Origin: Squalus acanthias
Taxonomy: Eukaryota
Length of the DNA: 64,000 nucleotides
Assembly: GCA_030390025.1 (NCBI GenBank)
Contig: JASTWF010000070.1
Location: 1,054,001 to 1,118,000 of the forward strand
Direction: 5' to 3'
The translations under genes were made by a program, and so were the position numbers. Of this stretch, positions 1 through 64,000 are shown in pieces (positions within the stretch are counted from its first letter, which is position 1; each line of letters starts with the position of its first letter). Below the pieces are notes generated by a model. That model searched no databases, was not told where the DNA came from, and saw only the letters and a program-made list of their open reading frames with translations.

Positions 1-620
1 ATATTTATGGCCCCTAGTTCTGGTCACTTCACAAGTCAAAACAACTTATCTTCCTATCAAACTCTTTCATAACCTTAAAGGCCTCTATCAGGTCACCCCT
101 CAGCCTTCTCATTTCCAGAGAAAAGAGCCCCAGCCTGTTCAATCTTTCCTGATGTGTATAACCTCTCAGTTCTGTATCATCCTTGTACATCTTTTTTGCA
201 CCTTCTCCAGTGCCTCTATATCCTTTTTATAATATGGAGACCAGAACTGTGCACAGTGCTCCACGTGTGGTCTAACCAAGGTTCGATACATCTTTAACAC
301 AACTTCGCTGCTTTTCAATTCTATCCCTCTAGAAATTAACCCCAGTGCTTTGGTTTGCTTGTTTTAATGGGCTTGTTAACCTGTGTCACTACTTTCAGTG
401 ATTTGTGTACCTTCACCCCATATACTCTACCACAGTTGAAAACGTATTTTCAAAGAACTAACAGACACTGACAGTGGGTAAAAGCAACAATAAATTTGCT
501 GACGAAATCACTTAACTGCATTATTAAAAAATAGCAGATGGATTTAAAATAATTTACTTTCGATAGTAAATGCGTCAGAGTTCACTCCCAGGAAAGAGCC
601 AGTGAAATTCGGGGTCCACT

Positions 621-1032
621 TACATAAGAACATTAGAAATACAAGCAGGAGTAGGCCATTTGGCACTTCGAGCCTGCTGCGCCATTGAATAAGATCATGG
701 CTGATCTTCTACCTCATCTCCACTTTCCTGTAATATTCCCATATCCCTTGAGTCCCCAAGAGTCCAAAAATCTATCGACCTCTGTCTTGAATATACTCAA
801 CGACTGAGCCTCCACATCCCTCTGGGGTAGAGAAATCCAAAGATTCACCACCCTCTGAGTGAAGAAATTCCTCCTCATCTCAGTCCTAAATGACCAACCC
901 CTTATCCTGAGACTGTGACCCCTGGTTCTGGACTCCCTAGCCAGGAGAAACATGCTCCCTGCATCTACCCTGTCAAACCCTGTAAGAATTTTGTATGTTT
1001 CAATGAGATCACCTCTCATTCTTCTAAACTCC
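621..1032 (-). mobile_element. CR1-type LINE 3' fragment
   Basis: RT C-terminus RRMRGDLIETYKI..RTRGHSL..FFTQRVVNLWN plus 3' tail. Confidence 0.85.
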
Positions 1033-1959
1033 AGCTTTAATATCAATGCAGCCTAAATCCCGAGGTAGTGCCTGAGCTGCCCAGTCGTCATGAGCCGCAC
1101 TTCTGAGCCGCACACCTTTGCTCCATAAATGTGCATTGTAAATCGGCGTTAGAGATACACTGAGCGCATCTGGACTGAACGATGAAAGGGCTGGAATCAC
1201 AGACACAATGCTGGGATTTGAAAAACTGTTGTATTGCGTTTTATAAAACGTTATATTACTGATGCATTGTAAAGATTATTTGAATTATATCGTGCTCACA
1301 TATAAAGACGCAAAATGAATCTAAAAACGTCAATGCAGGAAAGGAGAAACATGTCGAGATTGAACCGAAGCTGCAGGCGATGTGTCATCTTAAGAATAGC
1401 AGACGATGCGTAAGAGAGAATTTAAATATGTTTAGAATTTCCGCTTTGGGCCGAAATTTCCCATTTGCAAAATGCGCTTGAAATTGCGTCGTTTCTGTTC
1501 GGCGTTAAGACTCTCCAGTAGGCGATACGTCGGTTCTGCAATTAGTCAGTCTCTCTTCCGAGTGAGGGTTAATTATTGATAATGATGCATCAAGTCGGTA
1601 AGAGAACGTGAGATCGCCGCAGTGAGACGTCAATGAAGATAGCAATTGTACCCTTTAGCTTCACGCCACATCTTCCAATAGTCGAATTTCTGCGGTGCTT
1701 TGGGACTTGAACCCGGCGTATCAAAGTCCCTGAGAAGGGTTGACACCTCAGGGCTCTACTGCGCCGGGTGGTCTTCTGAATGTGATTGCCAATTTCCTGT
1801 CAATGGACCCCAAAAGCACGGGGAAGCGGCACACAATTGAGGAACAGCTGGCTTGAATTGTTACTGAGCAGAGTGTCTTACTGATCCCACAATGAGAGCA
1901 AAGCAGAGGGAACTTTCCACATCACGTCATATCCGGCAGGCGCTCGCTTTCCTTTCCCG

Positions 1960-4900
1960 TCAGAGGGTCGGGACCGCATTAAACGCCAGGTGGGCGTAAA
2001 GAGTCTATGGGAGAAAACAGAAGCATTATCATGGCCCACATCATCATCATTGGAACAGAGGGACAGGAGGAGGCTGTTCAGCCCCTCGAGTCTGTTCCGC
2101 CATTCAGTCAGATCATGGCTGATCTGTATCTTAACTCCATCTACCCGCCTTGGTTGCCTAACCCTTAATCCCCTTACCCAACAAGAATCTATCAAAAATC
2201 ACTCAGTTTTGGAATTTGCAATTGACCCCCATCCTCAACAGCTTTTTTGGGGGAGAGAGTTCCAGATTTCCACCACCCTTTGTGTGAAGAAGTGCTTCCT
2301 GACATCACCCCTGAATGGCCTGCCTCTAATTTTAAGGTTACAACCCCCTTGTTCTGGACCCCCGCCCCCCCCCCCCCGCCACACCAGAGGAAATAGTTTC
2401 TCTCGATCTACCCCATCGAATCTTTAATCATCTTAAACACCACAATTAGATCGCCCCTTAATATTCTATACTTGAGGGAATACAACCTAGTTTGTGCAAC
2501 CTGTCCACACAAATGCATCCTTTCAGCCCCTGTACGACTCGGGTGAACTACCATTCTGCAATTTAAAATATCCAGATCTATATTTTTTTAATCTACGTTC
2601 GCAGTTTTACATAAAAGGTAAAGAGTGCTACCCTGTAGTGCTCATTATGCATTTTTTTATGGAGCCAATTATTATGAATCTTAAACATTGCGTTAAAATC
2701 AGTGCAAGGTATTGACATGTGTTAAGCAAAAACAATTCTTTTCATATCTACCTCCTTGTCTTGTGCACGTGGTCTCGAATCCGTCAATTTCTGATCGTTG
2801 TTCGTGTTGCCTGATATAAAGAGAAACTTAATCTAAGTCTAAATGCACACATTTCACACTGAACGGGCCCACTAACATGTAATGAGCCAATGACACAATA
2901 AATGGATTGATTGGGAGCGCCGTGGAGTTGGAGCGTCTCCCGACAACCGCTACCTGAACGCCGGTTCCTGCAGCTCCTTCCCGCGGCGACAATAACCATC
3001 AGCAGAAGGAGAAGCGCCGCCGCCGAACTCCCGTAAAGCAGTAATCTGCAGCTGGTTTGTAGCAGGGGCTCTGAAGAAAGAAAAAAAACAACCTTTTATT
3101 TAAAAAAAACCCGTAACCCGAGCCTTCTGGTTCTCGCAGAAGGTTCAAGGAGGCCCAACACCACATTCTCAACCACTGGGGATGGACAATCAATGCCAGA
3201 CTTACCACCGTCACCAACATCACGAGAACCAATTAAAAATGTTGCTGGAAATCATTNNNNNNNNNNNNNNNNNNNNNNNNNNNNNNNNNNNNNNNNNNNN
3301 NNNNNNNNNNNNNNNNNNNNNNNNNNNNNNNNNNNNNNNNNNNNNNNNNNNNNNNNNNNNNNNNNNNNNNNNNNNNNNNNNNNNNNNNNNNNNNNNNNNN
3401 NNNNNNNNNNNNNNNNNNNNNNNNNNNNNNNNNNNNNNNNNNNNNNNNNNNNNNNNNNNNNNNNNNNNNNNNNNNNNNNNNNNNNNNNNNNNNNNNNACC
3501 ATGAACCTATCGAAGGGGAGGGCACAGAAGGAGAGTATGAGGCCCTCCATGTTTCTGCCGGCTCTTTGGCAGATGGATCCAAAACTAATCCCATTACCCG
3601 GCTCTCTCTCCATATTCCTGTATCAATCCAAAACAAACTCCAAAACCCACTCTGTCACCTGGAATGCACCACTTCCAACCCTTCGCCAATCCGAGGAATA
3701 CCCATTTACCCTATCTGCTTCTTTCTTGTCTGTCATCTAACTTTCCATCCAGGCTGCCACATCTCCTTCACACCATATGTCTAAATTGTTTCAAAACAGC
3801 CCTGTTGTGCGACATCTTATCAAACGCCTTCTGGAAATCCATACACCTTACATCTACTGCAATCCCTTTACCTATCCAATCGGTCACTTCTACAAAAGCT
3901 CTGTTAAATTTGTTAAACACAACACCACTTTCACAAATTGGTGCTGGTTGTCATTAACTAGCCCAGCCATTTAGAAATGCTCACCACTTTCAGTTCAAAT
4001 TACAGATTTTAAGCGTTTCTCCGCAACTCATCTGGTCTATGGTAGCCCAAGTGACACCTATCTCCTCTCTTAGATGAAACGTTAGGTGAAAACCGTTTCG
4101 GTAGGAAGAATAAGGAGGTCACATACTCCTTGGAAAATAATTGTCTAAACGGAGTAGAGGAGCAGTGGAATCTGGAGGTACAGATACACAAACCACTAAA
4201 AATAGTGACGCAGTTTAATAAGGCCATAAAAAAACAAACCAAGAACTGGGGTTCATCTCTAGAGGGATAGAATTGAAAAGCAGAGAAGTTATGTTAAATT
4301 TCTGTAGAGCCTTGGTTGGAGCAGACCTGGAATACTGTGAACATTTCTGGGCTTTATGTTATAAAGAGGATAGAGAGACAATGGAGAAGATACAAAAAGA
4401 TTTACAAGGATGATACCAGAATTGAGACGTTATGCCTATCAGGAAAGATTGAACAGGCTGGGCTCTTTTCTCGACAAAAGGGAAGACTGTGAGGTGACCT
4501 AATAGAGGACTTTAGATTATGAAAAGGGTTACATAGGATTACATAGGATATACGGCACAGAAACAGCCCATTCGGCCCAACAAGTCCATGCCGGCGTTTA
4601 TGCTCCACTCGAGCCTCCTCCCGTCTTTCCTCAACTAAATCGATCAGCGTAACGCTCTATTCCCTTCTCACTCATATGCTTGTCCAGCCTCCCCTTTAAA
4701 CGTATCTATACTATTCGCTTCAAACACTCCCTGTGGTAGCGAGTTCCACATTCTCGCCACTCTTTGGGTAAAGAAGTTTCTCCTGAATTCTCCTGAATTC
4801 CCTGCTGAATTTCTTGGTGACTATTTTATATTGATGTCCTCTAGTTATGCTCTTCTCCACAAGTGGAAACATTCTCTCTATATCTACTCTGTCAAAACCT

Positions 4901-6965
4901 TTGACAGGGTAGACTTGGAGAAGATGTTTCCACTTGTGGGGGATGAGGGACCAAATAGTCACTATTAAAGCCAATTGGGAATTCAGGATAAACATCTTTA
5001 CCCAAAGAGTGGTGAGAATGTGGAACTCGCTACCACAGGGAGTGTCTGAAGCGAATAGTATAGATACATTTAAGGGGAAGTTAGATAAACACATGAGGGA
5101 GAAACGAATAGATGGATATTGATGGGTTTATAATGAAGTGGGATGGGAGGGCACTCGTGTGGAGCATAAACACCGGCACGGACCTGTTGGGCCGAATGGC
5201 CTGTCTCTGTGCTGTACATACTGTGTAATACAGATACCTACATACAGGCATCGAGAGAGAAAGTGATAAACTAGAAATTGCAGTTATATTTTCCAATTTT
5301 ACCCATGGACAGCTCAGACAGATACCTTCTCTCCCACCATATACGTATGGCCGAGCTAGACAGATGGACTTTATAATTCTGATTGCTCAACACTGCAACA
5401 TTGAGAGAGGTAAATGATTGGGTAATTCGACATGGACACGCAGAAAGGGAGAGACTTTGAATGTATAAAGTGATATTGCTAGCAATTAACTCTTACATCA
5501 GCATGGAAGATATTAGTGAAGGGTCACTGCCACTAATTACCTCTCTCAGATGAGACACTTTCACTGATCAGATCCCCAGTGGAGTTGATTGGAACGGCGC
5601 AAGTACAAACAGCACCGCTGCTCCAAGTTTCAGCCGAGACGCTGATGTGACTCCTGACAGTGTACGTCCCGTCCGTGTCTATTGTCCCGGAATCGCTCCG
5701 TCCCTCGGTAACCTGTCCGGAAACATTCCAGCGAATGGGAAGGGAATCGGGAGACAGGCTTTTCACCAAACACATCAATGAGACACTTTCCAGCGAGGGA
5801 ATTTCATCCGGCGGCGGAGCTAAGAGAAAGATTTCCGGAGACCCTGGGGAGTTTGGGGGGGTTAAGATACCATTAATATTCTACGTAAATTCGTCGTTAT
5901 TTATGATGAAATGAGTAAAACATCGCAATTCTTACCTGCAATGAGCAATGTCGAGCCGTTTCCGAATATCAATGGCTTTTCGCTAGAGTTCTTAGCTGCG
6001 CAGTAATACACCCCCGAATCATTTCTCTGGACATCTTTCACAATCAGAGAGTAAATATTGGATTCGTTGTTAACTTGTCCGGAAAATCTTCCTTCAGGAG
6101 AGTTTTGATTCCACACGGTGTAAACTAGCTGTAGATGCTCGCGGTGCTGCCCCTTATACCAGTGCACACATACTGCGAACCAACCCGTGTGACAATCGAC
6201 CTTAAAGGTACTTCCAAAAGAGAGAGTCTGAACCGGCGGATTCTGGGCAAACGCTGCCTGAGAGACAATAACTGGGAGAAGAACATATTCACAAAAGGGT
6301 CTGTTACACGGCAGAAATAAACACTCTTCCCTATTAAGAAACGGGTACAGCGGTAAACTGTGAGAAGGATCATCCCATCAATAATTACCATGGATCCTAT
6401 TATCTAAATAGGTCAAATGCTGGGGGTTAAAATTGTGTCTATAACAGGAGAAAGAATGAAAGGAAGCAGGGAAGGAAGAAAGAAAGAACGAAAGAAAGAC
6501 AAAAAGAAAGATCTTTACAGCCAATGAAGTATTTTTTTAAGTGTAGTCACTGTTGTAATGTAGGAAACGCAGCAGCCAAATTGCGCACAACAAATTCCCA
6601 CAAACAGCAATATGATAATGACCAGATCATCTGTGATATTGATTTTGGGATATTATATTGGCCCCAGGATACCAGACAGATCTCCCCAGCTCTCCTTCCA
6701 ATAGTGGCCGTGGGATCTTTTACCTCCACCTGAGAGAGCAGACGGGGCATCCGATAGATGGAAAATATTGACATTTGGTCTAATTTCATTCGCCTGAGAT
6801 AATCCAGTCCTTCAACAGGACACTAATATTACAGAATACAGCGCGAAATCTTTTACTTGGCGGACTAGCTCAATGATATAGCGCCGGAATTCCGCCATGT
6901 ATTAGAAGCACATAAGACTGACCTGGAAAGAGATGGAACAGCGCGCAGGGAGTTAAGAAGCTCAT
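1960..6965 (-). CDS. Gene A: non-rearranging VJ-C1-TM receptor with cytoplasmic tyrosine motif, 6 exons, 300 aa, apparently intact
   Basis: Exons 6965-6923 (leader MSFLTPCALFHLFP), 6271-5936 (VJ: DC..HWYK..DSGVYYC..FGNGSTL), 5843-5541 (C1), 3070-2954 (Cys + TM: QTSCRLLLYGSSAAALLLLMVIVAAG), 2810-2752, 2004-1960 (TLYAHLAFNAVPTL*). All introns GT-AG with compatible phases; 903 nt. An assembly gap (3257-3497) lies in the C-TM intron. Confidence 0.85.
5541..5843 (-). CDS. Gene A Ig C1-set exon
   Basis: 303-nt phase 1-1 exon FLLAPP..SLMCLV..IRWNVSG..DGTYTVRSHISV..W..VCTCAV. Confidence 0.9.
5936..6271 (-). CDS. Gene A germline-joined VJ Ig V-set exon
   Basis: 336-nt phase 1-1 exon with B-strand Cys, C-strand Trp, DSGVYYC and J-like FGNGSTL in one exon; no RSS after YYC. 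Confidence 0.92.
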
Positions 6966-7019
6966 TGTCGACGACCGAGACACTTGCTGTGAGCTACACA
7001 CTGAACACTTTGCTGGGAT

Positions 7020-7175
7020 ATCTTTGCGCTGGGCCCGGCTCGCAAGAGATGTGAAAGACACAGCTGCGGAAATTGCGTGCTTGCGTTTTAAAAATAGCGG
7101 GCCTGGAAAATACAGCGTAATGTCAAGGCTCGCTGCGGGTTTCCTGTTGACACATTAAACGCCCACGCACATGTC
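7020..7175 (-). promoter_or_regulatory. Conserved proximal promoter module of gene A (ETS/RUNX/NFAT-like motifs)
   Basis: Ordered motifs GATGTGAAA, TGCGGAAAT, CTGGAAAA, TGCGGGTTTCCTGTT recur upstream of B (14245-14410), D (39890-40040) and A' (58010-58160). Confidence 0.55.
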
Positions 7176-9147
7176 TGCCTGCAAAGGGCAATGCATTCCA
7201 GTTCGTGTTAAACAGGCTTGAAAGGCGGCGAGAAGTGCAGGCTGATTAAACTGTGAACTGAAGGCTGGCAGTGCTGAATTGCACACACCGGATTGGTTGT
7301 GTCATTCGTGTGGGCGCGAGGACATGATCCTATTTCGAATGTTTCTTTTTATTGGTCCCGAACCCATTCATTCATACACCCTTACTTGTACCAACAAATA
7401 TAGACCAGATTCAAGAAAGGTGCAATCATCTGTTATTTTACCAGCCGTGGCTCAGTGGGCAGCACGCTCGCCTCCGAGTCAGAAGGTCGTGGGTTCAGAG
7501 TTCCACTCCAGAGACTTGAGCACAATATTTATACCTCAGTCAACTTCAGTAAAAGAGATGTCTTGATCATTATCACATTGCTATTTGTGGGAGCTTGCTG
7601 TGCAAAAAATTGCCGGCGTATTCACTGCATTACAACAGTGACGACATTTCAAAAGTACCTCATTGGCTAAAAAGCGCTTTGGGATCTCCTGAGGTGGTGA
7701 AAGGCGCTATAGAACTGCAAGTTATTCTTTACCTCTTTTCCCAGGTTTTGCTCCAACGTGTTATTAACCAAACGTCGCCGCCGGGTGAGTATCATTTATG
7801 GGCACTGAGTGCGATTTTGGCCGCGCTCCTGTTCTTATTTACACACTCAGCCTCCTGGTTCCTGGATTCTGCGCCCCTCTCATCGCCGCTGCACCATAAG
7901 GCGAAATTCACATCTTGATTGCATTCAATGTCCCATGAAAGAATTTAAAAAAAGATGGCTTTAAGAAATGTCCTGATCTGCACATTCCCGAGGTTACCTG
8001 GATAATTCCTTAAATTAAGAAATGTGGATTGTAGAAGCTTTTTTTTGGGGGGGGGAGAGTTCCAGATTTCCACCACCATTTGTGTTAAGAAGTGCTTCCT
8101 GACATCACCCCTGAGCGGCCTGGCTCTAAATTTAATTTGTTACCCCCTTGTTCTGGACTCCCCCCCACCAGAGAAAATATTTGCTCTCTCTCCACCCTAT
8201 CAACTCCTTGAAGCATCTTAAATTCATCAATTAAATCACCCCTTAATCTTCGATATTGAAGTGGATTCAAGTCTGGTCTATGCAAACTGTCCTCATAATT
8301 GAAACGTTTTAGATCCTGTATAATTATCTGGTTAATTCTCATATGAGCTGAAGTTGGAGGCCTGGTCGCATTGTACACTGGAAATTGCTCCACCTCTGAG
8401 TTGCAAGTATATTTCCCTACTGTAACTAAATGGAACTATCTGTGCGTTGGATAACATTTACCAAAAGATATTTTACAACATTTCCATTGCTACAACAAGT
8501 AAAGGAAGACGTGCATTTATATAGCACCGCACAGGACCTCGGGGCTCCCGAAGCGCTTTACAACCAATGAAGTACTTTTGAAGTGTAGTCACTGTTGCAA
8601 TGTTGGGAGACGCGGCCGCCAATTTGCGCACAGCAAGATCCGACAAACACACACTTCAGCAAAAAGTGCTTCATTGGCAGTAAAGCGCTTTGGTACGTCC
8701 TGATGTCGTGAAAGGCGCTGTAGAAATGCAATTCTCTATTCTAACAGTTAAGCAGAACATGAATCTTTCGATAATTGTCCCTGTAGCAACTGTTATTATC
8801 TGTTTTTTTTTAATCCGTTTCTCTGCAGTGGTGTTTCTCGATATGATAAAGAACACATTCTAAATCTGCATGAGATTATAAAGAAAAGATAATTGCTTTA
8901 TTAAAACGGTAATAAAGTTGTTTAAAAATCATTAAGCATATCTACAGACAGAGTACAATCACACTGGGAGCTAAGCGATAATTACCGCCCAGTAATTTGA
9001 AGAGTCACTGAACACAGGCTGTAATTGATGATGCGGTGAGTGAAGCTTTATATCTAAAGGTCTTCCATTCTCATGACGATGTGTAATGCGCACCAAACGC
9101 CAGGCGCGCGTACAGAATCTGTGAGGGAGCAACATGAGAATACAATT

Positions 9148-10105
9148 CACAGAATCATAGAATCATAGAATGGTTACAGCACGGAAGAAGGCCATTCAGC
9201 CAGGCGAACCCGTGCCGACTCTCAGCTAGTCCCACTCCCCTGCCCTTTTCCCGTAGCCCTGCAATTAGTTTTCCTTCGGGTACTTATCCAACTCCCTTTT
9301 GAATTATAAGATTGAGTCTGCCTCCACCACCCTCTCAGGCAGCGCATTCCAGATCCGAACCACTCGCTGCGTAAAAAAGTTTATTCTTACGTCGCCTTTG
9401 GTTCTTTTGCCAATCACCTTAAATCTGTGTCCTCTGGTTCTCGACCCTTCTGCCAATGGGATCGGTTTCCCTCTATCTACTCTGTCCGGACCACTCATGA
9501 TTTTGAACACCTCTATCAAATCTCCTCTCAAACTTCTCTGCTCCAAGGAGAACAACCCCAGCTTCTCCAGTCCATACACCTAACTGAAGTCCTTCATTCC
9601 TGGAACCATTCTCCTAAATCTTTTCTGCACCATCTCTGAGGCCTTCACATCCTTCCTAAAGTGTGGGGCCTAGAATTGGACACAGTTCTCCAGTTGTGGC
9701 CGAACCAGTGTTTTCTACAATTTCATCATAATGTCCACACTTTTTTACACTATACCTCGATTTATGAAGCCCAGGAGCCTTTTTAACTGCTTTCTCAACA
9801 CGCCCTGCCACCTTCAACGATTTGTGCACATTTACCCCAAGGTTTCTCTGTCCCTGCACCCACTTTAGGATGGTACCCTTTAGTTTATATGTCCTCTCCT
9901 CATTCTTTCTACCAAAATCTTTCATTTCGCACTTTTCTGCGTTAAATTTCACCTGCCACGTGTCCGCCCATTCCACCAGCCTGTTTATCTCCTCTTGAAG
10001 TCTATCACTCTCCTCCTCACTGTTCACTATACTTCCAAGTTTTGTATCATTTGCAAATTTTGAAATTGTGCCTTGTACACCCACTTCCAAGTCATTAATA
10101 TATGT
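9148..10105 (-). mobile_element. CR1 LINE 3' fragment (duplicate at 61110-62065)
   Basis: YINDL..SKFANDTKL and RT C-terminal ORFs. Confidence 0.85.
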
Positions 10106-12329
10106 CTTCACCCTCCTGCTCAACTTATTCTGAGTCAGTATAAGTTTGAATCAGAATGGGAACAACAGGTCTCCCGCCTGAGTGTCTTTAGATTAATTTA
10201 AGAACAGGAAACACGAATTTAAGAAAAGTTTATGCAGTTCCCCTTTTGAATATAATTTCAATTTTACTTATTACAGTGTAAGAATTAATTCAGAAAAATC
10301 AGTAATGGGCACCACCCTCCCTATCTCTCTAACATCCTCCAGCCCTACAACCCTCCGAGATCTCCGCGCTCCTCCAGTTCTGGCCTCTTGCGCATCGACC
10401 GATTTTAATCACTCCACTATTGGCGGCCTAGCCTTTAGCTGCCTGGGCCCTAAGCTCTAGAATTCCCTCTTGGCCTCTCGCTCCTCCTTTAAGACGCTCG
10501 TTAAAACCGACGTCTTTGACCAACCTTTTGGTCACCAGTCCTAATATCTCTTTATGTGGCTCGCTGTCACATATTCTCTAATTAACGCTCCTGTGAATCG
10601 CCTTGGGACATTAAAGGCGCTGTATAGATACAAGTTGTTCTAAGCAATTCATTGCATGCGAATCGCTTTGGGTCGTTTCCGAGAGAGGCACAACGCGCTG
10701 TATTAATGCGAATCTCTCCTTAAAGTAACCACCAACGGACATGTCCATGAATATCAGTGAAACCCCTGATACCAGTACAGAATCTTACAGCACAGAAGGG
10801 GGGCATTCGGCCCGTCCTGCCTGTGCCGGCTCGTTGAAAACGCTACCCAATTAATCCCACTCCTCCCGCTCTCTAATGAAAATAACATCACTGAGATTCT
10901 TCACACCTACCTCGTTTTCTGGGTTCTTGATTCTTTAATCTGGAACTTGGTCAGTTGTGACTACACTCTCTGATTTAAGGAGATGATTAGAGTTAAATGT
11001 GCAAACTTACACACCAAAAGGACCCTTTCAGCAAACGGCAAAAGACTCAACTTAGGTTTAGCTTCGGACAGGCAGTACCTGGTTTGCGGGTCTTGCAGCG
11101 CCGTCTCGCCGCGACAATGACCATCCTCAGCACAAGAAGGGGCGCCACCATACGGGCGTAAAACGCGATGCGGCAGGTCGTGCTCCGGAGGGACACTGAA
11201 CAACAAAGAATTAACTCTAATGAAATGAACAAAACACAAACTAATAGCTTACATTCAGTGACATTCTGAAACCTCGCCTACTGGGATTTGAAGACGTTTT
11301 TCCCAGAATCGTTAAACACAAGATGATGTCCTGTTCCCGATATCACTGCAAGTTGTTCCTGTTGTTGAGATCGCTGCGCTCCTCCAATTCTGGCCTCTTG
11401 CACATCCCCCGATTTCCATTTTCCCTCCATTGGCGGCCGTGCCTTCAGCTGCCTGGGCCCCGAGCCCTGGAATTCCCTCCCTAAACCTCTCCGCCTCTCT
11501 CTCCTCCTTCAAGACGCTCCTTAAAACCTCCCTCTTTTAACAAGCTTTTGGTCACCTGTCCTAATATCTCCTTATGTGGCTCGGTGACAAATTGTGTCTG
11601 ATAATCGCTCCTGTGAAGCGCCTTGGGACGTTTTACTACGTTAAATGCGCTGTATAAATGCAGGTTCTTGTTGTTGAATTATGTGTAGGCTTAAAGGTTG
11701 TTAAGTGCTCACTCGCATATTTATCCATTTTTAAAATGCACACTTACTTTAGTAGTAGACTTTATGTAGAATTTAGACAGAGACATGGAGGGGGCACAAA
11801 AGGGATTCAGCAAGTTGATATTAGGGGTGAAAGACCTTAATTAGGAAGAGACGCGGTTGGGGATACTGTTAGAACAGAGAAGGTTAAGAGGAAATCTAAT
11901 AGAGGTGTTCAATTTTACCAGGGATTTGGTAAAGTGGATAAGGAAAGACATTTTCACTGGTCCGTGAGTCGGCAAGAGCATAAATGTAAGATCATTACAA
12001 AAAGGAATGAAGATGTTAGCAGTCGTTAATGCAGTCGTTTGGTGGGTCAGAGAAGGTGATATTAGGAATAGTCGTGGGAGCAATTTTGAAGAAGGATGTC
12101 ATTTAATATTTGAAAAAGAAAAAAAAATATGAAGAATGGGTAGGGCAATGGGACTAAAAGGAACCACCTTCAGAGAGAGGGTACAGGGCGATGGGTGAAA
12201 AGGAAAAGGCTGAGCGATTGAGACCAAGATGAGAACTCTTTCAGACAGCAATCACAGGCACGATGCGTCGAATGACCCTCCTCCTGCACTGGAAAAGTCT
12301 TAATCTGGATAGTGGCATGTCGTCAAAAC

Positions 12330-12845
12330 CTAAGGTAGGATATACTTGCCAGAGAGGAAGTGCAACGAAGGTTCACCAGACTGGTTCCTTGGATGGGGGG
12401 ATTGTCCTATGAGGAGAGATTGAGTGGACTAGGCCTATATTCTCTCGAGTTTAGATGAATGAGAGGTGATCTCATTGAAACATACAAAATTCTTACAGGA
12501 TGGAAGCAGGGAGGATGTTTCCCCTGGCTGGGGAGTCTAGAACCAGGGGTCACAGTCTCAGAATAAGGAGTCGGCCATTTATGACTGAGATGAGGAGAAA
12601 TTTCTTCACTCAGAGGGTGATGAATCGTTGGAATTTTCTGCCCCAGAGGGCTGTGGAGGCTCAGTCGTTGAGTATATTCAAGACAGAGATCGCTAGATTT
12701 TTGGATATTAAGGGAATCAATGGACATGGGGATAGTGCAGGAAAGTGGAGATGAGGTAGAAGATCAGCCATGATCTTATTGAATGGCGGAGCAGGCTCGA
12801 ATGACCAAATGCCCAACTCCTGCTCCTATTTCTTATGTTCTTATG
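12330..12845 (+). mobile_element. CR1 LINE 3' fragment
   Basis: GRMFPLAGESRTRGHSLRI..; TTCTTATG tail. Confidence 0.85.
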
Positions 12846-13267
12846 AAGCAGCGGAGATGTGCAGCGACTGATGGCGAGATAGTCAGGCTAGAAACATGGA
12901 GAAATAAATGCAGCAAATGGCAAGCCAAGGAAAAGAGATGTTAAAGTTTCCGCCGAGACGCTGATGTGGCTTCTCACGGTGTAGCTCCCTTCCGGGTCCA
13001 CCGTCCCGGAATCGCTGCGTCCCTCGGTAACCCGGCCCGAAACATTTCAAAGGACGGGAAGGGAACCGGGAGACGTGCCTCTCACCAAACACATCTAGGG
13101 CACCCGTTCCCTCCAGGAAATGTCATTTGGCGGTGGAGTTAAGAGAAATATAACCAGGGGACCCGCTAAATTCGGAAAATAAAACGGAGGCCGAAATAAC
13201 AGTTAAACAAGACGCGTTTTAATTGATGTATAAATGCACAATTGAGTGAAATAGTTGTGAAGATTAC

Positions 13268-13606
13268 CTGTAATCACTTGCTTGGAGACATTTCCGAATA
13301 TTAGGGGCTTGTTAGTGTGGCTTGGAGTGGCACAGTAATACAGCCCAGAATCATTTCTCCGGACATTTGCAATGACCAGAATATAATTACCCGATTTATT
13401 ACATATCTCGCCGGAAAATCTTCCCTCTGGCCTTACGAATTGGCCCATTTTGTAAACGAGCTTTAATTCCTCTCGGTGCCACTGTCTGTACCAGGACACA
13501 ACGAGACGCGCCATCCTCCCCGTCTGGCATTGCAGTTTAACAAGGCTCCCGACAGCAAGCGTCTGAACCGGCGTAGACTGGAACAAGACCGACTGAGACA
13601 CAACAA
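13268..13606 (-). CDS. Gene B VJ Ig V-set exon (open frame)
   Basis: LQCQTG..SWYRQ..GRFSG..DSGLYYCAT..LIFGNVSK; AG/GT boundaries, 339 nt. Confidence 0.85.
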
Positions 13607-14244
13607 CTGAGAAGCAGACAAAAAATATTAACAACAAGTTGTGGGCCCGAAGCTAACCTCTGGCGGGCCTACCTTGATACCCGACAAATCCAAAAAATCC
13701 ATCTTAAGGCGCATGTCGGCTTCAAAGTTGCCGTGTTGTTATTGATTGAAATTTCCACTTTGCTGAAAATCGTAGTTGCTTTCTTAAAGTTAAAGTTGAA
13801 TGTGAAATTACATATAGAATCTTACAGCACAGAAAGAGGCCATTCGTCCCATCGTTCCTGTGCAGGCTCTTTGAAAAAGCTCTCCAATTAGTCCTATTCC
13901 CCCCTGCTCTTTCCTCATGGCCCTGCACCTTTTTTTTCCTTTTCAAGAATTTATCCAATTCCCTTTTGAAAGTTACTATTCAATCTGCTTCCACCGCCCT
14001 TTCAGGCAGCGCATTCCAGATCACTAAAACTCACTGTGTAATCCACTTCTCATTATTGATTCTGTCAAAACCCTTCTCCTTATTGACTCTCTCCAAAACT
14101 TTCCCCGCTCTCTTAAAACATCGAAGGATATCTCACCTTGGAAGAAATGGCACAGCGTGCAGAGGCAGAAGAAGCTCATTGCCGGTGACCCAGTCGGTTA
14201 AACTCTGAGCCACGGACCGGCAGCTCGCTGAGAAATGGCTCTCG

Positions 14245-14410
14245 GTAGATCGGTGCGAGGGAGGTGTGAAATGCAGAGCGGATTGCGGAAATCATGCGCT
14301 GTGTTTATTAATAAATGTACGATTGGACTGGAAAGCGGTGCCGAGGCAGAAAGCTTTCTGTGGGTTTCCTGTTTATACATGTCAAGTGCTCACACACAGG
14401 CACACACACG
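14245..14410 (-). promoter_or_regulatory. Gene B promoter module
   Basis: GGTGTGAAA, TGCGGAAAT, CTGGAAAG, TGTGGGTTTCCTGTTT in the same order as at gene A. Confidence 0.5.
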
Positions 14411-14504
14411 CAGACAGCATCTGTTTTGCAAAAAGCCCCTTGTTTCAACTCATATTAGTTAGACCACATTTGCAGCACTGTGCACAGTTCTGCTCTCCGT
14501 ATTA

Positions 14505-16080
14505 TAAGAACCTAAGAACATAAGAAATAGGAGCAGGAGTCGGCCATGCGGCCCCTCGAGTCTGCTGCGCCATTCAATAAGATCATGGCTGATCTTCTAC
14601 CTCATCTCCACTTTCTCACACTATCCCCATATCCCTTAATTGCCTTAATATTCAAAAATCTATCGATCGCCGTCTTGAATATACTCAACGACTGATCCTC
14701 CACAGCCCTCTGGGGTAGAGAATTCCAAAGATTTACCACCCTCTGAGTGAAGAACTTTCTACTCATCTCAGTCCTAAATTGCCGACCCGTTATCCTGAGA
14801 CTGTGACCCCTGGTTCCAGACTCTCCAGCCAGGGGAAACATCCTCCCTGCTTCTACTCTGACAAGCCCTGTAAGAAATGTGCATATTTCAATGAGAGCAC
14901 CTCTCATTCTTGTAATCTCTAGAAAATATAGGCCTAGTCTACTCAATCTTTCCTCATAGGACAGTCTTCCATCCCTGGAATCAGTCTGGTGAACCTTCAT
15001 TGCACTCCCTCTGTGGCAGGTATATCCTTGCTTAGGTAAGGAGACCAAAACTGTACACAATACTCCAGGTGTGGTCTCACCAGGGCCCTATATAATTGGA
15101 GTAAGGCTTCTTTACTCTTATATTCAAATCCTCTTGTAATAAAGGCCAACATTACCATTTGTTTTCCTAATTGCTTGCTGTACCTGCATGTTAACTTTCA
15201 GTAATATGTGTACAAGGACACCCAGGTCCCTATGAACATCAACATTTCCCATTCTCTTACCATTTAAAAAATACTCTGCTTTTCTATTTTTCCTACCAAA
15301 ATGGATAACTTCACATTTCTACACATTATATTCCATTTGCCATGTTCTTGCTCACTTACTTAGCCTGTCTATATCCCCTTGAAGCTTCTTTGCATCCACC
15401 TCACAACTTACATTCCCACCCAGCTTTGTATCATCAGCAAACTTGGATATATTACATTTGGTCCCTTCATCCAAATCATTGTTGTAGATTGTGAATAGCA
15501 GAGGCCCAAGCACTGATCCTTGTGGTACCCCATTCGTTACAGCCTGCCAACCTGAAAATGACCCGTTGCATTATAAAAAGGATATAGATGCCATGGAGGA
15601 GGTGCAAATAAGATTCACAAGGATAATACTGGAACTGAGAGTTTATAACTATCAGGCAAGATTGAACAGGCTGGAACCTTTTTCTCGAGCAAATTGAAGG
15701 CTGAGGGGTGACCTGATAGAGGTCTTTAAGATTATGAAGGGATTCGTTCGGATAGAAGTAGAGAAGATGTTTCCTCTTGTGGGGGAGCCCGAAACTAAAG
15801 GTCCTAAATATAAGATAGTCACTAATAAATCCAATAGGGAATTCAGGATAAGCTTCTTTACCCAGAGAGTGGTGAGAATGTGGAACTCGCTCCCACAGGG
15901 ACTGGTTGAGGCGAAGAGCATAGATGCATGTAAGGGGAAGTTAGATAAATACATGAGGGAGAAAGGGAAAGAAGTATATGGAGATAGGGTGAGATGAAGT
16001 AGGATGGGGGGAGGCTCGTGTGGAGCATAAACACCGGCATGGACCAGTTGGGCCAAATTACCTGTTTCTCTGCTGTGAGC
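14505..16080. mobile_element. Two CR1 fragments (14505-15565 minus; 15570-16080 plus)
   Basis: RT C-terminal ORFs on both strands. Confidence 0.8.
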
Positions 16081-16299
16081 TCTATCTATGAAAACCCAAA
16101 TGAAAGGCTACACACAGTTCCAGGCTCCGAAGGTGTGGGGGTCAGGGCAGCCTCTTTGCTTTGTGCAGTGTCCATGAATGTGAAACTGAGCCCTCAGGCA
16201 GGTGGCAGAGTAAGGGGAGCACCAGACCTCCCTTCTTTAATGACTAGCAAACTGCGAATGTTTGTCATGAATTGGATGTAACGATGGTCGCCCTGTTTA

Positions 16300-16760
16300 A
16301 AGAAAGAAAGACTTGCATTTATATAGCGCCTTTCATGACCCCAGGACGTCTCAAAGCGCTTTACAGCCAATGAAGTACCGTCTGAAGTGTAGCCACTGTT
16401 GTAATGAAGGGAACGTGGCCGCCAATTTGCGCAGAGCAAGCTCCCACAAACAGTAATTTTTAATGACCAGCGATCCTGTAATTTAGTGATGTCGATTGAG
16501 GGGTAAATATTGGCCCCAGGAAAACGGGCAGAACTCCCCTGCTCTTCTTCAAAATAGTGCCATGTGATTATTTACGCGAGAGGGCAGACGGGGCCTCGAT
16601 TTAACGTCTCATCCAAAAGAATGCACCTCCGACAGTGCAGCGCTCTCTCGGTGCTGCACCGGGGGAGTCAGCCTAGATGATGTGCTGAAGTCTCTGGAGT
16701 GGGACTTGAACCCACGACCTACTGATAGAGACCAGAATGCTACCAACTGAGCCTCAACTG
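16300..16760 (-). mobile_element. DeuSINE copy (others at ~6505-6755, 7441-7725, 8500-8730, 37250-37540, 57500-57740, 58430-58710, 60460-60690)
   Basis: Same head/core/tail as the 46629 element. Confidence 0.7.
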
Positions 16761-17939
16761 CCCCTGTTTAGCACTCCAGGTGCCCTCACCACAAGAGGGC
16801 AGAGCACCGTGTCAGGCAAGAGGTGGCAGCCAATTTCAGTGCAATATACAATACATGCAGGATCTGGGAGCAGGAGGAATATTTGAAGGAAGCTGCCATG
16901 ATGAGACTATGCTAACACATCGTTGTAATCCATAATTCCAAGTATGACTCAGGCAATGAGACTGGGATCATCAGCACTTTAATAGTACTTCAGCAACAAA
17001 GAGTCTCCAAACATGGGCTTACATACTTACAAAGAGGCTTCCCATCGGGGCACCGAGAGATGATCGTACCATGCACTTCGCCACGATGCTCTGCCAAAAA
17101 CCTCTTTCCATATAGCTCTTCATGGAATAGGGATCTCACAGCCCCTCAGGCACCCCCACATTTATAAATGCTCCAGAATTTTTTAATTCATTCATGTGAT
17201 GTGGGCATCACTGGCAAAGCCAGCATATATTGGCCATCCCTAATTGTCCTTGAGAACATGATGGTGAGCCGCCTTCTTGAACAACTGCTGTCCACGTGGT
17301 GAAGGTCTTAGTGTACTTCTTTGTGGCGGTTTGGTACAACTGAGTGGTGGCTAGGCCATTTCAGAGGGCAGTTAAGAGTCAACCACATTGCTGTGGGTCT
17401 GGAGTAAGATATAGACCAGACCGGGTAAGGGCAGCAGATTTCCTTCCCTAAAGGACATGAGTGAACCAGATGGGTTTTTACGACAATCCGATAGTTTCAT
17501 TGTCACCATTACTGAACCGTTTAATCCCTTGATGCCTCATTGATCATTGCTTGATAGTCTCTTGGTATTAAAAACACTTACATGGTCGGTGCTACTACCT
17601 CGTCTACGAGGGTCTTCTCTCGGTGACTTTACGTGCTGTGTCCTAATAAGACCCAGCAGTCACTAGCGTCACACAACACACGGGACCTCGGGGGAGAAGA
17701 GTTAAGTTCTTGCCTTTCTAGTTGCGTCCGATTACCACGGGGTGGCGCTGCTTCTTGTTCCTCAGGATCTACCTTCCAATGCGATTAAAAGGATCTAGGT
17801 GGAAACAGAAACATTCAGCAGGTCAGGCAGCATCTTTGGAGAGAGAAACAGAGTTAACGTTTCAGGCCGATCAACTTTCATCAGAACTGCGATCCATTAT
17901 TGTCGAACAGTACTCACAGCGGTCTGCACAGTGCGGGAT

Positions 17940-20195
17940 CAAAACGGAGTTAACTTAAACAGAGGGCTTCATTTGGGAATTTGGAAAGAGTGGGAATTCG
18001 GAAAAGAGGGGGAAGGAGTTGCTGCTTTCTGCCTACTCGACCTGTAGTGCTTTGTGTAAAAGGTAGATATTTAATTTCAGTACCCATAACTTAATCTAGA
18101 TCAAGTAAGTAATCAAGAAACTACACTGTCAACTAAGTTACCAAATTACAAAATTAATTAAATAGAACAAGGTCATATAGGGATGGCAGCGCAGGTGGTG
18201 TGCCGCAACTGCAGCATGTGCGAGTTTATGGAGGGTATTGGGATCCCGGACAACCACGAATGCAGTAAGTGCCTGCATCTTGAGGAACTTCTTAGCTCAG
18301 AGTTTTGGAGCTGGAGTCTGAGGTGCAGACATTGCGGGATATCAGGGATGGGAGAGTTACCTGGACACTTTGATTCAGGAGGCAGTCACACATCCCTTAG
18401 GTTAGCTATTGTACAGGTCTGGTTAGTGGTCAGGGACAGGGGGGGGGGACTGCAACTCAGGCAGGTAAGTGGACCCCAGGTGCAGTGCTGGAGGAGCCTC
18501 AGCCTTTGCCCTTGTCCAACAGGTATGAGATTCTTGATGCCTGTGTGGATGAGGGAAAAGCCTGCAGGATGGATGAGCAAGCTGACCATGGCAACATGGT
18601 GCAGGAGGCCATTCAAGTGGGGGGAGTAAAATTTAATGTAGTTGTTGTAGGGGACAGTATAATCAGGGGGATAGAAACTGTTCTCTGCAGCCACGACCGA
18701 GAGTTCTGCAGATTGCAGGGTTAAAAACATCTCCTCGTGGCTGGAAAAGAACTTGGAGGGTGAGGATCCAGCTGTCGTTGTCCATGTAGGATAGAACGAC
18801 ATAGGTAGAACTAGCAATGAGGTTCTGCTGAGGGAGTTTGAGGAGCGAGGATCCAAAATAAAAAGCAGAACCTCAAAGTTAATAATCTCTGGATTGTTAC
18901 CTGAGCCACGCGCAAATTGGCATAGGGACAAACAGATTAGAGGTTTAAATTCGTGGCTCGAAGTGTGGTCTGGGAGGAAGGAGTGTCAGTTTATGGGGCA
19001 CTGGCACCAGTACTGGGGAAAGAGGGAGCTGTCCCATTGGGACGAGATCCACTTAAACCAGGCTGGGAGCTGGTGAACCGAACAACTCAGGCAGTAGACA
19101 GGGATTTAAACGAATGAAGTGGGGGGCGGGGGGGGGTGGTAGGATTCAGGAAAGAGTAAATTTAAAAGCAGCGAGAGAAATGTCAATGCTCTGGAGCAGA
19201 GTAGAGTTTGGGGTAAAAATAAGCAGAGTGGGTCAGCAAGGGACAAAGAGAGTAACAAAGGCAATAAGGCATCAGTATCTAAGGTGACATCAGGGAAAAA
19301 TAGAAATAAGTCAAATCTAAAGGCACCATATCTGAATGAGTGAAGCATTCGCCACAAAATAGATGAAATAATAGCGCAGATAGAAATTAACAAGTTTGAT
19401 CTAATACCCATTAAGGAGACATGGTTGCAATGTGGCCAAGGTTGGGAACTAAATATTCCAGGATACTTCACTTTTAGAAGAGATAGGCAAAATGGAAAAG
19501 GAGGAGGGGTAGCCTTGATCATAAAGGATGAGATAAAAACAGCAGTGTGAAAGGATCTTAGCTCCGAAAATCAACAAGTAGAATCAGTTTGGGTGGAGCT
19601 GAGAAACAGCAAGGGTCAGAAAACATTGGTGGGTGTTGTTTATAGGCCCCCAAACAGTAGTTGTAATGCAGGGCAAAGTATAAATCAGGAAATTAGAGGT
19701 GCATGTAAATAGGGTAATACAGTAATCATGGGGGACTTTCATCTACATATAGATTGGGCAAACTAGATTTGCAGTAATAGTGTGGAGGACGAATTTATGC
19801 AATGTATGCAAGATAGTTTTCAAGATCAGTATGTTGAGGAACCAACTAGGGAACAGGCTATTTTAGATCTAATATTGTACAATGAGAAAGGATTAATTAA
19901 TAACCTTGTAGTAAAGGGGCCTTTCGGGAAGAGTGACCACAATATGATAGAAATTTATATTAAGTTTGAAAGTGATTTAGTTAAATCCGAAACTAGGGTC
20001 TTAATTCTAAACAAAGCAAACTATGTAGGTATGTGGGTCGAGTTGACTAAGTTAGATTGGGAAACTATATTAAAAGGTATGACGGTAGAGAAGCAATGGC
20101 TAGCATTTAAATAATTAATACATAATTTACAACAAATATATATTCCTTTAAGGCACAAAACCCCCACAGGAAAGGTGGTCCAACTGTGGCTAGCA
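17940..20195 (+). mobile_element. CR1 LINE 5' portion: ORF1 (zinc finger + SGNH esterase) and APE endonuclease, degenerate
   Basis: CRNC..CSKC, VVVVGDSIIRG, PTREQAILDL..GKSDHN. Confidence 0.85.
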
Positions 20196-20199
20196 AGAG

Positions 20200-21285
20200 A
20201 AGAGGCGGAGAGGTTTAGGGAGGGAATTCCAGAGCTTAGGGCCCAGGAAACTGATGGCACCGCCGCCCTGGTTGAGCGATTATAATCAGGGACGCTCAAG
20301 AGGGCAAAATTAGAGGAGCACAGAGATCTCGGCGGGTTGTGGGGCTGGAGGAGATTACACATATAAGGAGGGGTGAGGCTATGGAGGGATGTGATAACAA
20401 GGATGAGAATTTTGAAATCGAGGCATTGCTTAACCGAGAGCCAATGTCAGCGTGCACAGAGATGATGGGCAAACGGGGCTTGGTGCGAGTTAGTACACGG
20501 GCAGCCGAGATTTGGATGGCCTCAAGGTTATGTAGGGTAGAACGTGTGAGGTCGCCCAGGAGCGCGTTGGACTAGTCAAGTCTAGAGGTAGCAAAGGCAT
20601 GGATGAAGCTTTCAGCAGTGGATGTGCTGAGGCAAGGGCGGACAAGGACGATGTTACGGATGTGGAAATAGACGGTCTTAGTTATGCAACGGATATGTGG
20701 TTGCAAACGCGTTTCAGTGTCAAATATGACACAAGGTTGCAACCAATGTGGTTCAGCCACAAACAAATGCGAGAGAGAGGGATGGAGTCAGTGGTATGGT
20801 AATGGAGTTTGTGGCGGGGACCGAAGCAATATCTTCGATATTCCCAAAATTTAATTGGAGAATATTTCTGCTCATCCAGAACTGGATGTCGGACAGGCAG
20901 TCTGACAACTTAGAGATTGCGGAGGGGTCAAGAGAAGTGCTGGTGAGGTAGAGCTGGGTGTCGTCAGCGTGCATGTGGAAACTGACGCTGTGTTTGCGGA
21001 TGATGTCCCCAAGGGGCAGCATGTGGATAAGAAATAGGAGGGGGCCTAGGATAGATGCTTGGGGGGCACCAGAGGTAACGATGCAGGAGCATGAAGAGAA
21101 GCCATTGCAGTTGATTCCCTCGCAATGATTAGATAGATAAGAATGGAACCAGGTGAGTGCATTCCTACCCAGCTGGACGGCGGTGGAGAGTCGTTGGAGG
21201 ATGATGGAGTGGTTAATCGTGTCAAAGGCTGCAGACAAGTCAAGAAGGACGACGGTGGATAGTTTACCTTTGTCACAGTGAGCTG
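20200..21285 (-). mobile_element. L2-clade LINE fragment
   Basis: SAAFDTINH..GAPQASILGPLLF..HADDTQLY. Confidence 0.85.
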
Positions 21286-21324
21286 CTGAAGATTAAGTTT
21301 TGGAAACCAAACAGCCACGTGACG

Positions 21325-21700
21325 TGTTGTATCAGTATAACCCTTATCCTTTCGTTTAATATAAGCTAGTGGTCTCAAGAGATAGAGAGATCAATAATCT
21401 TTATTGATCAATATACTTGTAGAAACTTAGCACATTCAGTGCCATGAGAATGAGCACAACTGGACTTACAAGCACAGCTATTTAATTATGCAAGGCAAGC
21501 GTGGTGTTAGTACGTCAGAACGTTCCTCGTATGTGCGATTATTACGTAAGCACGCAGGGTTAAAATGCAAGAGCGTTCGTGTTCACGCAGGCGACTCTCC
21601 CCCCCGCCCCCCCACCTCCCCCGCTCCATCCCTTGCACATGCTCATTGGCGACACTCTCTGTCCAGTGTTCTCTGGACATTTCACATGTATGATTAACCA
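21325..21700 (-). mobile_element. Possible solo LTR
   Basis: Minus strand TG..ACAACA ends with CCAAT and AATAAA in LTR-like order; no TSD found. Confidence 0.25.
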
Positions 21701-23335
21701 TATTCAGAATCTTCACTTGCTGATCTAGGAGCACAGGAACAGGAGTAGATCCACAGTGGATTACCTCACATTCCCTCACATTGAGCGACATCTATCACAT
21801 TTCAGTCCACCCACAACCTGTATATCTCCGCTGGTAAAGTCTTGCTCCCATCTACACAAGTTACTGTGCCTTCTTACGTTACGCCTCCTGAAAACTTGGA
21901 TATATATCTCTCTATTCCTTCATCCAAGTCATTAATAAATATGGTGGAAAGATTGAGGCCCCAGAATGGATCCCTGGGGAACACCACTTGTCACGTCCTC
22001 CCAATCTGTGCACCACAACTTTATCCCCAATATCTGTCTCCTACCTCCCAACTAATTTCCAACACAAATCAAAAGGCTACCCCCAATTCCATGCACTCTC
22101 ATTTTTGCCCATTATCTGTTGTATGGAACTTTATTGAATGCCTTGTGGACGTCCATATAGGTAACATCCAGTGAGACTCCTTTCTCTATCTGATTAGTGA
22201 CCTACTTTTGATAATCAACTAGATTAGTCAGACATGAGCTAATCTTGAACAAAGCCATGCTGGCACGCTCTGATCAGGACATATTTGCTTAAGTGATCAG
22301 TTAATCTATCCTTAATGACAGATTATATTAAGTTCCCCACAACTGACGTCAAACTGACAGGCCGGTGGTGACCTGGTTTATTTCTCCCACCCTTCTTCAA
22401 TAATCCAGTATCTGAAGCACAGTGTACAGGTTCTGGACACACCATCTCAGAAAGGATATATTGGAGGGAGTTCAGCGCTGATTCACCAGAATGTTACCAG
22501 GGATCCAAGGGTTAAATTATGAGGAGAGATTACATAAACTAGGCTTGGACTCCCTGGAATAAAGAATGTTAAGGGGTGATTTGATTGAGGTTATTAGGAT
22601 TTTGTAATGGATTCATAGGGTAGACAGAGAGAAACTACTCCTCCGGTGGGGGGACGTCCAGAACAAGGAAGCATAACCTTAAAATTAAGAAATCCAATCG
22701 GGAATTCAGGAGAAACCTTTTATACCCAGAGAGTGCTGAGAATGTGGAACTCGCTACCATATGGAATAGTTGAATCGAATTGTACAGAAGCATTAAAGGG
22801 GAAGCTCGATAAATACATGAGGGAGAAAGGAACAGAAGGATATGTTGATGGGGTGAGGTGAATAGGGGTGGGAGGAGGCTCGTGTGGAGCATAAACACCG
22901 GCATAGACTGATTGGGCGGAATGTCGTGTTGTGCTGTACATTCTATGTAATCCACTTAATGTCCCTTTAAGTGCTGAGTAAAGACGGACCACTTTAAGCT
23001 CGTGGCAGCATTTCATGTTTATTAACAGCTGTGTTACACAAGTTCCCAATCACAATATGATCACAGACTGAAGGGAAATCTGTCCCCATTCTACACACAG
23101 CGAAAGTTTACACAAAAGATTATGGGGACAGTTGTACAGAAAGTTCCATCTCACAAAGCTGGACAATCATTTCGTTCTCTTATGATATTATTGAACATTC
23201 GGGTTGTTTAACAAAAATTGAAATTGCTACAGTGATTACATTGCAAAAAAAAAGGCTGATTGCACACATCGAATGATCTGATTCATTGCATTAAACACGA
23301 GCAAAAATCAAACTTCACTGCCAACTCGCACCGCC

Positions 23336-23664
23336 TCAGTCTGAACACGAGGAGGCGCTGATGGTCTTGAGAAGAGGCGAGCTCAGGGAGCCGTGGCTGA
23401 CGCTGCAGGAATAGCTGGAGCCCTTGTTCTAGGCGGCGGGGGGGACTCTCAAGTAACTGCTCAGGCTGTAGGTTTGATCGCTGTCCGGGGACACGGCGCC
23501 TGTCGTCACCCCGCTGTCTGTCTCTTGGCCATCCACGCTCCAGCGGAGCCGCACCAAGCCCGGCTTGAAGCGATTCACCAGGCAGGACAGAGTGGCCGAT
23601 CCCGAGCCGATTTCTTCCGAGGAGGGAAGGAGGAGAAGAACCGAGAGGCTTCGATCCTCGTTGC
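23336..23664 (-). pseudogene. Immunoglobulin light chain constant exon, shark type I (NS5/sigma-cart)-like, with premature stop
   Basis: GNEDRSLSVLLLPSSEEIGSGSATLSCLVNRFKPG..DSDQTYSLSSYLRVPPAA*NKGSSYSCSVSHGSLSSPLLKTISASSCSD*; conserved Trp codon is TAG (23431-23429); C-terminal interchain Cys; AG acceptor at 23666-23665; AATAAA at 23023-23018. Isotype assigned from recalled similarity to the horned shark type I light chain. Confidence 0.85.
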
Positions 23665-24229
23665 CTGTGTGTGAGGGGGAGAGAAAATTCATTAGTTTAT
23701 GGAATCCGTCAGCATTGGGACGCTCTGATCTGAAATCAAAGACGCCAAAGAACCCCGAACAACATTCACTTTAAAATAAATTACTGATTAATACAGGAGT
23801 TCCAATAAATTCTTAAATCTCTAATTCCTCTGCTCCTCTGCCAATTCTTTTCCCTACATTACAACAGTGACTTGGTACAAAAGTATTTATTTGGCTGTTA
23901 AACGCTTTGGGACGTCCTGAGGTCGTGAGCGGCGCTGTAAAAATNNNNNNNNNNNNNNNNNNNNNNNNNNNNNNNNNNNNNNNNNNNNNNNNNNNNNNNN
24001 NNNNNNNNNNNNNNNNNNNNNNNNNNNNNNNNNNNNNNNNNNNNNNNNNNNNNNNNNNNNNNNNNNNNNNNNNNNNNNNNNNNNNNNNNNNNNNNNNNNN
24101 NNNNNNNNNNNNNNNNNNNNNNNNNNNNNNNNNNNNNNNNNNNNNNNNNNNNNNNNNNNNNNNNTTCTTTCTTGTAAAATACAGACCGGGTCAGTCAGCC
24201 TGTGTGTGGCGGAAAGATCAGTAACTGAC

Positions 24230-24262
24230 CAGTTCAGCTGCAGGTTCCACCCCCGGAACCGC
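24230..24262 (-). pseudogene. Possible decayed IgL J segment
   Basis: TTC-c-GGG-GGT-GGA-ACC (frameshifted FGGGT) followed by a GTCAGT donor, about 570 bp upstream of the CL exon; no recognisable RSS. Confidence 0.35.
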
Positions 24263-27227
24263 ACTAACCTGTCTGTTCTCGTTACAGACACTGACCGACC
24301 GGCCGTATATTCCCAGCATTTTCTGTTTTTAATTAATTTCCTATAAGGTCAGTTTTTTTTCCTCTTTACTTGAATATAATAAAGCGTTTGATTGTCTTAA
24401 AATGTGGTCACTGTTAATTTTTAAAAGTTGAAAACGGAGCTGTAAACCGCTTTTCACCGAGAGTCCACATATGTTCTGATATCTCAAACTGATGCAGCCC
24501 TTTCAAAGAGCCGCCACGGGCACAATGGGCCGAATGGCCTCCTTCTGTGCTGCACAATTCTATAAGATTCCGGAAGTTTTTATTAAGATTCATATTTTTT
24601 TAGAATTGCGAGTTAGAAACTGATCGGCTTTAAATGTTGCGGCGATGATAATTGAGCCGGGTCTGTTACTGGGTATTGAAAAACTCACTGAATAAAGAGA
24701 GGACATTGTACACGGGCTGGGAATTAATGTAGTGACTCTGCCTAACAATATTGTAAATGGCTTACAGAGAATTACACAGAATATACAGCACAGAAACAGG
24801 CCATTCGGCCCAACCAGTCCATGCCGGCATTTATGCTCCACTCGAGCCTCCTCCCATCCTTCCTCATCTAAATCTATCAGCATAACCCTCTATTCCCTTC
24901 TCCCTCATGCGCTTATCTAGCCTTCCCTTAAGTGCATCTATACTATTCGCTTCAACACTCCCTGTGGTAGCGAGTTCCACATTCTCCCCACTCTCTGGGT
25001 AAAAAAGTTTCTCCTGAATTCCCTATTGGATTTCTTGGTGACTATCTTATATTGATGGTCTCTAGTTTTGCTCTGCCCCACAAGTGGAAACATTCTCTCT
25101 GTGTCTACTCTATCAAAACCTTTCATTATTTTAAAGCTCTCTATTCGGCCACCCCTCAGCCTTCTCTTTTCCCCGGTTTGATGAAGGGTTTTCACTGTTC
25201 GGTATTTCTAGTGAAAGGGGGAACAAGGATTGTAAAAGTTACTCACTACAGAGGCAAGTAAGGATTCCTCCCCGCGCGGGTGAACTGATTTCTCTCTCGG
25301 GATCAGCTCAGTCTCGCTGGTCCCGGAGCGATCCGTTCAACACTGGGCGGTAGCGGGACCCGATAGATCAACCCAGGAGAATCGGCGCTATCCCCCGGGG
25401 GGACACTGGACAGGGAGAGTCAGCAGACACAGCATGGGGGAGGGGAGAGGGTCAGCAGCGAGAGAATGAGATGGAGAGAAAGTTGCCTTCAACAAGCATC
25501 ACCCAGTCTCACTCACACACACGGGGCTGGTCAGTCATTGTCACTGCGCCGCTCCATGGTAAAGCGGCGGTTCTGCTCTATAAACAGCGGGGAGATTGCG
25601 AATAATAAACCCAGACAGATTAAATATCGGAGCACGAAATTCAGAATAAACCCGACCCGTCAAACGAATACAATCCCGACTAGTCCCGGTGTTGCTGGCG
25701 ACAGGGAGTCGATCCAACCGGTTGTGTGCTGGGACAGCGGGTCTCGGGAGGGTCTTCTCTCTCTCCCAGCCCAGAGCCGAAGGCTGCGGTCAGGGGTACA
25801 ATACGCCACAGGAATAAAACCAGCAGCAACATTGAAAGTTGCAAATGACGATAAATGAGTTGGGATTCCCCCGGGGTCGCTACCGCCGGCTCCGGGCAAT
25901 CCTTCTAAAATCGGGCGGTGTCGACTCTGGATAATAGGAATAATTCCACATACACAAAGAGAAGAAGTAAGGAACAGCTTAGAATCACACGGGACAGAAG
26001 GAGGCCATTCAGCCCATTCAGCTCCAGTGCCGGCTCTTTCAAAGACTGATCTAATTAGTCCCAACACCCTGCTCTTACCCCACAGCCCTGCAATTTTCTC
26101 CTGTTCAAGTCTCAGTGTAACCTAGTGACATATTCAGTGTCCACTGTCAGAATTTCACAGTGTAGCTCACAACTTTCCGCTCTCTCTCTCTCTGTCTCTG
26201 TCTCTTGCTGCACCCGAATGATACCGGGGCTGAGATGGTTAAATTACGAGGACGGGTTGCATAGCTTGGTTCGTATTCCCTTGAGTTTAGAAGATTCAGA
26301 GGTGATCTGATCGAGGTGTTTAAAATGTGAAAAAGGATTCGATCGGGTAAACACAGAGAAACGATTTCCTCCGGTTGGGGAATCAAGAACCAGGGAACAT
26401 CAACTGAAAATTAGAGCCCGGCCATTTAGGAGGAAAGCACTTTTTCACACAGGCTCGAGTGGCTGAATGACCTCCTCCTGTTCCTATGTCGCTATTTTAA
26501 CAATCAGTGCTCCTCTGAGGACATTCAGCCCATCATGCCTCTGCCGGCTCTTAGAATAGAGCTATCCAATTATTTCCACTCCCCTGCTCTTTCCACACAG
26601 CCCTGCATTTATCCTTTTCAAGTATTTATACAATTCCCTTTTGAAAGTCACTATTGAATCTGCTTCCACCGCCCTTTCTGAATCAGCAGCAAGACAACCC
26701 TGGATTTGTCAATCACTTTAAAATTGTGATTTCAATTGACAAATATGATGTGGGATTCAGTCGGTAAATACAATTCTGATGAGAATATTCATGAGGCGGA
26801 GTAAAGAGCTAATTAGATGAATGAGAAACAGGGGAAGAAAGCGGCATTTTACACCGTGCCCCGGATTAAAGAGAAGTTGTTCTGTTATACTCTGAGTCAT
26901 CTCCTTTAAAACTCAGGAGCGCCAATAAAATTCGGCACAATATTAATAAACTGACACCTTGCCTTTAATTTCCTGCGGGTCCGATTAACGCGCGCAGTTC
27001 CCGTTTTAAACCCTGTTCCAGTTGAATTATTAAGCGGCGGGTTCAGTTGTTTCTGGGGCTCTGTGATGTTGAACATTTCCCCTGTTTGGAGTCAATCCCT
27101 AACTCCCCACACCGAGTCTTGGTTCATGTTTTTAAAAGTCAGCTTGAAACTGGTTGGTGTCAGTTACTTGAGGGCGAAAGAAACATGCATCAAATTGTTA
27201 ATAATTGGGTTGTCTCGAGATATTATT

Positions 27228-27973
27228 GGCCCAGAAATTGATCTCGCTCTGTTCCCGCGGGGGTAAGGAGCAGGCGCGATCTCTCACTCCGCGTTGGCTT
27301 TTTCAGATCCAGCTCGCACGAACTTGATGTTCCAGACATCAGCTGGGCAGTGCTTGCGTATCCCACCGGCGTAGTGAATTCGTGCGAGCTGTGGGATCAC
27401 GTGACTCAGTTAGAGCCAATGGCAGCACACCATCTTCCATTCATAAGTTTCACATCCGTGCTGTGAAAGCTATGAATCTTACACCCCCCCAAAATAACAG
27501 CTAAACCTCAATTAAATTTTTTTTTAAAAACCATCACATTAATGAAATAAGTATAGTTAAATAAATTAACCATTTTAAATAAAAAATTAAATTTTTGAAA
27601 AAATTTAAAATCTTTTATAAAGTTATAAAAATAAACTTACCTGTCTTTAAAGTCTCTAAAAAAGATATACCTGTTAAAAAAAATTCAAAAAAATACTTAA
27701 TTCACTACTTACCATAGTTAAAAGTGGGTCTTACTCCTCCTTTTTCCATTTCTAAAATCTTCCGTCCTTACCTGCGCGTCCAAAGCACGAAGTGCACAGC
27801 GTGCGCGCAGCCTGTAGCGCGCACGCGATGCACCGAGGAACCGCCCCCTTTTCCAAAGACCAAGTGCCGGTTTTCAGCGCATGCGCAGGGCATGCAGAAA
27901 ACCGGCAATTGGAGAGAGAATACGCGAGAGTACGCAGTGCGTACTCTCGCGCAGCGGGATCAATTTTTGGCCC
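27228..27973 (+). mobile_element. Non-autonomous DNA transposon (PIF/Harbinger-like MITE), copy 1
   Basis: Imperfect TIRs GGCCCAGAAATTGATC / GATCAATTTTTGGCCC, ATT flanks, AT-rich core, absent from the paralogous site near 32600. Confidence 0.8.
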
Positions 27974-28319
27974 ATTAGCGTCAAAGGAATAATATTTTTT
28001 ATTTATTAAATATCTGAAATGTGCAACTGTGAAGTTGGATATTCCCCTGTTCCTTAGTAAAACACACAGAGCGGCCGGAGGGATTCTCGCCCACTGGAGT
28101 AGCCGGCACTGAATTCGGGCAGGGATTGGTTCTCACCTGGACAAGGGGCTTTTCGGTGAAGCCCAGGTGCTTGGTTCTGTTTCTGCGCTTGAACTGATCA
28201 CTGATTTCTCTAATCGGTTAATATTATTAAAGGGGCTTTGGTGCTGTGACTGGAGCTGCTCGCTCAACCTTGCACAGGTCCCCAAAGCTTTGTCACTGCT
28301 CACACCGACACGGCCGACT

Positions 28320-28382
28320 GGTGAACCAATCATTGCAGAGCACTGGCCACACCGCGCACTGCATCTTGGGAACTGTAGTTCC
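28320..28382 (-). promoter_or_regulatory. ZNF143/Staf-type element plus CCAAT box
   Basis: Minus strand ACTACAGTTCCCAAGATGCA (28379-28360); CCAAT at 28326-28330; GTGAG donor downstream at 28135; degenerate copy near 32950-33008. Confidence 0.4.
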
Positions 28383-28414
28383 ATATTGGGCAATGCATAA
28401 GATCAGCGTGTCTA

Positions 28415-29300
28415 TTGACACCACTGAGTCAGCTCTACCTCACCACGGCCTCTCTCGACTCCATCACTGTCTCCAAATTTTCACACCGCTTGTCTGACAT
28501 CCAGCACTGGATGAGCAGAAATTTCCTCCAACGAAATTGTGGGAAGACCGAAGCCATTCTCTTCGGTCTCCGCCACAAATTCCATTCCCTCACAACCGAC
28601 ACCATCCCTCTCCCTGGGAACTGTCTGAGTCTGATACAGACTGTTGGCAACCATGATGTCATATCTGCCATAACTAAGACAGCCTATTTCCACCTCAATA
28701 ACATCGCCCGACTCTACCGTGCCTCAGCTCATCATCTGCTGAAACCATCATGCGCAACGTTTTTACCTCTTGACTTTACTATATCAACACACACCTGGCC
28801 GGCCTCCCACTTTCTACCCTCCATAAACTTGAGAGTATCCAAAACATGCACCAAGTCCCTTCACCCCTATGCTCGCTGACCTACATTGGCTCCCGGTTAC
28901 ATAACACCTCAATTTTGATATGATAATTCTTGTCTTCAAATCCTGCCATGGCGTCACCCCTCCCTGTCTCTGTCATCTCCTCCAGCCCTGCAACATTCCG
29001 AGATATCTGCGTTCCTCCAATTCTGGCCTCTGGCGCATGACTCCACCATTGGTGGCAGTGCTTTCAGCTGGCTAGGCCCTAAGCTCTGGACTTCCATCGC
29101 TGCACCTCTCTGCTTCTCTACCTGTCTTTCCGCCTTTAAGACACTCCTTAAAACCTGACTCTTTGATCAAGCTTTTGGTCTTCGGCACTAATATCTCCTT
29201 ATGTGGCTCGGTGTCAAAGTTTTTCATAACACTCCTGTGAAGTAACTTTGGACGTTTTACTACATTAAAGGTGCTATATGAATACAAGTTGTTATTGTTG
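28415..29300 (+). mobile_element. L2-clade LINE 3' fragment (another at 35880-36760; tail-only copies at 10312-10640, 11367-11675, 41170-41510, 62270-62612)
   Basis: QLYLTT..DIQHWMSRNFLQ..GKTE; TTGTTG tail. Confidence 0.8.
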
Positions 29301-29679
29301 TTGTTGGAGGTGGGGAGGGACTTTAGTCAGGTTCACATAGAACAGTTTACCTTACAGCAAACAAAATCTATTTATTCAGCAAACCGAGTCTATTTAAGCA
29401 GCGCATGACAGCAAACAGTCTACAGGGTCTATTTAAAAAGAGCATGTACAAACTACAGAAAACAGAACTCATGACCGGAACTAAACAACTTCGCCCGATA
29501 AAAGCTGGCTGATTTCTCCAGAATAATGTAGTGAGTCGAGGATACTTAGAGAATACAAATTATGTGCGTAAAATGTTACTGTTATATATTTAGGAGTCAC
29601 CCAGAGGAGCTATTAGTTTTTTTACAGTATTTATCATACTTTCTAATGCCATAATTGAGCTGAATACATCGCATCTACT

Positions 29680-31175
29680 TACATAGAATCATAGAAGATA
29701 GGAGCAGGAGTAGGCCATTCGGCCCCTCGAGCCTGGTCCACCATTCAATGCGATCATGGCTGATCATTCAAATTCAGTACCCTGTCCCTGCTTTCTCCCA
29801 ATATCCCTTGATCCCTTTAGTCTTAAGAAATATATCCAACTCCTTCTTGAATTTATTTAATGAATTGGCCACTACTGCCTTCTGTGGCAGAGAATTCCAC
29901 AGGTTCACCATTCTCTGGGTGAAGAAATTCCTCCTCATTTCTGTCCCAAATGGCTTATACCTTATCCTTAGACTGTGACCCCTAGTTCTGCACTCCCCGA
30001 CTATTGCGGACATCCTTCCTGCATCTAGTTTGTCCTGTCCTGTCCTGTCAGAATTTTATAAGCTTCAATAAGATCCCCTCTCATTCTTCGAAACTCCAGC
30101 GAGTATAAGCTCAAACGACCCAATCTCTCTTCATACGTCATTCCTGCCATCCCAGGTAACAGCCTTGTGAATCTTCGCTGAAGTCCTTCCATGGCAAGAA
30201 CATCCATCCTCAGATAAGGCGACCAAAACTGCACACAGTACTCAAGGTGTGATCTCACCAAGGCCCTGTACAACTGCAGCAAGACATCCTTGTTCCTGTA
30301 CTGAAACCCTCTCGCTATGAAGGCCAACATACCATTTGCCTTCTTAACCACCTGCTGCACCTGCATGTTTACCTTCAGCGACTGGTGCACAATGACACCC
30401 AGGTCTCGTTGCACTTCCCCTTCTCCAAATCTATTGCCATTCAGATAATAATCTGCCTTTCTGTTTTTGACACCAAAGTGGATAACCTCGCATTTATCCA
30501 CGTAATATTGCATCTGCCACGCTTCTGCCCAATCACCCAACCTGTCCAAATCATCCTGGAGTTTCTCGGCATCCTCCTCGCAGCACACACGCTCACCCAG
30601 TTTTGTGTCGTCTGCAAACTTGGAGATATTACATCTAGTTCCCTTGTCCAGATCATTAATATATATTGTGAATAGCTGGGGTCCAAGGACCGATCCCTCC
30701 GGTACGCCACTAGTCACTGCCTGCCACTCGGAAAAAGGCCCGGTTATTCCAACTCTTTGCTTTCTGTCTGCCAACCAGTTCTCTATCCACGTCAATACCT
30801 TGCTCCCAATCCCATGTGCCTTAACTTTACACGCTAATCTCTTATGCGGGACCTTATCAAAAGCCTTTTGGAAGGCCAAATACACCACATCCACTGGTTC
30901 TCCCTTATCTATTTTACCAGTTACATCCTCAAAAAATTCCAGTAGATTAGTCAAGCATGATTTACTTTTTGTAAATCCATGTTGACTTTGTCCGATCCTG
31001 TCACTGTTTTTCCAAGTGCTCAGCTATTACATCTTTTATAATGGACTCTAGCATTTTCACCACTACCGATGTCAGGCTTACCGGTCTGTAATTCCCCGTT
31101 TTCTCTCTGCCACCCTTTTTGAATAGTGGGGTAACATTAGCTACCCTCCAATCCATTGGTACTGTTCCAGATTCC
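29680..31175 (-). mobile_element. CR1 LINE, RT domain with 309-aa open frame
   Basis: ORF 30025-30954: FQKAFDKVPH..GVPEGSVLGP..FADDTKL. Confidence 0.92.
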
Positions 31176-31594
31176 ATCATGTACTAAATCACCAACACTG
31201 GAGATTAATCGTTCTGAAAGCGCGCTGTTACTGTCTGATATAATGCATCAGATTTTAAAATAATATTTTTCCCATTAAATAAATATTTCATAATAGACTG
31301 ACGTACTTTCTCTAAATCAGCAGCATGACAACCCTGGATTTGTCAATCCCTTTAAAATTGGTGTTTCAATTGAGAAATATGATTTGGGCTTCAGTCTGAG
31401 AATACATTTCTGATGAAAATATTCCTGAGGCGGAGTAAAGGGCGAATTAGATGAATGAGAAAGAGGGGAAGAAAGCGACATTTTGCAGCCTGTCCCGGAT
31501 TAAAGAGAAGTTGTTCTATTACAGTCTGTGGCATCCCCTTTAAAACTCAAGAGGACAAATAAAACTCGGCGCAATATTAATAAAATGACACATT

Positions 31595-32335
31595 GGGCCG
31601 AAAATTGATCCCGGGACGCGAGAGTACGCACTGCATACTCTCGCGTATTCCCACTCCAATTGCCGGTTTTCTGCATGCCCTGCGCATGCGCTGAAAACCG
31701 GCAATTGCTCTTCCGAAAAGGGGGCGGGGCCGGAGTGCATCGCGTGCGCGCTACAGGCTGCGCGCACGCTGTGCACTTCATGCTTTGGACGCGCAGGTAA
31801 GTACTGAAGATTTTGGAAATGTAAAAAGGAGTAAGACCCGCTTTTAAGAAGGTAAGTAGTGAATTAAGTATTTTTTTGAATTTTTTTTTACAGGTATATC
31901 TTTTTTATAGACTTTAAAGACAGGTAAGTTTATTTTTATAACTTTTTAAAAGATTTTAAATTTTTTCAAAAATTTAATTTTTTATTTAAAATGGTTAATT
32001 TAATTAACTATACTTATTTTATTAATGTGATGGGTTTTTTTTAAAATTTAATTGAGGTTTAGCTGTTATTTTGGGGGGGTGTAAGATTCATAAGTCTCTC
32101 AGCCATGCTGTGAGACTTATGAATGGAAGATGGTGTGCTGCCATTGGCTCTAACTGAGTCACGTGATCCCACAGCTCGCACGAATTAACTACGCCGCTGG
32201 GATACGCAAGCCCAGCACAGCTGATGTCTGGAACATCAATTTCGTGCGAGCTGGATCAGAAAAAGCATAAGCGAGGTGAGACATCGCGGGAAAGGCTTAC
32301 CCCCGCGGGAACAGAGCGAGATCAATTTCTGGGCC
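31595..32335 (-). mobile_element. Harbinger-like MITE, copy 2 (opposite orientation)
   Basis: Same TIRs, 3-bp ATT duplication, absent from the paralogous site near 26958. Confidence 0.8.
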
Positions 32336-33009
32336 ATTGCCTTTAATTTGCTGTGAGTCCGATTAATGCGCGCAGTTCCCGTTTTAAAGCCTGTTCCAGT
32401 TGAATTATTAAGCGGCGCGGTCAGTTGTTTCTGGGGCTCTGTGATGTTGAACACTTCCCTTGTTTGGAGTTAATCCCTAACTCCCCACACTGAGTCTTGG
32501 TTCATGTTTTTAAAAGTCAGATTGAAACTGGTTGGTGTCAGTAACTTGAGTGCGAAAGAAAAATGTATTAAATTGTTAATAAATGGGTTGGCTCCAGATA
32601 TTAGTGACAAAAGAATATTATTTTTTTGTTTCATAATTAAATATCTGAATTGTGTATCTGTGAAGTTAGATATTTCCCTGTTTCTTAGAAAAACACACAG
32701 AGCGGCCGGAAGGATACTCGCCCCCTGGAGTAGCACTGAATTCCGGCAGCGATTGGTTCTCACCTGGACACGGGGATTATCGGTGAAGCCCAGGTGCTTG
32801 GTTCTGTTTCTGCGCTTGAACTGATCACTGATTCCTCTGGTCTGTTAGAATTATTAAAGGGGCTTTTGTGCTGTGACTGGAGCTGCTCTCTCAACCTTGC
32901 ACAGAGACCAAGAGCTTTGTCACTGCTAACACCGACACGGCTGACTGGAGAATCAATCATTGCAGAGCACTGGCCATACAGCGCACTGCACCTTGGTAAC
33001 TGTAGTTCC

Positions 33010-34989
33010 ACACATGATGCAACAGTTATACATTCCTTTCTGGCGCAAAAACACAAAAAGAAAAGCGGCCCAACCATGACTAACAAAAGAAATTAAGGAT
33101 AGTATTAGAGCTAAAGAGGAGTCATATAAAGTTGCCAGAAAAAGTAGCAAGGCTGAGGATCGGGAACATTTTAGAATTCAGCAAAAAAGGACAAAGAGAT
33201 TGATTAAGAGGGGGAAAAATAGAGTATGAGAGCAAAATTGCAAGGAACATAAAAGCGGACTGTAAAAGCTTCTACAGTTATATAAAAATGAAAAAGATTA
33301 GTGACGACAAATTTAGGTCACTTACAGTCAGAAACGGGAGAATTTATAATGAGTAACAAGGAAATGGAAAGCAATTAAACAAATACTTTTGTTCTGTCTT
33401 CACGGAAGAGGACACAAATAACTTCCCAGAAATGCGAGGGAACGAAGGGTCTCCTCAGAAGGAAGAATTAAAGGAAGTTAGTATTCGTAAAATAATAGCG
33501 CTGGGGAAATTAATGGGACTGAAAGCTGATAAATCCCCAGGGGCTGATAATTTGCATCCCAGAATACTAAAAGAGGTAGCCATGGAAATAGTGGATGCAT
33601 TGTTTGTCATCTTCCAAAATTCTATAGATTATGGAACAGTTCCTGCAGATTGGAGGGTGGCATATGTAACCCCACTATTTAAAAAAGGAGGGAGAGAGAA
33701 AACAGGGAACGACAGACCGGTTAGCCTAACATCAGTAGTAGGGAAAATGCTAGAGTCTATTATAAAGGATGTGATAACAGGACACTTAGAAAATATCAAT
33801 GGGATTAGACAAATTCAACATGGATTTCTGAAAGGGAAATCGTGTTTGACAAACCTACTGAAGTGTTTTGAGGATGTAACTGGTAGAATAGATTAGGGAA
33901 ATCCAGTGGATGTGGTGTATTTGGATTTTCAAACGGCCTTTGATAAAGTCTCATATAAGAGATAATGCGTGCAGAATTAAAGATCGTGGGATTAGGGGTA
34001 ATATACTGGCATGGATAGAAAATTGTTTAACAGAGAGGAATCAGAGAGTAGGAATAAATGCGTCTTTTTCGGGGTGGAAGGCAGTGACTAGTGGCGTACC
34101 GCAGGAATCAGTGCTTGGGCCCCAGCTATTCACAATATATATCAATGATTTGAATGAGGGAATTAAATGTAATATTTCCAAGTATGCTGACGACACGAAA
34201 CTAGGTGGGATTGTGAGTTGTGAGGAGGATGCAAAGAGGCTTCAAGGCGATTTAGACAAGTTGAGTGAGTGGGCAAATACATGGCAGATGCAGGTGGATA
34301 AATGTGAAGTTATCCACTTCGGTAGGAAAAACAGAAAGGTAGGGTATTATTTAAATGGTGATAGATATGGGAAATGTTGATGTACAAAGGGACTTGGATG
34401 TCCTTGTACGCCAGTCACTGAAAGCAAACATGCAGGTGCAGCAAGCTTTTAGAAAGGGAAATGGTATGTTGGCCTTCATTGCAAGAGGATTTGAGTAAAG
34501 GAACAAGGATGTTTTACTACAGTTATACAGGGTCTTGGTGAGACCACACCTGGAGTACTGTGTGCAGTTTAGGTCTCCTTTCCTAAGAAACGATTTACTT
34601 GCCACAGAGGGAGTGCAGCGAGGGTTCAGCAGACTGATTCCTGGGATGGAAGGACTGTCCTATGAGAAGAGATTGGATCGACTAGGCCTGTATTCACTAG
34701 AGTTTAGAAGAATGAGAGGCGATCTCATTGAAACGTATAAAATTCTGACAGGGCTAGACAGACTGGATGCAGGGAGGTCTAGAACGAGGGGTCACAGTGT
34801 CAGGATACGGGGTAGGCCATTTAGGACTGAGATGAGGAGAAATTTCTTCACTCCGATGGTGATGAACCTGTGGAATTTTCTACCACAGACAGCTGTGGAA
34901 GCCAAGTCACTGATTATACTTAAGAAGGAAATAGATAGATTTATAGACACAAAAGGCATCAAGGGCTATGGGGTGAGAGCGGTAATATG
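33010..34989 (+). mobile_element. CR1 LINE ORF2 fragment, degenerate; tail continues 35751-35860
   Basis: KSPGADNLHPR..QHGFLKGKSCLTNL..YADDTKL. Confidence 0.9.
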
Positions 34990-35750
34990 AGCCCAGAAAT
35001 TAAACATCGATGGTTCCCGCGGGGGTAAGGATTCACCGCAATATCGCACTCCGCGCCTACCTTTTTGTTTCGGGCCCACACGAAATTCAGTTTCAGGGCC
35101 TCTCCGTGTTGCAACCGTGCAGTGCTTGCGTGTCCCAGAGGCGCAATTAGTTCATGCGAGCTCTGGGATCACGTGATTCAGTTAGAGCCAATGGCAGCAC
35201 ACCATCTTTCATTCATAGTTTTGACAGCAAGGGCTGTCAAAGCTATGAATACTACAAGCCCCCGAAAGAACAGCTAAACCTCAATTAAATTTAAAAAAGC
35301 CATCACATTAATAAAATAACTACAGTTAAATAAATTATCTACTTTAAACAAAAAATTAAATTTTAGCAAAAATTTAAAAAGCGTTTTAAAAGTTATAAAA
35401 ATAAACTTACCTTTCTTTAAAGTCTCTAAAAAAGATAAACCTGTTGAAAAAAAATTAAAATAACACTTAATTAACTACTTACCTTGTTAAAAGGGGGTCC
35501 TGCGCCTGCTTTCTTCATGTGTAACATCTTCACTACTTACCTGTTCGTTCAAACTTGAAAAAAACTAAGTGCACTGCGTGCGCACAAACTGTACTGCGCA
35601 CGCGGTTCACTTTTGAACCGCCCCCTTTGCAATATACGAAGTGCCGGTTTCCCGCGCATGCGCAGTGCATGCAGGAAACCGGCAATTCGGGGCCGAATAC
35701 GCGAGAGTACACAGTGCGTACTCTCGCGTATTAGGTCTAATTTTCGGGCC
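34990..35750 (+). mobile_element. Harbinger-like MITE, copy 3, inserted in a CR1 3' end
   Basis: ATG|AGCCCAGAAATT...AATTTTCGGGCC|ATG; CR1 tail resumes at 35751. Confidence 0.8.
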
Positions 35751-37638
35751 ATGGTATTGAGATGGAGGATCAGCCATGATCCTATTGAATGGCAGAGCAG
35801 GCTCGAGGGGCCGAATGGCCTACTACTGCTCCTATTTTTCTATGTTCCTATGTTTCTATGGCCAATAGCCAAGTCAGCGAGTCTATTGACACCTCTGTGT
35901 CAGATCTACCTCACCACCACCTCTCTCGACCCATCCACTGTCTCTAAATTGTCACACTGCTTGTCCAACATCCAGCACTGGATGAGCAGAAATTTACACC
36001 AACTAAATATTGGGAAGACCGAAGCCACTGTCTTTGGTCCCCGGCACAAATTCCGCTTCGTTGCCATGGACTCCATCCCTCTCCCTGGCAGAACCAGGCT
36101 GTTCACAAGCTTGTTGTCCTATCTGACCCTGAGATGATCTTCGGAACACATAGCTGCACCATAACTAAGACTGCCTATTTCCACCTCCATAACATCGCCC
36201 ATCCCGTCCTTGGCTCAGCTCATCTGCGGCTGAAACCCTCATCCGTGCCTTTGTGACCTCTAGACTTGAATATTCCAAAGCACTTCTGGCTGGGCTCCCA
36301 CATTTCAGCCTACTTAAACTTGAGGTCATCCGAAACTCGGCTGCCCGTGTCCTAATTCTAACCAATACCTGTTCAATCATCACCCCTGTGCTCGCTGAAC
36401 TACATTGGCTCCCGTTTAGGCAACACCTCGATTTTAAATTTCTCATCCTTGTTTTCAAATTCCTCCACGGCCTCACTATCCCTATCTCTGTAATTTCCTC
36501 CAGTCCCACAATCCTCCGAGATATCTGTGCTCCTCTAATTCTGGCGTATTGGATATCCCCAATTATAATCTCTCAACTATTGCCGGCTGTGCTTTCAGCT
36601 ACCAGTGCCCTAAGCTCTGGAAATGCCTCCCTGAACCTCTCCAGCTCCCGAGCTCTCTCTCCTGCTCTAACACGCTCCTTAAAACCTACCTCTGTGACCA
36701 AGCTTTTGGTTATCTGCCCAAATATATCGTTAGTTCTTACTTGGCTTGGAGTAATTTTTTAGACTGATCCTTGGGATGAGAGGGTTGTCCTATGATGAGA
36801 GATTGAGCAGACCGGGCCTATACTCTTTGGAGTTTAGAAGAATGAGAGGTGATCTCATTGAAACATACAAGATTCAAGAGGGGGATAGCCAGGGTAGATG
36901 CTAAGAGGTTGTTTCCCCTGGCTAGAGTGTCTAGAACTAGGGGTCATAGTCTCAGGATAAGGGGTAGGCCATTTAAGACTGAGATGGGGAGGAATTTCTT
37001 CACTCAGAGGGTTGTGAATCTTTGGAATTCTCTGCCCCAGAGGGCTGTGGATGCTCAGTCTTTGAGTATATTCAAGGCTGAGATCGATAGATTTTTGGAC
37101 TCTAGGGGAATCACAGGATATGGAGAAGGGGCGGGAAAGTGGAGTTGATGTCGATGATCAGCCATGATCTTATTGAATGGTGGAGCAGGCTCGATGGGCC
37201 GTGTGGCCTACTGCTGCTCTTATTTCTTATGTTCTTATGTTCTTATGAGGCCCTGTCTGCCCTCTCAGGTTGACGTACATGATGCAACGGCAATATATCA
37301 AGGAAACCCAGGGGAGTTAGCCGTAGAGTCCTGTCCAATATTTATCCCTCAATCAACATCACTAAAAAACAGATGATCTGGTCATTATCACATTGGTCTT
37401 TGTGGGAGCTTGCTGTTTGCAAATTGACTTGCTGCGTTTCCTACATTACAACAGTGACTACACTTCAGAAAGTACTTCATTGGCTCTAAAGCGCTTTCGG
37501 ACGTCCGGTGGTGGTGAAAGGCGCTATAGAAATGCAAATCTGTCTGTTTTCTATCAACTTTAATCATCTTAAGCTCCTTAGTTTGAGATAGTTTAGGAGT
37601 TTGTTGAGAGTCTCTGTGGCTTTACATTGCAAGTTAAA

Positions 37639-39830
37639 TTACAGTTTCCACCTGCTGTGGATTCTTTCGTAAATCTGATGAATCCATTCGTGTTCTCGCC
37701 TCTTTCCCGCCTTCTTTTTTGATGAAATTTTCAATGCAGCAAAATCCGCCGATGTGTCGAGTCTGGTCACCCGGGCCGCCCCGAGCCTAGAAAACAGATT
37801 AAAACAAGGAAATATATAGATATTTGAATCGCGTTTACATGAACTTACTCGTTCTCCATAAGACACGGATCTGGCTTACTGTTAATAGGCAACAGTAGAC
37901 GGATATTAATCATAAATAATCACAAGTTAGAAAACAAAAAGATAATTTTTAAAATGAAAGTGTCCATTCAGACAGCTGCACTGTTTGATTGGTTGACACG
38001 ACGAACCAGTCCAATCAGCCGTTTCGTCATACGCCGTCTGCCAGAAAAAGTACTTCTAGGGTCAAGGGGCATAGTTCCGAACAATGGCCCCTGGTCATTG
38101 TTTTAAGAGAATGTAAACCGGTGCTATGGCGACCCTGCACGCAAACGAAGAGTCTGCGTGTGCCTGGTACCTCAATGAAAGAGCTGTTTGCCAGTTAGGA
38201 GGGCCAAGCTCGCTGCTTAGTGGCGTAGACAGATAGCAACAGTTTCTCGTGAAAGCCCACAGAAACATACAGATACAAAAACACATACACACACTTATAT
38301 ACACACAAACACATACACACATAAACGTACGCCTAGAAAGACAAGGGCAGCAGGTCCATGGAAACACCTCCAAGTTCCCCTCCAAGTCACACACCACCCT
38401 GACTTGGAAATATATCGACCGTTCCTTCATCGTTGCTGGGTCAAAATCCTGGAACTCCCTTGCTAACAGCGCTGTGGGAGCACCTTCACCACACCGGACT
38501 GCAGCGGTTCAATAAGGCGGCTCACCACCACCTTCACAAGGGTAACTAGGGATGGGCAATAAATGCCGGTCTTGCCAGCGACGCCCACATCCCATGAATA
38601 AAGAGAAATATACACAGACACACAGATACAAACATATACACACAGACATACTCACACATACATACACACATATACACCTCGACACATGTACACACACACA
38701 GACGCACACACGCACAAATAAAAATACAGACTCACCCACGTATAAACACAGACATACACATTGACAGAAACGCAATCTTTAGTCTTGTATATCGACTTAG
38801 CATGCAAGCCATTTAGCAACATAGTTTGAGTTATCTTCACAATTATCCAGGAATGTCGTCGCATTTCTGCATCTATATAATAATTCCTGTGGCTAAAGTA
38901 TTAAAAACAATCACCACACCGGGGTCGGCTGGGGGTACCTTGACTCCCTGTAGAAATAATAAAAACGCTGTAAAATCTGGGTATCTGAAATACAAACAAA
39001 AACTGCTGGAATGACACTGCGGATGAGTGTCTGTCGAAGGCATTAAACCAAAGACATTAACTGATCATTTCTATCAGTAGATGAATGTGCGGTTGATGGA
39101 TTCGCTCTGTTTCCAATCGGAGCGATAATGGGGATTGGATGGAAATTAAGATGACGTAGACCGCGGTCTGCTCTCTGTTCACGGGGCGAAACATCCATTT
39201 GAAGCTAAAACTGTACGCGAACAAGCATTAATTCTGGTAAATCCTTGGCCACGTGCCATAAATATTGAGAATAGAATTGTGGGATGGTCTTTGAATCAAT
39301 CTTAAAAGAATGTGAAAAATATAAAAAATATACCATTGAAGGCGGAGTTCGGGTTGACTAGCTTTGACACATGCTTGAAAACAACCACAGTGAGTGCTGG
39401 AGGCGAATAGCATAGATGCAATTAGGGGGAAGCTAGTTAACACATGAGGGAGAAAGGAATAGAAGGTTATGTTAATGGGGTGAGATGAAGAGGGGAGGAA
39501 GGAGGCTCGTGTGGAGAATGAACACCGGCATGGACCGGTTGGGTCGAATGGAATGTGTCTCTGCTGCACATTCTGTGTAATTCTATGGAAGGTGCCTATG
39601 GAACCTATGTCAAGGGTTTCCATCTTCAGAAGAATGAAGCGGTATGGAAACTGGGAGCTAAGAGAAAGTTACATCAATTTTAATTTTAGAATGAATTTCT
39701 GGTAGAACTGGTTTTGAAATGAGCAGGCCATTTAGTACCTCACTGAATTTCTGAAGAGTGATGCGGAAATGCGTGACCTCAACTGACAAAGAAGCGAGCC
39801 TGAGCTTGAAGCAGAGAGGGGGCAGCTCCT
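37639..39830 (-). pseudogene. Relic gene D of the same receptor family (no V, C or TM exon detected)
   Basis: 43-nt leader-position exon 39830-39788 with ATG>AGG and the same GTCAGT donor as gene A, below an A-type promoter; 39160-39370 is homologous to gene C intron/exon 44790-45000; 37786-37639 is homologous to gene C terminal exon (shared TCATCAAAAAAGAAGGCGGG). Confidence 0.65.
38260..38765. repeat. Degenerate (CA)n tracts flanking a LINE 3' fragment; similar (TG)n tracts at 46466-46625 and 47295-47500
   Basis: Seen directly in sequence. Confidence 0.85.
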
Positions 39831-39889
39831 TGGCAGCAAAGAGGCGCTTTGACTGTGACCGCGCCTGTTGCTCTGAATACCACAGATCA

Positions 39890-40040
39890 CGCTGCTCGGG
39901 CCGCCTGCGAAGAGATGTGCAAAGTGCAGCGAGTTGCGGAAACGGCTGGCCGAGATTCTGACTTGAGCTGGAAAATAATGGCCGAGCTAGAAGCTCTCTG
40001 TGGTTTTCCTGTTTCTGCAGAATAGCCGCCCACACACAGA
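39890..40040 (-). promoter_or_regulatory. A-type promoter module upstream of relic D
   Basis: GAGATGTGCAAA, TGCGGAAAC, CTGGAAAAT, TGTGGTTTTCCTGTTT. Confidence 0.5.
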
Positions 40041-41009
40041 AATTTCAAACAGTGAGGCACCATGTTCAACCGCACACAGAAGACAGTTGTCACCTAGGGA
40101 AGATTCAACTGAATTGAGAGCAGACTCGAGTACATTGACCACATTTACAGCCTCCCCTTCCAAGTGACACCGCGTCCTGTTTATCTGCATTGCCCAGTGT
40201 TTGCACAGGAGTAATTGATAATATTCTGAGCCTCAATATCATTCATTAAATATCCACTCCCTCCACCACCGGCGCACCGTGGCTGCAGTGTGTACCATCG
40301 ACAAGATGCACTGCAGCAACTCGCCAAGGCTTCTCCGACAGCACCTCCCAAACCCGCGACCTCCAACACCTAGAAGGATAAGGATAGCAGGCGCATAGGA
40401 ACACCACCACCTTCAATTTCCCCGCTCCAAGTCACACACACAATCTTGACTTGGACAAATATCGGCCGTTCCTTCATCGTCGCTGGGTCAAAATGCTGGA
40501 ACTCCCAACCTAACAGCACTGTGGGAGCACTTTCACCCCACGGGACTGCAGCGGTTCACGTTGGAAGTCCACCACCACATTCTCAAGGGCAACTAGGGAT
40601 GGGCAATAAATGCCGGCCTTGCCAGCGCCGCCGACATCCCGTGAATGAATTAAATACAATTCTCAACTTTAACTGCCAAAATTAAAATTCAGAACAATGA
40701 CAAATGCACACATCCATACCATACCCTTTCTGTGACCCTCTCCGAACTATAATCAAAAGCTCATTATAGCCACTCTGCATTTTGCATTAGACTGACCGCT
40801 ATGACGCACAGACGCTGCCCACATGTAAAATGCACGAGGCGTGGGATCCAACAAGATACTGCATCTAAAGGCTTAGCGCGGAATAGTTGCCACCGTATCT
40901 GAAGGAGGTGTAACCAACTGTGTGTGCGCTCGGGTCACTCGGCGCACACTCCGAATGCAGAATGTTGAGAGCGAGCACGGGAATAACTGAGCGCGGTTCC
41001 GGCCTCAAG

Positions 41010-44000
41010 ATGTTCAAGGCAGCTTTTTCCCTGATCCTCATTGTCCACGTGATCTGGCCTGACGGTGAGTGAGACACGGTTCCAATCTCCTAAATGGAAT
41101 CAGCCAATAACTGGAACCAATGGACTGTCTTTACTAAGTTGAAAATGTGACCGAGCTAACAACTTTTGGGCTGATATTTTCTCCCCCTCCCTATCACTGT
41201 AACCTGCTGCAGCCCTGCAACCCTCCGAGATCTCGGCGCTCCTCCAATGTTGCCCTCTTGCGCATCCCCCGATTTCCATCGCTCCACCATTGGCGGCCGT
41301 GCCTTCAGCTGCCTGGGCCCCAAGCTCTGGAATTCCCTCCCCAACCCTCTCCGCCTCTCTCTCCTCCTTTAAGACGTTCCTTAGCACTTAGCTCTTTGAC
41401 CAAGCTTTTGGTCACCAGTCCTTATATCTCTTTCTGTGGCTCGGTGTCAAATTTGTGTAAAGCGCCTGGGGTCCTTTAATTACGTTAAAGGCGCTGTATC
41501 AAAGAAAGTTGTGATTGAAATGTTGGTTTACTTTCTGGTCCTTCTATAAGGCGAAGTAAAGGCAAACTAGAGAACGGATATAACCAGCAATAACTGAAGG
41601 CAATAATGATGCTGTTCTTAAATTACAGGCGAGGTGTTTCAACGCGGCTTCTTTCTATCGCTCAATAATCAGTTCTAATGTCACAATAATCCCTCTAGTT
41701 GCAGAATCCCATCCCATCCTGTCACGGAGCCGCGTCACAGTGACAGCCGGAGTCGGCCAGTCGGTTGAATTGGAATGTCACCAGATTTCTAAAGTGTATT
41801 TGGTGAACAGCTATTTCTGGTACAAGCAGCGTGTGGGTGAAGCCCCGAGACTAATCGATATCCCATCCTGTGATCAGACCGATTGCAAGTTTACTTCTAA
41901 AAAAGGACACACCAAATATATACTGATCCTGGAAATCCGCAATGTGCAGGTGGCTGACACCGGCTCCTATTACTGTGCTGCTTGGGATAGCAATGCACCG
42001 CTCGGGAATGGATCCACACTGCTGGTTGGAGGTAAGAGCGAAGCCAAATTGAATTCAGATCATGCACAGCAATATCATTCGCTGTAAGCTAAGAGTTAAC
42101 TGTGTCCCAATCCCTGTCCAGACAGTTCCACACCCAAGACGGCTGTGCTGTTGTTTGCCCCGCCGGGGGAGCCGTATTTAAGGGACACCGTCCCCTTGGT
42201 GTGTTTGGTCACTGGCGTCTCCTCGAACCAGATTGCTCTTTACTGGAACGTTACCGGACAGTTGACCGAGGGACGCAGCGATTCCGGTACACTGGACCCG
42301 GACGTCACCTACAGCATCAGAAGCCATGTGATGGTCTCGAGGGAAGCCTGGAGAAGAGGCGGGGTCTGCACCTGTATTGTTGAGCTGCGTTCCAAGGACA
42401 AATCTTGGGCCAAGAGCGTGTCGCGCCCCAAAACAGTGGCAGGTGAGTCGGTGATCTGTATAGCGAAGGTCAGTATTCAGCTTCAGCGTCAGTTGGAGTA
42501 GTTCACTCGCTCCTAAGCGCCTGAAGTCTGTAAATAAAGCAACACCACGGGATGAGCATGAATATCTATATATCAGGAGAAATAGTGCGTTCAGTCTGTT
42601 ATAAAATACATTGAAATAAACTACGGTTACCCTCCGTCCCAGGTCCAGTAAATACTTTCTCCGCTCTTGGCTGACTTTAGATTTCTGCGTGTCATTTTAG
42701 AATCATAGAATGATACAGTCAGAAGGAGGCCATTCGGCCCATCGTGCCTGTGCCGGCTCTTTGAAAGAGCTCTCCAATTAATCCCACTCCGTCCCTGCTC
42801 TTTCTCCACAGCCCTTGCAAAATTTTCCCCTTCAATTATTTATCCGATTCCCTTTTGAAAGTTATTAGTGAATCACCTTCCACCGCCCTTTCAGGCAGCG
42901 CATCCTGGAATGGATTGGAGTGAACGCGCTTTATGACCTGAAGCTAATCAACAGATGCGGTGAAATAGTTGGCTGAACGTATCTGCTGGTATCAGACGCT
43001 CGCTCATTTCCTCCCGTTTATTTTCTCGTTCCTATTTTAAAGACCCGAACCCCCCTTATCAATCCCCACATTCCCCATGAAATATATTTTCGTTTAATCG
43101 GGTTATGAAGCTTCACTGAAATTGGGTAATCGTTCCAGTTTACCACTCATAAAACATGGGGGGTGTATGAGTATAAATCTTTGAAGGTTTCAGGACAAGT
43201 CGAGAAGACTGTAAAACACATATGGGATCCTTGGTTTTATTAATAGAGGAATAGAGTACAGAAGCAAGGAAGTTATGCTAAACCTTTATAAAACACTGGT
43301 TGGGCCACAGCTGGAGTATTGTGTCCAATCCTGGGCACCACACTTTAGGAAGGTTGTCAAATCTAAATTCTAACAGAACTAGACAGACTAGATGCAGGAA
43401 GGATGTTCCCGATGGCGGGGGAGTCCAGAACCAGGGGTCACAGTCTAAGGGATAAGCCATTTAGGACTGAGATGAGGAGGAATTTCTTCACCCAGAGAGT
43501 GGCGAACCTGTGGAATTCTCTACCACAGAAGGCACTTGAATGCAATTCATTAAATATATTCAAGAAGGAGTTCGATATATTTCTTAAGGCTGAAGAGATC
43601 AAGGGATATGAGGAGAAAGCAGGGACATGATACTGAATTTGGATGATCAGCCATGATCTCATTAAATAACGGAACAGGCTCGAGGGGCCGAATGGCCGAC
43701 TCCTGCTCCTATCTTCTAGGTTTCTAAGTCCTTGGAGAGTGTGCAGAGAAGATTTACCAGAATGGTACCAGGGATGAGGGACTTCAGTTGTGTGGATAGA
43801 CTGGAGAAGCTGGGATTGTTCTCCAAAGAGCAGAGACGGTGAAGAGGAAATTTAACAGCGGTTTCAATCATGAATCATGAAGGGTTCTGATAGAATAAAT
43901 AATGAAAAACTGTTCCCATTGGCAGAAGGGTCGCCAACCAGAGGACACAGATTTAAGGTGATTGGCAAAAGTAACAGAGGCGAGATGAGGAGACATTTTT

Positions 44001-47000
44001 TTACGCAACCAGTTGTTGTGATCTGGAATGTGGTGCCTGAAAGTGCGGTGGAAGCAGATTCAATAGCAACTTTCAAAAGGGAATTGGAAAAATAATTGAA
44101 GGGATAACATTAACAGGGCAATGGGGAAAGAGAAGGGGAGTGGGACTAATCGGATAGCTCCACAAACGAGCCGGCACAGCCATGATGGGTTGAATGGCCT
44201 CCTTCTGAGCTGTAAACATTCTATGATTCCGTTTTCAAATAGGATGTTTTGATTGTGCATTATTAAAATTATGGGGCAATACTGAGGGTGCCGTCTGTCA
44301 ATTTGTCTTAACCACCAAACCAGTGCAATTTATTCCATTATGAGCTTTCACTTGTCCAATATGCGTCGCATTGGCTGGTTTGTCCTTTCACACCCCGGGT
44401 TTGATGCTCCTTCATTGTAACTGGTTCACGTTTCTCATCAGAGAATCCCAGAAAGTAATGAGTTGACCCAGCAGCATTTTCTAAGTGTTTATCTCTGTAG
44501 GGTGGTGCATTCTGACCTTTCCCATTGCAATAAAGATTATGCTGATCCTGGTTCTGGAATTGATCTTCATTTCCATTTGGAATCATAAAAGCCGCAGATC
44601 AGGTGAGAATTTACATTTACCAGGAATAATTTAATAAATGTTTGTTTAATGCGATTCCCTTCACGGAGGTTTAAATACTAATTACAGTTAATTGTTTCAG
44701 AAGAACGAGTCAAGAGACCCCACAAGGAAAGGTGAGTAACTGAACCATTTACAATGTTTTTCAGTAACAGTCTCACTGTATTTAACACTGTGTCAAAACC
44801 AGTCAACCCCTACTCCAGTTTCAAAATTTTCCACGTTCTTTTAAGTCTGTTCAAAGTCCATTCCACAATTCTGTTCTTGATATTCATGGCACGTGACGAA
44901 GGATTTAAAAGAAGTAATGCTTGTTTCATATTTTTGTTTGCATACAGTTTTAGTTTAAGAGAGAGAAGGATAAGAGCCGGAAGAAATGAGCGACACTCGG
45001 GTGAGTTGCATTGAAATGTTGGTGGAGATAGAACATCAATTGCAGGATATTTCAAAGATCAATAAGTTCATTTCCCGCCATCAAAATGACTTGCCATCGT
45101 GCTCCTGACTGCCGGACCTACAGAAAGATTAATTATTGGTTATTAATGCTGACAATTATGTATCAGATGGACAATGGACGCCAGACACCAGGGGTGGATC
45201 GCCCATGTCTATCCATTGGCTTATTGGTTGGTCATTTGCATAGTGGGGGAACATTGGCTTATTGCGGTACCCTTAGCGTATTGGTGGTTCATTGGCTTAT
45301 TCAGATATCATTGGCATATTGGTGGACCATTGGCATAGTAGTGGACAGTTAATGTATTGGGGTACCTTTGGCATATGGGTGTACCATTGGCATATTGTTG
45401 GACCATTGGCATTTTGGAGCACCATTGGCTTATTGGTGAACCATTGGTGTAGTGGGGGACAGTTGGCATATTGAGGTGCCATTGCGTATTGGTGGACCAT
45501 TGGCATATTGGATGATCATTGGTTGATTGGGGTACCTTTGGCGTATTGGTGGACAATTGGCATCTTGGTGGAAAATTGGCGTATTGTGGTAGCATTGGCA
45601 TATTGGTGGACCTTTGGCATATTAGGGGGCCATTGGCGCATGGTGCCTCGATAATTAATTATAGATTAGCCAGAATTGAGAATGTTTAAATTCATATTCT
45701 TAACTGTTGATACACAGGTGACACCCATCAAATGGAGTTGAAGCGGACACATCCGAGTGCAATACATGTAAGTAAGTTTATTGAACCTGTTGCAATAATA
45801 TACAGGAACTTGGTGATTTCTGGGATGGGTGCAATGCGCCACATGCGGGATATTTCATGCGGTTGGCATTGAGCAGGTCATAGTCCAGATCATCTTAATT
45901 TGCAGCGAATCCCACTCGTTGCTCCAACTGGAAATAGAACATATCCCGCAGCCCTCTTCCCATCTGATAATAGAAAGGATAGGTTAATGTTCCGGGCACA
46001 ATGCCTTCCCCAGACTTTACTGGTGATTTTCAGCAGTTTCGGTTTCAATTTCAGATTTCCAGCTTTTTGCTATTTTCTATTATTTTTATCTCCACATTGA
46101 GTCCATGTCAACTCCCCTAACAATCCTCCCCCACCCCCCGCCTCCCATCCGTCAGAGATACTGTTTTTAATATATTAGCCACAGTTATTATTGTGAAGAT
46201 TCAGAAATAAGACGACACCCAGAATAGTTTCACAGATAAGTCAAAATATGTTTCTATGGTAAGTAGTCGAAGAAGNNNNNNNNNNNNNNNNNNNNNNNNN
46301 NNNNNNNNNNNNNNNNNNNNNNNNNNNNNNNNNNNNNNNNNNNNNNNNNNNNNNNNNNNNNNNNNNNNNNNNNNNNNNNNNNNNNNNNNNNNNNNNNNNN
46401 NNNNNNNNNNNNNNNNNNNNNNNNNNNNNNNNNNNNNNNNNNNNNNNNNNNNNNNNNNNNNNNNNTGAGTGTGTGTGTGTGTGCCTGTGAGTGTGAGTGA
46501 GTTTGTGAGTGCGAGTGACTGTGAGTGTGTGTGTGTGCTTTTGTGTGTGCGTGTGAGTGTAAGTGAATGTCTGAGAAGGTGAGTGTCTGAGAGGGTGAGT
46601 GTGTGAGTATGTGCATGTGTGTGATTGTCAGCCGTGGCTCAAGGGGTAGCACTCTCGCCCCTGAGTCAGAAGGTCATGGGTTCAAGTCGTACTCCCGAGA
46701 CTTGAGCCCATAATCCAGGCTGACACTCACAGTGCAGTACTGAGGGAGCGCTGCACTGCAGGAGCGGCAGTACTGCGGGAGCACTGCACTGTCGGAGGTG
46801 CAGTACTGAGGGAGCGCCTCACTGTCGTAGGGGCAGTACTGAGGGAGCTCTGCACTGTCGGAGGGGCGGTACTGAGGGAGCTCTGCACTGTCGGAGGTGC
46901 AGTACTGAGTGAGCACCGCACTGTCGGAGGGGCAGTACTGAGGGAGAGCCGCACTTTCGGAGGGGCCATCTTTCAGATAAGACGTTAAATCTACGCCACG

Positions 47001-48088
47001 TCTGCCCTCTCAGGTGGACTTAAAAGAACTCACGGCACTATCTCGAAGAAGAGCAAATGAGAGTTATCCCTGGTGACCTGGGCCAATATTTGTCCCTCAA
47101 CCAACAACACAAAAAAATAGATTATCTGGGCATTATCACATGGCTGTTTGTGGGAGCTTGCTGTGCGCAGATTGGCAGCCGTGTTTCCTACATTACAACA
47201 GTAACTACACTTCAAAATTACTTCATTGGCTGTAAAGCGCTTTGGGACGTCCTGAGGACGTGAAAGATGCTGTAGAAATGCGAGTCTATCTTTTATGATG
47301 TGTGATTGAGTGTGTGTGTGATTCTGTCTGGGAGTGATTGATTGTAGGTGTGTGAGAGTGATTGAGTGTGTGTGTGTGTGATTCTGTCTTGGTGTGATTG
47401 ATTGTATGTGTGTCTGAGTGTTTGAGTGTCTGTGTGTGTGTGATTATGTCTGGGTATGATTGAGTGTCTGTGTGTGTGTGATTATGTCTGAGTATGATTG
47501 ATCAATGTAACCTTGCAAATGGCGCATGGCGAAACATGGCCGTCTGATTGGATTGTTTTGATGTGTCTATCCAATCAAACAGATAGAATCATCATCCCAG
47601 TTTTCTGATTAAATGTTGGTGATTTCTGGGTTAATCTGCTTTACGAGTTGTGCCTCTGTGTGTTAAAACATTAATTCAGACAGTTCTTGTGTGGACATAT
47701 TCAGCCAAAGATTCTCAAATTTATTAAGAGGGTGTTGGAAGCAGATTCAATGCTAAATTTCAAAAGCGAGTTGGATAAATACTCGAAGGATACAGATGTG
47801 CAGTGCTGTGGGGAAAAGCAGGGGGAGCGGGACTAATCGGAGAGCTCTTTCAAAGAGCCAGCACAGGGACGATGGGCCGAATGGCCTCCTTCTGTGCTGC
47901 AGCGTTCTCTGATTCCATGAAACGCGACTGCAGGACGGGATAGTTTGACCTGCCTTTAAATATCTTGAAATGTCAATGTTTAATATATTTTCCTGTCTCA
48001 GGGCGGCCCTCGAGACCAGATACTTTACGCCTCTCTGGAATTTGCTGCCTCGGAAAAGTCATCAAAAAAGAAGGCGGGTCGCGGATGA
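41010..48088 (+). CDS. Gene C: non-rearranging VJ-C1-TM-ITIM receptor of a second subtype, 8 exons, 343 aa, apparently intact
   Basis: Exons 41010-41064 (MFKAAFSLILIVHVIWPD), 41699-42031 (VJ ..LECH..WYKQ..DTGSYYC..LGNGSTL), 42122-42442 (C1), 44501-44602 (WCILTFPIAIKIMLILVLELIFISIW), 44701-44731, 44948-45000, 45718-45767, 48002-48088 (GGPRDQILYASLEF..*). Intron phases 1,1,1,1,2,1,0 all match; 1032 nt; AATAAA at 48412-48417. Assembly gap in the last intron. Confidence 0.85.
41699..42031 (+). CDS. Gene C germline-joined VJ Ig V-set exon
   Basis: 333-nt phase 1-1 exon with canonical Cys/Trp/YYC and LGNG J-like motif. Confidence 0.92.
42122..42442 (+). CDS. Gene C Ig C1-set exon
   Basis: 321-nt exon VLLFAPP..LVCLV..LYWNVTG..TYSIRSHV..W..VCTCIV. 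Confidence 0.9.
43160..44230 (+). mobile_element. Nested CR1 fragments in gene C C1-TM intron
   Basis: A CR1 3' end (~43365-43728) interrupts an older CR1 fragment. Confidence 0.7.
45212..45645. repeat. Degenerate ~21-22 bp minisatellite in gene C intron
   Basis: Repeating CCATTGGCATATTGGTGGA-like units. Confidence 0.85.
46629..47290 (+). mobile_element. DeuSINE (SacSINE1-like) with internal tandem expansion
   Basis: tRNA-derived head, Deu-type core, tail GTGGGAGCTTGCTGTGCGC..AAAGCGCTTTGGGACG. Confidence 0.7.
46734..46964 (+). repeat. 33-bp tandem repeat x7
   Basis: Unit GCAGTACTGAGGGAGCGCTGCACTGTCGGAGG(T/G). Confidence 0.9.
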
Positions 48089-51000
48089 GAACCCGGAGGG
48101 TTTCTATCCGGATGGATGCGGGCGGAGACCGGACTTCCAAAAGAACCCACAGCCTGCGGGAAAAAGAATGGAATCACGGAGACTCCCGTCAAACATCCAA
48201 ACTATCTCCCTGCACTCGCCAGAGTTTGCTAAGTCTCTTTCTGTTCAATGTAAACGAACATGCTTTGAGTATTGTAAAGATACTCCACTGCATTAGTGTA
48301 ATTCCAGTGTGAGACAAACATTAAGAGCAGGAACTTCTCGGTTTGGTGTTTATCTGAACCTTTCCTGCTCATCCTGCAGCTCCAGTTTTTATTTGCAAAT
48401 GCTTGTGTATAAATAAAATAAATTCTTCTTCGAATTTAACAATGCACGAGAGGTTCCTAATGATCAATACTTCACTTATAATTAAATGTGATCGGTATGA
48501 AACTTCAATGACTATTGAGATGACAATATCGGTCCTGAATTCAGATACTATTAGTGGCGATAGTCTCTGTCTGAGAAGCGAGAGGCTTAATCATTTACAA
48601 ACAAAGAACACCACAGGAGAGAATCGCGGGCAGCAATGCGGGGAATTGTGCCTGGTTCCATTTTACCTTTGGGGTAGTGTGTTTTGCTGTGTGTAGTAAT
48701 GTCAAAACTACATGTCAGAGACAGATGGTGAGTGTAGCGTGGCTTGGGAGGAATGGGTGACTTTGGACCTGTGGTTTCCCAAAACTCTCCACCACTGGAG
48801 CTTTGCTCACGTCAGACCTGGGTCTGTTGTGGACTCGTGGATAGGGATGGATTGCCATGACAACTCCATTATCATTGATGGTGGAAGGTGAACTCGGTGG
48901 ACCTTGGCCTTTTCTAGTCGAGCAATTCCTATGTTCAAGATCCCAGGTATGCACAGTATTGGGCGAGAATATTCAACCAGAGACAGGATTGCACCATAGG
49001 TGGTTATATTGCTTTATCCATCAGAGTCAGATCAGTCTAATTATTCCCCCTCTGATTAGTTTGGAATCAGCATGTACAACCAAATGAGATTCAGGAGCAG
49101 CAAAAACTGTTCCTGGCAAAGACCCTTTAAAATCCATCTCCCAGAACCTGTCCAATAAATCACATGAGGATTTGAATAAATTCCTAACAGCCGTGTTCTT
49201 GTTAATGTTAGTTTATACTGCAGGTTTCTATAAAGCAGATCTAAGTTCACCAGGATGATACCGGGTCAAATAGGGTTACATTATAAGAACAGGTTGCACA
49301 GACTAGGCTTGTATTATTTTGAGTTTAGAAGATTAAGGGTGATCTAATTGAGATGTTTAAGATGATTAAACAGATTCGATAGGGTAGATAGAGAGAAACT
49401 ATTTCCTCTGGTGGGGAGAGTCCAGAACAAGGGGACGTAACCTTAACATTAGAGCCAGGCCGTTCAGGGGTGATGTCAGAAAGCACTTCTTCACACAAAG
49501 GGTGGTGGAATTCTGGAACTCTCTCATCCAAAAAGTTGTTGAGGCTGAGGGTCAATTGAGAATATCAAAACTCAGATTAATAGATTTTTGTTCGGTAAGG
49601 GTATTAAGGGTTACGGAACCAAGGCGGGTAAATGGAGTTAAGATGCAGATCAGCCGTGATCTTCTAATTGAATGGTGGATCAGGCTCCAGAGGCTGAATG
49701 GCCTCCTCCTGTTCCAATGTTCCTGTCGCCAGTAGGATAATTAGTTCGGACAACTAAAAGGCAAATTGAAGACTGATTTTTGGAGGTTCATCACACAAAG
49801 AGTGATCAGCACATGGAATGGTCCTCTGGGTAGGGTGGTGTGAATGAAAACCCCTGGAGTCATTTAGGAAACAGTTTGGCTGCCCTGATGGGCCAGAATG
49901 TCAGAACCTTTCTGGATTCCTGAGCTAAGTTTGGTAGAAAGGCCTTTTGCACCTGCAGCGATCTTGTGACAAGTGTCTCCAAATACTCTTTTCAATATCT
50001 GTGCAGAATATTTTGACAGCAGAATATTGTTAATTTCGGCATGTTTCTAACCCCTCAGTACATGAATTACAAGAGATTCTCAATGAGATCATAGCCTAAT
50101 AACCATCTCAATTATCCATTAATCATCACACCAACGGCCTCATACCCAGCTTTTAAATGTGTATGAAATCGAAGGTGTGCCCGAAATATACCGCAGCATC
50201 TCGGCGAAACAGCCTTTGAATTTTACTCTTGTATTAGACAAATTTCCGAATGTGAAGAGCGGATTGTGTTACCGCTGCGAATTATTAACATCGCCAGCAA
50301 ACCGCTTTCAGTCACAGCCGAAGGGTTCTGCTTTACAAAGTTACAAAGTGTTCACAGCACAGAAACAGGCCATTCGGCCCCACTGGTTCATGCCAGGGTT
50401 TCTGCTCAACACGAGCCTCCTCCCACCCCTCTTCATCTCACTCCATTAGCATATCCTTCTATTCCTTTCTCCCTCATGTGTTTATCAAGCTTCCCCTTGA
50501 ATGCTTCTATGCTGTTCGCCTCAACCACTCCCTGTGGTAGCGAGTTCCACATTCTCACCACTCTCTGGATAAAGAAGTTTCTGCTGATTTCCTTATTGGA
50601 TTTATTAGTGACTATCTTATATTTATGGCGCCTACTTGTGGTCACTTCACAAGTCAAAACAACTTCTCCTCCTATCAAACCCTTTCATAATCTTAAAGGC
50701 CTCTATCAGGTCACCCCTCAGCCTTCTCTTTTCCAGAGAAAAGAGCCCCAGCCTGTTCAATTTTTCCTGATGTGTATAACCTCTCAGTTCTGTTTCATCC
50801 TTGTACATCTTTTTTTGCACCTTCTCCAGTGCCTCTATATCCTTTTTATAACATGGAGACCAGAAGTGTGCACAGTGCTCCACGTGTGGTCTAACCAAGG
50901 TTCGATACAAGTTTAACACAACTTCTCTGCTTTTTAATTCTATCCCTCTAGAAATTAATCCCAGTGCTTTGGTTTGCTTGTTTTAATGGCCATGTTAACC

Positions 51001-54000
51001 AGTGTCACTACTTTTATTGGTTTGTGTATCTGCACCCCATATACTCTACCACAGTTGAAAACGTATTTTCAAAGAACTAACAGACACTAACAGTGGGTAA
51101 AAGCAACAATAAATTTGCTGACGAAATCACTTAACTGCATTATTAAAAAAGAGCAGATGGATTTAAACTAATTTACTTTCGATAGTAAATGTGACAGAGT
51201 TCACTCCCAGGAAAGAGCCAGTGAAATTCGGGGTCCACTTACATAACAACATAAGAAATACAAGCAGGAGTAGGCCATTTGGCCCTTCGAGCCTGCTCCG
51301 CCTTTGAATAAGATCATGGCTGATCTTCTACCTCATCTCCACTTTACTGCACTATTCTCATATCCCTTGAGTCCCCTAGAGACCAAAAATCTATCGAACT
51401 CTGGCTTGAATATACTCAACGACTGAGCCTCCACAGCCCTCTGGGGTAGAGAATTCCAAAGATTCACCACCCTCTGAATGAAGAAATTCCAACTCATCTC
51501 AGTCTTAAATGGCCGAACCCTTATTCTGAGACTTTGACCCCTTGTTCTGGACTCCCTAGCCAGGGGAAACATGTTCCCTGCATCTACACTGTCAAACCCT
51601 GTAAGAATGTTGTATGTTTCAATGAGATCACCTCTCATTCCTCTAAACTCCAGCTTTAATATCAATGCAGCCTAAATCCCGAGGCAGTGCCTGAGCTACC
51701 CAGTCGTCCTGAGCCGCACTTTTGAGCCGCACACATTTGCTCTTTAAATGTGCATTGTAAATCGGCGTTAGAGATACACTGAGCGCATCTGGACTGAACG
51801 ATCAAAGGACTGGAATCACAGACACAATGCTGGGGTTTGAAAACCTGTTTTATTGCGTTTTATAAAACGTTTTATTACTGATGCATTGTAAAGATTATTT
51901 GAATTATATCGTGCTCCCATACAAAGACGCGAAATGAATCTAAAAACGTCAATACAGGACAGGAGAAACATGTCGAGATTGAATAGAAGCTGCAGGCGAT
52001 GTGTCATCTTAAGAATAGCAGACGATGCGTAAGAGAGAATTTAAATATGTTTAGAATTTCCGCTTTGGGCGGAAATATCCCATTTGCAAAATGCGCTTGA
52101 AATTGCGTCGTTTCTGTTCGGCGTTAACACTCTGCAGTAGGCGATACGTCGGTTCTGCATTGGTCAGTCTCTCTTCCGAGTGAGGTTTAATTGTTGATAA
52201 TTATGCATCAAGTCGGTAAGAGAACGTGAGATCGCATCAGTGAGACCTCAATGAAGATAGCAATGGAACCCTTTAGCTTTACGCCAGTGCTTCCAATAGT
52301 CGAATTTCTGTGGTGCTTTGGGACTTGAACCCGGCGTATCAAAGTCTCTCGGAAGGGTTCACACCTCAGGGCTCTACTGCGCCTGGTGGTCTTCTGAATG
52401 TGATTGACAATTTCCTGTAAATGGACCCCAAAAGCACGGGGAAGCGGCACACAATTGAGGAATAGGAGGCTTGAATTGTTACTGAGCATCGGGTCTAACT
52501 GATCCCACAATGAGAGCAAAGCAGAGGGAACTTTCCACAATACGTCATATCCGGCAGGCGCTCGCTTTCCTTTCCCGTCAGAGGGTCGGGACCGCATTAA
52601 ACGCCAGGTGGGCGTAAAGAGTCTATGAGAGAAAACAGAAACCATTATAATGGCCCACATCATCATCATAGGAACAGAAGGACAGGAGGAGGCTGTTCAG
52701 CCCCTCGAGCCTGTTCGGCCATTCAATGAGATCGTGGCTGATCTGTATCTTAACTCCATCTACCCGCCTTGGTTGCCTAACACTTAATCCCCTTACCCAA
52801 CAAGGATCGATCAAAAATCTCTCAGTTTTGGAATTTCCAATTGACCCCCAGCTTCGACAGATTTTGGGGGGAGAGAGTTCCAAATTTCCACTACCCTTTG
52901 TGCGAAGAAGTGCTTCCTGAAATCACCCCTGAATGGCCTGGCTCTAATTTTAAGATGAAAGTCCCCTTGTTCTGGACTCCCCCCAACAGAGGAAATAGTT
53001 TTTCTCTATCTACCCCATCGAATCTTTAATCATCTTAAACACCACAATTAGATAACCCCTTAATATTCTGTAACCGAGGAAATACAAGCCCGAGTCTGGG
53101 CAACATGTCCACATAATTTAACTATTTTAGCCCCGGGTATCACTCTGGTGAACCACCATTCTGCAATTTAAAATATCCAGATCTATATTTTTTAATCTAC
53201 GTCCGCAGTTTTGCATTAAAGGAAATCAATGCTATCCTGTAGTGCTCACTATGCAAAGTTTTATAGACTCATTAACTATGAATATGAAACATTAGGTGAA
53301 AATCAGTGCAAGGTATCGACATATATTGAGCAAAAACAATTCTTTTTAGATCTACCTCCTTGTCTTGTGGACGTGGTCTCGAATCGGTCAATTTCTGATC
53401 GCTGTTCGTGTTGCCTGATATAAAGAGAAACTTAAGCTAAGTCTAAATGCACACATTTCACACTGAACCGACCCACTAACATGTAATGAGCCAACGACAC
53501 AATAAATGGATTGATTGGGAGCACCGTGGAGTTGGAGCGTCTCCCGACAACCGCTATCTGACCGCCGGTTCCTGCAGCTCCTTCCCGCGGCGAAAATAAC
53601 CATCAGCAGAAGGAGAAGCGCCGCCGCCGAAGTCCCGTAAAGCAGTACGCTGCAGCTGGTTTGTAGCGGGGGCTCTGAAGAAAGAAAAAAACAACCTTTT
53701 CATTGAAAAATAACCCGTAACCCGAGCCTTGTGGTTCTCGCAGAAGATTCAAGGAGGCCCAACACCATCTTCTCAACCACTAGAGATGGACAATCAATGC
53801 CAGACATACCAGCGTCACCTACATCACGAGAACCAATTAAAAATGTTGCTGAAAATCATTGGATNNNNNNNNNNNNNNNNNNNNNNNNNNNNNNNNNNNN
53901 NNNNNNNNNNNNNNNNNNNNNNNNNNNNNNNNNNNNNNNNNNNNNNNNNNNNNNNNNNNNNNNNNNNNNNNNNNNNNNNNNNNNNNNNNNNNNNNNNNNN

Positions 54001-55481
54001 NNNNNNNNNNNNNNNNNNNNNNNNNNNNNNNNNNNNNNNNNNNNNNNNNNNNNNNNNNNNNNNNNAACCTAGCGAAGGGTGGGGCACAGAAGGAAACTAT
54101 GAGGCCCTCCAAGTTTGTGCCGGCTCTTTGGTAGATGGATCCAAAACTAATCCCATTACCCGGCTCTCTCTCCATATTCCTGTGTCAATCCAAAACTAAT
54201 CCCAAAGCCCAATCTGTCCCCTGGAATCCACCACTTCCAACACTTCGCCAATCCGAGGAATGCCCATTTACCCTATCTGCTTCTTCCTTGTCTGTCATCT
54301 AACTTTCCATCCATGCTGCCACATCTCCTTCACACCATACGTCTGTATTGTTTCCCAACAGCCCTCTTGTGCGACATCTTCTGAAACGCCTTCTGGAAAT
54401 CCATACACCTTACATCTACTGCAATCCCTTTACCTATCCAATCGGTCACTTCTACAAAAGCTCTTTAAAATTTGTTAAACACGACACCACTTTCACAAAT
54501 CGGTGCTGATTGTCATTAACTAGACCAGCCATTTAGAAATGCACACCAATTTCAGTTCAAATTTCGGATTCTAAGTGTTTGTCCGCAACACATCTGGTCT
54601 ATGGTAGCCCAAGTGATACCTTTCTCCTCTCTTAGATGAAACGTTAGATAGAAACCGTTTGGGTAGGAAAAATAAGGAGGCCACATAGTCCTTGGAAAAT
54701 AAGTGTCTAAACGGAGTAGAGGAGCAGAGGAATCTGGAGGTACAGATACCAAAATCACTAAAAGTAGTGACGCAGGTTAATAAGGCCATAAAAAAGCAAA
54801 CCAAGAACTGGGGTTCATCTCTAGAGGGATAGAATTGAAAAGCAGAGAAGTTATGTTAAATTTCTGTAGAGCCTTGGTTGGACCAGACCTGGAATACTAG
54901 TGAACATTTCTCGGCTTCATATTATAAAGAGGATAGAGAGACACTGCAGAAGATACAAAAAGATTTACTAGGTTGATTTCAGAATTGAAACGTTATGCCT
55001 ATCAGGATAGATTGAACAGGCTGGGCTCTTTTCTCTGCAAAAGTGAAGACTGTGAGGTGACCTGATAGTGGACTTTAGATTATGAAAAGGTTTACATAGG
55101 TTTACATCGGATATACGGCACAGAAACAAGCCATTCGGCCCAACAAGTCCATGCCGGCGTTTATGCTCCACTCGAGCCTCCTCCCGTATTTCCTCATCGA
55201 AATCGATCAGCGCAACGCTCTATTCCCTTCTCACTCATATGCTTGTCCAGCCTCCCCTTTAAACGCATCGATACTATTCGATTCAACCACCCCCTGTGGT
55301 ATCGAGTTCCACATTCTCACCACTCTTTGGGAAAATAAGTTTCTCCTGAATTCTCCTGAATTCCCTGCTGACTATTTTATATTGATGTCCTCTAGTTATG
55401 CTCTTCTCCACAATTGGAAACATTCTCTCTCTATCTACTCTATCAAAACCTTTGACAGGGTAGACTTGGAGAAGATGTTTC

Positions 55482-55898
55482 ATAGAAATAAAGAATCTAG
55501 GAGCAGGAGTAGGCCATTCGGCCCGTCGAGCCTGCTCCACCATTCAATACGATCATGGCTGATCATCCAAATCCAGTACCCTGTCCCTGCTTTAATCCCC
55601 ACAGTACACACATCCCACCCTACCCCAGCGTATTTAATTCCCCCTAACATATCCCATCCTATCCCCATAACCCCACATATTTAATCCCCCGCTAACACTA
55701 AGGGTCAATTTTTTTTATCATAGCCAAATCAACCTAACCCGCACATTTTTGGACTGTGGGAGGAAACCGGATCACCCGGAGGAAACCCACGCAGACACGG
55801 GGAGAATGTGCAAACTCCACACAGACAGTCACCCAAGATCAGATTCGAAGCCGGGTCCCTGGCGCTGTGAGGCACCAGTGCTCACCACTATGCCACCG
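55482..55898 (-). mobile_element. HE1-like V-SINE, near full length, with TSD
   Basis: tRNA-like head, V-domain core (GTGTGGAGTTTGCACATTCTCCCCGTGTCTGCGTGGGTTTCC), CR1-type tail; TGTTTC duplicated on both sides; empty site at ~4925. Confidence 0.8.
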
Positions 55899-56908
55899 TG
55901 TTTCCACTTGTGGGGGGTGAGGGACCAAATAGTCACTATTAAAGCCAATTGGGAATTCAGGAGAAACGTCTTTACCCAGAGAGTGGTGAGAATGTGGAAC
56001 TCGCTCCCACAGGGAGTGTCTGAAGCGAATAGTATCGATGCATTTAAGGGGAAGTTAGATAAACACATGAGGGAGAAACGAATAGATGGATATTGATGGG
56101 TTTATAATGAAGTGTGATGGGAGAGGAGTCGTGAGGAGCATAAACACCGGCACGGACCTGTTGGGCCGAATGGCCTGTCTCTGTGCTGTACATACTGTGT
56201 AATACAGATACCTACATACAGGCATCGAAAGACAAAGTGATAAACTAGAAATTGCAGTTATATTTTCCATTTTACCCATGGACAGCTCAGACAGCTACCT
56301 TCTCACCCACCATATACGTATGGCCGAGCTAGACAGATGGACTTTATAATTCAGATTGCTCAACACTGCAACATTGAGAGAGGTAAATGATTGGGCAATT
56401 CTACATGGACACGCAGAAAGGGAGAGACTTTGAATGTATAAAGTGATATTGCTAACAATTAACTCTTACATCAGCATGGAAGATATTAGTGAAGGGTCAC
56501 TGCCACTAACTACCTCTCTGAGATGAGACACTTTCACTGATCAGATCCCAAATTGGAGTTGATTGGAACGGCGTAAGTACAGACAGTGCCGCTGCTCCAA
56601 GTTTCCGCCGAGACGCTGATGTGACTCCTGACAGTGTGGGTCCCGTCCGGGTCTATTGTCCCGGAATCACTCGGTTCCTCGGTAACCCGTCCGGCAACAT
56701 TCCAGCGAATGGGAAGGGAATCGGGAGACAGGCTTTTCACCAAACACATCAATGAGACCCTTTCCAGCGAGGGAATTTCATCCGGCGGCGGAGCTAAGAG
56801 AAAGATTTCCGGAGACCCTGGGGAGTTTGGGGGTTAAGATACCATTCATATTCTCCGTAAATTCGTCGTTATTTATGATGAAATGAGTAAAACCATCGCA
56901 ATTCTTAC

Positions 56909-57247
56909 CTGCAATGAGCAATGTCGAGCCGTTTCCGAATATCAAGGGCTTTTCGCTAGATTTCTTAGCTGCGCAGTAATACACCCCCGAATCATTCCTC
57001 TGGACATCTTTCACAATCAGAGAGTAAATATTGGATTCGTTGTTAACTTCTCCGGAAAATCTTCCTTCAGGAGGGATGTACTTCCACACGGTGTAAACTA
57101 GCTGTAGATGCTCTCGGTGCTGCCGCTTATGCCAGTGTACAGCTTCTACTGCTAACCAACCCGAGTGACAATCCACCTTAAAGACACTTCCAACGGAGAC
57201 AGTCTGAACCGGCGGATTCTGGGCAAAAACTGCCTGAGAGACAATAA
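56909..57247 (-). CDS. Gene A' VJ exon (open frame)
   Basis: VDCHSGWLAVEAVHWHKRQ..DSGVYYCAAKKSSEKPLIFGNGSTLLIA; 339 nt. Confidence 0.8.
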
Positions 57248-60200
57248 CTGAGAGAAGAACATATTCACAAAAGGGTCTGTTACACGGCAGAAATAAACAC
57301 TCTTCCCTATAAAGAAACGGGTACAGCGGTAAACTGTGAGAAGGATCATCCCATCATTAATGAGCATGGATCCTATTATCTAAATAGATCAAATGCTGGG
57401 GGTTAAAATTGTGTCTATAACAGGAGAAAGAATGAAAGGAAGCAGGGAAGGAAGAAAGAAAGAACGAAAGAACGAAAGAAAGAAAAACAAAAAGAAAGAT
57501 CTTTACAGCCAATGAAGTATTTTTTGAAGTGTAGTCACTGTTGTAATGTAGGAAACGCAGCAGCCAAATTGCGCACAACAAGCTCCCACAATCAGCAATA
57601 TGATAATGACCAGATCATCTGTGATGTTGATTGAGGGATATAATATTGGCCCCAGGATACCGGGGAGAACTCCCCTGCTCTCCTTCCAATAGTGGCCGTG
57701 GGATCTTTTACCTCCACCTGAGAGAGTAGACGGGGCATCCGAAAGATGGAAAATATTGACATTTGGTTTAATTTCATTCGCCTGAGATAATCCAGTCCTT
57801 CAACAGGACACTAATATTACAGAATACAGCGCGAAATCTTTTACTTGGCTGACTAGCTCAATGATAAAGCGCCGGAATTCCGCCATGTATTAGAAGCACA
57901 TAAGACTGACCTGGAAAGAGATGGAACAGCGCGCATGGAGTTAAGAAGCTCATTGTCTGCGACCGAGACGCTTGCTGTGAGCTGCACACTGAACACTTTG
58001 CTGGGATATCTTTGCGCTGGGCCCGGCTCGCAAGAGATGTGAAAGGCAGAGCTGCGGAAATTGCGTGCTTGCGTTTTAAAAGTAGCGGGCCTGGAAAATA
58101 CAGTGCAATGGCAAGGCTCGCTGCGGTTTCCTGTTGACACATTGAACGCCCACGCACAGGTCTGCCTGCAAAGGGCAATGCATTCCAGTTCGTGTTAAAC
58201 AGGCTTGAAAGGCGGCGAGAAGTGCAGTCTGATTAAACTGTGAACTGAAGGCTGGCAGTGCTGAATTGCACACACCGGACTGGTTGTGTCATTCGTGTGG
58301 GCGCGAGGACATGATACTATTTCGAATGTTGCTTTTTATTGGTCCAGAACCCATTCATTCATACACCCTTACTTGTACCAACAAAAATAGACCAGATTGA
58401 AGAAAGGTGCAATCATCTGTTATTATACCAGCCGTGGCTCAGTGGGCAGCACTCTCGCGTCCGAGTCAGAAGGTCGTGGGTTCATAGTTCCACTCCAGAG
58501 ACTTGAGCACAATATTTATACCTCAGTCAACTTATATAAAAGAGATGTCCTGATCATTATCACATTGCTGTTTGTGGGAGCTTGCTGTGCAAAAAATGGC
58601 CGGCATATTCACTGCATTACAACAGTAACGACACTTCACAAGTATCTCATTGGCTATAAAGCGCTTTGGGACCTCCTGAGGTGGTGAAAGGCGCTATAGA
58701 AATGCAAGTTCTTCTTTACCTCTTTACCAAGTTTTTCTCCGGCGTGTTATTAACCAAACGTCGCCGCCGGGTGAGCATCATTTATGGGCACTGAGTGCGA
58801 TTTTGGCCGCGCTCCTGTTCTTATTTACACGCTCAGCCTCCTGGTTCCTGAATTGTGCGCCCCTCTCATCGCCGTTGCACCATAAGGCGCAATTCACATC
58901 TTGATTGCATCAATGTTTTGCAACACATTCTTGTCGTGTCACATACTGTGTCTGAGCAATCAAATACTGCATTAATATTGAATACCTTCACTTTGATAAA
59001 GATTGAAGCAAAGTTGACCATATTACATTTGGTGTATCAAACAATAATGAGGTTTGACCCTTTGGTATTTTTCACATAGGTAGTAGGTGATCATCCCCCT
59101 TCGAATGGGATGAATGGGAAAGGGTTTCGGCCCCTGGAATTATTCACAATGAGAATTCACTGATAGTTTGTCCCGTTGCATTCAAAAGCAATCAGTTAAA
59201 AAGACTTGTGTCCATCGGAGTTCCTGGTAATGGGAGTGAATGCGGGAAAGGGTCGCTCACTTTGAGTTCCATACATGTAAAATGAGCAGCAATAGGGTTT
59301 GTGTATTCAGCTTCTATATAATTACAACGAATGGACAGTTTGTTAATTAAGTTAGAGTCAGGCCGTTCAGTGGTGATGTCAGGAAGCACTTCTTCACACA
59401 ATGGGTACTGGCAATCTGGAACTCTAGACCCCAAAAAAGCAGTTGAGTCTGGGGGTCAATTGAAAATGTCACAAGTGAGGTGGATAGATTTTTGTTAGGC
59501 AAGGGTTTTAAGGGTTATGGAACCAAGGCGGGTAGATGCAGTGCAGCAACTCGCCAAGGCTTCTTCGTCACCAGCTCCCAAATGCGCGACCTCCACCACC
59601 TAGAAGGACAAGGGCAGCAGGCGCATGGGAACACCACCACCTGCCAGTTCCACTCCAAGTCACACACCATCCTGACTTGGAAATATATCGCCGATCCTTC
59701 ATCGTCACTGGGTCAAAATCCTTGAACTCTTTACCTCATAGCACTGTGGGAGCACCTTAACCACACGGACTGCAGCGGCTCAAGAAGGTGGCTCACCACC
59801 ACCTTCTCAAGGGCAATTAGGGATGGGCAATAAATGCTGGCCTTGCCAGCAGCGCCCACATCTCATGAAAGAATTTTAAAAAAGATGGATGTAAGAAACG
59901 TCCCGATCTGCACATTTCCGAGATTACCAGGATAATTCCGGAAATTAAGAAATGTGGATTGTAGACAGCTTTTTTGTGAGGGAGAGTTCCAGATTTCCAC
60001 CACCCTTTGTGTGAAGAAGTGCTTCCTGACATCACCCCTGAACGGCCTGGCTCTAATTTTAAGTTGTTTCCCCCTTGTTCTGGACTCCCCCGCCCCGGCC
60101 CCCCCCCCCCCACCCCCCCGCCGCCACCACCAGAGGAAATATTTGCTCTCTCTCTACCCTATCAACTCCTTGAAGCATCTTAAACTTATCAATTAAACCA

Positions 60201-61028
60201 CCCCTTAATCTTCGATTTTCAAGTGGATTCAAGTCTGGTCTATGCAAACTGTCCTCATAATTTAAACCTTTTAGCCGCTGTATAATCATCTGGTTAATTC
60301 TCATATGAGCTGAAGCTGGAGGCCTGGTCGTATTGTACACTGGAAATTGCTCCACCTCTGAGTTGCAAGTATATTTCCCGACTGTAACTAAATGGAACTG
60401 TCTGTGCGTTGATAACATTTACCAAAAGATATTTTACAACATTTCCATTGCTACAAGTAAAGGAAAACGTGATTTATATAGCACCACACACAACATCAGG
60501 ACGTACCGAAGCGCTTTACAACCAATGAAATACTTTTGATGTGTAGTCACTGTTGCAATGTAGGGAGACGCGGCCGCCAATTTGCGCACAGCAAGATCCC
60601 ACAAACACACACTTCACCAAAAAGTGCTTCATTGGCTGTAAAGCGTTTTGCGACGTCTTGATGTCGTGAAAGGCGCAGTAGAAATGCAATTCTCTCTTCT
60701 AACAGTTAAGTAGAACATGAAACTTTCGATAATTGTCCCTTTAGCAACTGTTATTATCTATTTTTTTTAAATCCGGTTCTCTGCTGTGGTGTCTCTCGAT
60801 ATGTTAAAGAACAAATTCTAAATCTGCATGAGATTATAAAGAAAAGATAATTGCTTGATTAAAACGGTAATAAAGATATTTAAAAATCATTGATCACATC
60901 TACAGGCAGAGTACAATCACACTGGGAGCTAAGGGATAATTACCGCCCAGGTATTTAAAGAGTCACTGAACACAGGCTGTAATTGATGATGCGGTGAGTG
61001 AAGCATTATATCTAAAGGTCTTCCATTC

Positions 61029-63800
61029 TCATGACGATGTGTAATCCGCACCAAACGCCAGGCGCGCGTACAGAATCTGTGAGGGAGCAACACGAGAATA
61101 CAATTCACAGAATCATAGAATCATAGAATGGTTACAGCACGGAAGAAGGCCATTCAGCCAGGCGAACCCGTGCCGACTCTCAGCTAGTCCCACTCCCCCG
61201 CCCTTTCCCCGTAGCCCTGCAATTTTTTTTTCTTCAAATGCTTATCCAACTCCCCTTTGAAAGATAAGATTGAGTCTACCTCCACCACCCTCTCAGGCAG
61301 CGCATTCCAGATCCGAACCATTCGCTGCGTAAAAAAGTTTATTCTTACGTCACCTTTGGTTCTTTTGCCAATCACCTGAAATCTGTGTCCTCTGATTCTC
61401 GACCCTTCCGCCAATGGGATCAGTTTCTCTCTATCTACTCTGTCCGGACCCCTCATGATTTTGAACACCTCTATCAAATCTCCTCTCAACCTTCTCTGCT
61501 CCAAGGAGAACAACCCCAGCTTCACCAGTCCATCCACCTAACTGAAGTCTTTCATTCCTGGAACCATTCTCCTAAATCTTTTCTGCACCCTCTCTGAGGC
61601 CTTCACATCCTTCCTAAAGTGTGGTGCCTAGAATTGGACACAGTACTCCAGTTGTGGCCGAACCAGTGTTTTATACAGGTTCATCATAATGTCCACACTT
61701 TTGTACTCTATACCTCGATTTATGAAGCCCAGGAGCCTTTTTAACTGCTTTCTCAACACGCCCTGCCACCTTCAACAATTTGTGCACATTTACCCCAAGG
61801 TTTCTCTGTTCCTGCACCCACTTCAGTATTGTACCCTTTAGTTTATATGTCTTCTCCTCATTCTTTCTTCCAAAATGTTTCACTTCGCACTTTTCTGCGT
61901 TAAATTTCATCTTCCACATGTCCTCCCATTCCACCAGCCTGTTTATGGCCTCTTGAAATCTGTCACCCTTCTCCTCACTGTTCACTATACTTCCAAGTTT
62001 TGTATCATTTGCAAATTTTGAAATTGTGCCTTGTACACCCACTTCCAAGTCATTAATATATTTCTTCCCCCTCCTGCTCAACTTCATTCTGAGTCAGTAT
62101 AAGTTTGAATCAAAATGGGAACAACAGGTCTCCCGCCTGAGTGTCTTTAGATTAATTTAAGAACAGGAAACACGAATTTAAGAAAAGTTTATGCATTTCC
62201 CCTTTTGAATATAATTTCAATTTTACTGAGTACAGTGTAAGAATTAATTCAGAATGATCAGTAATGGGCACCATCCTCCCTTTCTCTGTAACCTCCTCCA
62301 GCCCTACAACCCTCCGAGATCTCTGCGCTCCTCCAGTTCTGGCCTCTTGCGCATCCCCCGATTTCCATCGCTCCACCATTGGCGGCCGTGTCTTCAGCTG
62401 CCTGGGCCCCGAGCTCTGTGATTCCCTCCCTAAACCTCTCCGCCTCTCTCTCCTCCTTCAAGACACTCCTTAAAACCGACCTCTTTGACCAAGCTTTTGG
62501 TCACCTGTCCTAATATCTCCTTATGTGGCTCGGTGTCAAATCGTGTCTGATAATAGCTCCTGTGGGACGTTTTAGTATGTTAAAGGGGCTATATAAATGC
62601 AGATTCTTGTTGTTGAATTATGTGTAGGCTTAAAGGTTGTTAAGTGTTCACTCGCATATTTATCCATTTTTAAAATGCGCACTTCCTTTAGTGCTAGACT
62701 TTATGTAGAATTTAGACAGAGACATGGAGGGGGCACAAAAGGGATTCAGCAAGTTGATATTAGGGATGAAAGACCTTAATTAGGAAGAGACGCGGTTGGG
62801 GATACTGTTAGAACAGAGAAGGTTAAGAGGAAATCTAATAGAGTTTTTCAGTTTTAGCAGGGATTTGGTAAAGTGGATAAGGAAAGACATTTTCCACTTG
62901 TCCGTGAGTCGGCAAGAGCATAAAAATAAGATCATTACAAAAAGGAATGAAGATGTTAGCAATCGTTAATGCAGTCGGTTGGTGGGTCAGAGAAGGGCAT
63001 ATTAGGAATAGTCGTGGAAGCAGTTTTGAAGAAGGATGTAATTTAATATTTGAAAAAGAAAAAAAAAGTATGAAGAATGGGTAGGGCAATAGGACTAAGA
63101 GGAACCACCTTCAGAGAAAGGTTACAGGGCGATGGGTGAAAGGGAAAAGGCTGAGCGATTGAGACTAAGGGGCGAGCTCTCTCAGACAGCAATCACAGGT
63201 ACGATGCGCCGAATGACCCTCCTCCTGTACTGGAAAAGTCTGAATCTGGATAGGGACATGTCGTCAAAACTTAAGGAAGGATATACTTGCCATAGAGGGA
63301 GTGCAACGAAGGTTCAGCAGACTGATTCCTGGGATGGGGGGATTGTCCTATGAGGGGAGATTGAGCAGACTAGGCCTATATTCTCTCGAGTTTAGATGAA
63401 TGAGAGGTGATCTCATTGAAACATACACAATTCTTACAGGGCTTGACAGGGCAGAAGCAGGGAGGATGATTCCCCTGACTGGGGAGTCGGTCTTGTTCCA
63501 GTCTTCGCCGGTTCAGACGCTTGCTGTCGGGTCCTTGTTAAACTGCAATGCCAGACGAGGAGGATGGCGCGTCTCGTTGTGTCCTGGTACAGACAGTGGC
63601 AGCGACAGGAATTAAAGCTCGTTTACAAAATGGGCGAATTCGTAAGGACAGCGGGAAGATTTTCCGGCGAGATATGTAATAAATCGGGTAATTATACTCT
63701 GGTCATTGCAAATGTCCAGAGAAATGATTCTGGGCAAGCGTCTGAACCGGCGGAGACTGGAACAAGACCGACTGAGACATAATAACTGAGAAGGAGACAA
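61029..63800 (-). pseudogene. Gene B': rearranged duplicate of gene B (continues beyond window end)
   Basis: Terminal ITIM exon 61076-61029 (ILYARLAFGADYTSS*) retained; TM and first cytoplasmic exons deleted; C exon absent; most of V exon inverted at 63485-63735. Confidence 0.8.
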
Positions 63801-64000
63801 AAAATATTAACAACAGGTTATGGGCCCGAAGCCAACGTCTGGCGGGCCTACCTTGATACCGACAAATCAAAAAAATCCATCTTTAGGCGCATGTCGGCTT
63901 CAAAGTTGCGCTGTTGTTATTGGTTGAAATTACCACTTTGCTGAATATCTTAGTTGCTTTTTTAAAGTTAAAGTTGAATGTGAAATTACACATAGAATCT

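Follow-up and report, generated by a model that had tools for sequence, protein, structure and literature searches.

Germline-joined V-C1 receptor genes of two subtypes in Squalus acanthias: paired gene units and a candidate two-chain inhibitory receptor

The 64,000-nucleotide stretch of Squalus acanthias DNA analysed here (contig JASTWF010000070.1, positions 1,054,001 to 1,118,000, forward strand; hereafter the window) holds genes for germline-joined VJ-C1-membrane-ITIM receptors of two subtypes (Table 1). In the gene models V and J lie in a single exon, and each gene has one C1 exon. This C1-set exon, absent from the first-pass annotation, was found in every gene (Pfam C1-set E values 1.6e-11 for A and 1.3e-9 for C). 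Four chains had been described in the window, but just two of them, A and C, are intact. A' and B are pseudogenes: the C1 exon of B contains TAG and TGA in frame and is cut off near 12944, and in A' the C1 exon carries a +1 frameshift and has Tyr in place of a Cys, the TM donor being dead as well. A B-type V-C1-TM model is open elsewhere (L023, L024). The subtypes differ, as had been claimed, in leader, V and tail exons, with a 43-nt leader and two tail exons in A and a 55-nt leader and four tail exons in C. Gene A has the layout of its shark homologs, with V-set and C1-set Pfam matches, and the V-C1 intron is crossed by one contig of a paralog. The V of gene C is 75% identical to the best shark homologs, and contig pieces stop at exon borders.

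Table 1. Receptor genes, relics and other immunoglobulin-like features of the window
Feature	Position	Strand	Parts, state or basis
Gene A (subtype 1), intact, 299 aa	1960..6965	(-)	open model, all introns GT-AG
Gene A exons		(-)	leader 6923-6965; VJ 5936-6271; C1 5541-5843; stalk-Cys/TM 2954-3070; tail 2752-2810, 1960-2004 (TLYAHL)
Gene B (subtype 1b), pseudogene	9074..14179	(-)	
Gene B parts		(-)	leader 14137-14179; VJ 13268-13606, without GxG; C1 from 13165; TM 11079-11195; last exon from 9118 (ILYARL)
Ig light-chain-like constant exon, in-frame stop	23345..23663	(-)	translation
Relic D, 3' remnant: degenerate subtype-2 last tail exon	37640..37900	(-)	72-75% identical to the last exons of C-type genes
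Relic D: promoter of subtype 1 plus a dead leader lacking start codon and donor	39795..40080	(-)	head-to-head with C
Gene C (subtype 2), intact, 343 aa	41010..48088	(+)	open model, all introns GT-AG
Gene C 5' exons		(+)	leader 41010-41064; VJ 41699-42031; C1 42122-42442; Cys/TM 44501-44602
Gene C tail exons		(+)	44701-44731, 44948-45000, 45718-45767, 48002-48088 (ILYASL)
Gene A' (subtype 1), pseudogene, tail-to-tail partner of C	52578..57953	(-)	
Gene A' exons		(-)	VJ 56909-57247; C1 56514-56817; TM 53558-53674
B' V exon, split, partly inverted copy of B; pseudogene	63485..64000	(.)	

The only match in a scan of the window for recombination signals was a weak one at 26352, a long way from the receptor V exons. 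A rearranging locus was ruled out by the single VJ exons and by the absence of such signals at the receptor V exons. Degenerate J- and V-like remnants extend upstream of the light-chain-like constant exon to about 25570, and similar copies of this exon, several of them open, occur in 9 other fetched loci. The receptor family is currently annotated as "kappa light chain-like", which is a mis-annotation.

As read from the sequence, the tails of both subtypes carry an ITIM/ITSM-type motif, with the tyrosine in TLYAHL in A and in ILYASL in C, and the motif is kept in homologs. The monomer model was mediocre (pLDDT 66, pTM 0.45) and confirmed only domains of the Fab/TCR type, the closest solved folds being Fab chains and TCR beta chains. 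Charged residues were found in the TM core of just 3 of 59 elasmobranch homologs; the TM of window C holds Lys and Glu, and a TM Lys is present in three paralogs too. Because both tails have a tyrosine inhibitory motif and the TMs are mostly uncharged, these chains are TCR-like in shape, not in signalling, and the term "TCR-like", used in the first-pass annotation, suits the ectodomain only. A true invariant equivalent of the TCR, activating via CD3 or a similar adaptor, would fit the V-C1-Cys-TM layout, the closest solved folds and the Lys of window C and the three paralogs. TCR chains, however, require basic TM residues and have short tails, and with charged TM residues so rare and long YxxL tails in both subtypes we regard such an equivalent as very improbable.

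All four TM exons of the window encode a Cys before the membrane, as previously noted: QTSCR in A, STTCR in B, GWCIL in C and QTSCS in A', the last of which lies beyond 44602, the end coordinate given before. The residue was present in every one of the 47 TM exons identified in 49 paralog models, in 59/59 TM-bearing elasmobranch homologs (81 examined) and in 16 of the 17 bony-vertebrate homologs that have a TM (25 examined). Monomeric, SIRP-like inhibitory receptors whose Cys is unpaired, acylated or linked to some unrelated partner would be compatible with the position of this residue right where the hydrophobic stretch of subtype 2 begins, with some models that miss the TM exon entirely and with SIRP-like clusters being the next look-alikes by features (0.95-0.96). 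Nevertheless, both subtypes place the Cys on the outer side in every lineage examined, and the interface residues described below differ complementarily between the subtypes, which makes monomers improbable. Window A carries Gly38 plus an additional Cys in V, and these, together with the TM Lys and Glu of C, suggest that both genes may be drifting.

The first-pass annotation had taken a subtype-1 promoter head-to-head with C as an argument for pairing. Relic D, which lies on the minus strand roughly 1 kb from C, does consist of such a promoter and a dead leader. Aligned locally, it scored 183 with A and 174 with B, against means of 81-82 (sd 8) for shuffled sequences, whereas its score of 91 with C equalled the shuffle mean of 91. 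It lies upstream of 20/20 other C genes, and its 3' subtype-2 tail remnant upstream of 19 of these 20. The divergence of the D promoter, compared as a possible sign of selection, was 0.040, on a par with two C introns (0.041 and 0.044) and below the flanks (0.057-0.095). No V or C1 exon of D was detected in the window or in the 20 upstream stretches of the other C genes. As a living head-to-head partner of C, D was therefore rejected; the living partner is the tail-to-tail gene. The pairing argument falls with it, since D is dead. Its 3' remnant belongs to subtype 2.

C1 exons numbered 24 of C-type and 24 of A/B-type. Among the 21 C genes of C3553, 18 had a convergent full partner 13-23 kb off, two had a relic partner and one met the contig end. 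These 1:1 tail-to-tail units have been amplified more than 20 times, and the distances of the partners correlate (Mantel r 0.66, p 0.0001, 18 pairs). Intact or broken status agreed within 17/21 units. Fisher's test gave p 0.009 with relatedness left uncorrected, and p 0.13 in an approximate table where near-copies had been merged by visual judgement; co-decay of the partners is thus suggestive only. One intact and one broken gene were combined in 4 of the 21 units, including both units touching the window. Since A and C of the window have each lost their own genomic partner, any pairing of A with C would be between units. As a test of positive selection, pairwise and non-independent comparisons of 11 intact C genes gave a pN/pS of 2.79 for the CDRs versus 0.77 for the framework, but C1 too reached 1.34, with low pS; the corresponding values for 9 A genes were 0.92 for the CDRs and 0.57 for the framework.

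Relatives of both subtypes, none bearing a family name, were found in sturgeon, lungfish, amphibians and reptiles, among them Xenopus, turtles, lizards and alligator. The named relatives included no bird protein, and none labelled PRARP or VJC1 was returned. The two subtypes apparently share a contig in several sharks, a ray, sturgeon and a caecilian; C-type records far outnumber A-type records in rays. A shark-only clade was rejected (p-AU 0.0024, 24 rows), and shark C clustered with bony C-like proteins at 97/89 in a tree with long branches for the sturgeon and lizard A-like rows. Judged from this phylogeny, both subtypes predate the split of sharks and bony fish.

V positions were assigned by comparison with Fab light chains and interpreted using the VH:VL contacts that PMC4968113 describes as conserved. 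At position 44/45, Leu, Ile or Met was found in 25/26 shark subtype-1 homologs and Pro in 43/47 subtype-2 homologs: subtype 1 carries the Leu45 typical of antibody heavy chains, and subtype 2 the Ala43-Pro44 of light chains. Sturgeon and paddlefish C-like proteins are without Pro44. The position-38 residues of the two chains face one another across the interface. Opposite charges there steer chain pairing in engineered Fabs (PMC5297516). In bony vertebrates this position is Glu in 10/11 A-like and Arg or Lys in 9/10 C-like proteins (lungfish has Gln in both), a charge pair that may trace to one event or to two. Sharks show no such complementarity at position 38: A has Gln in 16, Arg in 7, His in 2 and Tyr in 1 (n=26), and C has Gln in 44/47; Arg38 was found in 15 of 24 parsed subtype-1 paralogs. 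The WYKQ..GEAP interface residues reported for gene C are present. The GxG bulge reported for A, A' and C was likewise seen in all three, B being without it, but in C it is not a subtype trait: it occurs in 26/26 subtype-1 homologs, 12 of 24 C paralogs, 2/10 bony C-like proteins and 1/47 parsed C-type homologs, the last count disqualifying GxG as a pairing argument for subtype 2. With GxG and the J-motif Phe missing from subtype 2 in nearly all elasmobranchs, its V face is non-canonical. UrIg2, which is also bulge-less, pairs in a non-Fv manner (PMC12227049).

Complex prediction, a check proposed in the first-pass annotation, was run for the mixed pair of catshark orthologs with no alignments and gave weak support. 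The mixed pair reached 0.51, and the best of three controls 0.01, with a run-to-run contact agreement of at least 77% and a partner pLDDT of at least 69. Scores up to 0.60 form a weak band, which holds 5 of the 78 solved complexes together with every one of the 4 mismatches (out of 180) that passed, and the value may stem from resemblance to Fab/TCR structures.

We consider it on balance probable that subtype-1 and subtype-2 chains pair 1:1 as a disulfide-locked, Fab-shaped heterodimer with phosphatase-mediated inhibition. The heterodimer is favoured by Leu45 versus Ala43-Pro44, by the position-38 charges, by subtypes older than the split and by 1:1 duplication. Leu45, Tyr91, Phe at 103 and GxG would place subtype 1 on the heavy/beta-like side, and Gln38, Ala43-Pro44 and Tyr87 would place subtype 2 on the light/alpha-like side, with V packed against V and C1 against C1 and a predicted interchain disulfide between the two membrane-proximal Cys. 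The paired CDR-like loops would contact a putative ligand, and the two tyrosine motifs, one per chain, would draw SHP-type phosphatases and inhibit the cell; mixing of paralogs could give a fixed repertoire without RAG. The two-chain germline receptor suggested earlier thus keeps the invariant Cys, the heavy- and light-like V residues, the position-38 charges of bony vertebrates, the 1:1 units and a weak complex prediction on its side, and loses the arguments from GxG and D.

Alternatively, each subtype could form mainly disulfide-linked homodimers, or a mix of homo- and heterodimers, the gene pairing reflecting co-duplication and shared regulation only. The stalk Cys would suit homodimers just as well, each chain has its own tail motif, and chicken PRARP reportedly forms monomers, homodimers and heterodimers. 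In their C1 D/E strands A and C differ little (about 72-78% DNA identity mid-region), which fits symmetric packing, and the excess of C-type records in rays points the same way, as do UrIg and UrIg2, both disulfide-linked homodimers (PMC12227049). On the other hand, heavy-like Leu and light-like Pro stay subtype-specific from sharks to reptiles, homodimers would bring like charges together at position 38, both in bony vertebrates and for the 15/24 subtype-1 paralogs with Arg38, and intact or broken status tends to match within units. We therefore hold predominant homodimers or a mix to be rather unlikely, if still a serious competitor of the heterodimer.

More speculatively, and with doubt outweighing confidence, a non-rearranging V-C1 heterodimer with Fab/TCR-like interface asymmetry and an interchain disulfide may predate the shark/bony-fish split, survive as the two-chain sister of the receptor that RAG invaded, in contrast to the homodimeric UrIg, and form here a combinatorial germline inhibitory repertoire with diversifying CDR-like loops. 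If so, two-chain pairing would exist without rearrangement in sharks, rays and bony vertebrates, and the unrearranged two-chain design would be old, which bears on the origin of antibodies and T-cell receptors. Shark immunity would gain a large, mis-annotated family of probable inhibitory receptors.

Among known systems, SIRPs resemble the shark genes in their VJ-like V and C1 domains and ITIM tail; they have two C1 domains, and no two-subtype heterodimers are known among them. The TCR alpha-beta pair and Fab share the VJ-C1 chain, the stalk Cys and the heavy-/light-like interface, and supply the nearest PDB sequences and folds, whereas the shark genes have VJ in one exon, no recombination signals, mostly uncharged TMs, inhibitory tails and a subtype 2 without GxG. 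UrIg and UrIg2 are likewise elasmobranch, with non-rearranging VJ and C1, and form disulfide-linked dimers; these are homodimers, UrIg has three C1 domains and is liver-secreted, and UrIg2 has nine or more (PMC12227049, the text of which contains neither ITIM nor PRARP or VJC1). The window genes, unlike these, have a single C1 exon each.

The closest known system is PRARP/VJC1, to which the shark genes may be orthologous. PRARP/VJC1 has a V-C1 layout outside birds, is membrane-bound with an ITIM/ITSM tail, and reportedly comes as a gene pair forming disulfide-linked homo- or heterodimers; the reported range of PRARP (sturgeon, lungfish, amphibians, reptiles) matches that of the relatives of the shark genes. 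The chicken proteins mentioned above are said to be encoded by a gene pair, and VJC1 reportedly comprises tetrapod genes with a non-rearranging VJ exon. The shark genes share the germline VJ exon, the V-C1-TM order, the ITIM/ITSM-type tail and the two linked gene types, and the J-like GxG of PRARP/VJC1 is general in shark subtype 1 and rare in subtype 2 and in bony C-like proteins, at the counts given above. PRARP/VJC1 is described as "identified in tetrapods" in PMC10751288, in passages that list no elasmobranchs. What sets the shark genes apart is the elasmobranch host and the more than 20-fold amplification of paired units among light-chain-like exons.

All motif positions listed in the first-pass annotation could be found again, and exon modelling of the window yielded two intact genes only. 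A (minus strand) has 6 exons and encodes 299 aa, C (plus strand) has 8 and encodes 343 aa, and every intron in both is GT-AG. Each carries V and J within a single exon, one C1-set exon, a stalk Cys immediately outside the membrane segment, and a tyrosine motif at the end of the tail (TLYAHL in A, ILYASL in C). In A' the C1 is frameshifted and has lost a core Cys, and the TM donor is dead; B has a truncated C1 with two stops and lacks GxG; B' is split and inverted. A scan of the window detected no recombination signal near any receptor V exon. The V exons of the two subtypes do not align, unlike the middle of the C1 exon, whose likeness hints at gene conversion or shared constraint. The light-chain-like constant exon carries a stop in the window copy; further copies are present in paralog loci L045, L048-L054, L056 and L057, and the exon is open in L045, L050, L053, L054 and L057.

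Positions of features in the window
Feature	Position	Strand	Remarks
Duplication covering A/A' and B/B'	1-14000 vs 50619-64000		about 51 kb apart, 91-95% identical
C1-exon middle, A vs C	5615-5731 and 42243-42359		about 72-78% DNA identity between subtypes
Ig light-chain-like constant exon with degenerate J and V remnants	23345-25570	minus	interleaved with receptor units
Relic D including 3' remnant	37640-40080	minus	copies in paralog loci L061-L080
Subtype-2 V	41699-42031		CDR2 region carries two additional Cys, kept in most sharks

The earlier claim that a subtype-1 promoter (relic D) lies head-to-head with C, about 1 kb away, was borne out. Its leader is dead and is followed by a remnant of a subtype-2 tail, and D contains no V or C1 exon. 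D is upstream of all 20 other C genes examined, the start codon is absent in all 17 copies whose leader was examined, and a subtype-2 TM remnant is present in copies L071, L072, L077 and L079. Since a subtype-1 promoter is thus joined to subtype-2 TM and tail remnants, D looks like an old deletion that fused two genes and was fixed before the units were amplified.

A genome search with the C1 exon of C matched at least 24 subtype-2 and at least 24 subtype-1 C1 exons. From 80 stretches taken from the genome 49 models were built (24 C, 19 A and 6 B), in which the Cys was present wherever the TM exon was in range (47/47); L023 and L024 were the only open B-type models. Contig C3553 carries 21 C genes, of which 18 are tail-to-tail with a full subtype-1 gene 13-23 kb away, 2 are opposite a relic partner and the remaining one sits at the end of the contig. 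The distances between partners are correlated (Mantel r 0.66, 18 pairs), which makes the gene pair the unit of duplication. The unit on chromosome-scale C24 and one on C3553 are nearly identical. When this C24 duplicate, partnerless genes and extra B copies were excluded, both genes were intact in 8 of 21 units and both broken in 9, the other 4 being discordant; one C gene was scored as broken for loss of the V core Cys and the tail Tyr, and for three C genes the last exon was beyond the fetched range. The matching status of partners is suggestive only. Two discordant units lie at the window, so that A and C are each without their own partner. Amino-acid variation among paralogs is concentrated in the CDR-like loops, as would be expected of a ligand-driven family.

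Many sharks and rays have both subtypes, filed under automatic names such as 'kappa light chain-like'. A profile search picked up V-C1-TM relatives, which public records assign to sturgeon, paddlefish, lungfish, coelacanth, caecilian, newt, Xenopus, turtles, lizards and alligator. In a 46-row tree without outgroup, shark subtype 2 grouped with a bony set (support 97/89) and subtype 1 with another, across a 99/94 branch. A third bony group with GxG (P0131, P0165, P0170, P0176, P0182, P0188, P0209 and P0220; lungfish, coelacanth, sturgeon) had no shark member among the 46 rows. A clade uniting shark A and C was rejected in a quick tree of 24 rows, likewise without outgroup (p-AU 0.0024). Among proteins with a detectable TM the Cys is present in 59/59 from elasmobranchs and 16/17 from bony vertebrates; a charged TM core was seen in 3 of the 59. 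In almost every elasmobranch member, of either subtype, the C1 F strand has Cys-x-Cys, which adds one Cys; the extra pair in subtype-2 V likely forms an internal disulfide. Database isoforms of both subtypes (P0001, P0006, P0020, P0021, P0050) skip the TM exon and its Cys; these isoforms, which are only predicted, are possibly soluble forms.

Conserved VH:VL contacts are L-Gln38 with H-Gln39, L-Ala43 on H-Tyr91, H-Leu45 in a pocket formed by L-Phe98, L-Tyr87 and L-Pro44, and L-Pro44 on H-Trp103 (PMC4968113). With numbering set by alignment to Fab light chains, subtype 1 has Leu, Ile or Met at position 44/45 in 25/26 homologs and GxG in 26/26, preceded by an aromatic in most, which is the heavy-type set. 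In subtype 2 the light-type Pro44 is found in 43 of the 47 parsed homologs (49 given), usually preceded by Ala; Leu or another aliphatic replaces Phe98, and GxG occurs in 1 of the 47. The Leu/Pro split is also kept in tetrapods. Position 38 is Glu in 10 of 11 parsed bony A-like proteins (12 given) and Arg or Lys in 9 of the 10 parsed C-like ones (11 given), with seven of these rows grouped by eye instead of from the tree. Lungfish carries Gln in both subtypes, and the opposite-charge pair is not present in sharks. Opposite charges at this contact are described in engineered antibodies as steering pairing and limiting light-chain homodimers (PMC5297516). The charges point to contact between the subtypes but may trace back to one or two events. 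The serious rival, which we judge rather unlikely, is that the chains form mainly homodimers. Complex prediction, covering the subtype-1:subtype-2 pair only (catshark orthologs P0022, residues 19-240, and P0011, residues 1-214), scored 0.51, a value the tool calls weak, scores up to 0.60 including 5 of the 78 solved complexes as well as every one of the 4 mismatches, out of 180, that passed. The best of three controls reached 0.01; contacts agreed by at least 77%, and partner pLDDT was at least 69. Fab/TCR likeness may be the source of this score. We judge most likely, with moderate confidence, a mechanism in which subtype-1 and subtype-2 chains would pair at the membrane as a Fab-shaped heterodimer, the stalk Cys residues would bond them by a disulfide, the paired loops would bind ligand and the two tyrosine motifs would inhibit the cell; its genes, Cys, tail motifs and gene pairing are directly observed.

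Three sequencing runs from bulk samples, presumed to be RNA (not recorded as such), gave low-depth contig pieces that sit on C exons and end at exon borders. Run X3 contained pieces of both subtypes, a B-like piece, and a contig spanning the 92-base intron between V and C1 of subtype 1, with 29 letters matched on its shorter side; being only 90-95% alike, it comes from a paralog. These data weakly suggest spliced transcripts of these genes, at bulk level only and not per cell.

The layout of the shark genes matches that of PRARP/VJC1, reportedly described by Fu 2019 and Ohta 2019. The two-subtype family is real and old, and is probably the elasmobranch branch of PRARP/VJC1. VJ-C1 genes are placed in tetrapods (PMC10751288), PRARP is named among joined-VJ genes (PMC11599192), and UrIg and UrIg2 are described as homodimers in a text in which a term search returned no mention of ITIM, PRARP or VJC1 (PMC12227049). 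Searches of a largely open-access collection of papers, in their main texts, turned up no literature on these shark genes. The shark genes are not TCR, since they have neither rearrangement nor a CD3-type TM, and they differ from UrIg, an identity likewise ruled out, in their single C1. The heterodimer of the two subtypes is likely but unproven. For the chicken pair, dimers have probably been described before; the present analysis adds the heavy/light-like split of the interface, the opposite charges seen in bony vertebrates and the amplification of the genes as pairs.
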